From: a virus
Lineage: Duplodnaviria; Heunggongvirae; Uroviricota; Caudoviricetes
Strand: one strand, 5' to 3'
Virus record (IMG/VR): IMGVR_UViG_2690315748_000001
Coordinates: 1 to 60,651 of that record
Length of the DNA: 60,651 nt
Shown: one piece after another, positions 1-60,651 of the stretch
Layout: the number at the start of each line of letters is the position of its first letter
How positions within the stretch are numbered: the first letter of the stretch is position 1
The notes under the pieces: generated by a model
What the model was told of the DNA's origin: nothing
Database searches by the model: none
What the model saw: only the letters and a program-made list of their open reading frames with translations
Translations under genes and position numbers: made by a program

Positions 1-84
1 TGAAGTTCTTTCCCTTTGTCTTCTTTTTTTTTCTCTTCTTTAGCAGCAGGAGTAGTCCCTGCTGTAAAGTCTGTTGCGAGGATT

Positions 85-660
85 TTATCCATAGCTTCGA
101 TACTGCTCTGATTTCGCCAATTTGTCTTTCTCCTGTTTTAACAGCTTCTTGTGCTGTTTTAATCTTTTCGTTATATGCTTTGTCGATTGGTCAATAACTC
201 GCTTCATCGGATAAAAGGCAAGCCAGGAAAAGGATTCGTACTGCTGGTGCTTGTTTCTGGCTGGGCAACAAAATTGGGTTTGAAGGGCTGCTGATGCACT
301 GTTAGCAATATTTAAAGCTTTCATTTTTTCTTGCAATGACAAAATCTCAGCCTTGTTAGCGCTAATTTGTGTTCTTGCTGTTTTCAGCGCTTCTACTTGC
401 TGTTGTCTCTTTTGTCGTATATCAGCTTTAAATTCTTTCTCCTTGGTTTTAGCTAATTCCCTTACACTTTGACCAGTGAGTTTAAGAACACCGTTTTCCA
501 CTCTCATGCTTTTGATAAGCTCAGGGTGTTAGTGATCAAGTCCATCGTTGTATCCAACGACAACTCTTCACCTCTTGCAATGTTCGATACGCAAGCCAAG
601 TCGGTAATTTCACCCATTAAAGTATGGACAGGTTTAACACATCTCCTGCAAAACTAAATG
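85..660 (-). pseudogene. Frameshifted continuation of the tape measure gene (sequence indels or decay)
   Basis: Switching frames restores TMP-like text LSLDTTMDLIT[K]HPELIKSMRVENGVLKL; several 1-2 nt indels are needed between about 520 and 640. Confidence 0.55.
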
Positions 661-3600
661 GCTGAATAGGTGTGTTTTTAATAGCATTGTATGCCTGTGT
701 GTGTTTTAAGATCAGTGCATCGTACATCTGAATCATAGGATTGTTAGGATCAGTCGCCATTAACGAAGCTTTTATTTCCTCAATTTCTTGTTTGACTCTT
801 TTTAAGTCTTCTTCCGTTTTTGGCGTTGTTATAAGTTCGTCAATAGAAATTCCATGAGATTGAATGTCAGCCAAAGCTTGATCAATGTAGCTAGGAATGT
901 TCTCTATTGTTGATTTAACATCAGTGCCAAACGTTTCCAAATTGTCAATCATGTTTTGTCTAAGTTGGTCGATAAACAAGAATGTGTTAGAATTGGATTC
1001 TACCCCTTTTTCACGAGTAGCGATGCTATATGCTTGATCAATAAGTTTAATGATCTCATCAGAGCCAACTTGAATGGACTCCTTTGTTTTCTTGACATCA
1101 TCCTGCCAATACTGTCTCATAGCTTCATTATCACGTATCAACCCATCAAGAACTGCCTGTGCTGCTTCTTTGTTTCGCGTTTGAGGAATGATATTCTGAA
1201 TAGCTTGATATTGGATTTGGGCATAGTTTTTTTCGTCTTCGGATAGAGAATCATATTCTTTTGATAGTTTATTTCTAAACCCTTCAAGAACATCCATATA
1301 ATTAGACTCATTAATCTCCTGAACTTCGTTATCCAAATATTCTTTAGCAACACTTTGCAATTTCTCTGTTCCCTCAGAAGCGCCAAGCTGATTCTCTGCA
1401 TCTTTGATTCTTCTCAGTCTGTCCTCTGTTTCATCAAAACTACCTTCATCAATGTTAATTTTAAGTTGCTCTTTCTCGTTTTGAAGGATAAGGCTTTCGT
1501 TAGCTTTTACCAAAGAGCGAATTTCATCTGCACTCTTGATAACAGCTTCGTTCTTCTCGTTGTAATAAGATATTAGTTCTGGCATCGTATCTTTGATTTT
1601 ATTAACCGTTTCAAGATACTTTTGCTCTTCCTCAGTGTTTCTAGCTGTACCTTTTGCTTGAAGGTCAGCGAAGTCATTCAGATCAAAATCTTTCTGTTCA
1701 AATGTTTCTTTATAGCTTGCTTGAAACTCTTTTTGTTTAGAGATTTCAGCGTCCAGAACTTTCAGTCGCTCTTTCCTTGCTCTTGATTCCATAGTAAACG
1801 CCTTATAAATAAGACTAGCCGCTTCACCAATCGCAAGCATAACGCCAATATAAGGTATAAATTTAGGAATCAGCTTAACAGCATTGAGAATCCATCCACC
1901 CAATCCTTTAAAAGCCCCACCAAGACCTCCAACATTCAGAACAGCTTCGCGAAGACCCTTGCTTCCCAAAAGACCAAGCAAACCACCAATTACCGAAACA
2001 AGCGGCAATGCTCCAGTAATTTCGACCAACTTCGTCATAGCATCAATAATGGCTGTAAGTGCGTCAATAAATAACTTAACTGCATCATCGTCAATTACAG
2101 TAGTCCAGAAATGTTCAAGAGCGTTCTTTAATTGTCCAATCTTATATTCAAAACCATCCATGTAAGTATCAAATTCTTTTGCAGCAGAACCAGCAGAATT
2201 GGAAGCAGTTTTAGCGGCTTTATCTGCATCATCCCAGTTTTGAATGATTGCGGCTACAACGTTACCTTGCTGTTTACCACCCATTTTTTCTGTAAGGTCT
2301 GCACGTTCCAAATCGGTAAGCCTATTCCAAACACCTTCAACTTGTTCGAAAATTTTGTAAGTTGATTTGAATGTTTTCCCATCGTCTTCCATTACTTTAA
2401 GTGCTTTATCACCCATTAATCCAAATTCCTTGTTGATTCGATCAAATGTGATTTGAAGACTAGAACCAAGTTCTTCAACCGCTTCTCCCTCTTCTGAAAC
2501 ACCACGAAGTCTCATTGCCACTGTTTTGAGTGCGTTACCAACTTTTGAAGGATTTTGAATAACTGCGTTTGCGGAAGCAGCGAGGGCAACAGATTCTTCC
2601 ATAGAGTTACCAGCTTGATGCAGAACAGCAGCACTACGAGTCATTACCTCCCCGATTCCTTCCGCTGAAATAGCGAAATTGTTCGACACTTCATTGAACA
2701 TGTCTACAACTTTACGAACATTTTTACCAGCTTTATCCACTTCAACTCCGAAACCTTGAATTGTACCTGTGAGATTATCGCTAGCTGTCTCTACATTCAT
2801 ATCACCTACGTTGGCATATAAAAGGCTATTTTTACTAAGACTTGTCGATTGTTCGAGAGTATATCCAAGCTTTTGGAATGCGGTTGTTGCATTAATTACA
2901 TCAGTTGCCACAACACCTAAGTCTCTACCCATCTCAGATGCAGTAGTTTTAAACTCTTCAAGTTGTTGAGAGCTTGCTTCTGAAACTTTTGACAAGTTGA
3001 TCATTGCTGCATCAATATCAAGAATAGACTGGAAGCCTTGTCTTATCTGTTCCATTGTTCCATAAACAAGGTTCATTGCTGCCGCCCAAATTGGTGCTTT
3101 CTTGAGTGCATTCACAAGTTGACCAGACATTGAATTTCTTCTACGAGAATCTTCTTCACGCAATCTGCGAGACTGAGAGTTAAGTCTGTTCATAGCTGTT
3201 TCTATTTCTTTTGTGGCATCCTTAAACTCATCTCCAACCTTATCACCAAGACCATTAACCATTCGTTCAATTTCTTTAATGGTTTCTTTGATCTTTCTCG
3301 CTTCGGAAGAATTTTCACTAAAACCTCGTGTTGCACGATAGCTTGCGCTCTCAAATTTATCTCTAATTCGTTGAGTTGCTGAACTTCTTCCGTTCTCATC
3401 ACTTTCAACATCTCTTTGGCGTTGCGCTAATCGTTTCAAGGCTTGAATGCGTTGTTGTATTGCTCTTTGCTCATCGTAAGAAAGTTGTGTTCCACGCTCT
3501 CTAAGTTCATTAATTTCTCGTTGGATGCTTATGGCTTCCTGTTCAATAGCGTTCAGCTTAGTTGCGTCTTGAATTTGGCGAGTTGCATTATGAACGACCT

Positions 3601-5620
3601 CAGCTATACTATCAGCATATCTATCAGCAGATTTCACAGCACTTTGTTGATGTTCTGCGATAACTCTACGAATCTTTTCTTCGTCTTTTCCAGCACTAAC
3701 AATGTCGTCATTGAGCTTTGCAAGTTTTCTCATTTCGTCTTCGATCAACGCAATGTCTTTCTTGGACGAACTGAAATCAAGCATATTGTTCATACCCTTG
3801 ACATCATCAAGAACATTGTCTGGAACCGTACCTCTCATGCTCTCAATCTTATTGTTATTTTTTGCTTTGGTAATATCGCGTGTCTCTTGACGCTCTCCAC
3901 GTTTCGTAGACAAGTCGTTCAGTCTCTTCATCTGCGTCTCGACACGCTTTAAATCCTGCTCATACGTCTTAGAATCGGCGCTAAGAGACTGCATGGACTT
4001 TCTGACACCATCGAACTCATTGTCGCTTACGAAGCCCTCAGCCTTAATCTTGTCGATCTCCTTGCCCCAATCGTGAGTGCTAACACGAATCTTGCGCTGT
4101 TTAGCATCCATGTCTTCATAGCGACTTGTGATCTTACTCATTTCACTGTCGATAGCGTTCAATTCTTTCTGAACATCCAGCTTGTCTACATATTCACTTT
4201 GAGCAAGACGACCAAGTTCACGAAGCTTGTTTTCGATCTTTTCGAAATCTTTCGCATCAATAAAGCCAGAGTCAACCATCTTACCTTTCTTCTGACTAAT
4301 TTCATCAGACTTATCGTTGACAAGTCCAGTACGTTCACGAACATCATGTTCTCTTTCTTTCTTCTCATGAGAAAGTCTTCCTCTTTCATTTTCAGTATCA
4401 GAAAGGTGTTGCTGAAGGTTTTTAAGGTCTTCCGCTTCTTTCACTTGAAGCTTCTCTTTCTGAATTGCTTCCGCTTGTTTTCTCAGCATATCATCATACA
4501 CTTTGTTTACACGCTTCAAAGCATTTTCCAATTGAAGCATATTGTCAGAAGCTTTAACGCTATCTACAGCTTCATTCAACTTGGCTGTATCTTTTGTTGA
4601 TGCATACTTTTTGTCGATCTTACCGCTGTTGACCTTCTTGTCGATCTTGTCGTATTCGTTTGCAACTTTACGACCAAACGCAACCTTCTTCTCTTGACCT
4701 TGAATCTTAGCAAACTGATTCTGGATCTCTTGAAGTTTCTTTTGCAGTTGATCCAAGTTCTTAAAGTCGCCAGCATCAAGTTCTCCAACTAAACGACCCA
4801 TCTTCTTCTTAGAAGCAGGATTAGCAAAGTTCTGCTTCTCAACATCAGCAAGCTTATTAGACCATTTGATTGCTTCTTTAACTTGCGTCTCTCTTGTCTT
4901 ATTGACTTCCATCATTTCGCGTTCAAGCTTGTCATAATACTCGATCAAGTCATTGATTGCTTTTACTTCATCATGGAATCCTTCATCGCCATTAGCCAAC
5001 TTTGTATGGAGCATAGACAAACGTTCAGTAAGCTTTGCAACATCATTCAAACTAGATTTGGTTACATTCTTCATGGAATCAATCTTGTTCATGGCTTTAG
5101 TTACATAGCTATCTAACGCAGAGAAATTACGAGTATCAACAGGGGATTTTTCAATAATTTCATTTCTCTCATTAGTTCCTTTAGACTGTGTTTTATTGGA
5201 GAACTTGTCTCCTGTCTTAGTAGTACGCATTTTATTGCCAGCATTATCAGTCCTGTCAATAACACTCATAAGACCTTTGTATTCGTCCTGAACCTCTTTC
5301 AGCTTTTTCTTTGCTTCACCTAAAGACTTCGTAAGATCATTACCAACTTCCGATAAGTCGATTTTTGACATGCCTTCTAGTTTTTCTTTGATGTTCGTAG
5401 CATCTTTAAGATCATTTTTAAGACCAAAGTCGATATCGAGTTTGCCTAACTTCGAAAAAAGGTCTTGAATTGTTCTGATTTGCTTGAAAACGACATCCTT
5501 ATTTCCGATAATCATATTTAGTTTTAACTTGTATGAGTCACCAATATTTTCGATAGACCTTTTTATGTCATTCTCAGCGTTCGTCATATCTACGCCAATC
5601 AGAATATTAAAATCCGACAT
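617..5620 (-). CDS. Tail tape measure protein (TP901-type core, long coiled-coil); 3' end apparently frameshifted
   Basis: 1667-aa helical protein with core LSKVSEASSQQLEEFKTTASEMGRDLGVVATDVINATTAFQKLGY and VVDMFNEVSNNFAISAEGIGE; at the end of the tail operon, in the SPbeta yomI position. Confidence 0.9.
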   Translation of the reverse strand: MSDFNILIGVDMTNAENDIKRSIENIGDSYKLKLNMIIGNKDVVFKQIRTIQDLFSKLGKLDIDFGLKNDLKDATNIKEKLEGMSKIDLSEVGNDLTKSLGEAKKKLKEVQDEYKGLMSVIDRTDNAGNKMRTTKTGDKFSNKTQSKGTNERNEIIEKSPVDTRNFSALDSYVTKAMNKIDSMKNVTKSSLNDVAKLTERLSMLHTKLANGDEGFHDEVKAINDLIEYYDKLEREMMEVNKTRETQVKEAIKWSNKLADVEKQNFANPASKKKMGRLVGELDAGDFKNLDQLQKKLQEIQNQFAKIQGQEKKVAFGRKVANEYDKIDKKVNSGKIDKKYASTKDTAKLNEAVDSVKASDNMLQLENALKRVNKVYDDMLRKQAEAIQKEKLQVKEAEDLKNLQQHLSDTENERGRLSHEKKEREHDVRERTGLVNDKSDEISQKKGKMVDSGFIDAKDFEKIENKLRELGRLAQSEYVDKLDVQKELNAIDSEMSKITSRYEDMDAKQRKIRVSTHDWGKEIDKIKAEGFVSDNEFDGVRKSMQSLSADSKTYEQDLKRVETQMKRLNDLSTKRGERQETRDITKAKNNNKIESMRGTVPDNVLDDVKGMNNMLDFSSSKKDIALIEDEMRKLAKLNDDIVSAGKDEEKIRRVIAEHQQSAVKSADRYADSIAEVVHNATRQIQDATKLNAIEQEAISIQREINELRERGTQLSYDEQRAIQQRIQALKRLAQRQRDVESDENGRSSATQRIRDKFESASYRATRGFSENSSEARKIKETIKEIERMVNGLGDKVGDEFKDATKEIETAMNRLNSQSRRLREEDSRRRNSMSGQLVNALKKAPIWAAAMNLVYGTMEQIRQGFQSILDIDAAMINLSKVSEASSQQLEEFKTTASEMGRDLGVVATDVINATTAFQKLGYTLEQSTSLSKNSLLYANVGDMNVETASDNLTGTIQGFGVEVDKAGKNVRKVVDMFNEVSNNFAISAEGIGEVMTRSAAVLHQAGNSMEESVALAASANAVIQNPSKVGNALKTVAMRLRGVSEEGEAVEELGSSLQITFDRINKEFGLMGDKALKVMEDDGKTFKSTYKIFEQVEGVWNRLTDLERADLTEKMGGKQQGNVVAAIIQNWDDADKAAKTASNSAGSAAKEFDTYMDGFEYKIGQLKNALEHFWTTVIDDDAVKLFIDALTAIIDAMTKLVEITGALPLVSVIGGLLGLLGSKGLREAVLNVGGLGGAFKGLGGWILNAVKLIPKFIPYIGVMLAIGEAASLIYKAFTMESRARKERLKVLDAEISKQKEFQASYKETFEQKDFDLNDFADLQAKGTARNTEEEQKYLETVNKIKDTMPELISYYNEKNEAVIKSADEIRSLVKANESLILQNEKEQLKINIDEGSFDETEDRLRRIKDAENQLGASEGTEKLQSVAKEYLDNEVQEINESNYMDVLEGFRNKLSKEYDSLSEDEKNYAQIQYQAIQNIIPQTRNKEAAQAVLDGLIRDNEAMRQYWQDDVKKTKESIQVGSDEIIKLIDQAYSIATREKGVESNSNTFLFIDQLRQNMIDNLETFGTDVKSTIENIPSYIDQALADIQSHGISIDELITTPKTEEDLKRVKQEIEEIKASLMATDPNNPMIQMYDALILKHTQAYNAIKNTPIQPFSFAGDVLNLSIL

Positions 5621-5654
5621 TAATAAACACTCCCTTTATGCTAAAATAAAAAAC

Positions 5655-5681
5655 AAAAAAGGAGTGTTTATCACACTCCTT
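5655..5681 (-). terminator. Intrinsic terminator
   Basis: AAGGAGTGT/ACACTCCTT stem followed by a T-run on the minus strand. Confidence 0.6.
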
Positions 5682-5686
5682 CAAAG

Positions 5687-6121
5687 TTATTCGTATTGAA
5701 TTTCTTCAACGATCTCGCACCATCTGTCGTACTCTAAAGCTTCTCTACCTTTAAAAGTCTTATCGCAGTTCAAAATTATATCTTTTATTAGCAGGAGCAT
5801 TTCCTTGCGTTCTTCTGTTTCGTCAATAACGAAATCCTCATTCAGAAGCTTAAAGTACTCTCTATTGAATGCTGTACGATCTGGAACATCGTACATTTGT
5901 TTATCTCCATCTTGTATAATAATGGGATTACCTTCTTCGTCGAATCTAGCAAACTCTTTAATCAGTTCCACATGTTCTTCTTTTACAAGTTGGATTCGTT
6001 CAGCCAAAACACGCTTTACAAACCGAGTTCGCAAACGAGACTCATAACTTGGCAATTCCAATCCCATCAGAAATTTCGCAAAATCTTCAACTTCATCGTT
6101 CTTCATCTTCACGAAAAACAC
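5687..6121 (-). CDS. Phage hypothetical protein in tail operon
   Basis: 144-aa ORF co-oriented with tail genes, RBS AAAGGAG upstream. Confidence 0.75.
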   Translation of the reverse strand: MFFVKMKNDEVEDFAKFLMGLELPSYESRLRTRFVKRVLAERIQLVKEEHVELIKEFARFDEEGNPIIIQDGDKQMYDVPDRTAFNREYFKLLNEDFVIDETEERKEMLLLIKDIILNCDKTFKGREALEYDRWCEIVEEIQYE

Positions 6122-6132
6122 TCCTTTTTCTC

Positions 6133-7134
6133 TTATAGTTCAAACTTCTTCTTAGCATCTTGAAGCTTCTTCATATCACGCTTGATATAATGCTTCAAGG
6201 TTGTGTCTGGACTTCTATGATTCAGTAGTTCTTGAACATCCTCCAAGGACATGCCCTTATTGAACAACAACGAACTACCACTATGCCTAAAATCATGGGG
6301 GTGTAGTTCGGGAACATCAATGATCTGTCCGATCTTCTTTGTCCAATACGTTTGCATTAAATTCTTACTCGCTTGCTTCCATTCCCCACCATACTTTGTA
6401 ATGAACAAATATTCAGACTCTATCTCATTCTCCTTGCGATAATCTAACCACTTTCTAATAAGCTTCATAGTCTCATCAGAACAGTATCCATCAACAATAT
6501 ATCCTTCTTTTTCTTTGATCCCCGAAATCATTCCTGTTTCGAAATCAATCTGGTCAACCTTTATATTGCAGACTGCATTAACACGAAGCATTGTTGACAA
6601 TGACAGTTCGAAGTACAGTTGCAATTGCAGATCGTCATTTTTGCTGAAATGCTTCCTGATCTGATCTAATTGTGATTCCGACAAGTAAGTCTGTGTAATT
6701 TGTGGCTTCTCTCCTGCTCTAACAGAAGGTCTTTCGATGTAGTCCAAAGGATTGGATTTGATTTTCCGTTTTTTGAGTAGATAAAGAAAAAACGAGGAAA
6801 TGGAACTCAGTCTCCGCTGAATCCTTCGCTCGTTATTACCAAGAACTGTGACACAAAACGCCACGTAATCTTCTATTAGATCAACCATATCCTCAATGCC
6901 ATCTTCGTCTTTCAGCATTATTAGAATATCCTCTGTCATTAAACTACCTTTGCCAAACTTATCATTAATAAATACCAACCATTGATTGAAGTCTGACTCG
7001 TAACTCGTTTTAGAAGAGTCACTAAGATTCATATTCTTGTAATTAAAATATTTCTGTATATGCATTTTATTTTCGTCAGATACTTTAGCAAGCTTGTCTT
7101 TGGTGACATACCTGACGTATTTTCTTTTCGCCAT
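6133..7134 (-). CDS. Tyrosine recombinase/integrase family protein inside the tail operon (SPbeta YomM-like position)
   Basis: Catalytic set R (TMLRVNAV), HxxR (HPHDFRH), H (LLNHRS), Y (TLKHY); ATG at 7134 preferred over GTG at 7143 on RBS spacing. Confidence 0.9.
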   Translation of the reverse strand: MAKRKYVRYVTKDKLAKVSDENKMHIQKYFNYKNMNLSDSSKTSYESDFNQWLVFINDKFGKGSLMTEDILIMLKDEDGIEDMVDLIEDYVAFCVTVLGNNERRIQRRLSSISSFFLYLLKKRKIKSNPLDYIERPSVRAGEKPQITQTYLSESQLDQIRKHFSKNDDLQLQLYFELSLSTMLRVNAVCNIKVDQIDFETGMISGIKEKEGYIVDGYCSDETMKLIRKWLDYRKENEIESEYLFITKYGGEWKQASKNLMQTYWTKKIGQIIDVPELHPHDFRHSGSSLLFNKGMSLEDVQELLNHRSPDTTLKHYIKRDMKKLQDAKKKFEL

Positions 7135-7139
7135 TTCTA

Positions 7140-7619
7140 TCACCTCTTATTCATATGACCTTCCAAGAGTGAAACCATAGTCCCTTTATTCAACCTTCTC
7201 TTCGTAGCGCTAATGAAGTCTCTAGGCTGCGCATAAGGCATGTGTTCGGAATGAGAATAGTAAAGATATTCTGAGTCAAATCCATATGATTTCGCTTTTT
7301 TTTGACCTAACACAACAAGTGGGGTCAAATAAATCTCTGGACTACCTTTAAAATTGGTCTTCGTATTATTGTAGATTTCGTAATCAAATCCACCACGCCT
7401 ATTACTACTGAGAGGATTGCCAATGATATTATCTTCATCAAGCAAACCACCAGAATACCTTCTTCGTGAGTATTGATATGTTTCATAAACCTTATAAACT
7501 TCATCCAAAGTAGCCTGTACCATTTGCGTCTTTGCATAAGTCATCACATCTTTTCTCATACCTTCCTTAGCCTTCGCCAATACAGCCTTCCTTAATGAAT
7601 CAAAATTCTTGTGTGACAT
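7140..7619 (-). CDS. Putative tail completion/neck protein
   Basis: Tail operon position; basic 159-aa protein ending PRDFISAT, resembling the HK97 gp10-like PRPF motif. Confidence 0.45.
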   Translation of the reverse strand: MSHKNFDSLRKAVLAKAKEGMRKDVMTYAKTQMVQATLDEVYKVYETYQYSRRRYSGGLLDEDNIIGNPLSSNRRGGFDYEIYNNTKTNFKGSPEIYLTPLVVLGQKKAKSYGFDSEYLYYSHSEHMPYAQPRDFISATKRRLNKGTMVSLLEGHMNKR

Positions 7620-7624
7620 TCACA

Positions 7625-8125
7625 TCACTCCATAAGACTTTTATCTACAAGTTTGGCGCGAATCTGCTCTTTAAACTCTTCCACTTCTTCCATTTTGCTA
7701 TCGAAGTTTTCAAGAACCTTAGAAATTTCGCTTTGCACTTTTCCAATTTCATTCTCGTCAAACGACATAAATATTTGAAACATAGTTCCTGTGTTCGTCA
7801 TATGTTCAATAGCCTTCAATTGCTCTGCAAATTTATTCGGCAATTCTAAAGTTGTGAAATGTTTGATGAGCATAAAAATCATATATGGCACAAGAACAGT
7901 TTCGATTTGACCCTTGTTCTTTACGCGAACATGATCAAGCTTTTCGATCAATTCTTGACAGCATTGTGTAATTTGCACTGTGGCAAAGTGTTTGTAAATC
8001 TCCACCACGAAACTTTCGATCTTCCCATCAATCTCCATTTGAACAAGAACTTCTTTTAGATTTTCAAATTTTTCGCTTGCCCTTTCGATTAGATGAAAAT
8101 CAAGATTGCGGTATGTTTCTGTCAT
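7625..8125 (-). CDS. Hypothetical protein, possible tail assembly chaperone
   Basis: 166 aa, RBS AAGGAGG, directly downstream of the tail tube gene. Confidence 0.5.
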   Translation of the reverse strand: MTETYRNLDFHLIERASEKFENLKEVLVQMEIDGKIESFVVEIYKHFATVQITQCCQELIEKLDHVRVKNKGQIETVLVPYMIFMLIKHFTTLELPNKFAEQLKAIEHMTNTGTMFQIFMSFDENEIGKVQSEISKVLENFDSKMEEVEEFKEQIRAKLVDKSLME

Positions 8126-8162
8126 TGATATTTCCTCCTTTTATACTCATAGATGAAGACAC

Positions 8163-8200
8163 AAAAAAAATGGTGAAAGGGAAATTTCCCTCTCACCATT
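8163..8200 (-). terminator. Intrinsic terminator after tail tube gene
   Basis: AATGGTGA-AGGGAA/TTCCCT-TCACCATT stem plus an 8-T run on the minus strand. Confidence 0.7.
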
Positions 8201-8214
8201 AAAGTGTTTGTTCA

Positions 8215-8228
8215 GTACTTTCTTCGGC
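8215..8228 (-). promoter_or_regulatory. GCCGAAGAAAGTAC box (perfect)
   Basis: Between tail tube stop and terminator. Confidence 0.75.
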
Positions 8229-8240
8229 TTTTTGGGCAAA

Positions 8241-8996
8241 TTAGTAACGAACAAGTTTAACCATTTCAGTACTCCGAGGGTCTTTAAATACATCAAGAGC
8301 CATATCGAATACGGAAGGGTCGCCATCAGGTTGCATTGTCAGCGTGAACGCGGAACCGATCTTAGCTTTAGGAATGACGATCTGTACTTTCTCATCCTTA
8401 CCTGTAGCTTCGGAACGCCAGAAAGTCTTACCAACAACGCGGTAGAATCCACCAAACTTATCAGAGTGCAGAGTAATTACCTCAGACTCATCAACTGTTT
8501 GATAAGTAAAATAAACGATTACAGTTGTGCCTACAGCTAAGGAAGCAGCAGGAACAGTAATGTCTTTACCAGTTACAGTGATAGAAGCAGAAGTAACTTC
8601 TTTGTCCTGACCATAACCATCTGTTGATTCGAAGATTTGTACGGAACCTGTGTCTGGAGTTTCGTCCAGAGCGATCTTCGAGTTACCAGAACCATCGTCA
8701 ACTGTTACAGCTACGATACGCTCATAGATCGTCTCTATTTTCTTCTCGACCTCAGTGCCAGACTGCATTGCGATTGCTTTAGGGTTCAGCAACGCATCCT
8801 GTACGTTAAACGTAGCAGTACGGTTGAAGTCCCAAGAAATCAGTCGTGGGTTCCCTTTACCACCGTTTGCGTATACAGTTTCAGCGGCATTTTCCAGATT
8901 GGACAACTTCAAAGTGTCCAAGAACAGTTCAGCTTTACCAGTGAGCAGATTATAAAAAATTACATCTGCAACTTCCTTAACACCAAAACGTGCCAT
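8241..8996 (-). CDS. Major tail (tube) protein
   Basis: Beta-rich 251 aa, MARFGVKEVADV...YANGGKGNPRLISWD; followed by a terminator; typical SPbeta-like position. Confidence 0.7.
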   Translation of the reverse strand: MARFGVKEVADVIFYNLLTGKAELFLDTLKLSNLENAAETVYANGGKGNPRLISWDFNRTATFNVQDALLNPKAIAMQSGTEVEKKIETIYERIVAVTVDDGSGNSKIALDETPDTGSVQIFESTDGYGQDKEVTSASITVTGKDITVPAASLAVGTTVIVYFTYQTVDESEVITLHSDKFGGFYRVVGKTFWRSEATGKDEKVQIVIPKAKIGSAFTLTMQPDGDPSVFDMALDVFKDPRSTEMVKLVRY

Positions 8997-9088
8997 GTGT
9001 AATCATCTCCTTTGAGAAATCATATTTAGTGCGCTCATACATAATAGTGGTTAGCACATACATTCTTCGTCTATTTTGGATACAGAAA

Positions 9089-9835
9089 CTAAGCCTTACT
9101 AGACCAGTGCGTCAGCTTAACATCTTTTGCTCCTGCCAAGATAGATTTAATACTGATATCATATTGGTCAATAATCTCCATACGTTTAAATTTCCTATAC
9201 ACTTGGTATACAGTTAAGTCAGGGACGTTGAGTTCATTAATGCCATATGACTTGGATGATATAGCTGACAGAATATCGTAGAAGTCAATATCCTTCTCAT
9301 CATCTCCATCTGAGTCTTGATGCTGTTTCTTTTTTAACTCATCTCTTCTTCTAGCAACTGCATCCATTTGCTCTTTCAACTTTCGAGTTTCCTCGTCAGC
9401 AGGATCAAAGTTGTCCATTTTTTTCTCATCAAAGCTATTGATGTAATTCTGCCATTTGATAACTTCCTGAATCTCATGGTAGTTTTCTTTATTGACAATA
9501 AGGATTTCTTCGTCGCTGATTTTAATGAATACGCGACAATCCTCTTTATCAAGAACAACTTCTGTCCCACCAAGAAAGAGCGCCATTGCTTGCTCGAAGG
9601 CACTCTCAATTTCTTGACCACCATATACCATCAGCAGTTCAAGGACATGTATTTCTTCTGGTGGATTTTCAAGAAAATCTTTTGTCGTCAGCGTCATGAT
9701 ATTCAAACACTTCATATACTCCGAGTAACCTATATCAACGATCTCGCGTACTGTGAGCGGTGCTATGTCTCCATAACCTTTGGCGTTGATCGCTCTACCA
9801 GTGAAGAGTTTGAGCTTCAAATCAATATCTTGCAT
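9089..9835 (-). CDS. Conserved virion morphogenesis protein (tail region)
   Basis: 248 aa in the tail operon, RBS AAGGAGTG. Confidence 0.65.
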   Translation of the reverse strand: MQDIDLKLKLFTGRAINAKGYGDIAPLTVREIVDIGYSEYMKCLNIMTLTTKDFLENPPEEIHVLELLMVYGGQEIESAFEQAMALFLGGTEVVLDKEDCRVFIKISDEEILIVNKENYHEIQEVIKWQNYINSFDEKKMDNFDPADEETRKLKEQMDAVARRRDELKKKQHQDSDGDDEKDIDFYDILSAISSKSYGINELNVPDLTVYQVYRKFKRMEIIDQYDISIKSILAGAKDVKLTHWSSKA

Positions 9836-9848
9836 TGAATATCACTCC

Positions 9849-10340
9849 TTAAAACTCTGTAGTGGTAGCAGCAATTCTGAAACCTTCAAATTGTTCATTT
9901 ACAACCGTATGGTCGGCACTTACAAAATGAATCTCTCCAAGACCCTCAACATTCTTATCTTTGAATGAATCAAGAATCAATTTAGCTATCTCATAAGGTC
10001 TAATGACTTTTTTTTCATTATCCATGAATAGCCAAATGTCTTTGTGAACAACGATATCAAAAAAGATGATCGCCCTTCCTACATGTCCATTATTTTCGAA
10101 CGTCAGATTCGGGTAATAGATGTGTAGTTGAGTACGAACATCCTCTTTAAATGTCACATCAAACGGATAAGGGAAAACCCTTTCACCTTTACCTTTAGGA
10201 GCGATTTCAGATGGGTTAATCTTTTGGGTAAAAGGATTATCTCCATTCCACCCAATACAGTTAACAAGAGATTGGTTTTTTAGAACTTCTCCGATAATAG
10301 TGATAATATTCGACGACAATCTATCAAAGTTCATTACCAC
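9849..10340 (-). CDS. Putative tail terminator/head-tail protein
   Basis: 163 aa, synteny between head closure and tail genes. Confidence 0.5.
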   Translation of the reverse strand: MVMNFDRLSSNIITIIGEVLKNQSLVNCIGWNGDNPFTQKINPSEIAPKGKGERVFPYPFDVTFKEDVRTQLHIYYPNLTFENNGHVGRAIIFFDIVVHKDIWLFMDNEKKVIRPYEIAKLILDSFKDKNVEGLGEIHFVSADHTVVNEQFEGFRIAATTTEF

Positions 10341-10993
10341 TCACCCCATCCCGAATTGCCGCTATCGTCAGCAATTTGATTTTCTTTGTCATCTGTGTCT
10401 GTCAAGTTAGCAAACTTCAAGACGAGTTTAAGAACTCCTTTTCCATCATAAACATTTGAAACAGAGTCGATAGAAGAAACTTCATATACGCTCTCATCAA
10501 AAATAAACCTCATTTGAGGTTTGATGGTTTTTGTGTCGTTATTGTATTGAACTTGAACTGTTAGTTCTCCATCAGAGTTGTACACAATTTGTGTATCATC
10601 GTTCTCTTCGTATGTCGTACCTTTAACGAAACACTTGTATTCTTTAATCTCGTCTTTTCCATCTTTCCATCGTAAAAACCTGTTACAAAGACTAGCATTT
10701 GCTTTCGGATAAATCTCATTTTCAATGAAGTCAAGGATAATGTATGTGTTTTGTTTCATTTCCACATATGATCCTGCATCAACAAGACTGCTAGGTCTTA
10801 ATAGCAAGTCCAATTGATGAGATTTTTTCCGATTAATAATACAATCAGACTCCACTCCATCTATCAGCACTTGCCTATAAGATGGAGACTTGCTGAACAT
10901 ATCATTTACATGAACGATAGTATCGTTTATGTAAGCCTGAGTGATGTTGGAATTGTTTGCTCCAATCATCTTTTGATAGAGGGTTAAGTCCAT
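10334..10993 (-). CDS. Putative head closure/head-tail joining protein
   Basis: Beta-rich 219 aa, synteny after the adaptor genes. Confidence 0.5.
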   Translation of the reverse strand: MDLTLYQKMIGANNSNITQAYINDTIVHVNDMFSKSPSYRQVLIDGVESDCIINRKKSHQLDLLLRPSSLVDAGSYVEMKQNTYIILDFIENEIYPKANASLCNRFLRWKDGKDEIKEYKCFVKGTTYEENDDTQIVYNSDGELTVQVQYNNDTKTIKPQMRFIFDESVYEVSSIDSVSNVYDGKGVLKLVLKFANLTDTDDKENQIADDSGNSGWGEW

Positions 10994-11290
10994 TTACATC
11001 ACTCTCTCTTTCGCTCGAACAATTACATCTATCACTTTAAATACATCGCTCTTTAAGAGTCTATGATTGCTGTAATCAAGTCCTTTAAGCGTTCCGCACA
11101 CCAAAAGCAACTCTTCCCCAAGGAATACTTTCGAATTACCTACAACCTCTCTTATAAGGGAATCCACATAAGGCTCTAATGTAGCCACTTGTTCTTCATT
11201 CATAGGAATGATTTTAAAAACTCTATTGATGAGTTTTGACAAGTATGCAACCAACTGAGTATCTTCAATCATTCCATATTGAGTCATCAT
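10994..11290 (-). CDS. Hypothetical head-tail region protein
   Basis: 98 aa, translationally coupled to both neighbours. Confidence 0.65.
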   Translation of the reverse strand: MMTQYGMIEDTQLVAYLSKLINRVFKIIPMNEEQVATLEPYVDSLIREVVGNSKVFLGEELLLVCGTLKGLDYSNHRLLKSDVFKVIDVIVRAKERVM

Positions 11291-11712
11291 GACAGATCAT
11301 CCAATCCGACACGATAAGAATAGGAAACCATCAGATTGGATGCTTCGAGATTCATGTCTTTTCTTAGAGCAATCAGTTGGCTTAGGTGGTTGGCTGTAGA
11401 ATAAATTTTGTATTCTTTGTCAGAGAGAATTTGTTCGAGGTTCTTGATGTGTGTGATCTTGCTTGAAACATAGCTAATGCTCATCAAAGTAGCGAGTATT
11501 TCTTTTTCAAAGTCATCTAGTGTCGTCGTAAACTCTTGAGCTTTAGTATCGACAGTTAAGTCTTTTGAGGTGCTAGTGAATCTTACGACTGCACTTCTTA
11601 GATGCTTGTACAACACAGATTCCAAATCGCCAGTCTCATTAAGAGACAAAAAGGAATAGTCAGTTACTTTAACAAGGAAGAAGTCATATACTTCTGCGAG
11701 GGGAGTTGCCAT
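11287..11712 (-). CDS. Putative head-tail adaptor
   Basis: Helical 141 aa (MATPLAEVYDFFLVKVTDY), synteny. Confidence 0.5.
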   Translation of the reverse strand: MATPLAEVYDFFLVKVTDYSFLSLNETGDLESVLYKHLRSAVVRFTSTSKDLTVDTKAQEFTTTLDDFEKEILATLMSISYVSSKITHIKNLEQILSDKEYKIYSTANHLSQLIALRKDMNLEASNLMVSYSYRVGLDDLS

Positions 11713-11717
11713 TTACA

Positions 11718-12494
11718 TTACCCCCTTTGACCAATATCAGTTTGGAAACGCTCATTAAGATAGTTGATCTTCTTGACTGAATCCAATTCTCCAATTTCAT
11801 AGAGTCTCTTGGCTCTGGATACAATGAGATGCTTAATGCCTTTTGGAGATTTCTCAACTACATCTTCAAACTCACGTTGGTTCATCTTAAATATAGTGTC
11901 GATCTGCTCTGGATTGCGAATATTTTCATACATCTTAGTCAAACCAAGATGCTCAACAGCATTGTCATCCATAATCAAAAGGAAAGGCTCATCAAAGAAT
12001 CGACGTTGAGAGCTGCGCATAGTCAGAAGTTCTTGGAACTCCATGTATTCAATGTCTCCATATTCAGAGAAAATCCATTCTGCGCCAGTCTTACGAGAGG
12101 TATATACCAAAGTGCCATTCGTAACATTCATTACTGCAATGTTTTCGAATCGGTCAATTTCCTTTTTTTGAGATACTGGTTTAGCCATCGTGGGGGTGGT
12201 AGCAGTTTCGGCGGATTTTTGCTCTGCTTCAACTTCCTTCCTTGCTTGCTCTTTTAATTCAGCCAACATCTCTTTCTTCATTTGCTCCATCAGGGCTTGA
12301 ATATCCACTTGTGGAGCCGCCTGAGTAGTCGCCTGTGGCTCTAAAGCAGCTTGAGGTTCTTGGGATACCAATTGTCCTTCCAGATCGCTCAGAATGGATT
12401 CTAGCTTCGCTAGAGACTTCTTCATGAGGTTGGACTTAGTATCTACTTCTTCGATGCTCAAAATCTCTTCCACCAATTGTGCCTTTGTTCTCAT
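11718..12494 (-). CDS. Conserved protein downstream of major capsid (SPbeta YonA-like position)
   Basis: 258 aa, RBS AAAGGAG, first gene after the capsid terminator. Confidence 0.6.
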   Translation of the reverse strand: MRTKAQLVEEILSIEEVDTKSNLMKKSLAKLESILSDLEGQLVSQEPQAALEPQATTQAAPQVDIQALMEQMKKEMLAELKEQARKEVEAEQKSAETATTPTMAKPVSQKKEIDRFENIAVMNVTNGTLVYTSRKTGAEWIFSEYGDIEYMEFQELLTMRSSQRRFFDEPFLLIMDDNAVEHLGLTKMYENIRNPEQIDTIFKMNQREFEDVVEKSPKGIKHLIVSRAKRLYEIGELDSVKKINYLNERFQTDIGQRG

Positions 12495-12614
12495 TTAAAA
12501 CATCTCCTTTTTCTCTCTTGATAAATAAAAAAGCAAGGAAGACCGAAGCCCTCCCTGCTTAATGATTAACTCTACGCTCAATCGCGTGGGGTGCTAGACC
12601 CAACTCCTAATAGA

Positions 12615-13592
12615 TTAGGAAATACGGTAGATACCGTATTTAGCGGCAGACAGTACGGCAATACCAGCCTTCTTAATGAAGGTGTACTCCCGTTGCATAT
12701 CCTTACGGTTAGTGCCATCTCCCTCAATGATCATGGAGTCGCCTTCCATAACCAATTTAACGAACTTATCAGGGGATTTAGGAACAACCATGATGAAGCC
12801 ATTGTCAATCGCAAACTCGTTGGAACCAACTTTGTGCGCTTGTTTGATAGCCATCATTTGGGTGCCATGGAAGTTACCGTAGAAGCCGAAATCGTTACGT
12901 GCTTCCTTGGATTTCTCAGACTCAGTACCATAGTTAATCTTAGCCAGAGCAGATTTAGTACCGAGGATCATTGCTTCCATACCTGTAGCAGCTTCTACGT
13001 GAGCGATCAATTCGTCCAGTTTAGCTTCGCTGAATGTACCAGAGATAGCATAAGTGGAGCCAAGCTGATTGTAGCTGTTGTATACAGCATCATAGATAAG
13101 ATTTTGGATTTTGTTCTCGTAGGAACGTGCTACGTTCTCAACCAGCTTCGCGAAGTCTTGACGACCAGCCAACAAGCGAGAAAGTTCTTCGTAGACAGCT
13201 ACACCCATCATGTAAGTCTTGACTGTCAATTCACCAACGTCCAAACGGTCACGACGAAGGTCGCCATTACCATCGGATACGATAGCTACGTCAAACAAGC
13301 GATTTTCTTCGATTGTGAACACTTTCGCGTCACCATGTTCAATTACTACAGTCTCAACAAATGTATCGAATTGACCTTTAATTCCTTCTTCAACCAAAAT
13401 GTCGAGTGCTTCCTCAAGAATAGCAAACAGATTCGGGTTGTTACGGAAAGATTTAGGTGTCAGTTTTTCAGAACCACCATTAGCTTCGATCAATTCCTTC
13501 CGTAGCACTTCCATAGCATCTGCGCGAGAGAATTTAGTAGCTTCTCCCTGATTACGATAAAAGTCAATTGCTAATTTAGCTACATCACGCAT
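12615..13592 (-). CDS. Major capsid protein
   Basis: 325 aa after scaffold and decoration genes, strongly biased codon usage, AAGGAGG RBS, terminator-like hairpin downstream at about 12527-12560. Confidence 0.8.
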   Translation of the reverse strand: MRDVAKLAIDFYRNQGEATKFSRADAMEVLRKELIEANGGSEKLTPKSFRNNPNLFAILEEALDILVEEGIKGQFDTFVETVVIEHGDAKVFTIEENRLFDVAIVSDGNGDLRRDRLDVGELTVKTYMMGVAVYEELSRLLAGRQDFAKLVENVARSYENKIQNLIYDAVYNSYNQLGSTYAISGTFSEAKLDELIAHVEAATGMEAMILGTKSALAKINYGTESEKSKEARNDFGFYGNFHGTQMMAIKQAHKVGSNEFAIDNGFIMVVPKSPDKFVKLVMEGDSMIIEGDGTNRKDMQREYTFIKKAGIAVLSAAKYGIYRIS

Positions 13593-13700
13593 TTTATTTC
13601 CTCCTTATGATAAACCTTCATTTTTTTAAAGATTAGAGAATCACCAAACAACCCCAAGGCGAACCTATGTGCGCGTTGGGGTTGTGTGATTATCGGATGT

Positions 13701-13714
13701 GTACTTTCTTCGGC
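13701..13714 (-). promoter_or_regulatory. GCCGAAGAAAGTAC box (perfect)
   Basis: Upstream of major capsid gene. Confidence 0.75.
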
Positions 13715-13721
13715 TCCCTTA

Positions 13722-14219
13722 TTATGCTTTAACAACGCGAAGTTGATAAGCGTCAGTGCCATCATAGCCAAGAGTGGTTTTGCGAACTACTTCAAGAACC
13801 AGACTAACTGCTACAGTGCCAGTGGAACCACCTTTACCATCAGCCGAAGTTTCAAGTTTCAGGGAACCAGTTTGTGGTACAGCAAATTGACCAACTACAG
13901 GTGTACCCTCAATCAGATCATTGGTAAGAGTGATTACATCACCTTTTACCAAGTGATAGCCGCGACCTTCATCACCAGCGCCTACTACAAAATGTTTCAG
14001 ACCAGCTTGACGAGGGTCAGCCATAACTTCTGGCGTGGAGTGAAGCAAAAACTCTTTCTCCAAATCTGCATCTGTCTGCGGAATAGCAACTTGATACAGT
14101 TCAGTCTCACCATCAACTAGATCACCAAGTTGTACAAACAGACCGTTAGTCATAACAGCGGTGTGTCTGATGGATTCAAGGTGTCCACCAGTAATCTTAT
14201 CCAAACGAATAACTGCCAT
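13722..14219 (-). CDS. Putative capsid decoration protein
   Basis: 165-aa beta-rich protein between scaffold and capsid genes. Confidence 0.5.
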   Translation of the reverse strand: MAVIRLDKITGGHLESIRHTAVMTNGLFVQLGDLVDGETELYQVAIPQTDADLEKEFLLHSTPEVMADPRQAGLKHFVVGAGDEGRGYHLVKGDVITLTNDLIEGTPVVGQFAVPQTGSLKLETSADGKGGSTGTVAVSLVLEVVRKTTLGYDGTDAYQLRVVKA

Positions 14220-14258
14220 TTTTATTTCCTCCTTTAGAAAATAAGAGATTAATTTTTA

Positions 14259-15869
14259 TTAGGAAAGCCCATGCTTTTTAAAGAGATGAGCATAACCACT
14301 TGGGTCAGTAGACTCTTGCTCTTGCTTAACACCAATTTTCATACTGTAGCTTTGAGTCTTTGGTGCTGAGAACTTCGTAGTCTTACGACCAACAAGCTCG
14401 AAGCATTTCGACTCGATTTGTTCGATGGTAAAGTTGTGAATATTCTCGCGAATTTCAGCAACATCTTCATCAGACAACTTATCGAATTGAGAAATAACTT
14501 CGTCAGCCAAAGCTTCATGCTGTCCACGAAGAACATTGGCTTGAAACTCTTTCAGTTCGGCGTTTTCTTTCTCGTAGTCTGCAAAGCTAGAACGCATCAA
14601 TTCCAGAGCGCCTTTTTCATCGCCAGTCAGGAACATAGCGAATACTTCACTTACATTGCCAAGAGTGATATTGTCGCCTTCTCTGCTGTATTCAACCTTA
14701 TGGAACTTTCGACCATAATCATCTTCCGTAATAAAGTGAGTGTCATACACCGATACGATGTAATTCCAACTCCATTCAGCTTCACCACCAAATGCAGATG
14801 CAATATGTTGGTCAAGACCAGTGTAGAGTTGGCTACGAATATCGTCATGAGAAAGCTCAAAATTCAAAGTGAACTTTTCAGGTGTCTCATCAGGTTTGTT
14901 GTCTTGCGAAAACTCTCCATCTGTTTTGTCACCTTCGTTTTCTTGCGAAAACTTTTTCTCATCTTCATCTTCGTCATCATCTTTGTCTTCGGAATCCTTG
15001 TTCTCTGCATCTTCTTTAGCTTTCATTTGAGTTTCAGGTTGTTTAACCTCTCCATCCTGATCGGATGTGAATACTTCTTCAATCTTCACTTCCAAGTCCT
15101 CAATAGAGAAAGTGTCAACTGCAACTCCCTTTTCAGCTAATGCTTCAACAGTTGTAGAGTACTTAGCCAGTAATTCTTCAAGCGTCATTTCTTGTTCCAC
15201 CTCCTTGTCTTGCTTATTGCTATAAGCCAATTGAAATTCATTCAGCTTACGAGCAATCTCTTCTTGGTATACATTGACGTTTGCTGAGAATGAAGTCTCA
15301 ACACTCGCCTGTTGCATGGCAGGAAGAACATCTTGTCCTAACAAGCAAGCACCATAGAAAGCGAATTTCGTAAATACGAATGCGCCATCTTCATTAAAGT
15401 ATCCATCGTAATTGTCATCCAGCTCCATCGACTGTGCGACTTCACCATACTGATTTAGAATATTGACTCCATCATCAAATTTAGTCCACATCAAACCATC
15501 AACTACTAGATACTCCAAGTCATTGTCGAAGTCTCCCTTCTTTGTCTCGAATCGCGGATTGCAATTCTCAGGGATCACTCCAAATGCTTGCCCAATATAA
15601 CGAGTCTTAAATTCTCCACCTTCAACAACAAGTTCAACTTCGTGACCTCTAAAGTCTTTATCTCCTAGACGAGACTCTTCTACATATCCCAAAATTGGGG
15701 TGTTCTTTAGAGTTTCCATTGCTTCTTCTACAGCTTCCCTTGTGAAGACACTGTTGTTGTAGTTCTGCCCTAAATGCATCAACCAAATCTTTACCTTCTG
15801 AAATCGAGTGTCGATTTGATCGACTTTTTCGAACTTCACAGGAACAGTTTTGTGTACATTCTTGCTCAT
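14259..15869 (-). CDS. Prohead protease/scaffold fusion
   Basis: N-terminal WLMHLGQNYNNSVFTREAVEEAMETLKNTPILGY protease-like domain, acidic linker, coiled-coil C-terminus; between portal and capsid. Confidence 0.7.
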   Translation of the reverse strand: MSKNVHKTVPVKFEKVDQIDTRFQKVKIWLMHLGQNYNNSVFTREAVEEAMETLKNTPILGYVEESRLGDKDFRGHEVELVVEGGEFKTRYIGQAFGVIPENCNPRFETKKGDFDNDLEYLVVDGLMWTKFDDGVNILNQYGEVAQSMELDDNYDGYFNEDGAFVFTKFAFYGACLLGQDVLPAMQQASVETSFSANVNVYQEEIARKLNEFQLAYSNKQDKEVEQEMTLEELLAKYSTTVEALAEKGVAVDTFSIEDLEVKIEEVFTSDQDGEVKQPETQMKAKEDAENKDSEDKDDDEDEDEKKFSQENEGDKTDGEFSQDNKPDETPEKFTLNFELSHDDIRSQLYTGLDQHIASAFGGEAEWSWNYIVSVYDTHFITEDDYGRKFHKVEYSREGDNITLGNVSEVFAMFLTGDEKGALELMRSSFADYEKENAELKEFQANVLRGQHEALADEVISQFDKLSDEDVAEIRENIHNFTIEQIESKCFELVGRKTTKFSAPKTQSYSMKIGVKQEQESTDPSGYAHLFKKHGLS

Positions 15870-15885
15870 TTAATTTCACCCCCTT

Positions 15886-17382
15886 CTATTCCTTGTTAGC
15901 GTTATCCTCTCCCTCTCTCTGTGACTCGCCTTTTTCTGAAAGTTCATCATCTTCCGAAAGTGGTCTGCCGCCATCATCTGTAGAACCAGTACTTTCTTCC
16001 TCACCTGTTTGAGTGTGAGAAGAAGTTAATGGAATAAAGCTACTTGAAAGCCCTAACACTTGTTCTTCGAGGAAGTTCATTGAGACAACTGAACTTGGAG
16101 AGATACCAAGGCAAGCACAAAGCATAATCTTTACTGGTAGACCATATTGAGCATTCTTTAGAAGAGTCTCAGCATTTTCTTTCCTATTAAAGATCGTATT
16201 ATCGAGGATTCTAACTTTAAACTTAAAGGAACCGCTCATGGAATTTTTAAGTTTCCCTGTAGCAATGCGCTCAAGCTGTCTAAGAATCGCAAATACTTCT
16301 GCTTCGTCTACATTGATTGACTTCGCTAGAGTAGATGACGATGTTCCCTTTGGATTAAATAACTGTGAAGCCGTTCCTGCCGATGCGTAAAACGCTTCTT
16401 CGGCTTGCGAAACATTATCGCTTTCATAGTTACTTTTTGTGAACTCCAAGGTTTCAACGTCAAATGGGGTGCTGAATATACCTATTTCGTCAGGAAGAAG
16501 ACTCGCAGTTTTATTGTGAAACATTTGAACTGTCTTCAAATCGACATTGAAGTCATTATTCTTATCAGAGTTTTCTCTAATAGGAATCTTCTCAACAATA
16601 AACTTGTAGTTACCAACGACTTCACTTGCCATTCTTAATGCCTTATAGTCTTCGATATCAAAGATATCTGCAAACAAACCAGCAAATGGTGGAATATCGT
16701 AATACACTTCTTCGTTGACCTTAATACAGATCGACCTTGCAGGGTCAACCTCTTGCCACTTCGGTTTACTCCCCGATTTGTAAGAGTTATACATCTTCTT
16801 GAACTCTTTCGGAAACAACTCTAACTGATCGGTATTTCTCTCGAAGTATGATACATCAAAACTAAAAGTGTAAATGCCATCTGCAATTCCACTAATTTGG
16901 CAGAAATCATAAGGGAGTTCTTTAATGAAGTAGGTGTCTTTCGTAAATAACTCAAAACCATAGAAAGTTCCTACCTTCCATGCAGATACTAAAGCTTTAC
17001 CAAATTCATGTCGAATGTTCATCAATTCAACAAAATCAAGTGCTTTATTGTAGTTGTTACGGAGTGTCTTTACGTTTACACTTTTCGATGTATCCAGACC
17101 ATAAAGTTCCACATAGTAATCTAGCGTAGGCAACTTTGCATAGTAATTAACAAGTCTGCGATAATGCGGACTGAAATCATAAAGATATGCACTCATCTTC
17201 TGTAACTCTTTCGAGTATCGTTTCGGGTTTGCCAAGTAAGTTGAAACGTTATTTCTCGTATAGGTTGCAGAGGTCGTTGTTTGGTTCTTAGAAAGGTCTT
17301 TGATCGTCAATTCTGTTAGCTTGGCATAATCCAAAATAACACTTTCCCTCACAAACGTATTAGCTTGCGGATTTTCGCTCAT
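15886..17382 (-). CDS. Portal protein
   Basis: About 498 aa directly after terminase; start placed at ATG 17382 (RBS GAAAGGAGG) rather than 17511, which overlaps terL. Confidence 0.8.
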   Translation of the reverse strand: MSENPQANTFVRESVILDYAKLTELTIKDLSKNQTTTSATYTRNNVSTYLANPKRYSKELQKMSAYLYDFSPHYRRLVNYYAKLPTLDYYVELYGLDTSKSVNVKTLRNNYNKALDFVELMNIRHEFGKALVSAWKVGTFYGFELFTKDTYFIKELPYDFCQISGIADGIYTFSFDVSYFERNTDQLELFPKEFKKMYNSYKSGSKPKWQEVDPARSICIKVNEEVYYDIPPFAGLFADIFDIEDYKALRMASEVVGNYKFIVEKIPIRENSDKNNDFNVDLKTVQMFHNKTASLLPDEIGIFSTPFDVETLEFTKSNYESDNVSQAEEAFYASAGTASQLFNPKGTSSSTLAKSINVDEAEVFAILRQLERIATGKLKNSMSGSFKFKVRILDNTIFNRKENAETLLKNAQYGLPVKIMLCACLGISPSSVVSMNFLEEQVLGLSSSFIPLTSSHTQTGEEESTGSTDDGGRPLSEDDELSEKGESQREGEDNANKE

Positions 17383-17395
17383 GAAAACCCTCCTT

Positions 17396-19072
17396 TCATC
17401 GTGATGGTTTTTTAACACTTCTTCCCATAAAGAATGAAGCGATATCACCAATGTCTTCTTCTCTAAGCGTCTTGTTCCGCTGTTCTTCGAGATAAATCCA
17501 AAATAACCCATACTCTAATGCAGAGAATCGGTCTTTTTGAATCGACTTAGATACTTGCTTAACTTCCGTTCTGTGACCAGACTGTCTATATTCCAAGTTC
17601 ATAATCTCTTCTTGCAAGAAGTCTGTCATAACATGCGGACGCAACATTTCAGCAAGTTTCTCAATGTCTTTGTTCTTCATTTTTGCTTTAGCTTGAGATT
17701 CAGATTCTAGGAACTTAACTTGGTTGTTAGCCATCCATTGAATGAACAAGTTATGGATATCACTCGCATTAGTATCCTTAGTCTGAGATTTAATCGCGAA
17801 GATCATCGGTACACTATTAGAAGTCTTAAACTTGGCGTACCTTTCGTCATTAATGACTTCGTATGGAGGATTAGAGTCAATTTCTAAAATAAGCTGATCA
17901 ATCAAGCCCTGACCCAAACCGTTAGCATCGACTACGAGGATTCTTGCGCGGAAATCATTTACCTTCTGCTTCAAAAACAATGCTTGCTCTCTAAAGTGGG
18001 TTCCTTCAAAAGTGTAAATGTTCACAACATGCTTTGTGTACGTCCCATCTCCTTTTGGAGCTAATTTAATAACTACCAAAGCTGACTGAGCGTTGGCATT
18101 CCCTTCTGAACGAGCAACGTCATAAGCTAAAACGTATTCAATGTGTTTATCATTTACAGCCTTCTCTTCTGCGTGTGGTAGCACTCTCGCCTTACGGAAT
18201 GTCTCAAGGTCAACCAGAGAGTTTTCTGAACTACCAGACCAAACGCTTCCATATTCCCGTAAGAACGAGATTGGGTTGAAGTTTGGCGACTCTTTCAAGT
18301 CATTGATATAGTCTATTGACAATAATTTAAATCCAGTTGCTAACTCATATCCTGCCCCTAGAATGTATGCTGATTTGCCAGTAGCCATATCATATAAATA
18401 TTCTTTAAGTACATTGAAAGCAAAACTTTGTTTTGTTCCTGCCGTTGTAACGATAGTGATAGGCTTATGGTTTTCCCATGGGTCTTCTCCACCGCAAGCG
18501 GCTATACGATTGGTCGCCATGATAGGTAGCAATACAGAGTTATAACTTTCTTCATCAAAACGTTCGTGAATGATTTCCTCTACGCTTAAACCATTGGCTC
18601 TAAGACCACGAGACGATTCGCTATTAGCTACAACATGAAGGATAGACCCATTTTTAAAGGTTAGCCTTGTATAATCCTTCTCAAATCTTATCCCATTTTC
18701 CTTACACTCATTTTTAAGCAATGGCAAAAATGAAAATATAGACTCAATATTTTGTTGAGCAATTGCCGCCGCCATTTGTTTTTGTGGTGCAGTTATTGCT
18801 AGTCTAATACCAGGATACATAATGCACCGAAGCATAAGTGCTAAGATTTGCAGGAATGACTTTGAACTACCGCGAGTCAACGTAAAATAAGTTTTCCGAT
18901 ACCTAAAAATGATTCTTAATATAATCCTTTGATAGAATAATAATTTAAATTTCTTAGGATCAGGATTAATCATATCAATGAATAGGTCTGGATAACTTCT
19001 AAACAAAGATAGATACATAATCCAAGTTGGTAACATCTGTTGAAAAGATTTCACTTTCCTATCCTGCATCAC
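17396..19072 (-). CDS. terL: Terminase large subunit
   Basis: Walker A-like TRGSSKSF, Walker B LSVEE, nuclease AYDVAR and C-terminal KDRFSALEY. Confidence 0.9.
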   Translation of the reverse strand: MMQDRKVKSFQQMLPTWIMYLSLFRSYPDLFIDMINPDPKKFKLLFYQRIILRIIFRYRKTYFTLTRGSSKSFLQILALMLRCIMYPGIRLAITAPQKQMAAAIAQQNIESIFSFLPLLKNECKENGIRFEKDYTRLTFKNGSILHVVANSESSRGLRANGLSVEEIIHERFDEESYNSVLLPIMATNRIAACGGEDPWENHKPITIVTTAGTKQSFAFNVLKEYLYDMATGKSAYILGAGYELATGFKLLSIDYINDLKESPNFNPISFLREYGSVWSGSSENSLVDLETFRKARVLPHAEEKAVNDKHIEYVLAYDVARSEGNANAQSALVVIKLAPKGDGTYTKHVVNIYTFEGTHFREQALFLKQKVNDFRARILVVDANGLGQGLIDQLILEIDSNPPYEVINDERYAKFKTSNSVPMIFAIKSQTKDTNASDIHNLFIQWMANNQVKFLESESQAKAKMKNKDIEKLAEMLRPHVMTDFLQEEIMNLEYRQSGHRTEVKQVSKSIQKDRFSALEYGLFWIYLEEQRNKTLREEDIGDIASFFMGRSVKKPSR

Positions 19073-19962
19073 TCTTCACCGCCCAATAGCACACCATTGG
19101 CACTGTTTACTTCATCTGATATATCATCTGGAAGAGTTGATAATTTTTCATGACCAATAAGCTGACGCACATAATTAATATGCGATAATATTGCCATGTC
19201 AACCAAGTCCATGCGTTCTTCAATCGGTTTAGGCTCAACATAACCATTCCTTTCTACTTGCTCAAATAATTGAGAAAAGCTCATCATTCCACTTGATTCA
19301 CTTGCACTCTTTCTGTCTATAGGTCTGAAACCAGATGATTGGAGAATCTTTTCATACCTGTCGTTATAGTTTTTGAATGCCTTATCGTCACCTTGTTCGA
19401 GAGATCTATCCATCCAAATTTGGAGCTTACACAAGTAAACCAATTGTTTCTTTAACTGCGGTGTGTTTATGTCATGGCTATATGACATGTCATGATAAAA
19501 TTTTTCCATTGTTAGATATTCGCGATTAGTGTAGCCAGAACCAAACTTCATTGCGATATCTTTCGTCAGCTTGATAACGCCTTCATCTGTCACTATTTCG
19601 TCTACATCGTCAAGATCATCAAACTTATGTTTGTAGATATCTGTCTCATTTTCACCTTCCATATCGCTGTCAGCCCAACTTGATTTTTTGTATTGTTGGA
19701 GAGAGTTAATCATTCGGAAGTATGTACCAACTGTATCGCTCTCATTTTCTTCTGCTGATTTCCAAACCTTTGCAATAAATGGCTTGTCAATACGTTGCAG
19801 AGTTGTTTTCACTGACTCGATATTGTTTTCATCAATCATTTCTTTCAAACATTTTTTACAGACAGGGACATGACCATCGAACATCATGCTTGTAGATGTG
19901 TAAAAATCCGACAGTAATTTACTCTTCCCACATTCCCCTTTACAAATCTTTCTTTGAGTCAT
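19069..19962 (-). CDS. Zn-finger protein, candidate terminase small subunit
   Basis: N-terminal CKGEC...CKKC; overlaps the terL start. Confidence 0.5.
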   Translation of the reverse strand: MTQRKICKGECGKSKLLSDFYTSTSMMFDGHVPVCKKCLKEMIDENNIESVKTTLQRIDKPFIAKVWKSAEENESDTVGTYFRMINSLQQYKKSSWADSDMEGENETDIYKHKFDDLDDVDEIVTDEGVIKLTKDIAMKFGSGYTNREYLTMEKFYHDMSYSHDINTPQLKKQLVYLCKLQIWMDRSLEQGDDKAFKNYNDRYEKILQSSGFRPIDRKSASESSGMMSFSQLFEQVERNGYVEPKPIEERMDLVDMAILSHINYVRQLIGHEKLSTLPDDISDEVNSANGVLLGGEE

Positions 19963-20026
19963 TCAATCACCTCTTTCAAATAGAGAAAGGATTGACAAGA
20001 ATTTGTATCAATCCTTTCTTCGGTAC

Positions 20027-21295
20027 TCATATATTTTTTTGCAAATCGACACGCTTAATGTCGATCTCACCCAACGAGTTTACGAGGATAACTCCTTGTG
20101 ATGCATTAGATAGGAATTTACCTTTTACCCCATAGTTATTGGCTCCCATCAAAGAGCCAACATAAGCTTCATATTTGTTTTGACCAACTTCCTTCACCGA
20201 AAAGTGATGCAAGTGTCCCATAGCCAAAACGTTGTAGCTAGTGTTGTCAATGTCAGCGTGACTAGCAAGCTTCTTATTGCCTTTTTCATTGTCACCATGT
20301 ACAAACTTCATATTGTATCCATTAAGATAAAAAGAAGTACTGTAGTTGATGTGGTCAACTTCAACATAAGAGATTCGAGATGCTTTCGCTTTCTCAATAA
20401 ATTCTTTAATCATAAAATTGATTACAAAGATTGTAGAATCTCCATCAATATTGTCGTTCTTATCGCCATTCATGCGATCATGATTGCCGCCAATACCGCG
20501 ATATGTGACATTAAAATCCTCAGACAATCCGACAATAAAGTTACGAATCAACTCATATGCTTTGACAATCTGCACAGCCAGAGGAAACTCTGCTTCATGT
20601 GCTTGATTGACTTTACGCATACTCACATGTTCAGTCATATCACCCATACACACTACATTGATTTCGGTAATACCTTCATCATGTGCAATCTTCTTTACGC
20701 GAGAAAGGTATTTTTCAACACGTTTTTGAGCAACTTCATAGTTAAAGGTATTTCCTTTTACATTGTCAACTGTTGCTCCAATATGCCAGTCAGACAACAT
20801 AACTACCATTTGTCCTTCACCGATAATAGGTAGACGTTCTTGATAGGCAAAACTTGGGATAATCTCAAACAGTTCGTTTAACATAGCGTTACGAACCTGT
20901 TCAGCGATTACACCATATAAAGTGATTTCGCGCTTCAATCTTCCAAGTTTTAGGCTCTCCATTTGTACTTCTCTCTTAGCGAAGTACATGTCTCCAACTG
21001 CTTCTTTGATTGAATCCAACTTAGAATCAGCAACAAGATCGGCTTGTTTTTGTCTAGTCTCAATTGTACCTGTAGCAGTCTGGTACGCCTTAATCATTTG
21101 ACGATACGATTCAGAAGCTTCGCTGTCATCAAAACCTTCCAGTAGCATCATTCTTTCGTGTTGCGCCCAATTGGTACGATGGCTTGGAGAAGCCATTTGG
21201 AGTTCTCGCTTAATACGAACTGCTGTGTCAAGATGTTCTTGCGAAACTTCAATAACTTCTCCTTCTTTATTGGTGTATGAACGCATCTTATTCAC
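20027..21295 (-). CDS. Calcineurin-like metallophosphoesterase (YonJ-like)
   Basis: Motifs SDWH, GD, GNHD, HGD, GHLHH; adjacent to the yonK-like gene as in SPbeta. Confidence 0.85.
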   Translation of the reverse strand: MNKMRSYTNKEGEVIEVSQEHLDTAVRIKRELQMASPSHRTNWAQHERMMLLEGFDDSEASESYRQMIKAYQTATGTIETRQKQADLVADSKLDSIKEAVGDMYFAKREVQMESLKLGRLKREITLYGVIAEQVRNAMLNELFEIIPSFAYQERLPIIGEGQMVVMLSDWHIGATVDNVKGNTFNYEVAQKRVEKYLSRVKKIAHDEGITEINVVCMGDMTEHVSMRKVNQAHEAEFPLAVQIVKAYELIRNFIVGLSEDFNVTYRGIGGNHDRMNGDKNDNIDGDSTIFVINFMIKEFIEKAKASRISYVEVDHINYSTSFYLNGYNMKFVHGDNEKGNKKLASHADIDNTSYNVLAMGHLHHFSVKEVGQNKYEAYVGSLMGANNYGVKGKFLSNASQGVILVNSLGEIDIKRVDLQKNI

Positions 21296-21491
21296 CTTCC
21301 AGCTTGTCTTTCATGCTAACGGTGATAGACATTTCTTTGTCATCATACTCAGCTAGAATAGCCGCCAGATCATGAACTACTTCGTCACCTGTTTCTGCAT
21401 CAAGCACCTCAACAACCTTCATATCTTCAAGATTAAGATAACCTTTAACTGCGTGACTTAGTGTGCGTGTTGATTTAGGTTCTTTTGCCAT
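21288..21491 (-). CDS. YonK-family protein
   Basis: 67 aa, KGYLNLEDMKV...HDLAAILAEYDDKEMSITV pattern; synteny. Confidence 0.7.
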   Translation of the reverse strand: MAKEPKSTRTLSHAVKGYLNLEDMKVVEVLDAETGDEVVHDLAAILAEYDDKEMSITVSMKDKLEGE

Positions 21492-21577
21492 ATCAAAACA
21501 TCTCCTTTTAATCGGTTTAAAATATCTTTTAAATTGTTTAAAATTTTCTTTAAAGCTTTAAAACTCTTTTAAACTAT

Positions 21578-21718
21578 TTATTCAAACTCTTTCCTTTTTT
21601 CTAATCCCATGCTGTAGCCATGACGAAAACCTTCATTATATACATTTGCTTCATGAGCCTTTTCTGCATCTCTAATGTGCTTTGGCTTTTTTCGTTCCCT
21701 CTTAGATTTTTCCTTCAT
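21578..21718 (-). CDS. Small basic hypothetical protein (46 aa, not in ORF track)
   Basis: MKEKSKRERKKPKHIRDAEKAHEANVYNEGFRHGYSMGLEKRKEFE; RBS GGAGGTG upstream. Confidence 0.55.
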   Translation of the reverse strand: MKEKSKRERKKPKHIRDAEKAHEANVYNEGFRHGYSMGLEKRKEFE

Positions 21719-21755
21719 AAGAAGTCACCTCCATGGAATTGAATGACTATACAAC

Positions 21756-21792
21756 AAAAAGGGCAAGCCACTCATAAAGTGACTTGCCCTTT
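21756..21792 (-). terminator. Intrinsic terminator after HU gene
   Basis: GGGCAAG-CAC/GTG-CTTGCCC stem with T-run. Confidence 0.65.
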
Positions 21793-21802
21793 GTTTATTA
21801 AA

Positions 21803-22087
21803 TTAAGCCTTCACAGCGTTCTTGAGAGTCGCCTTCACGCTTGCATTAACTTTGCGAGTAGCTTCTTTTTGAACTTCATCGCCAGTCTTAGGATTGCGTA
21901 CTGTACGAGCGGCTACATCTTTCACCTTGAAGGATACAATACCAGTGAAATCAAGCTTTTCACCATCTGCTAAAGTAGGTACTACTACCAGAATGTGATC
22001 GAGAACCGCATTTACTTGCTCACGAGCTGCCTTAATAGAAACACCATTTTCCTCTGCGAACGAACGAACGAATTGATCTTTTGTCAT
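21803..22087 (-). CDS. hup: HU/IHF-family histone-like DNA-binding protein (YonN-like)
   Basis: MTKDQFVRSFAEENGVS...ARTVRNPKTG signature. Confidence 0.9.
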   Translation of the reverse strand: MTKDQFVRSFAEENGVSIKAAREQVNAVLDHILVVVPTLADGEKLDFTGIVSFKVKDVAARTVRNPKTGDEVQKEATRKVNASVKATLKNAVKA

Positions 22088-22146
22088 TTTCGAAACATCT
22101 CCTTTTATCTCATTAGATAATTTTTATTTTGAGCTTTAGATTACCA

Positions 22147-22160
22147 GTACTTTCTTCGGC
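22147..22160 (-). promoter_or_regulatory. GCCGAAGAAAGTAC box (perfect)
   Basis: Upstream of HU gene. Confidence 0.75.
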
Positions 22161-22205
22161 ATTCTTACACTCCTACATATCTAATAGAGATAAGAAAGAA
22201 GGGTT

Positions 22206-23315
22206 TTACACACTTTTGGCAACACTATCAATTTGGTACTTATCTTTTCTGCAATTTTTACAGATATTTCTCAATCCTGACTTCGATCTCTTATTAGGAC
22301 TGAAATACTTTTTCGTGGAAAGATAGTTATTTTTACAGCAGTTACAGGTTTTATACTCTCCACGAAGGGCATATGTATAAATCCAATCTTCACGCTGTTG
22401 CTTATATGTTTCGGTAATCATGCTTGGTATAGTTTCTCTCGTCATTTTACTCAATCGAGGTTTGGTCATTTTTATATCGTGCTTCTCTTTTAGGTCTTCA
22501 ATCATTTCGTCGTATGATTTGCCTTCCACTTTCCAAAGGAATATATCTTTTAGGTAATCTTTAAAGTCTGTCGCTTCAACTAACTCTTCGAATGCGAATA
22601 TGATGATCTTCATATATCCGAATGTGTCATCGTAGGAAGACTCTTTTAGATCAGCATAATCCTCAACGAGTACTCTCATCACTTCTACATCATCAAAGTT
22701 AATGTAAGAAAATCTATTGTAATCTGGTTCTGATTTGCTGATATTCTGGAATCGAATATAACCCTTTAACTCATTCTTTACAGCAATCTCGTCTTTTTGG
22801 ATATCTGTTCTAATCCATTTCAGTCTCTTGATTTCTGGAAGAGTTAACTTTCGACCATTTGTACCTATACCAGAATCAATCATTGAGGTAAGAAGTCTAA
22901 TGGACTCCCCTGTCTCAGCCAGTTCAGGATACCTCTCTCTATCTCTGCCATTCACTTTGATCTTAGGTGTCTTAATGATTGAGCGATTCGTCTCTTTCCG
23001 AACCTCTCTTACTTTCATCAGTTTTTCAATAGAAGCTTCCCTATTATTGTTTCTCTTTTGGCGGTAATCAGTAATCGTATCCTCACTAGCATCACTGTCT
23101 TTAGCATATAATAAGTAACTAGCGAGAGATTCAAGGTCTTTGGCAACCCTTGTGTTTTCACTCAGTAACCCAGTTTGACTAACATGAGGATTATAATGAT
23201 AATCGTAATATTCAACGAGCATTTCATCATTTTCCTCCACCAACTTTTTGACCAATTCCATTCTTTCTTCTATAGAAACAAGTGTGTAATCCAGACTGTC
23301 AGACAGTTTATTCAT
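22206..23315 (-). CDS. Putative transcription factor: sigma4-like HTH plus C-terminal Zn finger
   Basis: DIFLWKVEGKSYDEMIEDL...PRLSKM resembles region-4 HTH; C-terminal CNCC...CKNC. Confidence 0.45.
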   Translation of the reverse strand: MNKLSDSLDYTLVSIEERMELVKKLVEENDEMLVEYYDYHYNPHVSQTGLLSENTRVAKDLESLASYLLYAKDSDASEDTITDYRQKRNNNREASIEKLMKVREVRKETNRSIIKTPKIKVNGRDRERYPELAETGESIRLLTSMIDSGIGTNGRKLTLPEIKRLKWIRTDIQKDEIAVKNELKGYIRFQNISKSEPDYNRFSYINFDDVEVMRVLVEDYADLKESSYDDTFGYMKIIIFAFEELVEATDFKDYLKDIFLWKVEGKSYDEMIEDLKEKHDIKMTKPRLSKMTRETIPSMITETYKQQREDWIYTYALRGEYKTCNCCKNNYLSTKKYFSPNKRSKSGLRNICKNCRKDKYQIDSVAKSV

Positions 23316-23366
23316 ATATTAAGCACCCCTCTTGGTGTTGTATTATTCTCTACATTTATAATTATA

Positions 23367-23380
23367 GTACTTTCTTCGGC
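23367..23380 (-). promoter_or_regulatory. GCCGAAGAAAGTAC box (perfect) in SigA promoter spacer
   Basis: TTGCGG-gt-box-TATAAT on the minus strand. Confidence 0.8.
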
Positions 23381-23411
23381 ACCCGCAAACTCCCCTTAAA
23401 AAGTTTTTTAT

Positions 23412-23443
23412 AAAAGTAGCCACTCAAAAAGAGTGGCTACTTT
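23412..23443 (-). terminator. Intrinsic terminator after recD2
   Basis: Perfect 13-bp stem AAAGTAGCCACTC/GAGTGGCTACTTT. Confidence 0.7.
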
Positions 23444-23444
23444 C

Positions 23445-25697
23445 TTAGGCACTTTTGAGTAATTCAGGTAAGAATGTTTTCCGCTTGGTAGACTTGTTTG
23501 TGTCAACAGAATGTTGTAACGCTTTAAGTTCGATAGGCATGAACAGGAACTTACTTGCTCTTGTCATGGCTGTATAGGTCAACTGGCGATTCAGAAGCAC
23601 ATAGGATGAGTAGTCCATTGCAAACACCACATACTTCCATTGACTACCTTGGCTTTTGTGTACTGTAATCGCGTATGCGAGGTCTAGCTTGCTCATCTCT
23701 GACTTCGTGAATCTAATGTCGCCTACGCCTTCAAAGTCAATCACAATCTCTCCAGACGCTTCTCCATCTTGAATGAACGCTGTGTCAATATATTTAATGA
23801 TACCAATCGTTCCATTAAACACACCCTTGTCATAGTTGTTACCATTAAGAATGACCTTATCTCCTTCAAGGAAGGTAACATTTTTTCTCTCAACTTTATT
23901 TCGAGAGTCTACATCATCGGGGTCTTGATTAAATAGCTTCTGACAAGCTTCATTAATATTCTTTGCGCAGTTTATTCCTCTGGTCTTCATCGGAACAATG
24001 ATCTGGAAGTCGAGAATATCGCCATTAAATTTCTTGGCAATCGCCATAACTCTCTTAAATACATCTTCATCATTATCATATGCATATGTCCACAAGTCTT
24101 TTAGTTCTCCAAGTTTCTTGTGACCATAGTCAGAGTTAGAGAGGAACTTCTTCCCTTCTCTCACCAAATTCGCACAAGACAAGATACCAGACTTTTGCGC
24201 CTGACGATGAACGATTGTAAGTTCAACCTTTGGAACTTTATTGCTTGCCAGCAGATCAACGAGTACATTACCAACTCCAATTGGTTCAAGCTGTGCGGTA
24301 TCTCCAGTAATGATTAGCTTCGCCCCATCTTTAATCGCTCTCACTACATAGAAGAATAGTTCAGAGTTGACCATAGACGCTTCATCGAGGATGATTATAT
24401 CTTTAGGTAGATGATTAAATTCATCAAATGTCCACCCAAGTTTAGGATGATATCCATAGAGCCTGTGTATTGTGTATGAGTCTAGTCCAGTAGATTCTTG
24501 GATTCTCTGACTTGCTTTTCCTGACAGAGCGCATGTAGCATACTCTAAACCCTGTATCGACCTCAGCACTTCAACAATACCTTTGATTACAGATGTTTTA
24601 CCTGTACCAGCCTTACCATTTACGATCAGAATATTATGCTCAACAGCATAATTGATTGCTTGCTTCTGCTCTGCTGTGAATGGGAAACCTTGTTTCTTTT
24701 CTACATTTGCTATAATCTCTTCCAAGCCCTCAATCTTATGTTCGAACTTGGCTCCAAGAATACGGACAACATTATCTTTAATCTTCGATTCATACTTATA
24801 GTATTCTCTCATATAGATCATGTTGTCATCTTCTGCAATCATGTATTTCTGTGCCACAGCTTCTTCCAGCAGAGCATCTTTAATGCCATTAATACTTAAT
24901 CCTAATAACTTAATGGATTCGTTGATTAATGTGGTTAACTTCATCCATGAATGACCATTGCCAGCTTCTTCGTTAAGAACATATTCAGCACATGAAGTGA
25001 TTCTATGTTTCGATTCCTTTGACACCCCCATGTTTAGAGCCATCTCATCAACCTTCTTAAATCCAAACCCTTCAACCTCAGTCAAGATGTAAGGGTTTTT
25101 GCTGATCTTATCTATAAGAAGATCAGGGGAGCCGTACTTGTCCGAAAGACGCTTCACGGCGCTGTATGGAATGCCATACTCACCAGTAAGCTTTATAATT
25201 GCCCTCTGGTACTTCTCATTCTCTATGATCTTCTCTTTGATCTTTGCTAGTGTGGTGTCTCCTATACCCTTTACTATACTCAGATCAAGTTTATCATCCT
25301 TGATTAGATCAATGAGATTGGCATCTGGATAAGCATACGTTAGAGCTTTCACTTGAAACTCACTTAATATAGTAGAAAGGAATGTTACCTGTTCTTCTAA
25401 TGTAGTGAATTGTTTCATATAGATCAGACCGACTTCGTAACCTACTCCGAACTTAGGGTCTTTCTTTCTGGAAACCTTAGCTGTGTAGGTCTTCCCTATC
25501 TGCAAGTCAGGCATGTTTCCTTTTAGAGTTATATTCCCATATGAATTTTGTTCTACTAAATCCCAATTTCCCGTCTCCACTACGTTCACCGCAAATATGC
25601 CGAAATCATTATATTCAGCAAACGGTTTAGGATAGACACGCCGTTCAGGAACGACGACTATCTCAAACTGTTCATCAGACATAAAAAACCTCCCCAA
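23445..25697 (-). CDS. recD2: RecD2-like SF1B helicase
   Basis: N-terminal OB/HhH region, Walker A GKAGTGKT, DEASMV, GDTAQL, YAITVHKSQG, YTAMTRA. Confidence 0.92.
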   Translation of the reverse strand: MGRFFMSDEQFEIVVVPERRVYPKPFAEYNDFGIFAVNVVETGNWDLVEQNSYGNITLKGNMPDLQIGKTYTAKVSRKKDPKFGVGYEVGLIYMKQFTTLEEQVTFLSTILSEFQVKALTYAYPDANLIDLIKDDKLDLSIVKGIGDTTLAKIKEKIIENEKYQRAIIKLTGEYGIPYSAVKRLSDKYGSPDLLIDKISKNPYILTEVEGFGFKKVDEMALNMGVSKESKHRITSCAEYVLNEEAGNGHSWMKLTTLINESIKLLGLSINGIKDALLEEAVAQKYMIAEDDNMIYMREYYKYESKIKDNVVRILGAKFEHKIEGLEEIIANVEKKQGFPFTAEQKQAINYAVEHNILIVNGKAGTGKTSVIKGIVEVLRSIQGLEYATCALSGKASQRIQESTGLDSYTIHRLYGYHPKLGWTFDEFNHLPKDIIILDEASMVNSELFFYVVRAIKDGAKLIITGDTAQLEPIGVGNVLVDLLASNKVPKVELTIVHRQAQKSGILSCANLVREGKKFLSNSDYGHKKLGELKDLWTYAYDNDEDVFKRVMAIAKKFNGDILDFQIIVPMKTRGINCAKNINEACQKLFNQDPDDVDSRNKVERKNVTFLEGDKVILNGNNYDKGVFNGTIGIIKYIDTAFIQDGEASGEIVIDFEGVGDIRFTKSEMSKLDLAYAITVHKSQGSQWKYVVFAMDYSSYVLLNRQLTYTAMTRASKFLFMPIELKALQHSVDTNKSTKRKTFLPELLKSA

Positions 25698-25718
25698 ATA
25701 TTCTTTAATATTATTATA

Positions 25719-25732
25719 GTACTTTCTTCGGC
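25719..25732 (-). promoter_or_regulatory. GCCGAAGAAAGTAC box (perfect) in SigA promoter spacer of recD2
   Basis: TTGCAA-gga-box-TATAAT, spacer exactly 17 nt. Confidence 0.85.
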
Positions 25733-25891
25733 TCCTTGCAATATTTAATAAACTTCAAGAGTGTCCAAAACCGTCCATTTGTTTAAAATAGTTTAAAACA
25801 TTTAAAATAGTTTTATATGTTTTAAAGTTTTTTGTTGACTCCTAAAATTGGAAATGATATATTGTTCACATAACAGTTATGTGAAACGGAG

Positions 25892-26941
25892 ATGATACAA
25901 ATGAGTAACTTGGCACTAGCAACAGTTGATAACGTAGCATATACATATGATCATAAATTTGTTTCTTTTTTCAAGGAGTACATCAAAGGTCAACGATCAG
26001 TAAACACAGCCGACAACTATAGAAGAAGCATCAAGCAGTTCTTCGAATTTACTTTCAAAAAAGAAATGGATTATGTACGTTTGAGTGATATTGAAACTTT
26101 GACAAGTCTGGAAGCTTTCACATATCACAATCATTTAAAAGAACAAGGATTAAAGAATGCATCTATTAAAGCTAAAATTGAAGCGGTTGGAAGTTTCTTG
26201 GATGCTCTGAAAGTAGACTATCAACATATCAACAACAATATCTTTGACAACTTGAAATTGGATAGCGCTGATTTAGATCGGAATGGATATGGCAACTTGG
26301 AATGGGATGAAGCGTTTATCTTTATCGAATACGCTCATATTGAACAAATGGAAGGAAATCAGATGGCTATGCTTTTAAAGCTGGCTTGCATCTCTTCTAT
26401 TCGATTGGAAGCCCTGCTCTCTCTGACTTGGGAAGATTTTCGAGTGAAAAACGAAAAAGGTGTAGTGGTTAATTACATTGATAAGGTCGATAAACAAACC
26501 AGACACAAAACTCCTGTATCTGATAAGTTGTATAATGAGTTGAGAGAAATGCTTGGTACGGAAGGTAAACTGTTCCCGAACCTGTATAAACACAAAGTAG
26601 GAAAGTTTTTGAAAGAGATTTTGGCTTACTTTGAAATTGACCCAAAAAGAAACATTAAATTTCATAGTTTTAAGAAGTGCGGTGTAAATAGAGTATTGGA
26701 GCAAACAGGTGATCTGACGAAGGCTCAGATTCAAGGAAAGCATAAATCTATCATCACTACACAGAACAGCTATGTAGCACTTAAAGATGATCTTACGTTA
26801 AAGCCTTCCTACACATTGGACAACGATGCAAATGTTATTGATGAAATTAAAGACTTATCTCATGAACAATTAATCATGGCAATATCTCAGATGAGTAATA
26901 GCGCACAGCATGAATTACTAAGAATTATCAATAAAGGGTAG
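25892..26941 (+). CDS. Tyrosine recombinase (possible dimer resolvase)
   Basis: SAM-like N-domain, SSIRLEALL, FHSFKK (HxxK variant), GKHKS, terminal Y; SigA promoter TTGACT(25835)-17-TATATT. Confidence 0.8.
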   Translation: MIQMSNLALATVDNVAYTYDHKFVSFFKEYIKGQRSVNTADNYRRSIKQFFEFTFKKEMDYVRLSDIETLTSLEAFTYHNHLKEQGLKNASIKAKIEAVGSFLDALKVDYQHINNNIFDNLKLDSADLDRNGYGNLEWDEAFIFIEYAHIEQMEGNQMAMLLKLACISSIRLEALLSLTWEDFRVKNEKGVVVNYIDKVDKQTRHKTPVSDKLYNELREMLGTEGKLFPNLYKHKVGKFLKEILAYFEIDPKRNIKFHSFKKCGVNRVLEQTGDLTKAQIQGKHKSIITTQNSYVALKDDLTLKPSYTLDNDANVIDEIKDLSHEQLIMAISQMSNSAQHELLRIINKG

Positions 26942-26958
26942 CCAAGCGGCTACCCTTT
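26933..26958 (+). terminator. Intrinsic terminator
   Basis: AAAGGGTAGCC/GGCTACCCTTT stem. Confidence 0.7.
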
Positions 26959-26967
26959 AAAAGTGAA

Positions 26968-27096
26968 AAACCTAAAAGTAACAAATTTCGCACCCTTTAT
27001 AATTTGATAGTATATTTATATTATATAATCTATAATATATATTAATATATATTAATTCTATTTATAAAGGCGGCAGAATTTGTTACTTTTAGGTTT
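26968..27096. other. Origin-like element: ~35-bp inverted repeat around an AT-rich core
   Basis: Arms share 20 perfect bp (AAACCTAAAAGTAACAAATT); core contains the palindrome AATATATATTAATATATATT at 27034-27053. Confidence 0.55.
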
Positions 27097-27290
27097 ATAG
27101 TAATATTTGGGATATTCAATGGAACTAAAGAAAGTACCGTACATCAATTCTAAGGCATTTTATGGCTCGTATAAGCGATTTTTGTTCTCACCCCTCCAAT
27201 GACTACACTTGCGTCCTCCGAGAGCGTACACACCAAATTCCGTTTGTCTGGTAGCCTGTTAACACATACCCAACTTCATGGTTTCTCAAA

Positions 27291-28046
27291 TCACACTGAA
27301 TATAATTTTTGAGTCTTGTTGTTCAATGTCACCTTTGTACTTTGAATTAAAGCTAATTGTTCAAGTCTTATCATATATGATTGGATGGTTCTTTCACTGC
27401 AACCTACCATTTTGGCAAGTTCCTCGTTTGTGATTCTGTATTTTGAGAACTTATCGCACATCATACTAATGTATCCAAACAAATATAATCCAACATGTCC
27501 AAGCTTCCCATCGTTCACAATGGTAATGAACTGATTCACATCAATCTTATGTGTATTCTGAAACGAATAGAATGTCCCTGTATAGTCTTCCCCATCAAAT
27601 CTCGCCATTCCTTTGATTGGTTCCTTGACGCAAAATCGTGGACTATGATTGATTTCTAGGTCAGGTATCTTCTTTCTCAATTCCTTTATAAGACCAAACT
27701 CCAAAATGCCATCATGCATATAATAAGCTACTGGATAATCAGTCGTTGTCTTTGTGTAGTTCATTTCATCCAATATCCCATCGGATTTTGTGATGTAAGA
27801 CACAGATGATTTATTCGTTGTAAAAACCTTTATTATATTTTGTTGGCTGTACTGCTCTGTCTTACCATCCCCATACAGAGTGTTTCTGTAAATATAGCAA
27901 GTCAGATAATAGTAAGCATATGCAAAGCACTTGTGGTTAAAACTTTTGAAATCCGCTTTAGCCAAGTCTTCGAATATTTCATTCGGCATCTGGACATTAA
28001 CGCATTCACCAACATTGAGCCATGATTCCAAAGCAACTTTGTCCAT
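27291..28046 (-). CDS. HTH protein, candidate replication initiator
   Basis: C-terminal wHTH ITNEELAKMVGCSERTIQSYMIRLEQLALI; the CCTAAAAGTAACA box occurs in its promoter and in the adjacent inverted repeat. Confidence 0.5.
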   Translation of the reverse strand: MDKVALESWLNVGECVNVQMPNEIFEDLAKADFKSFNHKCFAYAYYYLTCYIYRNTLYGDGKTEQYSQQNIIKVFTTNKSSVSYITKSDGILDEMNYTKTTTDYPVAYYMHDGILEFGLIKELRKKIPDLEINHSPRFCVKEPIKGMARFDGEDYTGTFYSFQNTHKIDVNQFITIVNDGKLGHVGLYLFGYISMMCDKFSKYRITNEELAKMVGCSERTIQSYMIRLEQLALIQSTKVTLNNKTQKLYSV

Positions 28047-28130
28047 GCCACTCCCCCATTCTTAGTAAATATAAATAGTACTTTATTCAGCACTTATAGT
28101 CAATCCTAAAAGTAACATATTTTTCTCTTA

Positions 28131-28272
28131 TTTAAAACCTTTAAGTCATTTTAAACCTTTAAAACCTTTAAGTCATTTTAAAGATTTGAAATATTTTTAA
28201 CCGTTTCAAAGCTTTAATACATTTAAAACATTTGCAGCTTCTGTCGAACTTTGAACTGTTTTAAATGTTTAA
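28131..28272. repeat. Phased TTTAAA array, parC-like centromere candidate
   Basis: Includes a 25-bp direct repeat TTTAAAACCTTTAAGTCATTTTAAA at 28131 and 28158; abuts the parM promoter TTGCCA(28279)-17-TAACAT. Confidence 0.6.
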
Positions 28273-28361
28273 AAGGTATTGCCAAGCAATGGTTACTGTG
28301 GTAACATGCTAAACAGATAGATTAATCATACAAAGCTGAATACAAGAAAGGATGAACATGC

Positions 28362-29336
28362 ATGGCACAACAAGCAGTTAGAAAAAAGAGCGAGCCAAAA
28401 CAACCTGTCGAACCAGTAAACATTATCGTGGAGGAAGCAGAACCTTCAATTGGAATCATTGCAGTTGATAATGGAGGGTTTAACACTAAGATTCTTACAC
28501 AAGACATGGACAAACCTGTCATTATGTCAAGCAAAAAGGGATTTGGTAGCAGTTATGACCCTTTTGGCACTGCGAAATATCCTGATGGTACATACAGAGT
28601 GTCTTGGAATAACAAAACCTACTTTTTCGGATTGTTACTGAATAGTACAAGAAGACATTTATCCAGTTTCACTCCAACTAAATCCACTGACTACTTCGTT
28701 TTGTCTATTCTAATGGGAACTGCTCTTTATGGATATGATATTAACTATCTCATCACCACTACTCCATACTCTCGCTATAGTGAAGAAGAAATGAGTTTGA
28801 TCATTGGTAGACTGATAGGCGATCATGAGATTAATATTAATGGCTCTATTTATAAATTCAAAATCGAAGAGTGCTATGTAGCTCCAGAAGCCATTATTGC
28901 TAGTTATGCTATTAAACCTTGGGGAAAACACAGATGGGTTGATTTAGGTAGCAGAACTGTTGGATTCGGAACCACATTTGGAGATCAAGATACTGGATTC
29001 TTCTACCCTATTTGGGATGAATGCGACACTATCGAAAAAGAAGGATTGGACATTAGAAGTGTCTTAGATAAAGAACAGGATGAATTAAAAGAATACGTTA
29101 AGGAATATATCGAGAACATTTACAATGAACTCAGTCCTTTCTTTGATGATAACGACCCAATGACGATCTTCGGCGGCGGTGCATTAGTGCCAGAGATTGC
29201 AGAAGAGATGAAAGTGCGTTTTCCTAATATGGATGTCGCAGAAGACCCACTTACTATTCAGGTTCGCGGTTTGATGGAGTATGCATTAACATCAGATGTG
29301 TATGGAAGTGATGAAGAATATGTCGAAGAAGAATAG
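28362..29336 (+). CDS. ParM/StbA/Alp-family actin-like ATPase
   Basis: Phosphate-1 AVDNGGFNTK, phosphate-2 WVDLGSRT, adenosine IFGGGA. Confidence 0.85.
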   Translation: MAQQAVRKKSEPKQPVEPVNIIVEEAEPSIGIIAVDNGGFNTKILTQDMDKPVIMSSKKGFGSSYDPFGTAKYPDGTYRVSWNNKTYFFGLLLNSTRRHLSSFTPTKSTDYFVLSILMGTALYGYDINYLITTTPYSRYSEEEMSLIIGRLIGDHEININGSIYKFKIEECYVAPEAIIASYAIKPWGKHRWVDLGSRTVGFGTTFGDQDTGFFYPIWDECDTIEKEGLDIRSVLDKEQDELKEYVKEYIENIYNELSPFFDDNDPMTIFGGGALVPEIAEEMKVRFPNMDVAEDPLTIQVRGLMEYALTSDVYGSDEEYVEEE

Positions 29337-29883
29337 TAGAAGAGAGAAATGGAGAAACATTACCCTTAACCAATCTAATATTGATGAGTACCTTCTCGAT
29401 CTGATCGAAGACACCAAAGGTCAATACATCACGCAAGGAGTCTCCTTTAACAAGGATGACTCGTTGCAGATGGGGTTATTGAAACAATCCATTCTCGATC
29501 ATAGTTCTTTTAGTGGATTAGTTAAACATTTGTTGACCATATACTTCTCTGGTCAGCCTATACAGTCTCCCAACTCTAGTTCTCACTTTCCAATTTCTTT
29601 CCATCGTACTCGCGATATTCAGACACAAAATGAGGTTGTAGAATCCACACCTGATCACAAGGAAGTTTCAGCGATGCCTACTACTCCGAAGATCAATCCT
29701 GCGTCTGTAGTAGCAGCGACTAGAAAGAGTTTGAGTAGTCCATCAGTTGAGATAAAGGTGGATAATACTCCAAAACAACAAAGACAACCTGCGAAACGAA
29801 TTGCTCCAAAGCGACCTTCTGGTGGTGGTTTTTTGCAAGCCAATCCAAATGCAAAACTACCAACAGACCCCTCCGCTAATTAA
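29320..29883 (+). CDS. ParR-like DNA-binding adaptor
   Basis: Overlaps the parM stop; VSFN-x-DD...LL...FSGLVKHLL pattern resembles adaptors next to Bacillus actin-like proteins; low-complexity C-tail; ATG at 29320 preferred. Confidence 0.6.
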   Translation: MSKKNSRREKWRNITLNQSNIDEYLLDLIEDTKGQYITQGVSFNKDDSLQMGLLKQSILDHSSFSGLVKHLLTIYFSGQPIQSPNSSSHFPISFHRTRDIQTQNEVVESTPDHKEVSAMPTTPKINPASVVAATRKSLSSPSVEIKVDNTPKQQRQPAKRIAPKRPSGGGFLQANPNAKLPTDPSAN

Positions 29884-29896
29884 GTGGAGGGATTAT

Positions 29897-29980
29897 TTTT
29901 TAAACCGTACCTTTTAAACGTTTAAAATAGTTTAAAAGTATTTAAAACCTTTTATAATGTTTAAAGATATTTTAAAAGAA
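29897..29980. repeat. Phased TTTAAA array downstream of parR
   Basis: TTTAAA units at roughly 10-bp period. Confidence 0.55.
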
Positions 29981-30182
29981 AAAGTATTTTTTCTTGCATA
30001 TTTACACCATTTTGATGATGTGCTACAGTTAAAAGTATATAAAAGACTAAAAATTACATGTTTTCGGCACTAGAATTGCACCGTCTATTCTGGTGTCATG
30101 TTGACCTTGTGGTTATTTAGCAATGATCGCACCTTTAAAACAGTTTGAAACATTTAAAACCTTTTAAAATCGAGGTGGTTGC

Positions 30183-30677
30183 ATGGGAGATATAATCCAC
30201 GTTCCACATGAGTTATCCTTTATTCTTTATAGCGGCATAGGAGATAGGATTGAAAAGCTTATAAAAGCACATGAAGGCGGCTATTGGAGCGATAATACTT
30301 CTCAGTCCTATTTAGGTCTGCGCGTTGCACTAGATTGGTACACGGAAAATTGCGTTCTATCGTCCTATCATTTAGAGGAAAGATATAAAAAGTTATCAGA
30401 AGCCATAGAGGGCAAGTACTTTCTTTATGATTACTACAAAAATTACAGATTCACTTTGCGATACGATCTAGGTGGTATTACAAAAGAAGAAAAGAACCGC
30501 CTTGTATCCATAAAATCACTGCCAAAGAAAGCAGAAGAAGGATTAGTATTTAAATTCGATGGACTCCATGTGCGTATAGTGAATGTCTACCCTAATATAG
30601 ACGAAGATTATGGATCATTCATTGCAGAGTCATTGACTATTACCGAGTTGTTAAAAATGCGGAAAGGAGAAAATTAG
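30183..30677 (+). CDS. Hypothetical protein
   Basis: 164 aa, RBS GAGGTGG; short TTTAAA array just upstream (about 30133-30170). Confidence 0.65.
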   Translation: MGDIIHVPHELSFILYSGIGDRIEKLIKAHEGGYWSDNTSQSYLGLRVALDWYTENCVLSSYHLEERYKKLSEAIEGKYFLYDYYKNYRFTLRYDLGGITKEEKNRLVSIKSLPKKAEEGLVFKFDGLHVRIVNVYPNIDEDYGSFIAESLTITELLKMRKGEN

Positions 30678-30898
30678 GCAAAAAAATACTCCCATCGTAT
30701 TACCAGTACGATAGGAGCATCCAAGTAGGTAAAGCAAAGGGTCGTCCAACCCATATTAAATACGATAAATCACACAAAGCTACGAAAGGTTTAATTTGTT
30801 TTAAAAACCTATGCGATAGCCTTATTAAGCTATCTCTAATTATAGCAGACTGTGATAAAAATGCAATACCTTTGAGAAAGAATTTAGGTAAATTTTTC

Positions 30899-31000
30899 AT
30901 TTTAAACGTTTAAAACCTTTTAAACTCTTTTAAATTACCTTTAAACTCTCTTAATTTGCATTAAAAATCGTGTTTAAAATGTTTAAAAACCTTTTAAATC
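30899..31000. repeat. Phased TTTAAA array
   Basis: TTTAAA units at roughly 10-bp period upstream of 31070. Confidence 0.55.
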
Positions 31001-31069
31001 GACTAAAAATGCTCGATTTTTGCCTGAAATCACTCAAAATGGGCTAAAAATAGATCAAAAACACCCGAA

Positions 31070-32218
31070 ATGACTGATTTCCTATTTGGAAGTGTCTTAA
31101 ACACGCCTAATTACGACTATATGGCTAAAAATCGTAAGATATCAACCCTAGAGTTTGACTATCTGGCTCATATGGAGCCTTATATACCCAATGCAGATAG
31201 AAATGGCTATAAAGACCTTAAATACTCCCTTCTGGACACTATAGAAGGTGTATTTGGCGATAAGTGGTTCAATTTGAAAGATTCAACGAGACAGGCGATT
31301 GATTATATCTGTTTCCTATCTCTTGAGCGTGGATTTATCTATGCGAGTCCAGATCATATCGCTAATAAGTATGGTGTTGCTCGATCTACTGTATATGAAG
31401 CTCTGAAAGTACTCAGAGAGCAAGATATACTCTACAAAGCGAACAGATGTTCTAAGAAACAAAACGGCTTAGGATGTGCTGTACACTTCTTCACTATACA
31501 TCCATATTTTTCACATATTATTGGTTACTTAAACCTTGATTGGAAACCGAAGGAGAAAGCTGATCGGAAAGCTGAAATCGCTGAAATCCCTTGTGGGACA
31601 AGCGCTCCAAGCAATTTTGAGGATGCTACCTTGTCTTTACCTTCTCAAGACCTTGAAAAAAGAGATTTACATATTAATGTGTCTGAGACTCATTTTGAGA
31701 ACACGCCTATAATCAAATATGTTCCAAAGGAGATTAATGCATTATATGCTGGTATTTTCAACTTTAGACTACGTTTCATCTGGCAGAAGATTACGCAAGC
31801 ATGGAAAACTATTAAACATGCTTCTCTTGATCGTGCCTATCTTCTTGAAACTGGTACTAGAATCATTAAACGTATCTATCAGATTTGGAAAGACAAAACG
31901 CATCAGAATGCGGAAATGACTGTTGATGAGATGTGTGCCTTTGCTTATAAGGCTACTAGAGATTCGATCTATAGCACTCTTGCTACAGAGTATATGCAAG
32001 ACTATGACTCTGAGGAAAATACGCTCATGAGTGAAGCTGTGCGCTCTATTCCTGAGTTTGAAAAGATTTGCTTGAGCATTTATCCGAATTATAATTATAA
32101 GGCTGTCAAAGAGCATGTTGTAGGCTGCATTGAATGGGCATATCGTATGATGCGTCCAGAATCCATCAAGAGGATCGTAGCGAATTACGACAAGTATTCC
32201 TCTATCCTCTACGTGTGA
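31070..32218 (+). CDS. HTH protein, plasmid Rep-like candidate
   Basis: N-terminal HTH ASPDHIANKYGVARSTVYEALKVLRE. Confidence 0.5.
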   Translation: MTDFLFGSVLNTPNYDYMAKNRKISTLEFDYLAHMEPYIPNADRNGYKDLKYSLLDTIEGVFGDKWFNLKDSTRQAIDYICFLSLERGFIYASPDHIANKYGVARSTVYEALKVLREQDILYKANRCSKKQNGLGCAVHFFTIHPYFSHIIGYLNLDWKPKEKADRKAEIAEIPCGTSAPSNFEDATLSLPSQDLEKRDLHINVSETHFENTPIIKYVPKEINALYAGIFNFRLRFIWQKITQAWKTIKHASLDRAYLLETGTRIIKRIYQIWKDKTHQNAEMTVDEMCAFAYKATRDSIYSTLATEYMQDYDSEENTLMSEAVRSIPEFEKICLSIYPNYNYKAVKEHVVGCIEWAYRMMRPESIKRIVANYDKYSSILYV

Positions 32219-32920
32219 GCTGCCACATCTGCTCTATGACGATCTTTGCGCTCTAACGAGTGTAAGAGATCATAGCAGCTTCTTGTCTAGCAATCTATTA
32301 TCATTATTGCCTGTAGTAGATAGGTTTATACATCGTGGAATAGATTTATTTTTGACCGCTATCGCATTCCTGTAGATAATGACAGGTGTCGATAGGTGTG
32401 TTTTGCCCTATTGGATCACCAGAGACGATAGAAAGCCTCTCTAAGGCTCTAGGAGGGATTCTAGTATATTTCGACTGGTGTTACGACAGGGCTTTATCGT
32501 GGCTACGAGAGGGTATTTTAGCGCTCGTCGGCTCGGTTAGGTGGTCTGGTTGCCGTGAGTATGTGTTCGACAGTTATGTAATGGTAATTTTTGGTTTTCA
32601 ACTGTAAACCATGCCCCCACCCTTGTCAATCCTTTTCACATAATTTATGTTATGGGAAAAGTGACCGTTATTTTTTTCTGAGCGTTAAAAACATTTCTAA
32701 CTCTAAACAGTTTTAACCTAGTGCAGAAATGTTTCTTTAAGGAAACTTTTTGTCATGACTAAAATTGTTTGAGCTTTGTCTAAATTGTTTCAATAAAAAA
32801 TATTATTTAGTTGTCTTCAAAAATGTTTCCTAAGAGAAAAACTTTTCATCTTAAAAAAATTTTTTTCGCATCGCTCATTAATTAACAAGGGCGCGCGAAC
32901 GCAAGTATTCTACCTGACTG

Positions 32921-33055
32921 CTAACTATCTCACTCCAAACCTCACACACCAACACCCAACACTCCAAACCTCACTACCTCTCACACCTCACACAATGCCA
33001 CCTAACACATTCCATCACCTAAGCCTATCCATCCTATTCAAACCTATCTTTTAAC
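32921..33055. other. Strand-asymmetric C/A-rich tract
   Basis: Only two G in 135 nt; CACTCCAAACCTCAC at both 32931 and 32960. Confidence 0.75.
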
Positions 33056-33177
33056 GCTTAAATGCAAAGCAAAAAATATTTGAAAAACATTCAATTTACC
33101 ATTTTATGGACTGTACTTATTTCGGTTCCTATGATACAATAAGAATGTGGTTGAGGGACTACAACTAAAAGGAAAAG

Positions 33178-34248
33178 GTGGTTAACACAATGGTAAACAT
33201 TAAAAGTAAATCCGCATTCTTTAAAGCGGTAAACATGGTATCATCTAAAATGGAAGGTGACAGAGCCGCACGCATGGCACTAGCTCATGCAATCGTTTCT
33301 AATTGCAGACTAACAGAAATAAACGAACTGTTCGAACGCGAATCAATGACTACACTTGTGAAGCTGGTAGTAACAGCAGGTATCACACCCGAAACAGTTG
33401 AAGAAGCTAAACAAACAAAGAAACCTAAACAAACTTCCAATGAGCCAAAGAAAGTACAAGCTAAACGTAAACAAAAAGTAATAGCTCCAGCCGAAAAGAT
33501 TGTATATACTGGATTACCTGATAGCATGAATGAGTTTACAAAGGAACAACGCGAAACAGTGGAAGGGATCATATTGCGATACATAGAGAACGCCAACAAA
33601 CAAGAAGGCGCACATATGGACGCGCAACGCTTCAACTATATTGATGGTATGAACGCACTAACAAACGTTACATCAATAGAAGACTTACAAGCGGTTATGG
33701 TTGCGTACTTCATGCGTGACTATGCAAGGAAAGTAATTAATAAGTATTTAGAAATGGGCGTAGGATACAAGAAGCTGAACACATCTAAAGCCCTTGAGAA
33801 CATCGAACAAAAGCAGTCTTATATGCAAGCATCCAGTAATAGAGGTAATATCCAAGCATTCGATGCGGACGATATCCTAAATGATCTGATTGTTGATGCA
33901 TATCGCCTAACATTTAATGAATCTATGTTTGATAATACAGGTAATGCACTGACAACAATATTTTACCGCATATCTAACGTTATCCAAGTGAGAACACGCG
34001 AATTGCGCAACCAAACCAAAGTAGTAACAGCCAAAAAACAATATATCCAAGAAGAAGGCGCATCATACAGTACAGAAGAAGAAGCTTTACAGATGGCGGT
34101 TGAAATGGGTATTTTCACAGATGCAGAAATGGAAATAATTCAATTGCGTGTAGCAGGATTTAAAAAGAACGAAATTGACAAAATGTTTGGGAAACGCACT
34201 GATAGAACTTTTAATAAAATGGAACAAAAATTTTATAAAGCAGTATAA
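33178..34248 (+). CDS. ECF-like RNA polymerase sigma factor with N-terminal extension
   Basis: Region-2-like DADDILNDLIVDAYRL...FDNTGNALTTIFYRISNV; region-4-like FTDAEMEIIQLRVAGFKKNEIDKMFG. Confidence 0.6.
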   Translation: MVNTMVNIKSKSAFFKAVNMVSSKMEGDRAARMALAHAIVSNCRLTEINELFERESMTTLVKLVVTAGITPETVEEAKQTKKPKQTSNEPKKVQAKRKQKVIAPAEKIVYTGLPDSMNEFTKEQRETVEGIILRYIENANKQEGAHMDAQRFNYIDGMNALTNVTSIEDLQAVMVAYFMRDYARKVINKYLEMGVGYKKLNTSKALENIEQKQSYMQASSNRGNIQAFDADDILNDLIVDAYRLTFNESMFDNTGNALTTIFYRISNVIQVRTRELRNQTKVVTAKKQYIQEEGASYSTEEEALQMAVEMGIFTDAEMEIIQLRVAGFKKNEIDKMFGKRTDRTFNKMEQKFYKAV

Positions 34249-34304
34249 AAAAGTGTGGGATTCTCTCGCGCATCCATATAACTAATATACAGGAGGGGAA
34301 AATA

Positions 34305-34460
34305 ATGAGCCTACAAGAAACTTTAGAAAGAGTATACCAACAACGCAAAGAAGCCCAAAAGAGAAAGCCTAAATTGAACATTCGCGGCGCGGTTATCATG
34401 ACCCAAAAAGAACTAGCTGCTTTAAATAGACGAAATTCAGAAATGTTTATTGTGTCCTAA
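34305..34460 (+). CDS. Small hypothetical protein (51 aa, not in ORF track)
   Basis: MSLQETLERV...; RBS AGGAGG; first gene after the first repeat promoter. Confidence 0.6.
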   Translation: MSLQETLERVYQQRKEAQKRKPKLNIRGAVIMTQKELAALNRRNSEMFIVS

Positions 34461-34488
34461 TACAAAACAAAAAACGGAGGGAATTAAA

Positions 34489-34782
34489 ATGACACTATCA
34501 GCGAAAGAGCTTGTTAAAAAAGCATGGAATGGCAAACACACTTGGAAAGATGACTATACAGTCAAAGTGGGGAAAATCAACCGTAATGAAGCGTATGAAA
34601 TTGTATATCAACCTAGCCATGAAGAGTTTGACAATCCCTATAAACTTTCTATCGCTAAATTGCAAGACGATTCGACAGTACAAGGGGAATATCTTGAACA
34701 TTATAACAGCTTAGATGCTGCAATGAATGTGGTTGAACAACTCAAAAAAAATAGCAAACAGGAGGAACAAAAACATGTTTAA
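34489..34782 (+). CDS. Hypothetical protein
   Basis: RBS GGAGG, ATG at 34489. Confidence 0.7.
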   Translation: MTLSAKELVKKAWNGKHTWKDDYTVKVGKINRNEAYEIVYQPSHEEFDNPYKLSIAKLQDDSTVQGEYLEHYNSLDAAMNVVEQLKKNSKQEEQKHV

Positions 34783-35116
34783 AAAGTTCATTATTGCAAT
34801 GCTTCTAGTCGTATCATTCATAGGTGCAACACTTCAAGAATCAGCAAACGCATATACCACAACAAACGAAAGAATCGAATATACAGACACTATCAAAATC
34901 GAAAATGCTTCATATAGTGAAATAGATGGAGTGTTCTATGTATATACAGTCAAGGATCAAACAGGTGGCTTTTGGGTTATGGACTTTGAACCGCTAAAGG
35001 GTGAAACGTTAGAACAATTCAAAAAGCGCGTCATAGGTCGCTATCTGATTGTTAAATATTTAGATGATGTACAAACAGAAGACGAAACAGAAATAACAGG
35101 GAAATATATTTGGTGA
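34775..35116 (+). CDS. Putative exported protein
   Basis: Signal-peptide-like MFKKFIIAMLLVVSFIGATLQESANA. Confidence 0.7.
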   Translation: MFKKFIIAMLLVVSFIGATLQESANAYTTTNERIEYTDTIKIENASYSEIDGVFYVYTVKDQTGGFWVMDFEPLKGETLEQFKKRVIGRYLIVKYLDDVQTEDETEITGKYIW

Positions 35117-35243
35117 GAATGGGCATACGCTCATTCTCTTTTTTTGATTTTAAAATGTCGTGCTAAAATGAATTTAGCGTGTGATTTTAGGATCAAAACA
35201 TATAACTATATATGAGGGAAATAAGTATAAAGGGGATAAGATA

Positions 35244-35633
35244 ATGAGTAAATTTATTAAAGTGGAAACCAGTTTTAAAGTAGGTTCAATGAATAGCATA
35301 GTGGGAACATTTGAGATGAGTAGCAGCACCTTTGACAATGATATTAGCAAGTTAAAAAAGTTTTTAACATATGCATTTAATGATGAGCATTCAAACGTGA
35401 TCTGTGACATTCAAGTGTGGGACGACAGTTATAAAGTAAATGATAAAGAGTCTGTAAGGATAATACATGACTGGTACAATAACAGCTTTGACGAGCGAAC
35501 GTATAATGAGCTTGAAAAATCATATTCGAATAGTCTAGTCAGAGACTATGGAACAGAAGGTAATGCTAAAAAGGAAATGAAAAAGCGCATTCTCAAGTTA
35601 ACCAAAGAGATAAACAACAAAATACAAAATTAA
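35244..35633 (+). CDS. Hypothetical protein
   Basis: Follows repeat promoter; RBS AAGGGG. Confidence 0.7.
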   Translation: MSKFIKVETSFKVGSMNSIVGTFEMSSSTFDNDISKLKKFLTYAFNDEHSNVICDIQVWDDSYKVNDKESVRIIHDWYNNSFDERTYNELEKSYSNSLVRDYGTEGNAKKEMKKRILKLTKEINNKIQN

Positions 35634-35708
35634 ATTTATACGAGTGTGGGATTTTATTCCACACTCGTATAACTATATATGAGGTAAAAATACATAACAT
35701 AAGGGGAA

Positions 35709-35963
35709 ATGAAAAAAATGAAAACTGTACAACAACTCGCACAAGCTAACAATGATAAAAAGATTGGTAGTCACCAAGTGAAGTATTCTAAACAAGAAGA
35801 AGGAACTAGATTCTTTATATACTATAACACCACAATTTGTACTGTGGATGATGTGAACAAAACATTTAGTATTGATGCAAGCTATGGCACACAATCCACC
35901 ACACGCGCATGTAATGCCTATCGTAGACACTTTTTAGATGAGGGCTACAGTGAAATTGTATAA
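35709..35963 (+). CDS. Hypothetical protein
   Basis: Follows repeat promoter; RBS AAGGGG. Confidence 0.7.
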   Translation: MKKMKTVQQLAQANNDKKIGSHQVKYSKQEEGTRFFIYYNTTICTVDDVNKTFSIDASYGTQSTTRACNAYRRHFLDEGYSEIV

Positions 35964-36040
35964 ATCATTTAAAAGGCGTGGGGATCGTCTCGCGCCTTTA
36001 TATTAGCATACATAATATAATCAAAGGGAGTTTTTAATAT

Positions 36041-36304
36041 ATGTTGAAAACTATGCTTTTACTCAAGGCTTTAATTTCTTTTGCTTCTACAATTGAAACA
36101 GAAGAATATACAGTGACAGACACACATATTGTCCAAGATGGTTATACATTTATGAAGTCTGTCAACCTCACAGAAGGTACGCAACTATGGTTTACCGCTG
36201 ATAATGTAGTAGGTGACAATAGACTTAAAGTTGGCGATATAGTGACAGGTGTATTTAATGATGAACGCTTAAATGAGGATCAATTTTTTGTATATAAAAA
36301 TTAG
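36041..36304 (+). CDS. Hypothetical, possibly exported protein
   Basis: Hydrophobic N-terminus; RBS AAGGGAG. Confidence 0.65.
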   Translation: MLKTMLLLKALISFASTIETEEYTVTDTHIVQDGYTFMKSVNLTEGTQLWFTADNVVGDNRLKVGDIVTGVFNDERLNEDQFFVYKN

Positions 36305-36484
36305 TTGAAGGTTAATTATTAATAACACACATGTATAGGCGCGTTAGCTACGCGCCTTTTTCATGCCTGAAAACATGTATCAAACTCATTTTGGTGTGTG
36401 TTTTTGTGCTTGAACCAAATAACTATATATTGAGCTAATAGAATGAATGAAAATAAATAAAATAATATGGTGGTGTATTAAGTA

Positions 36485-36700
36485 ATGGAACGTATAGAGT
36501 TTTTAAAAGGTGTTATTGAAGGAATGACAAAAAACTGTATAAAGTCTCTTCCCATTAAGCAAAATGACTTAGAGCCTGTCAAAAGTATTATAGCGGATAA
36601 AGAAGATAGAGATTCTTTCATAATTACAGATAATCATGGTCGCCTTACACTAAAATATGAAAACAAGAAAAATAACAGAATGACGCTTTTTAGTGAATGA
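36485..36700 (+). CDS. Hypothetical protein
   Basis: Follows repeat promoter. Confidence 0.6.
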   Translation: MERIEFLKGVIEGMTKNCIKSLPIKQNDLEPVKSIIADKEDRDSFIITDNHGRLTLKYENKKNNRMTLFSE

Positions 36701-36737
36701 CATATCAATACACCATATCATTTAAGGAGAATTTTAC

Positions 36738-36872
36738 ATGAAGTTTAAAAATAAAATTGATGTTTATTTTGATCTGCAAGGTGATACAGAAGGTCAACTC
36801 TTATATTATGGTATGATCGGTGTTATGGTGTTTGTTATGGTAGGTGGTACGCTTGGGAATCTTTTAAATTAG
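36738..36872 (+). CDS. Small membrane peptide (44 aa, not in ORF track)
   Basis: MKFKNKIDVYFDLQGDTEGQLLYYGMIGVMVFVMVGGTLGNLLN; RBS AAGGAG. Confidence 0.6.
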   Translation: MKFKNKIDVYFDLQGDTEGQLLYYGMIGVMVFVMVGGTLGNLLN

Positions 36873-36936
36873 TGTGTGATTTTATCATTCACTTGTATAA
36901 TTATATATGAAACCAAAACAAAAGGAGACAATTCAC

Positions 36937-37311
36937 ATGTTTAAATCATTCAACGAAATCACGGAAGCAATCAAGGCTGATAAAACATTACCATTCAAAA
37001 TTATCGTGGAAGGTGAAACATATTTCACAGTCGAAGACGCAGAAGGATTCCGCGCATACATGCAACTTGAAACATTGGGATTTAGCAAAAGGTTTGAATA
37101 TGCACTTTCCTTGTCGTGTAGCACTGTCCACAAGCCAAACAGAAAGACAGGTTCAGGGCGTAAAGGCGTAGAATGTCCACCTGATTCCACTTTGGAAACT
37201 ATCGTTAATTGTCTAAACAGAACACTTGATGAATCAAAGCGACGTATCACATTAGGACAAGAAAGAATGGATACACGCAAGCCGCACGAAAACGGAAAAT
37301 ATTTGGTTTAA
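36937..37311 (+). CDS. Hypothetical protein
   Basis: RBS AAAGGAG, ATG at 36937. Confidence 0.7.
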   Translation: MFKSFNEITEAIKADKTLPFKIIVEGETYFTVEDAEGFRAYMQLETLGFSKRFEYALSLSCSTVHKPNRKTGSGRKGVECPPDSTLETIVNCLNRTLDESKRRITLGQERMDTRKPHENGKYLV

Positions 37312-37332
37312 TGTGTGATATTCTTATAAAGG

Positions 37333-37584
37333 ATGGTGTCTCTAATGACTGTGCAATTAAAAAAAATAAAATTAATAGATTGGGTTGAAATAACTAAACA
37401 TGTAACAGTAAAAGCTGTTTATTATGTTGATGGAACATGTGAATGTGCTGTTATGACCAAGTGGTTTAAATTTGATGATTGGTCTATTGAAGAAGATTAT
37501 GTGAAGCCGAGAAAAAATATGAGTCCTATGGAAGTGTATGGTTATATTGAATATGAAGTGAAGCCAGCATATTTGGAAAATTGA
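37333..37584 (+). CDS. Hypothetical protein
   Basis: + strand array ORF; start uncertain. Confidence 0.6.
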   Translation: MVSLMTVQLKKIKLIDWVEITKHVTVKAVYYVDGTCECAVMTKWFKFDDWSIEEDYVKPRKNMSPMEVYGYIEYEVKPAYLEN

Positions 37585-37672
37585 ATTTAAGCTTATTTTA
37601 AAGAGCGTGGGAAACCGCGCTCTTTTTGTATAACTATATGTGGGAAAATAAAACGGAAAAGGATGATAGATA

Positions 37673-37984
37673 ATGGCAGAAAAACAGATCGTGAAGGATT
37701 TTGAAATGAACAAAATGAGAGTGGAAGTTAAAATTGTTTATGACTTAGGTGGAATGAACTACTTTACATCCAATGTTGATGCACGAGGTTATTATGTGCA
37801 TGTTCAACCATACACCGTAGAAAAACATGATGGTTATAGCATGAGAAAGATGTTGGGGTTTAGCGGTGTAAAAATGCTTCTACTAGAAGTAAATCGTAAA
37901 TCAGCTAAGAAGCTACAAGAAGCAGTAAACATGGTGAGCGATGAAATGATTGATACAATGGTAAAACAATGCAAGTTTGAATGA
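37673..37984 (+). CDS. Hypothetical phage protein
   Basis: Follows repeat promoter; RBS GAAAAGGA. Confidence 0.7.
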   Translation: MAEKQIVKDFEMNKMRVEVKIVYDLGGMNYFTSNVDARGYYVHVQPYTVEKHDGYSMRKMLGFSGVKMLLLEVNRKSAKKLQEAVNMVSDEMIDTMVKQCKFE

Positions 37985-38067
37985 AAAAAATGGGGATGTG
38001 TGGAATTGCATCCCCAATTGTATAACTACAATCAAACAAAAAACTAAACTGAATGGGGATATATAAA

Positions 38068-38385
38068 ATGAAAACATCTACAAACAACACTAACAGAAAC
38101 GCTAAGGCTTCTTTTGAGGAAATGCTACATAAGGCATTTGGATTAATCGAAAAAAAGGCTCATATGCAAATGGTGGTTCTGGAAGCGGTAGAACACATTC
38201 ACGAACAACTGCACAAGAAGTTCGACATTGTGTTAGACACAAAACTAAACATCATAGAATGTCCATGCCCGAAAAAATGCGGATCAATCAAGGTGTCAGT
38301 AATATTTACAGCTATGACATTTACGCCAGAAGGCATTGGAATGCATGAGGGTGAAATGTCGGGTATTATCATGCCGAAAAAATAA
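38068..38385 (+). CDS. Hypothetical protein
   Basis: Follows degenerate repeat promoter; RBS GGGG. Confidence 0.65.
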   Translation: MKTSTNNTNRNAKASFEEMLHKAFGLIEKKAHMQMVVLEAVEHIHEQLHKKFDIVLDTKLNIIECPCPKKCGSIKVSVIFTAMTFTPEGIGMHEGEMSGIIMPKK

Positions 38386-38410
38386 TAAAGCATAGCCAAC
38401 TACGGTTGGC

Positions 38411-38553
38411 TAGTTAATTCAGCACACAAGCTTTCCCTCTTATTACCCTTTTCCGCTTGTGTGCTGAATTAACTATATGGCTTTTAAAATTAGTGTTCAA
38501 TCGGGTTCCCTCTAATCACCCTTTTCCCCTGATTGAGCATTAATTTTTAAAGC
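38411..38553 (+). ncRNA. Candidate structured RNA: twin long stem-loops with near-identical C/U-rich loops
   Basis: 21-bp perfect stem (38411-38431/38455-38475) and 26-bp stem with three G-U pairs (38480-38505/38528-38553); both loops TTCCCTCTwATyACCCTTTTCC. Confidence 0.6.
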
Positions 38554-38603
38554 TGTGTAATTATTAGCTTTTATTATATAACTATATATGAGGTGATAAA
38601 ATA

Positions 38604-39062
38604 ATGAACATTAAAAGTGCAAGTTTCACTGATAGAATGGGAAGCGTTACATATGAAGATGGCACTATTGAACACATGACATATGATGAATATATTATTA
38701 AGCAGCGCAATTTTCAATACACTTCGATTGCTCAACTCATACGATACCTTGATAGGAAAAGCGCATTTTATAGTGCTGGTCATAAAAGGTCAATTGAAAG
38801 GGTGACAGTGTTTGAAAATAGGATGGAGATTTTTGACTTATCGGATAAAGATGTAATGACAAACGATGAACACAAGAAAGTCGCTAGGCTTCTTCTACGC
38901 TATCAACGCTATTGTTATTACTGTAAGGAAATTTTACCACAATGGCGAGAAGTTGATCGTATTAACTTTGCTGACAACTCTGTAGAAGTAGTTCAAATTA
39001 ATAGGTATGGTGAAAAACGTCATGTTATGGTGACAGCTCCGCATGGTGATGCTTGTTATTAA
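38604..39062 (+). CDS. Hypothetical protein
   Basis: Follows repeat promoter; RBS GAGGTG. Confidence 0.7.
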   Translation: MNIKSASFTDRMGSVTYEDGTIEHMTYDEYIIKQRNFQYTSIAQLIRYLDRKSAFYSAGHKRSIERVTVFENRMEIFDLSDKDVMTNDEHKKVARLLLRYQRYCYYCKEILPQWREVDRINFADNSVEVVQINRYGEKRHVMVTAPHGDACY

Positions 39063-39140
39063 TTTTTAGTTTTTATCGTGTGTTTTTGATGTGAACTCAT
39101 ATAACTATATACGAACAAAAAAATGAAAGGATGATATGAC

Positions 39141-39470
39141 ATGGAAATTCAAAACGGAAAATTCTCACTGATCGAAGCGGACTTAACAAAAGAGGACTTC
39201 AAGCGCGAATGGAGCCACATTGAACAGGCTGGCGTATATGCTTTACTTGATGAATTTTTGTCAGAATTTTATGACGAACAGATGAACGCAAATAGCTTTT
39301 TTGGTCTTGCTTGGACAAGTTCAGGAAGGTTTAGCGAACTTGGTGTGCAAAGTCCAGACATTACAATTGATGGAAATGAGCTAAATGCATTTCTCATTCG
39401 GAACAATAACCAATTGATTGCACATTGTTTTGATGAAGATGAAAATGATCTATTCTATGAAGTCCAATAA
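39141..39470 (+). CDS. Hypothetical acidic protein
   Basis: Follows repeat promoter; RBS AAAGGA. Confidence 0.7.
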   Translation: MEIQNGKFSLIEADLTKEDFKREWSHIEQAGVYALLDEFLSEFYDEQMNANSFFGLAWTSSGRFSELGVQSPDITIDGNELNAFLIRNNNQLIAHCFDEDENDLFYEVQ

Positions 39471-39548
39471 ATGACAAACAAGCCCATGACTATGGTATAA
39501 TGGTCATGGGCTTTCTTACTCATAAAGACATAGGAAAGCGGTGTTTAA

Positions 39549-39809
39549 GTGGATATTCAAACGTTAAAAGAATTGATTCAGGAAAAGGTGTCAAGGCTTA
39601 AAAGAGTTGAAAAAAACATGCAAACCTTACTTGCTGAAATAAATAATATGAATATTGGATTGCCAGAGGATCAAGCAGAAAGATATGTATGTCTTGCTGA
39701 AAGATTGAGATGGTTTAGCAAGAGACTTGATGACCTATCATATGAAGCAGAACATTTATCATCTGAATTAGCGACTTTAAAAATGATTGAAAATCAAATG
39801 AGTGTGTGA
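39549..39809 (+). CDS. Hypothetical coiled-coil protein
   Basis: Stop codon lies inside the next repeat (GTG TGA). Confidence 0.65.
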   Translation: MDIQTLKELIQEKVSRLKRVEKNMQTLLAEINNMNIGLPEDQAERYVCLAERLRWFSKRLDDLSYEAEHLSSELATLKMIENQMSV

Positions 39810-39836
39810 TTTTAGTTCAATTGTATATAACTATAT

Positions 39837-40166
39837 ATGAGGGTAGAAAAGAAAAGGATGATACATATTAAAACGCCAACAGATTTTAAAGGAACTATTC
39901 AATACTATAATCCAAGCAAACACTATAGTAGGCTTCCAATCCACGCTAGATTAATTAAAGGTGGAGGTTTCGAAGCAAAACATGATGACGAGGGGAATCA
40001 TGTTGCAATGTGTCATGGTAATCTTGGTTTGCCTGTCTTGTCATACGATGAAAGCGCAACACCTGAGAATGTAACATGCATCACCTGTTTAAGAATGCTT
40101 GAATCAGGTGAAAGATATGGTTCACATAGCGATGAAAGCGAAGAAGATGCGTCAAGTTGGATTTAA
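39837..40166 (+). CDS. Hypothetical protein with Cys/His cluster
   Basis: H...MCHG...VTCITC; start may be the downstream ATG. Confidence 0.65.
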   Translation: MRVEKKRMIHIKTPTDFKGTIQYYNPSKHYSRLPIHARLIKGGGFEAKHDDEGNHVAMCHGNLGLPVLSYDESATPENVTCITCLRMLESGERYGSHSDESEEDASSWI

Positions 40167-40225
40167 TTTTCTGTGAGTGTGGGATTTAGTCCTACGCTCA
40201 TATAGCTATAAGTGGAGGTGATCGA

Positions 40226-40351
40226 ATGAACGAAGACAAATGTAAAGTGTGCAACGGAACGCAAATTGAAACAGTGCGAGTCAAAGAGCCTGATGGTGAA
40301 GGTGGGTTTGATTGGGTTAGTGAAGATCGTCCATGCCCAGCTTGCCAATGA
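40226..40351 (+). CDS. Zn-ribbon micro-protein (41 aa, not in ORF track)
   Basis: CKVC...CPAC; RBS GGAGGTG; follows repeat promoter. Confidence 0.65.
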   Translation: MNEDKCKVCNGTQIETVRVKEPDGEGGFDWVSEDRPCPACQ

Positions 40352-40373
40352 TTTAAATTGAAGTTTACTTTTA

Positions 40374-40598
40374 TTGAGAATAGGAGAGATTGCGATGAAC
40401 GAAAAAATGAAGGAACATATTGATTTTGTGTTATTTGAAATTCAGAACAACATCGAAAAGGCAAAGAAAAGCGGTGCGTTGAGTGGAGAGGAAAACGAAT
40501 TAGCCCTAGTTCGTGCGGTTACGAAGATAACTGTTGACAACCTTCCTCTCACAAGAGAAGGCAAGGAAATTTTTGATAATCTGAAACATTTCATTTAA
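40374..40598 (+). CDS. Hypothetical protein
   Basis: + strand array ORF; RBS AGGAG. Confidence 0.65.
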   Translation: MRIGEIAMNEKMKEHIDFVLFEIQNNIEKAKKSGALSGEENELALVRAVTKITVDNLPLTREGKEIFDNLKHFI

Positions 40599-40650
40599 CT
40601 AAATAAAACCTTGACTTTATATTCTTTTTCATAGAAGGAGATTAATAAAA

Positions 40651-41052
40651 ATGGATTACATTAACCAAAATACAATGCAACAAATGTCAGCATTACTGAA
40701 AATTCCAAACAATACAACTGTGGATGGAAGAGAAAACTGGATTGAAATTTTTGAAAATAGTGGGTTAGTTCATCATGACGATGGTCGTTTAACCATGGAG
40801 CCTAATATAACAAATGAATTTAAAGGATTCTACATTAGCCATAACCCATATGAATCAGCATACGGAGGGGAAACAACTGCCCTTATACTTGGTCAGGGTC
40901 AAAGGTTTTATATTTTAAAAGGAGATCATAGAAAAGAGTATCAAGGGTTCTTGTCTAGCTTTACAGAATGTATGAATTACTATTGTAACAACCCTAACAA
41001 GCTAGAGCGATTTAGCGACAATATTCCTGTAATATTAAATGAGAAGCAATGA
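40651..41052 (+). CDS. Hypothetical protein
   Basis: RBS AAGGAG. Confidence 0.7.
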   Translation: MDYINQNTMQQMSALLKIPNNTTVDGRENWIEIFENSGLVHHDDGRLTMEPNITNEFKGFYISHNPYESAYGGETTALILGQGQRFYILKGDHRKEYQGFLSSFTECMNYYCNNPNKLERFSDNIPVILNEKQ

Positions 41053-41067
41053 AAGGAGGAATTTAAA

Positions 41068-41238
41068 ATGGCAAAAACAAATAGCGAATTGGCGTATCAA
41101 AGATTGGGATTATTACGGGGGATGGGTTATTCAGATACAGACATATTGGAACATGTAATGAGACATGTCAATGGAGATCAAGCGCTTGAAATTATTGATG
41201 ATTATGCAATAGACAATGATTTTGATTTTGAAGATTAA
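41068..41238 (+). CDS. Small acidic hypothetical protein (56 aa, not in ORF track)
   Basis: MAKTNSELAYQRLG...; RBS AAAGGAGG. Confidence 0.65.
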   Translation: MAKTNSELAYQRLGLLRGMGYSDTDILEHVMRHVNGDQALEIIDDYAIDNDFDFED

Positions 41239-41301
41239 TATAACAGCATTCGAATCTATTGCAAGGTTGCAAGCAATCAAATAATAGGGGGTGACGCTGT
41301 A

Positions 41302-41514
41302 ATGAATGAGGTTGAAGAATTTAAAAATGGTTTGTCGATGATGCTAGTATTAGATCAAAGAAAAGATATTAATACAATATTACCGCTTTTACAAACAGGC
41401 AAGTTTCATCATACTTTAGATGATCATCTTATAACTTTCTATTGGAAGTCAATAGAGCAAATGAAACAACAAAAAACAGCATACGAACAAGCTAATGAGT
41501 GTGATTCTAAATAA
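41302..41514 (+). CDS. Hypothetical protein
   Basis: RBS AGGGGGTG. Confidence 0.65.
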   Translation: MNEVEEFKNGLSMMLVLDQRKDINTILPLLQTGKFHHTLDDHLITFYWKSIEQMKQQKTAYEQANECDSK

Positions 41515-41519
41515 CAACT

Positions 41520-41780
41520 TTGATTAATGGAGATAGCAAAATGAACGTAAAAGTTGATACAATTAAAATGATGGCAGGTATATGCACTCTTTTTAATCTG
41601 TCAGTTGTCGAAGCAAAGTCTATAGTTGATAAAGCCATAGATGAAATAAATAACAATAGCGAGATAATTCCCTATGCGAAAAAGATTACAATGCGTCTTT
41701 CTAAAGAGAAAGGCATACCTATTGTTAATGCAGACGTTTTTGTGAACAATGTCGCAAACAAACTTGAAATTAATGTGTGA
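41520..41780 (+). CDS. Hypothetical protein
   Basis: Stop codon inside the next repeat (GTG TGA). Confidence 0.6.
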   Translation: MINGDSKMNVKVDTIKMMAGICTLFNLSVVEAKSIVDKAIDEINNNSEIIPYAKKITMRLSKEKGIPIVNADVFVNNVANKLEINV

Positions 41781-41837
41781 TTTTAGACCACATCTATATA
41801 ACTATAGGTGTGGTCTATAAGTTACACATTATAGGAG

Positions 41838-42086
41838 GTGCTTCAAATGAAAGATCAGTTAGCTTTTATTCTTGAGACACTGAGTTCGCTGAAAAATGGC
41901 GAAGTTAAAACTTATGAAATACACGACGAAGAAGAAAATTATGTTGAGTTCGTGGGATTTGACAAAGAAACCAATAATTTTTACGTAAGGTTAATAAGTG
42001 ATGGGAAAGAAACGAAAACACCTGTCGTGTTTAGCAACGCATTCAGTAAGTTTGACCAGATTTTCAGAAAGGGCGGTATAATGTGA
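41838..42086 (+). CDS. Hypothetical protein
   Basis: Follows hairpin-type repeat promoter; start probably the ATG at 41847. Confidence 0.65.
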   Translation: MLQMKDQLAFILETLSSLKNGEVKTYEIHDEEENYVEFVGFDKETNNFYVRLISDGKETKTPVVFSNAFSKFDQIFRKGGIM

Positions 42087-42122
42087 CTGAATAGAATCTT
42101 AATTCAATTTACAGAATGGAGA

Positions 42123-42503
42123 ATGAAAATGGAAAAGAAGAAGGTCAAGCTTATTGAGCTGGTAAATATGAATCTTGAAACAAGAACTGATGCTAATCAA
42201 TTTGTCGAATGGGAAGTTCTTCATAAGTTGAATTTTATTACACCAATTATCAATACTGGCAAAACTGATGGCATCCAAATTGCTGTTAATCGTGGCGTAA
42301 TTGCTGACGGAAGACAGGTATTCCTTACGTTAAAGCAATACATTAATGATGAAATTTCCAGAGAACCAATAGGAAATTTTATTCCATATGGAATGCTTTC
42401 AATGGAAGCGAAAATGTTTGTGGATGATATTGAATTTGATTTCATTGATTTTTCCATCCATGACGACGAAGATATTTTCAAGCGTCTAAACAACTCTAAA
42501 TAA
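42123..42503 (+). CDS. Hypothetical protein
   Basis: Stop codon inside the TAAATAAAA junction motif. Confidence 0.65.
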   Translation: MKMEKKKVKLIELVNMNLETRTDANQFVEWEVLHKLNFITPIINTGKTDGIQIAVNRGVIADGRQVFLTLKQYINDEISREPIGNFIPYGMLSMEAKMFVDDIEFDFIDFSIHDDEDIFKRLNNSK

Positions 42504-42615
42504 AACTTGATTCTATGGAGGAAAGGGGGCGAAATGAATGATGTTGAAACACGAACATTTGAAAATTAATGTGTGATTTTAACTTGCACCTATACCTATT
42601 GGGAGGAAAGTAGAG

Positions 42616-42828
42616 ATGGATAACAAAGAGTTTAAAAGAAAAATGAAAACTTTATATAATGACAAGAAAATCGAGTTCTTAAAAAATGAAGCTCAAAATA
42701 TAGCAAAAATTAACGATTTAACTTTTCAAAATCAAGTACAAAGTGACGCTGTTTATGTTTTTCATGAAAATAAAGTAACAGGTGACGTTGCGCCATGGGG
42801 AAGGTCTACAAAAGTTGAAAATTCTTAA
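42616..42828 (+). CDS. Hypothetical protein
   Basis: RBS GGGAGG. Confidence 0.6.
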   Translation: MDNKEFKRKMKTLYNDKKIEFLKNEAQNIAKINDLTFQNQVQSDAVYVFHENKVTGDVAPWGRSTKVENS

Positions 42829-42909
42829 TGTGTAATTTTAGTCTACGCCTATATAAGAATAGGCGTGGGCAATAAGTTACATATTATAAATAGGAAGGTT
42901 GATGATTCG

Positions 42910-43461
42910 ATGGAAACACTTCATTTCAAAGTTGATCCAATGGCTATGATAAAAATAGCTTTACAAAGATATGTTGAGCAAGAGGTTGAAGGAAAATACT
43001 ACAAGGCAAAACAATTTGCGTGTTATGATTTTTTAAGAGATATAGAAGATAATACTTTAGATGAGATAGTACAAACTTATGCCAAAAAAGAAGGATTGTC
43101 TGCTATAACTCTTGAAAATTGGAGAAAAGACGCTAAATTAATATTTGATGTAATTTGTGAAAGAGAAGATTATAAAATACTAGAAACAGATTACAAAATG
43201 AAGGGTTTTGGGAGAACAAAATTTGGTGTATACGACAAACAAGCGAATGTATTTTATGATTGCGCTTGGTTACACCACTTCGACACTATATTAAACATAG
43301 TTGAAAAAGAATATCCTCATATGCATGATGCTTTGACTGAAATGTATCTTTCATCTTCTTTGGAAGAGTTTGATGGACATACGCGTAAGGAAATTGAAAG
43401 CTTTATCATGAACAACTTTGAGCTATGTGGTGGCTCCAAAAAAATTCAAGATTATTTATAA
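42910..43461 (+). CDS. Hypothetical protein
   Basis: ATG at 42910 with RBS AGGAAGG. Confidence 0.7.
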   Translation: METLHFKVDPMAMIKIALQRYVEQEVEGKYYKAKQFACYDFLRDIEDNTLDEIVQTYAKKEGLSAITLENWRKDAKLIFDVICEREDYKILETDYKMKGFGRTKFGVYDKQANVFYDCAWLHHFDTILNIVEKEYPHMHDALTEMYLSSSLEEFDGHTRKEIESFIMNNFELCGGSKKIQDYL

Positions 43462-43526
43462 ATCGTGTGATTTGATCTTGCTTCTATATAACTATAGAAG
43501 CAAGCAATTAATCATATGATAGGGAG

Positions 43527-44024
43527 TTGTCGAAAGTGAAAACGATAAGAGTTAATTTGCTATTTCATGAGTTAGAAACATTGGATGAATTATTAAGAAA
43601 TAGTGAAGCTATTAGCCAAAACTATAGGCTAAAATTTTCAACACGAAATGCACTGTCTTGTTTGTATTTATATTTCAATCCAAGTGCAGGATATACACAC
43701 AAAGAACAATATGACTTCTACTATAGCAAAGAGCCATTAATATACAGTAAAGAACACATCTTTGGCATTATCAATTACATCAGTGAAATTATTGAGACTT
43801 CACGCAATGCTGGGAAAGGAACGAATATTCCAATTGTATTTTTATTGGCAGATAAAGCAATTAAATTAGGCATGGATAAAACTGCATTCACTGAAAGAGT
43901 AAAAATGTTCTTTTCTGAAAGTGCATACAGACATTCAGAATACAGAGAGTATGCGATGACAGGGACAGCCAAAAAGGAAAATGTTCAGAAGCGCATCGAA
44001 TTATTGTGGGATGCAATTAAATAA
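43527..44024 (+). CDS. Hypothetical protein
   Basis: Follows hairpin-type repeat promoter; start may be GTG at 43536. Confidence 0.65.
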   Translation: MSKVKTIRVNLLFHELETLDELLRNSEAISQNYRLKFSTRNALSCLYLYFNPSAGYTHKEQYDFYYSKEPLIYSKEHIFGIINYISEIIETSRNAGKGTNIPIVFLLADKAIKLGMDKTAFTERVKMFFSESAYRHSEYREYAMTGTAKKENVQKRIELLWDAIK

Positions 44025-44043
44025 CAATTGTAGGAGGATTAAC

Positions 44044-44331
44044 ATGGCAGAGTTTACGTATGGCGGTAACAAACTGGAGTACGACTTTACCACTGTCTTA
44101 TTCGGCAAGGGTGAATTTCTCGATAATGATGGCGAGATTCAAGAAATTAATGCAATTCATCTTCCAACTGAACCAAACGGAAAGCATATATCTGTTTTTG
44201 ATAAAGAGTTTGAAGATAAAAGTGTTGTTGAATGGAGAAGTTATGCCGATGGAAAAATTTTAAGTTTTGTTTGCGAGAAAGTTGAACATTGGAATACAGA
44301 TTGGAGAAAAGGAAGAGATCATAAAGACTAA
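44044..44331 (+). CDS. Hypothetical protein
   Basis: RBS AGGAGG, ATG at 44044. Confidence 0.7.
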   Translation: MAEFTYGGNKLEYDFTTVLFGKGEFLDNDGEIQEINAIHLPTEPNGKHISVFDKEFEDKSVVEWRSYADGKILSFVCEKVEHWNTDWRKGRDHKD

Positions 44332-44371
44332 AATAGAAGCAAGCAATTAATCATAAAATAGGAGGATTTAC

Positions 44372-44572
44372 ATGGGACAAACCAAAACGAAAAGTAAATC
44401 TACAATCATTACATATCAAGGCTGGAAGATCAAGCAGAAGAAAGATCAATACGATATGGATGTATTCCTTTGCTACACTAAAGAAGAATGGGAATATGGT
44501 TCTGGATTGCGTCAGGCAGAATGGGAAGCTGGCACAATGCAGGAAGCAAAGGATTTCATAGACAGTTATTAA
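44372..44572 (+). CDS. Hypothetical protein
   Basis: RBS AGGAGG. Confidence 0.7.
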   Translation: MGQTKTKSKSTIITYQGWKIKQKKDQYDMDVFLCYTKEEWEYGSGLRQAEWEAGTMQEAKDFIDSY

Positions 44573-44586
44573 TTAAGAGGTGAAAT

Positions 44587-44781
44587 ATGAAAAAATCATA
44601 TGAAGTTATATGTGAGGTTAAGGATTGGGATACTCCAGAACAAGTTGAATTGAAAAATAAAATGAAGAATCTTTATATAAAGCAAGAAAAATTTGAGGAA
44701 AAGTATAAATGTGTCAGACAATATGCTGAGTGTGGTTATGAAATCAACCAAATAAAATATATACTTAAAAAAGAAAATTAA
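44587..44781 (+). CDS. Hypothetical protein
   Basis: RBS GAGGTG. Confidence 0.65.
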   Translation: MKKSYEVICEVKDWDTPEQVELKNKMKNLYIKQEKFEEKYKCVRQYAECGYEINQIKYILKKEN

Positions 44782-44863
44782 AAATCACACTTCAATTAAT
44801 ATATCAAATGAAAATATGTTTGTTCGGTTAATAAATTATAAATAAATATGAAACTAAACGAGG

Positions 44864-45160
44864 GTGATCGGCATGGAAAATAAAATTCCATTTGAAGAAT
44901 TGGAAGTCAATAAAGATTGGAAAGAAGCTGTAATTGTATTTTCCGATGAAAGCTTTGGTAATCGTGGATTTACTGTCGAAGAAAGAAGTTACAAGGTTTC
45001 AGGGGATGCTAAATTTTTTGATCCAAACATGATTGGCAGTTCTTTATTTGGTAACTGTTTGGATGGTAAAGATATAGGCGTTCGGCTTGATTGGTATATG
45101 AATCTAAAGCCAGACGAAGGGAGACGTTGGGAAGTAGAATATTGTTATATCGTTAAATAA
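44864..45160 (+). CDS. Hypothetical phage protein
   Basis: RBS GAGGGTG. Confidence 0.7.
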   Translation: MIGMENKIPFEELEVNKDWKEAVIVFSDESFGNRGFTVEERSYKVSGDAKFFDPNMIGSSLFGNCLDGKDIGVRLDWYMNLKPDEGRRWEVEYCYIVK

Positions 45161-45213
45161 TTTCTAACATCGGTGTGTGATTTACATGTGCTGATATATA
45201 ACTATATAATGAG

Positions 45214-45612
45214 GTGATCGACGACATGATGAAAGTTACAGTTGAATTAAATGGGAAAACAATGGGTGATATTGAAAATGCTTTTGACGAAGCAAAAAGG
45301 AAAGTTTTAGAAGGGTATAAAAACGGATTTGATAGTAACGATTCTGGAAGCTACTCTTTTGAAGTTGATGGCGAAGAAGAAGTGCCGAAATTTGATGTAG
45401 GAGATTCAGTAAAAGTAGCAAGCGACAACGATAATGATGGGTATGATGATTTTCGTGACAAGACGCTGATCGTTACACATGTAGCGACAAGTACCGATGA
45501 ACACCCAGGATATGATGAATCCATGGAAGGTATAGCATTGTATGATCTGGAAACAGAAGATGGCGAGGAAATTGGTTGTTCTCTATATGAATATGAATTG
45601 GAGGAAACATAG
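45214..45612 (+). CDS. Hypothetical acidic two-domain protein
   Basis: Follows repeat promoter; RBS GAGGTG. Confidence 0.7.
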   Translation: MIDDMMKVTVELNGKTMGDIENAFDEAKRKVLEGYKNGFDSNDSGSYSFEVDGEEEVPKFDVGDSVKVASDNDNDGYDDFRDKTLIVTHVATSTDEHPGYDESMEGIALYDLETEDGEEIGCSLYEYELEET

Positions 45613-45695
45613 AACGTAATGTGTTATTTGATCTTACACCTATATAACTATAGGTGTAAGCGATTAGTTACATATTACAAAGAGGGTGTGGCTCA

Positions 45696-45869
45696 ATGCT
45701 GACATTTAAAAGAAAATACCAAGTGAAAATGATTGGAAGGGTATTACAGGTTGGAGATTATACGAGTGACAATGAAGGGAATGCGATCCTAGTTGTTGGT
45801 ATTACGTCTGTAAGTGTTGAAGGCGAGCATATGATCATTGAAGGATATGGGGTTCCAAGAGAATACTGA
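45696..45869 (+). CDS. Small hypothetical protein (57 aa, not in ORF track)
   Basis: MLTFKRKYQV...; RBS AGAGGG. Confidence 0.55.
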   Translation: MLTFKRKYQVKMIGRVLQVGDYTSDNEGNAILVVGITSVSVEGEHMIIEGYGVPREY

Positions 45870-45895
45870 TATAAGTTTGAGGAGGTTGATATAGA

Positions 45896-46021
45896 ATGGC
45901 GAAATGTTTGGATTGTAATATGGTCTATACTATATATGGTGGAAGCAAAGGTTCAAAGTGTCCTGCTTGTAAGAGTGAAAAAATTGATACATCAAAAGAA
46001 ATTAGATTAAAAGATAAATAA
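45896..46021 (+). CDS. Zn-ribbon micro-protein (41 aa, not in ORF track)
   Basis: CLDC...CPAC; RBS GAGGAGG. Confidence 0.65.
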   Translation: MAKCLDCNMVYTIYGGSKGSKCPACKSEKIDTSKEIRLKDK

Positions 46022-46070
46022 AATATGACTGTCTTCTCTTTATAAGAGCCTTATAACGCCTATCCTTTTA

Positions 46071-46253
46071 ATGTGGAGGTTTATTATTGTGAAAATTAAG
46101 TTATCAGTAACAATAGAAATAAATGAAAAAGATTATCCAAATTTGTCAAAAGAGGAAATTAAAAATCATTTTCAAGGTAATTTCGATCTTTACATGCAAC
46201 AAGTTGAAGCTGAAACAAAAAATTTATTAAAAGATATTAGTACATCTAAATGA
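46071..46253 (+). CDS. Hypothetical protein
   Basis: Stop codon inside junction motif; start probably GTG at 46090. Confidence 0.6.
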   Translation: MWRFIIVKIKLSVTIEINEKDYPNLSKEEIKNHFQGNFDLYMQQVEAETKNLLKDISTSK

Positions 46254-46287
46254 AATGTGAGTTCTATTTATATAGGAGGAATGAAAA

Positions 46288-46560
46288 ATGGATAATACAT
46301 TTGAAATTATTAAAATGTGGGCAACTGCTGACAAAGATTGTGGTTTTATTGAAGTATCAAGAGATGAAGAAACAGCAAAAGAGTGGATGAACGCTGATGA
46401 AGAAGCGACACAGGTCATTCAGGGTTGGGGCATTATTGACAAACTTACTAATTTGATGCCTGATGACGCAAGAGACTTTCACTATAAGTTAGAAGACGCT
46501 CAAAGTGAATTAAATGAGTTCATGGAAACTGGCAGATGGACTTTCGACGTATCTAAATAA
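46288..46560 (+). CDS. Hypothetical acidic protein
   Basis: RBS AGGAGG; stop codon inside junction motif. Confidence 0.7.
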   Translation: MDNTFEIIKMWATADKDCGFIEVSRDEETAKEWMNADEEATQVIQGWGIIDKLTNLMPDDARDFHYKLEDAQSELNEFMETGRWTFDVSK

Positions 46561-46595
46561 AATATGACTTCCATTTATATAGGAGGAATGAAGCA

Positions 46596-46766
46596 ATGAG
46601 AAAAAAAGAAGAATTAATTGCTTATTATGAAAGAAATTTAGAGAAAGTAAAAACAATGCATGACCCACTTAATTATAATGATGATTTGAGCAAAGACAAA
46701 TGCAATGATTTTATAAGATTTGCAGAAAAAGAACTCGAAGCGGTAAGAAACGGAAGAGAATGGTAA
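46596..46766 (+). CDS. Small hypothetical protein (56 aa, not in ORF track)
   Basis: MRKKEELIAYYERNL...; RBS AGGAGG. Confidence 0.6.
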   Translation: MRKKEELIAYYERNLEKVKTMHDPLNYNDDLSKDKCNDFIRFAEKELEAVRNGREW

Positions 46767-46788
46767 ATAAAATGTATAAGATGGGAGG

Positions 46789-46998
46789 TTGCGAAAAATG
46801 ATAAAACCAATTGAAGGAGATATTCTTATATTTAAGGATAACGCATATGGCGAAACTGGTATAGTGATTAGAGTTTTAGAAGATGGTAGAGTTCGTGTTG
46901 CAACAGGTGCAACACGCAGAAATATACCACAAGAATTGATTCTTGGTGTTGTCGATGGAAACGATTGTAGCAGAGAGATTGTGTCAAATATTTTGTAA
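46789..46998 (+). CDS. Small beta-barrel-like hypothetical protein
   Basis: EGDILIF...GIVIRV pattern; start probably ATG at 46798. Confidence 0.6.
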   Translation: MRKMIKPIEGDILIFKDNAYGETGIVIRVLEDGRVRVATGATRRNIPQELILGVVDGNDCSREIVSNIL

Positions 46999-47036
46999 AT
47001 AAAATGACTTCCATATAGATACAGGAGGGTTAAAAT

Positions 47037-47330
47037 ATGAGAACAGTCAATGAAATTATTTATCGTCCACACAAAGGTAACATTGACGAATCTATGGAGC
47101 AAGCAAAGGAATTTGCATCAGTACAAGAGATGAAAGAATACATCGTAAAAGATTGGAATAATCTATTTGATATAGAGGATATTGTAATAAAGGAAGATGC
47201 ATATAAAGATGATCGAATTGGCTGGAATGATGTAAGGTTGGTAACTATTAAACGTCTTGGCGAACAAGACAACATAGCATTATATGGATGTCCGCAAGCA
47301 ATCGGATATTGTGCAACTGATTATATATAG
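47037..47330 (+). CDS. Hypothetical phage protein
   Basis: RBS AGGAGG. Confidence 0.7.
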   Translation: MRTVNEIIYRPHKGNIDESMEQAKEFASVQEMKEYIVKDWNNLFDIEDIVIKEDAYKDDRIGWNDVRLVTIKRLGEQDNIALYGCPQAIGYCATDYI

Positions 47331-47395
47331 GGGATTCGTTGACAGTTCTAATTGATGATTTGCCCCCACCTCTTTTGAGAAAGGAGTAAACTTAA

Positions 47396-47713
47396 ATGAA
47401 TATTACACAGGCGAATAATAAATTTGACAAACTCGAAGTGAAAATAAATGAAATTTTATCAATCATCCCTGTTAACCTAATAAAAGAAGCATCCGAATTG
47501 TCAGAGAGCCTAAGAGAAGGAATGGAAGAACAAATTGAAAGATTAGAAAATAAGAGTAAATTAAATGAAGATCAAGAATCTACATTAGATCGGTTTCAAT
47601 CAACAATTGAAGCAGTTACAAACATAGATTCAATTTTATCATCTTTAACTAATGCTGTTGAAGAATTTGAAAGTCTGAAACGTAATATTGAAGATGCGAA
47701 AGAAACAATATAA
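47396..47713 (+). CDS. Hypothetical coiled-coil protein
   Basis: RBS AAAGGAG. Confidence 0.7.
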   Translation: MNITQANNKFDKLEVKINEILSIIPVNLIKEASELSESLREGMEEQIERLENKSKLNEDQESTLDRFQSTIEAVTNIDSILSSLTNAVEEFESLKRNIEDAKETI

Positions 47714-47767
47714 GGAGTGCTATTTCGCGTTACATTTATATAACTAATATCAAAGAGGTGAAATATA

Positions 47768-48022
47768 ATGTTATTTACAGATAAACTTAAAGATTGGTAT
47801 GGAGAGTTTACTGATTATGCAAAACTAAAAATGACAGAAGATACAGCCATTTTTCTTGTTGAAACCAAAGACAACTTTGAAATCGCTAGGATATTCCATG
47901 TAGGCAACAGCAAAGAAATTAGTATTGACTTGAAGGTTGTTAAAGGGGATACTTTTTCTATGATGAATGATTTAGCAAGCTTTCTTCTTAAAAATAAATA
48001 TGATTACATAGGAGGTAAATGA
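47768..48022 (+). CDS. Hypothetical protein
   Basis: Follows repeat promoter; RBS GAGGTG. Confidence 0.7.
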   Translation: MLFTDKLKDWYGEFTDYAKLKMTEDTAIFLVETKDNFEIARIFHVGNSKEISIDLKVVKGDTFSMMNDLASFLLKNKYDYIGGK

Positions 48023-48621
48023 TAATGGTTAATATAGATGAAAAAGGATTGCCAGAATATTGTTTTGTAGCGCTTGAAACAACAGGGGAAGTGGTTATGG
48101 TTCATAGATATCAAATGGGGTATAGTCCTACTAGAAAAGGAAATGAGCCATGGTATGGTGAAGAAACTGCTGATGCGGTAAATGCTGATCGTGGTATCAC
48201 TAAGGCTCAAGCGATAGCTATGAAGAATGGTTCGATGTTCGGATGGGATATACCAGCCGCTAATCCTAATTTGTACGATGAAAACGGCATGTTTAAAAAG
48301 GAAAAACTGAAAGAGGTTACAGGTGAATTTACAGGCAAAAAGTTTTCTGATAGATACAATCTTGATGAAATTATTTCAAAAGCGGAGTCGGATGGATGGG
48401 AAGTCGATACAGAGGACTTTGACAAAGGTGGAGACTGGATTTGGTTGCGTGACATGCACAATAGAATGTTACAAGTTAAATTTAATACGTTTAACTATCA
48501 ATTTTTTGTATGGAATCCTTTAAGCGATGAACCTTGTGCAACACATCTTAGTGTTGATCTTGAAGGGCAGGAATGGTACGACTATCTTTTGAATCTATTT
48601 TTCAAAGATGAAATGAAATAA
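48019..48621 (+). CDS. Two-domain conserved hypothetical protein of mobile elements
   Basis: N-domain LPEYCF...GITKAQAIAMKNGSMFGWDIPAANP, a pattern I recognise from phage/ICE proteins of unknown function. Confidence 0.7.
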   Translation: MIMVNIDEKGLPEYCFVALETTGEVVMVHRYQMGYSPTRKGNEPWYGEETADAVNADRGITKAQAIAMKNGSMFGWDIPAANPNLYDENGMFKKEKLKEVTGEFTGKKFSDRYNLDEIISKAESDGWEVDTEDFDKGGDWIWLRDMHNRMLQVKFNTFNYQFFVWNPLSDEPCATHLSVDLEGQEWYDYLLNLFFKDEMK

Positions 48622-48721
48622 ATGTGTTCTGAAAGCGTGTCTTCATCTTTAGATGATGGCATGTTTTGAAAACATATTAAATAGTAGGTTTCAAATATAA
48701 CAGCTACTTGGAGGTTTCTCT

Positions 48722-49309
48722 ATGGGAGAATTAATATATATGAACAAAAACGATGATGAAGGGGTGTCAAAGTGGATGGTTGATGGAGTCAATGCAAATG
48801 GATTAACAAAGGGTGTTGACTTCAATATCATTTCGTTTATGGTTTTAGATAGAGATTTTGCTTCTCATTCTTTGGGCGGTTTCCTTGGAAAGAATAGCAC
48901 TAAACTATTTAAAAATGTTGCAGGAGGATATCGCGCATTTGCTGAAAGTTTGGTTGCAGGAAAAAACGTTGAAGCAGTTGCGGAAACGCCATATCCAAAG
49001 ATTGATAATCAGGTGTTTTACAGAATCAATGAGGAAGTTGACATTGATCTAGCTACAGAAATTGGTCTTGGTGTTGTTCTTTATAAGGGTGAATATCTGC
49101 TTTACTGTCCATCCAATACAGGGAATCCAATGGATGCAGTATCGGAAATGCTTACAATTAAAGTATACTTTCAGCTAAAGCATCCAGATGATATAGACAT
49201 GAAACTTAAATCTTCTTTCGAAAAATATCAGGATATTATTATGAGCAACATGATCGCAAACAGTGCAAAGCATATGAATCACCTGAAAGAAATTTTTACA
49301 GATGTGTGA
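48722..49309 (+). CDS. Hypothetical protein
   Basis: RBS GGAGG; stop codon inside next repeat (GTG TGA). Confidence 0.7.
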   Translation: MGELIYMNKNDDEGVSKWMVDGVNANGLTKGVDFNIISFMVLDRDFASHSLGGFLGKNSTKLFKNVAGGYRAFAESLVAGKNVEAVAETPYPKIDNQVFYRINEEVDIDLATEIGLGVVLYKGEYLLYCPSNTGNPMDAVSEMLTIKVYFQLKHPDDIDMKLKSSFEKYQDIIMSNMIANSAKHMNHLKEIFTDV

Positions 49310-49359
49310 TTTGCTTCTATAGTTATATAACTATTATATGAATTAATCATGAACAGGGA

Positions 49360-49767
49360 GTGAAAATGATGTTAGAGTTTGATGATAAAAGTGTGGGTAC
49401 TGTTACGATTAAGAAGAATATTACTGAAAACGACATTGCGTGTATCATGGTGGGCACCTTTGAAGGTGGAAGTAATTATTGGGTTGGACTCGACAACAAA
49501 GACAAACCAGAATGGGAAGCTAAACCAAAGGATGAGCCTAATTCCACTTGGGCAACGAAGATACTTTTGGATGGTGGTAGTATAAAATTCTATTCTCTTG
49601 AAGGAGATGAGGATGAGGATTGGATTCTAACGCTAGACAAGCTTATAAAGGGGTTACAGTTGAATTGTGAACAGCGTCCGCATGATTGCGATCTGGAACA
49701 AGGTGACGCTGGAACATGTGACTGCATCTTGCAGTATGCTTTGTTTGGTGAGGTTGTCTATGGATAA
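49360..49767 (+). CDS. Hypothetical phage protein
   Basis: Follows repeat promoter; ends QYALFGEVVYG. Confidence 0.7.
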   Translation: MKMMLEFDDKSVGTVTIKKNITENDIACIMVGTFEGGSNYWVGLDNKDKPEWEAKPKDEPNSTWATKILLDGGSIKFYSLEGDEDEDWILTLDKLIKGLQLNCEQRPHDCDLEQGDAGTCDCILQYALFGEVVYG

Positions 49768-49850
49768 TCTGATAACCATAACGCCGTATAATTAAGTATA
49801 AATTAAAATAAAAATACATACACTAGGAGGTGATGGAATAAAAAAGGAGA

Positions 49851-50069
49851 GTGATTATATTGAAATCGAATTTGTTACCTAAAGGCAAGTTAGACAAGTG
49901 GATTTTGAGTTATAAGGATGTTGAGGGGTTTGTTGTCTTAGAGTTAGACAACAAAGGAGAAATCTTCTTAGAGCTGATTGCTATTAGAGAAAGGGGAGTA
50001 AACATGGATTCTGTATCTGTATTTCCTCCAAGATCAAATGTTACTTACGCTCAATTTCTCATATCATAG
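49851..50069 (+). CDS. Hypothetical protein
   Basis: RBS AAAGGAG. Confidence 0.55.
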   Translation: MIILKSNLLPKGKLDKWILSYKDVEGFVVLELDNKGEIFLELIAIRERGVNMDSVSVFPPRSNVTYAQFLIS

Positions 50070-50280
50070 CTTTGTCGAAACTTGTCCTTCATATAAGCGC
50101 GTGAATTATCATACCCTATATGAAGGACAAGTTCATTTTAAAGGGGGAAATTCACATTATAGTCGAATCATCAGTACGCGGTTGGCAAGTAAAAACCCCT
50201 AAAAGATTCCTGCCTACAGTATACAGGATAAATTTCTGTGATATAATGTTAATAGGATTCGCAAGGAGGTCGCTTCTTGC

Positions 50281-50418
50281 ATGAAAAACATCGGAGATCG
50301 TATTTGTGAAGTTCATTTTAATATAACTGGTTATTCGTTGACTAAAGAGGTTCTTGTATCTTACATTTTCTTCTTTATATTATTTTTTATAGTATCAATA
50401 TTTACTGGCGGCAGATGA
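50281..50418 (+). CDS. 45-aa membrane peptide with sequestered RBS (type I toxin-like; not in ORF track)
   Basis: Extended -10 TGATATAAT (50239-50247); RBS inside hairpin GCAAGGAG-GTCG-CTTCTTGC; C-terminal TM VLVSYIFFFILFFIVSIF. Confidence 0.55.
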   Translation: MKNIGDRICEVHFNITGYSLTKEVLVSYIFFFILFFIVSIFTGGR

Positions 50419-50503
50419 AAACCGAAGAAAGTTCTAACAAGTGTGTGATTTTAATGAACTGTCATATAACTATAAACAAACGAATTGAAGGGAGAAATTA
50501 ATC

Positions 50504-52210
50504 ATGGCTAAAACTACTAAAACAACTGAGGGAACTGCTACAAATCCAACTTCAAGATCACCTCGTAAACCACCATTAAAAACAGCAGCTCAAAAGAAAG
50601 CGGAAGCGGCAGCGAAACTCAAAGAGCAACAAAAATCAACAAGTGAAAATGAAAAACCTACAGGCGAAGAAGCTGGACAAGTGGAACCTCCTGCTGAACC
50701 ATCTAAGACTGACGCTGGCACAGAAGTTAATGCTGGCACATCTGAAATATCTGCTGGAGAAGAAGATAAGAAAGATGGAGAAACAGAGCAAGAATCTCTT
50801 GATAAACAAGGTGAGAAACTAGAAGATTTAGCTGACGAAGAGTTTGATAAAGGAAAACGTGATGGTGTAATAGAAGATGAAGATAAAGGCAAAGAATTAT
50901 TGGAAGGGCAAATGATGTTAGAGGATGATGGCGAAGCGAAAATTGGGGAAAACAAACTGTTAAAAGATAGCGAAAAGAAAGGAGAAGGCGAGAAATTTGT
51001 TCGTAAGACAAGAATCGTGAAATCTACCAGCGATGTTACTATTAAGAGTTTGTTCAAAGAGTGGAGAAAAGATCAAATAATTAGAGCGCAACGAAAAGCA
51101 GATGTGGAAGAAGCGAAGGCAAAAGGGGAACCTATTCCAGATGACGAAGATGAAACAACACTTAGGTTTGATCGAGTGATTCAACGTAATGAAACATGGT
51201 CAGATATTCAGAAGAGTGATTTAATTCATTCTGTTTTGTATGGATATTATATTCCTCCTGTACTCGTAGAGGATTCTAGTGATGGGAAAAAGTGGTTTCT
51301 TGATGGTAAGCAACGCCTGACAACTCTTTTGACTTATATTGATGGTGTATGGGCATTAAGCAAAAAGACAAAGAATGTATATGGATTCAAAATTAGTGGC
51401 ATGAAGTTCAAAGATTTGCCTATAGAAATGCAGGAAGAAATCCTTGACGAAACAATTACGTTAGTCCTTATAAAGAATATGACAGAAGCAGAACGAGACG
51501 AAATGTTTGTTAAACAAAACAGTGGTTCTCCATTGACTCGCATAGAAATGACAAGAGCAATGCATAGTGAGTTGATCGAATCTATTAACGAACTGGCGAA
51601 TCTACCATTTTTCAAAGATGATATTGAATTGTCTCGTAAAGCTAGAAACAGATTCGTAGACCAAGAGATCATCCTTCAAATCGCTATGCTTTTGGAGGAA
51701 GGGAAAGAAAAAATCAAGGGTTTTGGTGCTGGGCATATCGAGCAATATGTATTACGTTTGAAAGAGTCTGATAAAACTATTTCTGACGAACTTATACAAC
51801 AATTCGAAGAGGTATCCACTTATTTGACTCTAGCATTCGAAGATTATGATATAGATGAAATAAAAAAATCTTTGAAAAAAATTCACATCCCTATCATCTT
51901 CTGGAATGCACAAACTGCAATGGAAGAGGGTCTTCAACCGAAATTATATGGAGACTTTATACGAAGTTTCTTAATTACACGCTATAGCGTGGAAAGTAAA
52001 TATGGTAAGTCATGCCAAGCTGGTTCCTCGAAGAAAGAAAATGTTTTGATTCGTTTGGATGAAATGTCTGCTTCCTTGAAACAGTTTACTCAAATGATTA
52101 GACAGGCATCTAGCATGGAAGAAGGAGTACAGCAATTCGACAGACATCTTGCCGATGTAAATGGTATCGACAGACAAATGGATATGGATGATGAGCAGGA
52201 GACTGCATGA
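50504..52210 (+). CDS. DUF262 (ParB/Srx-fold, GmrSD N-domain-like) protein with long acidic N-tail
   Basis: IQRNETWSDIQKSDLIHSVLYGYYIPP...LDGKQRLTT...FVKQNSGSPL; no HNH C-domain seen. Confidence 0.75.
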   Translation: MAKTTKTTEGTATNPTSRSPRKPPLKTAAQKKAEAAAKLKEQQKSTSENEKPTGEEAGQVEPPAEPSKTDAGTEVNAGTSEISAGEEDKKDGETEQESLDKQGEKLEDLADEEFDKGKRDGVIEDEDKGKELLEGQMMLEDDGEAKIGENKLLKDSEKKGEGEKFVRKTRIVKSTSDVTIKSLFKEWRKDQIIRAQRKADVEEAKAKGEPIPDDEDETTLRFDRVIQRNETWSDIQKSDLIHSVLYGYYIPPVLVEDSSDGKKWFLDGKQRLTTLLTYIDGVWALSKKTKNVYGFKISGMKFKDLPIEMQEEILDETITLVLIKNMTEAERDEMFVKQNSGSPLTRIEMTRAMHSELIESINELANLPFFKDDIELSRKARNRFVDQEIILQIAMLLEEGKEKIKGFGAGHIEQYVLRLKESDKTISDELIQQFEEVSTYLTLAFEDYDIDEIKKSLKKIHIPIIFWNAQTAMEEGLQPKLYGDFIRSFLITRYSVESKYGKSCQAGSSKKENVLIRLDEMSASLKQFTQMIRQASSMEEGVQQFDRHLADVNGIDRQMDMDDEQETA

Positions 52211-52325
52211 AGAATGCTCACATAGGCACAATGCGTTAGTGTAGGATAGGCAAATACCAGTTGATCAGGACACACCTCAGAGTATATATTGGGTATTGAG
52301 GAATTTAATTTTGACTCAATACCCT

Positions 52326-52354
52326 TTGCCTTTTCCACACACATATATTATAAT
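52326..52354 (+). promoter_or_regulatory. SigA-type promoter of the mrpR-like gene
   Basis: TTGCCT-17 nt-TATAAT. Confidence 0.65.
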
Positions 52355-52459
52355 AGTCGCAGAACGTGTGTGAGTTCAGTACTTTATTCGGAGTCTTAAA
52401 ACGTATATAATAAAGAAAAGGCAGAGGTCGCCAAAAAAACTTAGGAGAGTGTACCCATC

Positions 52460-53491
52460 GTGAGCGTTTACAACCTTAATATTAAAACAACATATCTAGA
52501 CCCCTTTGAGAACGAAGAAACTAAGGAGGTATATACTAGACTATTTAGAAAAGCTTACGAAACAGAAACCAAATTCGGAAAAGATTTATTCGATTTTAAC
52601 GAAGATGATTGGGAATATTTTTTTAAGAACATTCTTAGACCAAGAACTAAAGAAAGTGCAAGGTCATATTGCAACGTACTTGCTAACTATGTCCAATGGG
52701 CTATAGATAATAATCATTCTCAATTACTGATAAATCCCCTCAAAAGAAGGCAAGAATATTTTTTTGAGTTTGTACAAGAAAGAAAAACGTATTTTTCATA
52801 TGCAGAAAAAGAAGCAATACTTAGCACATTGGTAAACAAGCAAGACAGCTTCATAATTGAAGCACTTTGGAATGGTATACAAGGGACTAAAGTAAATGAA
52901 TTAGCTAATTTAAAAATAGATGATATAGACATTAAGAATAGAAAAATTTCTCTACGCAATGATAAGGGTGAAATAGTTCGCGTTGTAAATGTTGACAAAA
53001 ATGATACCTCTTTAATTGAAATGGCAATACTGGCAAATCAGGAGAAAGAATATTATAGACTGAACGGCGAAGCAGATTATACAGCGAACCTAAAAGACAC
53101 AGTTGAACTAGCTCCTTCTGAATATGTACTTAAAAGTGCTATCACGATGCATAAAGGTCTGCCAAGAGGCGGTCAACGGGTAAGCCACCATACTATATAC
53201 AACCGCTTGGATATGGTTAGAAGCCTTGAAGAAATGGAAGAATACAAGGATGCCCTTGTATCAAAGAACATAGTCCGTAGTGGCATGATCTATATGGCAT
53301 TAAGCCTATACGAACGTGACGGTCAAATTGAAAGAGCGCAAATAGAAGAGATTTGTAATAAATATAATATGAAATATAAGTGGTCTTTGCGTGATTTCTT
53401 GAATGTAGATGTACTAAAAGAATTGTACCCGTCTGAAATGAAAGAGATCAACCAAAAGATTAGTGAACGCAAAATCGCAATGGACAATTAA
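52460..53491 (+). CDS. MrpR/YopR(SroF)-like master repressor (catalytically degenerate tyrosine recombinase fold)
   Basis: ETKFGKDLFDF...SARSY...YVQWAI...NPL core-binding domain; LVNKQDSFIIEALWNGIQGTKVNELANL lacks the catalytic R; HxxR replaced by NIVR; synteny with DGxxR-type and XRE neighbours. Confidence 0.7.
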   Translation: MSVYNLNIKTTYLDPFENEETKEVYTRLFRKAYETETKFGKDLFDFNEDDWEYFFKNILRPRTKESARSYCNVLANYVQWAIDNNHSQLLINPLKRRQEYFFEFVQERKTYFSYAEKEAILSTLVNKQDSFIIEALWNGIQGTKVNELANLKIDDIDIKNRKISLRNDKGEIVRVVNVDKNDTSLIEMAILANQEKEYYRLNGEADYTANLKDTVELAPSEYVLKSAITMHKGLPRGGQRVSHHTIYNRLDMVRSLEEMEEYKDALVSKNIVRSGMIYMALSLYERDGQIERAQIEEICNKYNMKYKWSLRDFLNVDVLKELYPSEMKEINQKISERKIAMDN

Positions 53492-53540
53492 TTGCGCCAT
53501 TGCGATTTCCAATTCATAAATGCTTATATACTTTTTATAG

Positions 53541-53999
53541 TTACATACTTTTCATTCGTTCTAGGTCTTCAAGCTCAACAACATTGAACATAAATGTAAA
53601 TATTAAAACAAGCCATATAATCAGTAATATTAGGAGCGCAAAGGCTAATCGAGAATACCACTTTGCTTTTACGACAGATAATTTCTTAGACTTGTTTCGA
53701 TTAGCCATATGCAATCCAATTATGATTTCAACTTTCTCGAAAAACGTCTTGGGAAACTTGAAATCATACTGCACTATATCGCCATGTTTGTTTCTTATGA
53801 AAACGAGATTTTTTAATTTGCTGGTAAATAGATAGTTTGGTTTAAACAGATAGGCAACCTTTAGCTGTCCCAACATGTACCCAAGAAGAAGTGTGCATAG
53901 TATCATCAACGCATCTTCTATTCGTACTGCGTTTTCATAGCCAAAAAGTGTTGCTAACTGCGCAATAAACCATCCCTCTAGGTTGATTGTGTTTATCAT
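53541..53999 (-). CDS. Membrane protein
   Basis: Two hydrophobic segments; co-oriented with the XRE gene. Confidence 0.65.
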   Translation of the reverse strand: MINTINLEGWFIAQLATLFGYENAVRIEDALMILCTLLLGYMLGQLKVAYLFKPNYLFTSKLKNLVFIRNKHGDIVQYDFKFPKTFFEKVEIIIGLHMANRNKSKKLSVVKAKWYSRLAFALLILLIIWLVLIFTFMFNVVELEDLERMKSM

Positions 54000-54011
54000 G
54001 CTGTATCCCCT

Positions 54012-54422
54012 TTATTTATCCAAACCATTTCTTCTTAGGAAATCCAAGTAAACTTCATATACTTCTTGATATAATTTTTCCCTCATTTTTTCATCTTTTA
54101 CCTTTTTAGACAGCTCACCAAGCAATTCCTTCAAGCCTTCATGTTCGCCTATCAGGGTGTTGACATTATCTTTGATTGTTGGAGGAATTTTGCCCACTAT
54201 TTGAAATAGTATGTATTCATCTATTTCCAAAATTTCAGACAATTTAACAATCACAGTATCACTAGGAGATTTTATGCCACGCTCAATCAGACTTATGAAG
54301 TTCAACGACACATCACAATATTTTGCAACATCTTTTAAATGTAATTTTTTTTCCTTTCTTTTTATGCTAATGAGTTCGCCAAAAATTTTTTTAGACTCAT
54401 CAGGAACATATTCTGAGCGCAA
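54012..54422 (-). CDS. XRE-family HTH regulator (YopS-like position)
   Basis: RKEKKLHLKDVAKYCDVSLNFISLIERGIKSPS. Confidence 0.85.
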   Translation of the reverse strand: MRSEYVPDESKKIFGELISIKRKEKKLHLKDVAKYCDVSLNFISLIERGIKSPSDTVIVKLSEILEIDEYILFQIVGKIPPTIKDNVNTLIGEHEGLKELLGELSKKVKDEKMREKLYQEVYEVYLDFLRRNGLDK

Positions 54423-54798
54423 AAGGACACCTCCATGATTTATTTTACCACAAGTGAAACCCTTTGTAGTATCACAGCGTATAAGTAACTGTAGATAAGT
54501 CCTAAATTTTTACTGGAAATTATTGCGCCTTGTATATATTTCTGTTCAAGAATATCATTATGTATAACGCTATTCTTATATTAAACCTTTGGTTTAATGT
54601 AAGAATAGTAACATACATAATGTAAGTCCTGAAACACGACTAGACGGGTCGTTAAACGCACAACTATATGGGAGTGGTTGTCGAAGGTATATTTTTTCCA
54701 AATCATTCATTGATTATACCACTGGTTTAAGATATAATCAGATGTAGATCGGAAAAACCAAACATACGTTCTTATTTTACGTCAGAAAAGAGAACAAC

Positions 54799-55266
54799 AT
54801 GATAACACATTGGAGGACTGGAAAAATGGGTAATGAATCATGCGGTTTATCAGTGGAATTAATTGAAATGGGTTTTAAGGGGCTACTCCTTAAAAGGCTT
54901 ATGACTTGTATTGTAGACTATGCCACATTGCAGGAGTTCCACAACTTCATTATTTTACGCGAAGAGGAATTGATGACGAAGGTGTTGTTAGTTCATGAGT
55001 TTATATCTCACATGCAAAACAAGAACTCTTTCGACTCTGGTATTATTTTTATAACCCAATATGAAGAAGCTGAAACGCAAGAAGAAAAAGAATTTTTAAT
55101 CTGCAAATTGATGAATACTGAAAATCCACTGGTGCTGAAAAAAGTATCAACCCTTTTTAGTGATAATATGGACAAGCTTCCTGCGTTGTATGATAGGGTG
55201 GTAAGGTATCGCAAGATGTACAAGCCTGACGAGATTGTTGCGTTGTTGGGTATATTGCCCACTTGA
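54799..55266 (+). CDS. Hypothetical protein
   Basis: ORF; start probably ATG at 54826 after GGAGG. Confidence 0.6.
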   Translation: MITHWRTGKMGNESCGLSVELIEMGFKGLLLKRLMTCIVDYATLQEFHNFIILREEELMTKVLLVHEFISHMQNKNSFDSGIIFITQYEEAETQEEKEFLICKLMNTENPLVLKKVSTLFSDNMDKLPALYDRVVRYRKMYKPDEIVALLGILPT

Positions 55267-55476
55267 CAATGGGTATATCGACTTAAATTTATACTTCAAA
55301 TTATTACTAAACGGAGGAGGAGTCCTAAATGGGAAATAGTACATGAGTAGCGGTCGGCACTACTCAACCGACTATGATATAATGGATAAAAGAATTGACT
55401 ATTATAACTACATCCTTTATACTATGGAATGTCGAGAGGGACTTTACCTACAACGGCATTTAAAATTTTCTAAGGA

Positions 55477-55490
55477 GCCGAAGAAAGTAT
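55477..55490 (+). promoter_or_regulatory. Box (1 mismatch) abutting SigA promoter of SSB operon
   Basis: GCCGAAGAAAGTAT runs into TTGACA(55490)-17-TATTAT. Confidence 0.75.
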
Positions 55491-55696
55491 TGACAATAAA
55501 TAAAGGTGGTGTTATTATTAAATAGCAGACAAGCAGTAAGCTAAGATGCCACGACAACATGAATTACAACATGAATTAACGAAGGGCAACAAACGAACAT
55601 AAACCTGAACAAAACAGGTAGCACCTTCTGAACATGAGAACATGGGAGCGAGAAGATCGCCAACATGTAATCACAATTCAGGGGAGATGTTCAAGA

Positions 55697-56749
55697 ATGG
55701 GTAAGCAAAACTTGGAGCAAACGAAAGGCAAAATTAAACTGGTAGGTCGCGTTAAAGGTATCGGAAACGATAACGCTAAGAAGGAAGGCTTCACGAAGTC
55801 TGACAAGCAATTTAAGTCGCTTCAATTCTTCTTGGAAACTTCGACAGTAAACCAAGTGCGTGTAGAATTGTTTGGTATGGAGCGAGATGAAGTTGTTGCA
55901 TACTCAATGAAGGCGCGTCAATCGAAAAAGATTCCTTGGAAGAACCGCAAAAATGATTTCGGAGATTACAAGGTCTTGGGTACTGGATGTTACCTTGAAG
56001 TTGATCCATCAGATTCTAGCAAGAAATTGCGACAAGTTCTGCCTGAGTTTGATGCTGTCGATTACATTAAAGCCAATCTGAAAGATGGAGATATCGTTCG
56101 GATTAATGGCGAGATCGACTTCCAAGAGTATGAGAACAAGCAAGGTAAGGTAGTGAGTTCCAAGAAGTTCATCATCAAATCCATCACGAAGATCGACGAA
56201 AAACTGGACTTCAACTCTCCTGAGTTTAAAGAGGAATCGAAGTTCGAGCATGATATCGTAATCAATGATGTGATGCTGGACGATGAGAACAAGCGTCTAC
56301 ACGTAAATGCTAAGGTAATTAAGTATGGTGGAGATATTGTAGATACATCATTCACAGTTGATACCGAAAAATATCCGAAGCTTGCTGGAAACATGAGCAA
56401 ACGTTTTGGTTTCGGTGACGCTATCAAAGTCTATGGATTGGTCATCAACTCTGTTGTACTCAAAGAAGCAGATGAATCTCTGGAAGATACTGCGACCGAT
56501 GAGTTCGACGATTGGGGCGGCGACGAAGAGATTAAGAAGGACTTTGATAATAATTATATGAAGGACTACATCCAAGAACTGCAAATCACTTCTGTTGATT
56601 CTTCGACCTATGAGCCGAAGAAGTACAAAGAAGAAGACCTGATTAGTGCAGATGAAGATGCATTCAATGGCGACATTAATAGCGGTAGCGCAACAAGCGG
56701 CGACGATTTTAATGACGATGACGAAATGGATGACCTTCCTTTCGAGTAA
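55697..56749 (+). CDS. Single-stranded DNA-binding protein-like (tandem OB folds, acidic tail)
   Basis: Ends DDEMDDLPFE; next to AAA NTPase; ATG at 55697 after RBS AGGGGAG. Confidence 0.6.
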   Translation: MGKQNLEQTKGKIKLVGRVKGIGNDNAKKEGFTKSDKQFKSLQFFLETSTVNQVRVELFGMERDEVVAYSMKARQSKKIPWKNRKNDFGDYKVLGTGCYLEVDPSDSSKKLRQVLPEFDAVDYIKANLKDGDIVRINGEIDFQEYENKQGKVVSSKKFIIKSITKIDEKLDFNSPEFKEESKFEHDIVINDVMLDDENKRLHVNAKVIKYGGDIVDTSFTVDTEKYPKLAGNMSKRFGFGDAIKVYGLVINSVVLKEADESLEDTATDEFDDWGGDEEIKKDFDNNYMKDYIQELQITSVDSSTYEPKKYKEEDLISADEDAFNGDINSGSATSGDDFNDDDEMDDLPFE

Positions 56750-56776
56750 CTTTTAATTTGACACTGTTGTTAAAGT

Positions 56777-56790
56777 GCCGATGAAAGTAC
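56777..56790 (+). promoter_or_regulatory. Box (1 mismatch)
   Basis: GCCGATGAAAGTAC upstream of AAA gene. Confidence 0.65.
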
Positions 56791-56859
56791 CGAGGGGAAG
56801 CGTTGAAAAAATCCTTCCCCTTTGGTACATACCAATAAAACCAAAGGGGTAATGACTGA

Positions 56860-57945
56860 ATGATTAATGTACTCAATATTCAACCTAACGAACCGAAAGC
56901 ACTTATTTACGAATACATCTTCTTGGTGTATGGTGTAGGTAAAGCAGGTAAATCTAGCCTGTTCTACAAGCTTGCTCAGACCGATTACATCGGTGGATTG
57001 GACAAAGCACTACTGATTGCCTTCGAGAAGGGCTACAAGGCTCTGAGAGGTATCCACGCTGTTCCTGTGCCAAACGATGATCCAGAAGATAAGCGTGATG
57101 CTTGGACACAGTTCCAAGACCTCGTAAATCAGTTGGTTGAGAGTCGCAAATTGGTAACATACCGCATGTTGGCGTTCGACACACTAGATTACATGTATAA
57201 ATACGCTACGGAGTACATCATCAAACGTGAGCGTATTGCACGTAAGGATGCGAAGATTAAACAGATCAACGACATTCCTTGGGGTCAAGGTCACGCAATG
57301 GTCGAAGAAGAGGTTGACAAACAGATTAAACGTCTGGTCAACGCTGGATACGGAATCTTCCTGATCACCCATGATAAGGAGAAGAAGGTAGAGACGAAGA
57401 GTGGTCAATCTTATGATAAGACTACTGTGACGCTTCCTGAGCGCGCGAAAAACCTGTTCGTCAACATGTCCGACTTCATTTTGTACATCAGCATCGACAA
57501 AGAGATAGTGGGCGGTAATGTCAAAGAAACACGCAACATTTATTTCCGTTCAGACGGTGACATTGAAGCAGGAAGCCGTTTCGAGAATGTACCGAACAAG
57601 ATTGAATATGATGTAGATTTGTTCTTGGAAACCTTTGAGAACGCCGTACTCTCTTCGTACAACAATGACGAGAAAGCTGTGAAGAAGGCGAAAGTCGAAC
57701 AAGAAAAACAGCTTGAAGAACGTGTTGATGAATATGTAAATGACGAGACGGATACAGCGGCTACTAAGACACCAGAACAATACATTGAAGAGATCGCTGG
57801 ATTAATTGGCAAGATGGACGAAACGCAACAAGCTGACTTGAAGAAACAATTCAAGGATGCTAATGGTTCAATCAACTACAAGAAGTATACAGAGATTGAA
57901 CAGTTGCAACGGGCACTTGATATCGGCAATAAAATTCTTGGCTAA
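56860..57945 (+). CDS. AAA_24/Sak4-like NTPase (recombination)
   Basis: Walker A GVGKAGKSS, Walker B LAFDT, FLITH; paired with the SSB-like gene. Confidence 0.8.
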   Translation: MINVLNIQPNEPKALIYEYIFLVYGVGKAGKSSLFYKLAQTDYIGGLDKALLIAFEKGYKALRGIHAVPVPNDDPEDKRDAWTQFQDLVNQLVESRKLVTYRMLAFDTLDYMYKYATEYIIKRERIARKDAKIKQINDIPWGQGHAMVEEEVDKQIKRLVNAGYGIFLITHDKEKKVETKSGQSYDKTTVTLPERAKNLFVNMSDFILYISIDKEIVGGNVKETRNIYFRSDGDIEAGSRFENVPNKIEYDVDLFLETFENAVLSSYNNDEKAVKKAKVEQEKQLEERVDEYVNDETDTAATKTPEQYIEEIAGLIGKMDETQQADLKKQFKDANGSINYKKYTEIEQLQRALDIGNKILG

Positions 57946-57948
57946 GGA

Positions 57949-57962
57949 GCCGAAGAAAGTAC
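57949..57962 (+). promoter_or_regulatory. GCCGAAGAAAGTAC box (perfect)
   Basis: Immediately after the AAA gene stop codon. Confidence 0.75.
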
Positions 57963-58110
57963 TGGTGGAGAGCTTATGCTCTCCCGAAGTACAAAATACA
58001 TATTCTGTCTTTCAGGGAGGACGCTCCAATTCTAGTTTCTTTTATATGAGGGAAGGGTGGTAGCTTCCCTGAAAGGCAGAATCAAAACAACCATAAAGGG
58101 GATATGAGAA

Positions 58111-58419
58111 ATGTTGAAGAAAGTCGTTGATAAATTCCGCAAGCCTAAGTTTGCTAATCTGTCTAGCGAAGAAAAAGTGAAGCATTTCAGTGATAAAGCA
58201 ATTGGTCTGTTTGACCATATGAAGAAGGCGCATGATGAGCTTGAGGGGATTAATAATGAGCTTCTTCTTATCGCAACATCTGAAAGTAAGAAGGCTGAAC
58301 AAGAGATGGAGCGTCATCAACTTGAGATTAAGAAGATTTCTGACAACATGGTTCGCGCACAAGATGAGATAGATATGAATAAAAAATTCCAAGAAAAGCT
58401 TGCTGAGTTCATTCGATAA
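58111..58419 (+). CDS. Hypothetical coiled-coil protein
   Basis: 102 aa, RBS AAAGGGG. Confidence 0.7.
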   Translation: MLKKVVDKFRKPKFANLSSEEKVKHFSDKAIGLFDHMKKAHDELEGINNELLLIATSESKKAEQEMERHQLEIKKISDNMVRAQDEIDMNKKFQEKLAEFIR

Positions 58420-58550
58420 TGTTCTTTGAAGAGGAAGCAAAGTTGATTGTTGGAGCATTTATTGCAGGGGTTCTGACTGGTGTGACTGCAATGATTTATA
58501 TAATGTAATGCTAACATAATATCAAAACAATTTAAGGGAGCGAACAAATT

Positions 58551-60581
58551 ATGAGTAACTACACAGTAATCAACAGCGAGAAAGATCAGTACCCACATTT
58601 CAGCGATACGATCCAAGAGCGCTTTGCAATGTTTGCTGACAAACCGCTTTTCACGACAAATGCAGAAGGATTGTTTGAAGCATTTCTGAATGGTCTTCCA
58701 GTGGAAGCAAGACAACATTACACATGCAATTGTTGCCGACACTTCATTGAGCGTTTTGGTGGACTTGTATCTATGCCTACTGATGATGGAGTATTTACAA
58801 GTGCGTTGTGGAACGATGAAGAAACGCCTGAGTTCTTCAAAAAGTCGGTCAAAGCAATGAAACGAATCGTACTGAAATCCAGAATAACAGGCATCTTCCT
58901 TTCTAGTGAACGTACACTTGGAACGCCAAGCTCTAATGGTTGGAGTCACATGAACGTACAGCTTCCAGCAAGTCGAGTACATCGTGATCGGCTGAAAACT
59001 GCTGGTCAGGCAATGGCAGAGAAGAAAGAAGACTTCCGTATTCTGATCGCTGGTCTGGTTGAATATCCTGTGTCTGCTGTAGAAAAAGCTGTAGCATTGT
59101 TGGAGTCTGAATCTCTGTACCGATCTGATCGAGTTCTTGGTGTAGCTAAATTTGTTCAAGAACTTCATGAAAAGCGTCAAAATGCCAAAGACAGTAGAGT
59201 TCGTGAGAATATTACATGGTTGGCTATAGCAACTGCTCCATCTGGCTTCACTCATATTAAGAGTAGCATGATCGGAACGCTGCTAGATGATATCGTGGCT
59301 GGTTACCCAACCGATTCAATTGCACGTCGATTTGCGGAGAAGATGAATCCAGCCAACTACATGAGATCGCAATCCGCACCATCTCAAGGTAATATCGAAC
59401 AAGCTGAGAAGATCGTTGAGAAACTTGGCATTGCAAGCTCTCTGGTACGCCGATACGCACAGATAAGCGAAGTACCGCTTACTTGGAAAAGTAAAGAAGC
59501 TGTTGTGAAACATGGTAAAAAGACTGGCGGTGTATTCGCTAATATAGCACCAAAACAACAAAACGGAGTAGCTACTAGCGACATGGTTGAACTGACTAAC
59601 ACAGTGATGACATGGGAGAAATTCCAACGTACAGTGCTGCCTACAGCACAAAACCTTGAAGTTATGGTTGATAACCCTAATCGCTTTATGGCATTGGTTA
59701 CGGCTTCCGACGATACAGCACCTAACATTCTGCAATGGGATAACACATTCTCTTGGTATTACCACGGCGGCATTGATGGTGAAATCAAGCGCCGTGTAGA
59801 AAGTGCTGGCGGTCAATATGAGAACAATGAAATTCGTTGTTCATTGATTTGGGAAGGCTACACTGACCTTGATCTGCATTGTGTAACACCTAACGGTCAT
59901 CACATCCACTACGCAAACAAGCGTGGGGATAATGGTTGGTTGGATATTGATATGAACGCTGGCGGTCATAGAGATAATTCTCCAGTTGAGAATATCAGAT
60001 GGAACCAAGGCGAAGCTAAAAACGGAAAATATCAGTTCTACGTTCATAATTTTACTGAGCGCGGCAAAGGAAGCACACCATTCAAGGTAGAGCTTGAAGT
60101 TAATGGTAAGGTTTATACAACACATGGGACGCTCTACGATAGTCAAAAACATGTTGCATTCGGATTTATTTACATTAAAGGTCAAGACCCTATCATGACT
60201 GTACCTTCAACATATACTTCCGAAGACACTTGGAGTGCATCCAGAAATAGCTTTGTCAAAGTCAATGGAATCACAAACTCTCCTAACCAATGGGGAGAAA
60301 ACAAAGCAGAACACGTTGGTCATCACATCTTCTTCCTTTTGGATGGAGTACAGGATAGTTCGGAAGGCAAGGGTAGAGGATTCTTCACTGAAACCTTGAA
60401 ACCTGAGCTTCGAGAAATCCGCAAGACGCTTGAAGCATATACAGCGAACACACCAATCGAGGGTGTCGATGAAGCTACAGCATGTGGTGTAGGTTACTCA
60501 AAAGATAGCGAATGGAATCTGGTTGTAAAAGTGACTACTGATAACTCCACACGACTCATCAAGATTGATCGTTGGGACTAG
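58551..60581 (+). CDS. Large conserved phage protein with YfaP/DUF2135-like domain
   Basis: N-terminal RQHYTCNCCRHF; C-terminal SLIWEGYTDLDLHCVTPNG...LDIDMNAGG...PVENI. Confidence 0.7.
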   Translation: MSNYTVINSEKDQYPHFSDTIQERFAMFADKPLFTTNAEGLFEAFLNGLPVEARQHYTCNCCRHFIERFGGLVSMPTDDGVFTSALWNDEETPEFFKKSVKAMKRIVLKSRITGIFLSSERTLGTPSSNGWSHMNVQLPASRVHRDRLKTAGQAMAEKKEDFRILIAGLVEYPVSAVEKAVALLESESLYRSDRVLGVAKFVQELHEKRQNAKDSRVRENITWLAIATAPSGFTHIKSSMIGTLLDDIVAGYPTDSIARRFAEKMNPANYMRSQSAPSQGNIEQAEKIVEKLGIASSLVRRYAQISEVPLTWKSKEAVVKHGKKTGGVFANIAPKQQNGVATSDMVELTNTVMTWEKFQRTVLPTAQNLEVMVDNPNRFMALVTASDDTAPNILQWDNTFSWYYHGGIDGEIKRRVESAGGQYENNEIRCSLIWEGYTDLDLHCVTPNGHHIHYANKRGDNGWLDIDMNAGGHRDNSPVENIRWNQGEAKNGKYQFYVHNFTERGKGSTPFKVELEVNGKVYTTHGTLYDSQKHVAFGFIYIKGQDPIMTVPSTYTSEDTWSASRNSFVKVNGITNSPNQWGENKAEHVGHHIFFLLDGVQDSSEGKGRGFFTETLKPELREIRKTLEAYTANTPIEGVDEATACGVGYSKDSEWNLVVKVTTDNSTRLIKIDRWD

Positions 60582-60651
60582 GCAAAACGCGAACTATTAT
60601 AAACTAACTAAAAAAACTTTCCTAAAGGGGATATAAAAATGAAAATTGTTA

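Follow-up and report, generated by a model that had tools for sequence, protein, structure and literature searches.

In a Paenibacillus phage-plasmid (a replicon of 154,442 bp, of which the whole stretch analysed here, the window, comprises 60,651 nt), an unannotated gene named P0001 stands at the head of an array of small genes preceded by copies of a two-box motif, which raises the question of whether P0001 encodes a sigma factor that reads this motif. It is probable that a phage sigma made by host SigA turns on an early accessory regulon via private two-box promoters. All computational tests agree with the core of the initial annotation of this DNA, which had read the locus as a phage sigma gene with a host-type promoter and a private two-box array. 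What was observed here is the motif and its confinement to the array, the predicted fold and, across elements, the joint occurrence and co-variation of gene and motif. The main features of the locus are as follows.

33107 to 33140, + strand: host-SigA-type promoter of the sigma-like gene, with the extended -10 element TGATACAAT at 33132-33140
33178 to 34248, + strand: sigma-like gene P0001, 356 aa from GTG 33178
33444 to 33457, + strand: operator-like box GCCAAAGAAAGTAC in the linker-coding region of the sigma gene, one mismatch to the phage's dispersed box
34305 to 50418, + strand: small-ORF array of ~49 co-oriented ORFs (32-200 aa), predicted regulon
50504 to 52210, + strand: last predicted regulon gene, its 568-aa product containing a GmrSD_N (DUF262) domain

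The two-box motif of the small-gene array

The array had been described as carrying 18 to 20 copies of GTG(T/G)GA-N16-TATAAC, 18 of them intergenic copies on the + strand with a 16-nt spacer. Pattern counts, a spacer scan and a replicon-wide matrix confirmed this description. All 18 copies are located at 34255-50470, on the + strand and between genes, and two degenerate candidates at 42571 and 32213 raise the total to 20. The exact pattern GTGKGA-N16-TATAAC gave 10 matches, all on the + strand in this stretch, compared to 0.01 expected, and with up to two mismatches tolerated, eight further copies appeared, likewise on the + strand of this stretch. When the gap was varied from 12 to 20 nt, it was 16 nt in every exact copy. 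With a weight matrix derived from these 18 copies, a scan of the 154,442-bp replicon recovered the same 18 and nothing beyond them at >=12 bits. The extended promoter consensus is aGTGTGTGATTTTa-N-TATAACTATATATGAGG, and in each copy the end of the -10 box lies 19-52 nt upstream of a start codon with a Shine-Dalgarno sequence. The first copy begins right behind the sigma-like gene, as reported before, namely at 34255, the 7th base past the stop codon (34246-34248).

34255 to 34282, +: promoter copy 1, GTGGGA-16-TATAAC
35179 to 35206, +: promoter copy 2
35646 to 35673, +: promoter copy 3, -35 box forming the 5' arm of hairpin 35636-35672 (-23.8 kcal/mol, z -7.4)
36396 to 36423, +: promoter copy 4, GTGTGT-16-AATAAC
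36874 to 36901, +: promoter copy 5, -10 box TATAAT
37607 to 37634, +: promoter copy 6, -35 box inside the terminator-like hairpin 37600-37625 followed by TTTTTG (z -6.3)
38555 to 38582, +: promoter copy 7
39078 to 39105, +: promoter copy 8
39804 to 39831, +: promoter copy 9
40179 to 40206, +: promoter copy 10, -10 box TATAGC, -35 box in hairpin 40172-40202 with G-U pairs (z -5.4)
41775 to 41802, +: promoter copy 11, whole-promoter palindrome of 59 nt (41772-41830) with the -10 box at its centre (-33.7 kcal/mol, z -10.5)
42571 to 42598, +: degenerate candidate copy, GTGTGA-16-TACCTA, before ORF 42616-42828
42830 to 42857, +: promoter copy 12, GTGTAA-16-TATAAG, palindromic subclass
43465 to 43492, +: promoter copy 13, palindromic subclass 43462-43520 (z -8.3)
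45175 to 45202, +: promoter copy 14
45621 to 45648, +: promoter copy 15, palindromic subclass 45618-45676 (z -4.9)
47717 to 47744, +: promoter copy 16, GTGCTA-16-TATAAC, the weakest copy (27 bits)
49304 to 49331, +: promoter copy 17
50421 to 50434: weak operator-like box ACCGAAGAAAGTTC just upstream of copy 18
50443 to 50470, +: promoter copy 18, 5' of the GmrSD_N/DUF262 gene
32213: degenerate candidate, GTGTGA-16-TATGAC

In the window, three copies have their -35 box in the 5' arm of a hairpin that is strong and terminator-like, three more have it in that of a weaker one, and four copies are whole-promoter palindromes with z values down to -10.5. Across elements, hairpins with z < -2 embed the -35 box in 52 of 130 copies. 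Hairpin-embedded -35 boxes and palindromic promoters would therefore insulate each short unit from read-through. The -35 box matches TTGACA at three of six positions, the final T of the -10 box, which SigA requires, is absent from 17 of the 18 window copies, and the array shows no enrichment of SigA-like sites; for these reasons, reading of the array promoters by host SigA is disfavoured. Downstream of the -10 box the promoter has a further conserved block, TATATATGAGG, for which the sigma model offers no explanation.

The sigma-like gene and its predicted product

The peptide segments for which ORF 33178-34248 had been singled out are present as described. P0001 matched no model in Pfam, NCBIfam, PHROGs or a PDB sequence profile, and no sigma HMM appeared in Pfam even at E up to 10. 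AlphaFold models (pLDDT 74 and 77) predict a sigma fold, in which residues ~166-290 form sigma domain 2 and residues ~298-356 sigma domain 4. In an all-against-all structural search the best matches were ECF sigmas (5uxx_C, Z 8.2, 83 residues aligned, rmsd 3.1; 9m98_F, Z 8.2; 5zx2_F, Z 8.0, 139 aligned); Z values of about 8 fall inside the range for unrelated helical models, and no single structural match is significant alone. Residues 166-286 and 298-356 matched sigma domains 2 and 4 each separately and in the correct order. With Foldseek, about 40 of the best 50 rows were sigma chains, the best being 9a4r_A (E 0.048), an RPSH-RPOB entry and presumably B. subtilis SigH; no match reached an E value of 0.001 or better.

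A profile comparison by hhalign of the C-terminal half of the family with 10 ECF sigmas taken from Paenibacillus and Brevibacillus genomes gave a probability of 61% (E 7.9e-5) over 126 collinear columns, in which DADDILNDLIVDAYRL was paired with DAEDLxQExFxRAY and TTIFYRISN with STWLYRIAxN, and region 4 was covered too. As controls, the N-terminal half and the other sigma-like ORF of the window gave 0.2% and 0.6%, respectively, against the ECF profile. Judged from models and sequence profiles, ORF 33178-34248 looks like a very divergent sigma70-family protein that is built like a group-4 (ECF-type) sigma. The earlier label "ECF-like" is supported by fold and profile-profile comparison and does not extend to detection by a sigma HMM. 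The N-terminal ~160 aa comprise two helical domains and a Lys-rich disordered linker. ATG 33190, which gives 352 aa, is the likelier start, as the database copy of the protein has 352 aa.

Upstream of P0001, a consensus scan found TGGACT-17-TATGAT at 33107-33135, and the SigA-like element recognized initially, TGATACAAT, is present and kept as TGnTAnnAT at the matching place in four relatives (L004, L005, L008, L009). In most relatives a cognate promoter copy is also located 5' of the sigma gene itself, whereas it is absent upstream of P0001 in the window, in agreement with the earlier reading. Autoregulation via their own promoter is typical of ECF sigmas. Six relatives have an operator-like box similar to that at 33444 in the corresponding position of their sigma genes.

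Relatives, co-variation and alternative readings

The P0001 family is very small, with 25 representatives in a set of 1.8 billion proteins. Each of the 14 elements examined has the gene at the head of an array of small + strand genes that carries the 16-nt-spacer motif, and no relative was seen that retains the motif but lacks the gene; the co-occurrence is partly built in, as all loci except that of phage Sundance, which was found independently of the gene, were found through it. The -35 box is common to the elements with the exception of L012, in which it is altered. A 5.9-kb contig (L036) that holds only a P0001-family gene and an array has 16 motif copies. The gene content between the repeats varies among relatives.

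The -10 box is element-specific (TATAAC, TATAGC/A, TACAAN, TATAAG, CATAGK, TACATT) and varies between elements of one host genus, in which the host sigma stays the same. The N247 column lies in the loop that precedes the last sigma-2 helix; all six elements with Asp in this column have G at -10 position 5, and all seven with Asn, Ser, Gly or a gap there have A. Covariation across related phages, proposed as a check, was thus found between loop residue and -10 base, including two cases (P0019 and P0021) in which the -10 state was predicted correctly ahead of reading the DNA. The best tree has five state changes; it is weakly resolved, a single independent pair falls on branches with good support, and its five concordant pairs are too few to reach p 0.05. 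The N247-column loop occupies the place at which the ECF "specificity loop" reads the -10 element (PMC6411747). The member with the altered -35 box, TGTG(C/T)T, is P0029, whose region 4 is altered as well.

P0001 might instead be an activator with a C-terminal LuxR/GerE-type helix-turn-helix that binds GTGTGATTT and recruits or remodels the host SigA holoenzyme, like T4 MotA at middle promoters, with SigA reading the -10 box. For the C-terminal 50-60 residues, the match to LuxR/GerE-type domains (DesR, Z 6.9; DosR, Z 6.2) is as good as that to sigma region 4, one family member matches Pfam GerE (E 9e-4), the -10 box is TATAAT-like at five of six positions with a spacer within the SigA range, and no sigma HMM matches. 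We nevertheless consider an activator unlikely: it has no need of the domain 2 that both fold and profile place at residues 166-290, the -10 box lacks the final T, and this box differs among elements of the same host genus and co-varies at one base with a P0001 residue, not with the host.

It is very unlikely that the promoters are read by another protein and that ORF 33178-34248 has a different role. The candidate would be the following gene.

22206 to 23315, - strand: second sigma-like gene, phrog_5767 "sigma factor"

Both PHROGs and the annotation of phage Sundance call this gene a sigma factor; it is present in those relatives whose loci extend far enough, and sits behind a repressor-controlled SigA promoter. 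However, its product lacks profile similarity to ECF sigmas, and it heads a minus-strand block running into virion genes rather than the array. The -10 variation tracks the P0001-family residue, P0001-family genes have cognate promoters immediately on either side, and the contig L036 retains its 16 copies with no other gene outside the array. We give least credence to the repeats being mainly structural or processing elements (terminators, RNase III sites or cassette-shuffling recombination sites) and not promoters. The hairpins and palindromes described above and the differing inter-repeat gene content suggest it, but hairpins are compatible with promoter function, 60% of copies have none, all copies keep both boxes and the exact 16-nt spacer, conservation falls on the two boxes instead of on paired positions, and orientation and start-codon distance fit promoters.

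The proposed cascade and known systems

In the sigma reading that we prefer, host SigA holoenzyme would transcribe P0001 from the extended -10 promoter, and the protein would bind host core RNA polymerase. The new holoenzyme would initiate at the 18 promoters of the form GTG(T/G)GA(TTT)-N16-TATAAC, the -35 box being read by domain 4 and the -10 box by domain 2 through the loop before its last helix. Under their control would be ~49 early accessory genes, all of them small, together with the GmrSD_N gene. The inferred parts of this scheme are the binding to RNA polymerase, the start sites of transcription, the timing and this assignment of domains to boxes. The number of small genes switched on had been given as ~45; ~49 ORFs were counted here, and the ten largest array ORFs had no Pfam match. 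For the last gene, the former label "lysogeny-block" has no basis, the domain found being GmrSD_N/DUF262. The sigma-like gene and promoter pairs, with matched changes across relatives, would represent a natural set of private transcription switches.

Among the closest known systems are the group-4 ECF sigmas of bacteria (M. tuberculosis SigH, 5zx2; Bartonella RpoE, 5uxx; B. subtilis SigW, 5wuq). P0001 shares with them sigma 2 followed by sigma 4 without region 3, the collinear motifs DAxD..Q/N... and ..W/I L/F Y R I..N, the region-4 helix-turn-helix, a two-box promoter with a rigid spacer, a self-promoter in most relatives, and a loop ahead of the final sigma-2 helix that varies together with a -10 base. 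It differs from them in being detected by no sigma HMM, in an insertion of ~35 residues in sigma 2, in ~160 extra N-terminal residues with a Lys-rich linker, in having no recognized anti-sigma gene, and in its location on a phage-plasmid, where it is predicted to control an array of tiny genes. Typical ECF boxes are of the GGAAC type (-35) and the CGT type (-10), unlike GTGTGA / TATAAC in the array.

Phage sigmas that define a temporal class include gp28 and gp33/34 of Bacillus phage SPO1 and coliphage phiEco32 gp36 (9m7y; PMC12276001), which is among the structural matches to P0001 (9m7y_F, Z 5.4-5.6). As proposed here for P0001, these phage sigmas are made by the host and bring its core RNA polymerase to phage-only promoters. 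P0001 has no detectable sequence relation to them and a different promoter sequence, and the element is temperate and plasmid-like, with an accessory array as regulon instead of replication or virion genes. A distant homologue of the C-terminal sigma-like half is gp193 of Brevibacillus phage Sundance (YP_009194243, "hypothetical protein", 212 aa; local profile E 8e-7), which lacks the N-terminal 160 residues and is encoded by the second gene from the genome end. On its 3' side, 15 copies of GTGTGATTTT-N-TACATT, with TACATT as the -10 box, precede small genes; the Sundance genome paper describes neither the gp193 gene nor the motif (PMC4909266).

The SPBRE / MrpR (YopR) operator system of Bacillus phage SPbeta likewise involves a dispersed intergenic repeat in a large temperate phage (PMC10516654), the present one being SPbeta-related, and such repeats had been cited as background to the array motif. 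The phage's own SPBRE-like repeat is a different word, GCCGAAGAAAGTAC, which fills or adjoins consensus SigA promoters elsewhere in the genome, whereas the array motif is a two-box promoter confined to one array. In T4 MotA/AsiA middle promoters, a case of sigma appropriation, the host -35 element gives way, as here, to an upstream box specific to the phage, combined with an AT-rich -10 box; P0001 is distinguished from that system by its sigma-2-like domain and by a -10 box that is element-specific and of a non-host type.

Predicted promoter array following the sigma-like gene

The stretch downstream of the sigma-like gene (ORF 33178-34248, plus strand, likelier start ATG 33190; product P0001) was scanned for the pattern GTG(T/G)GA-N16-TATAAC. 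The exact pattern gave 10 matches compared with 0.01 expected, and allowing up to two mismatches added 8 more, all within that stretch and again on the plus strand. A weight matrix derived from the 18 copies recovered only those 18 in the whole 154,442-bp replicon, confined to 34-50 kb, and when the gap between the boxes was freed to 12-20 nt, every exact copy still had 16 nt. Each copy is located in an intergenic gap, with the end of the -10 box 19-52 nt 5' of a start codon preceded by a Shine-Dalgarno sequence. The pattern scans, the weight matrix and the free-gap test thus confirmed in full the 18 plus-strand, intergenic copies of fixed spacing reported in the initial annotation, although the consensus, aGTGTGTGATTTTa...TATAACTATATATGAGG, is longer than the one given there. 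A simple gene call placed about 49 ORFs of 32-200 aa at 34305-50418, and SigA-like consensus sites were no commoner in the array stretch than in shuffled sequence. We regard the copies as promoters predicted in silico, with two boxes at a fixed spacing unlike the housekeeping consensus.

The possibility that TATAAC serves as the -35 box of a further -10 box downstream was rejected, as there is too little room before the start codon (19 nt in copy 10). Directly 3' of the -10 box, a block TATATATGAGG is kept in most copies (window 34305-50418) and also across elements with differing -10 boxes. GAGG acts as the Shine-Dalgarno sequence in some copies; in others a second Shine-Dalgarno sequence follows. 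Candidate roles of the block are start site, discriminator or leader.

Fold of the sigma-like protein

The initial annotation had proposed a sequence or structure search of the ORF for sigma domains, and the sigma reading held at the level of fold but not for the standard sequence models. No Pfam match was obtained for whole P0001 (E up to 1) or its C-terminal half (E up to 10), including Sigma70_r2 (PF04542) and the region-4 models (PF08281/PF04545). PHROGs, NCBIfam and PDB sequence-profile searches with P0001, its halves or its family also gave no match (in the case of the PDB profile only noise). None of the 25 family members scanned matched a sigma model, and a single member matched GerE weakly in the Pfam scan.

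The full-length AlphaFold model of P0001 (pLDDT 74) had two helical domains in its N-terminal part, a Lys-rich disordered linker at residues 81-101 and a helical C-terminal half. Foldseek with this model was uninformative and returned no usable match, as its domains pack loosely (pTM 0.45). A second model (pLDDT 77) covered the C-terminal half only and was built with an alignment of 29 family members. In a wide all-against-all structural search, ECF sigma factors formed the top rows for both models. Residues 166-286 matched sigma domain 2 of 5uxx_C (Z 8.1-8.2, 83-84 aligned residues, rmsd 3.1) and also 5zx2_F, 1h3l and 4nqw; residues 298-356 matched sigma domain 4 of 8jzt, 3mzy, 8x6g and 3vep (Z 6-6.6); and with the C-terminal-half model whole ECF chains aligned over 136-143 residues. 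No single structural score is decisive, and according to the search tool Z values near 8 are common for helical models. In Foldseek with the C-terminal-half model about four-fifths of the listed rows were sigma chains, the best E value being 0.048 and none reaching 0.001. These results are moderately strong evidence, because the scores are middling, that in P0001 a helical domain of the sigma-2 type precedes a helix-turn-helix domain of the sigma-4 type.

For a profile comparison, ten ECF sigma factors were collected by a PF04542 search of three Paenibacillus and Brevibacillus genomes. The C-terminal half of the P0001 family aligned to them in hhalign with a probability of 61% (the usual confidence line is 90%), an E value of 7.9e-5 and 126 collinear columns that span both region 2 and region 4, pairing the segments that the initial annotation had likened to these regions with the true ECF regions. 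The controls, the N-terminal half of the family and the second sigma-like ORF, scored 0.2% and 0.6%, respectively. We conclude that the C-terminal 190 residues of P0001 probably form a sigma-2/sigma-4 module that is too diverged for HMMs and whose sigma 2 contains an insert of about 35 residues. As the family is invisible to every standard model, annotation pipelines call its members "hypothetical," as in the published Brevibacillus phage Sundance.

The replicon carries a second sigma-like gene:

22206-23315, minus strand: second sigma-like gene, 369 aa, phrog_5767 "sigma factor," 67% identical to Sundance gp13

Its product showed no Pfam match, no similarity to the ECF profile and, in BLASTP, no relation to P0001. 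In its promoter the spacer is formed by a GCCGAAGAAAGTAC box, followed by TATAAT, and the gene heads a minus-strand block that runs into virion genes; its product may be a late-gene factor.

Related elements and co-variation of protein and promoter

The window forms the first 60.6 kb of the 154,442-bp replicon. Its minus strand (0.6-25.7 kb) encodes a tape measure protein, virion proteins, an exonuclease, the PHROG "sigma factor" and a RecD-like helicase; genes for a recombinase, a partition protein and helix-turn-helix proteins lie on the plus strand from 25.9 kb. Sundance (134 kb) is the closest named relative, with 63% identity for the helicase in addition to that for the second sigma-like protein, and SPbeta-like YonG, YonK and YomH are among its annotated structural genes. 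Paenibacillus lautus, P. agilis and P. alvei carry homologues of P0001 on contigs or plasmids of 126-141 kb, and further homologues are located on several shorter contigs (4-104 kb). A cluster set of 5.8 billion proteins contained 11 close relatives, and a full HMMER scan of 1.8 billion proteins found only 25 representatives. Among 401 Paenibacillaceae species genomes searched, the family was present in two, through the elements of P. agilis and P. alvei that had already been examined. Scans for related loci returned only the already known P. alvei plasmid from IMG/VR and nothing from JGI metagenomes, and neither megablast of window 33000-37000 nor tblastn of ORF 33178-34248 gave a match in 50,697 phage records.

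We compared the DNA around 12 P0001-family members and the whole genome of Sundance, which had been located through other genes and not via P0001. The gene order was constant in all large elements: RecD-like helicase, recombinase, regulator, partition genes, helix-turn-helix protein, about 1 kb free of genes, sigma-like gene and an array of small plus-strand genes. Every relative's array had GTGTGA(TTT), a 16-nt spacer and a TAnAnn box 5' of genes, with an altered -35 box in L012, the locus of the family member P0029. Sundance has 15 copies of GTGTGATTTT-N-TACATT at its right genome end and a protein that matches only the sigma-like half of P0001:

L002 (Sundance locus) 42953-43627, minus strand (132949-133587 of the Sundance record): gp193, "hypothetical protein," 212 aa, minimal sigma-like module

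The Sundance genome paper mentions neither gp193 nor the 15 sites. According to the initial annotation, relatives keeping the motif without the gene would speak against a sigma-promoter pair; as Sundance has both, this situation was not seen there, nor was it seen in any other relative. A database search for GTGTGATT-N14-TATAACTATA matched 6 stretches in IMG/VR and 13 in a set of 185,579 species genomes, all of them single copies; by our own estimate, chance would yield about this number for a pattern of 18 fixed bases in DNA of this amount. Three of these look like genuine orphan copies and have the extended features agcGTGTGATT...TATAACTATA, followed by a Shine-Dalgarno sequence and a start codon:

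5301/2492 (loci L022/L017): Paenibacillus terrigena, promoter-like copy
6260-6291, minus strand (locus L028): Paenibacillus sp. ACRRX, promoter-like copy
7870, minus strand (locus L025): Brevibacillus porteri, promoter-like copy on a 133.7-kb contig

The P0001-family profile found no gene in these three genomes, the one weak match being a host NarL-type response regulator. The three copies may be chance matches, remnants or targets of a phage-borne sigma factor.

Apart from the -35 box of L012, the -35 box and the spacer are constant, whereas the -10 box is element-specific.

Table. -10 box of the arrays by element (L, locus of a related element)
Window, L011: TATAAC
L008: (T/A)ATAAC
L005: TA(T/C)AAC
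L007: TACAA(A/T/C)
L006: TATAAG
L004, L009, L013, L036: TATAG(C/A)
L035: TA(T/C)AG(A/G)
L010: CATAG(T/G)
Sundance: TACATT

In the family alignment, the column of window residue N247 (RLTF-N-ES) lies in the loop between helix DADDILNDLIVDAY and the long last sigma-2 helix. This column holds Asp in the four elements first read with G at -10 position 5, whereas it holds Asn, Ser, Gly or a gap in seven elements with A. G was predicted blindly for two further Asp members, P0019 and P0021, and their arrays showed G in 16 of 17 and 16 of 16 copies, respectively. The residue thus tracks position 5 in 13 of 13 elements with only one independent contrast on well-supported branches, which leaves a formal co-variation test powerless. 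When the loop columns were left out of the maximum-likelihood tree, there were five changes of the -10 state, and each of the five independent pairs was concordant. ECF sigma factors read the flipped -10 base with a "specificity loop" that precedes the last helix of sigma 2 (PMC6411747), and hhalign sets N247 at or just before this loop, the residue-level equivalence being approximate.

P0029 is the most divergent member examined (23% identity to the full-length window protein). In its region 4, G-RVDRKF is found as against GKRTDRTF, and at the 14 sites in L012 3644-12358 the upstream box is changed to (T/G)TGTG(C/T)TTT (-35 TGTG(C/T)T) with TATAACTATATA unchanged, a possible co-change of the -35 box and region 4 in a single case. 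The overall pattern is that expected if a sigma factor reads both boxes, and it would be difficult to reconcile with a -10 box read by host SigA or by another protein.

None of the ten largest ORFs in the window's array had a Pfam match. The arrays of relatives include ArdA, ART-PolyVal ADP-ribosyltransferase, Thg1, DUF4258, YodL, TreK, PC4 and MazE/Fic, and the array position adjoins what is the genome end in Sundance. Gene content and position suggest that the array comprises early anti-defense and host-takeover genes. The last promoter copy serves a 568-aa GmrSD_N/DUF262 protein; nothing supported the label "lysogeny block" attached to it in the initial annotation.

Control of the sigma-like gene, promoter architecture and comparison with known systems

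An extended -10 element, TGATACAAT, is located 38 nt 5' of GTG 33178, and TGnTAnnAT is aligned in four relatives. It would fit host SigA, in line with the SigA-like element and the missing motif copy that had been noted at this position in the window. Most relatives have a cognate promoter copy upstream of the sigma-like gene (inside the terminal repeat in Sundance), pointing to positive feedback; the window gene has none. A C/A-rich tract (CACACC and CTCACAC repeats; 32912-33040, plus strand) lies upstream of the window gene, in a stretch of about 950 bp that is free of genes and corresponds to the place of the linear Sundance genome ends and their 323-bp terminal repeats. The reverse complement of this tract has several GTGTGAG words resembling the -35 box, and L005 also has a C/A-rich tract in its gene-free stretch.

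The GCCGAAGAAAGTAC box is dispersed genome-wide inside TTGACA-N17-TATAAT promoters, including those of the second sigma-like gene and the helicase. Similar boxes are present within the sigma-like genes:

33444-33457, plus strand: operator-like box in the sigma-like gene of the window, one mismatch to GCCGAAGAAAGTAC
L004 10255, L005 10189, L008 10216, L009 10273, L010 10252, L011 10261: similar intragenic boxes at the homologous place

In other relatives an operator-like box lies near the promoter of the sigma gene. The intragenic box falls in the codons of a conserved "PKK" within the otherwise variable disordered linker. As a putative site, it may allow the master repressor to silence the sigma-like gene in the lysogen; it may just as well result from the Lys codons.

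In 52 of 130 copies from eight elements, the promoter forms a hairpin with z below -2: the -35 box is part of its 5' arm, the spacer contains its 3' arm, and a T run often leads into the -10 box. Examples in the window are:

35636-35672: promoter hairpin
37600-37625: promoter hairpin
40172-40202: promoter hairpin

G-U pairs in some of these hairpins point to a role at the RNA level, most simply termination of the upstream unit. That GTGTGA is conserved merely as a hairpin arm was rejected: 60% of the copies are hairpin-free and yet all keep the boxes and their spacing, so that the hairpin is an add-on and not the reason for the motif. In a subclass of four window copies (41775, 42830, 43465 and 45621), the whole promoter is palindromic from the -35 box to about +25, and the three that were folded reached z values down to -10.5:

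41772-41830, 42826-42890, 43462-43520, 45618-45676: palindromic promoter copies centred on the -10 box, followed by the shared word (A/T)ATAAGTTACA(C/T)ATTA

Compensating changes in the arms keep the palindrome in relatives (L004 18598, L006 18157, L009 17902 and 18229). It could be bound by another regulator or, in read-through RNA, be a target of RNase III.

The core proposal of the initial annotation, a putative phage sigma factor with private promoters, is the best-supported reading of these sequences and is probably correct. More tentatively, and with the odds somewhat against all its parts holding together, the family may be an unrecognized one private to Sundance-like phage-plasmids of about 130-150 kb and form a natural series of orthogonal sigma-promoter pairs. 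In this series, Asp versus Asn/Ser in the loop would reprogram -10 position 5 between G and A, the promoter would double as a terminator or long palindrome insulating mini-operons, and the operator-like intragenic box would keep the sigma gene off in the lysogen.

If the core proposal is confirmed, it would give Paenibacillus and Brevibacillus a complete sigma-promoter pair that comes with a dozen natural specificity variants and a candidate one-residue code for a -10 base, informing how sigma domain 2 reads DNA and supplying orthogonal expression parts for Firmicutes. It would also mark the approximately 49 small genes as one early regulon and a good place to seek anti-defense and host-takeover functions, and suggest that more sigma families may be hidden in phage dark matter, recognizable by a repeated two-box motif beside a helical ORF. 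Phage-encoded sigma factors are a textbook means of timing gene expression; to our knowledge few families are known, all of them findable by sequence. The matched natural variants lift the value of the P0001 family beyond one more example.

The sequences were compared with three known systems. A repeat of the SPBRE/MrpR operator type would share the word of the dispersed operator and lie genome-wide within or beside SigA promoters, whereas the promoter motif has its own sequence, different from the dispersed GCCGAAGAAAGTAC box, and is confined to one array at 34-50 kb; an SPBRE-like operator was therefore rejected. The late-gene activators RinA, ArpU and LtrC of Gram-positive phages control packaging and lysis operons (PMC3753634), whereas P0001 has no Pfam or PHROG match of any kind and its predicted regulon consists of small accessory genes rather than morphogenesis genes. 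With group 4 (ECF) sigma factors P0001 shares the predicted fold and, in silico, the two-box promoter but not the Sigma70_r2 and region-4 sequence models. A phage sigma factor with private promoters is a well-known kind of system; the P0001 family is new.
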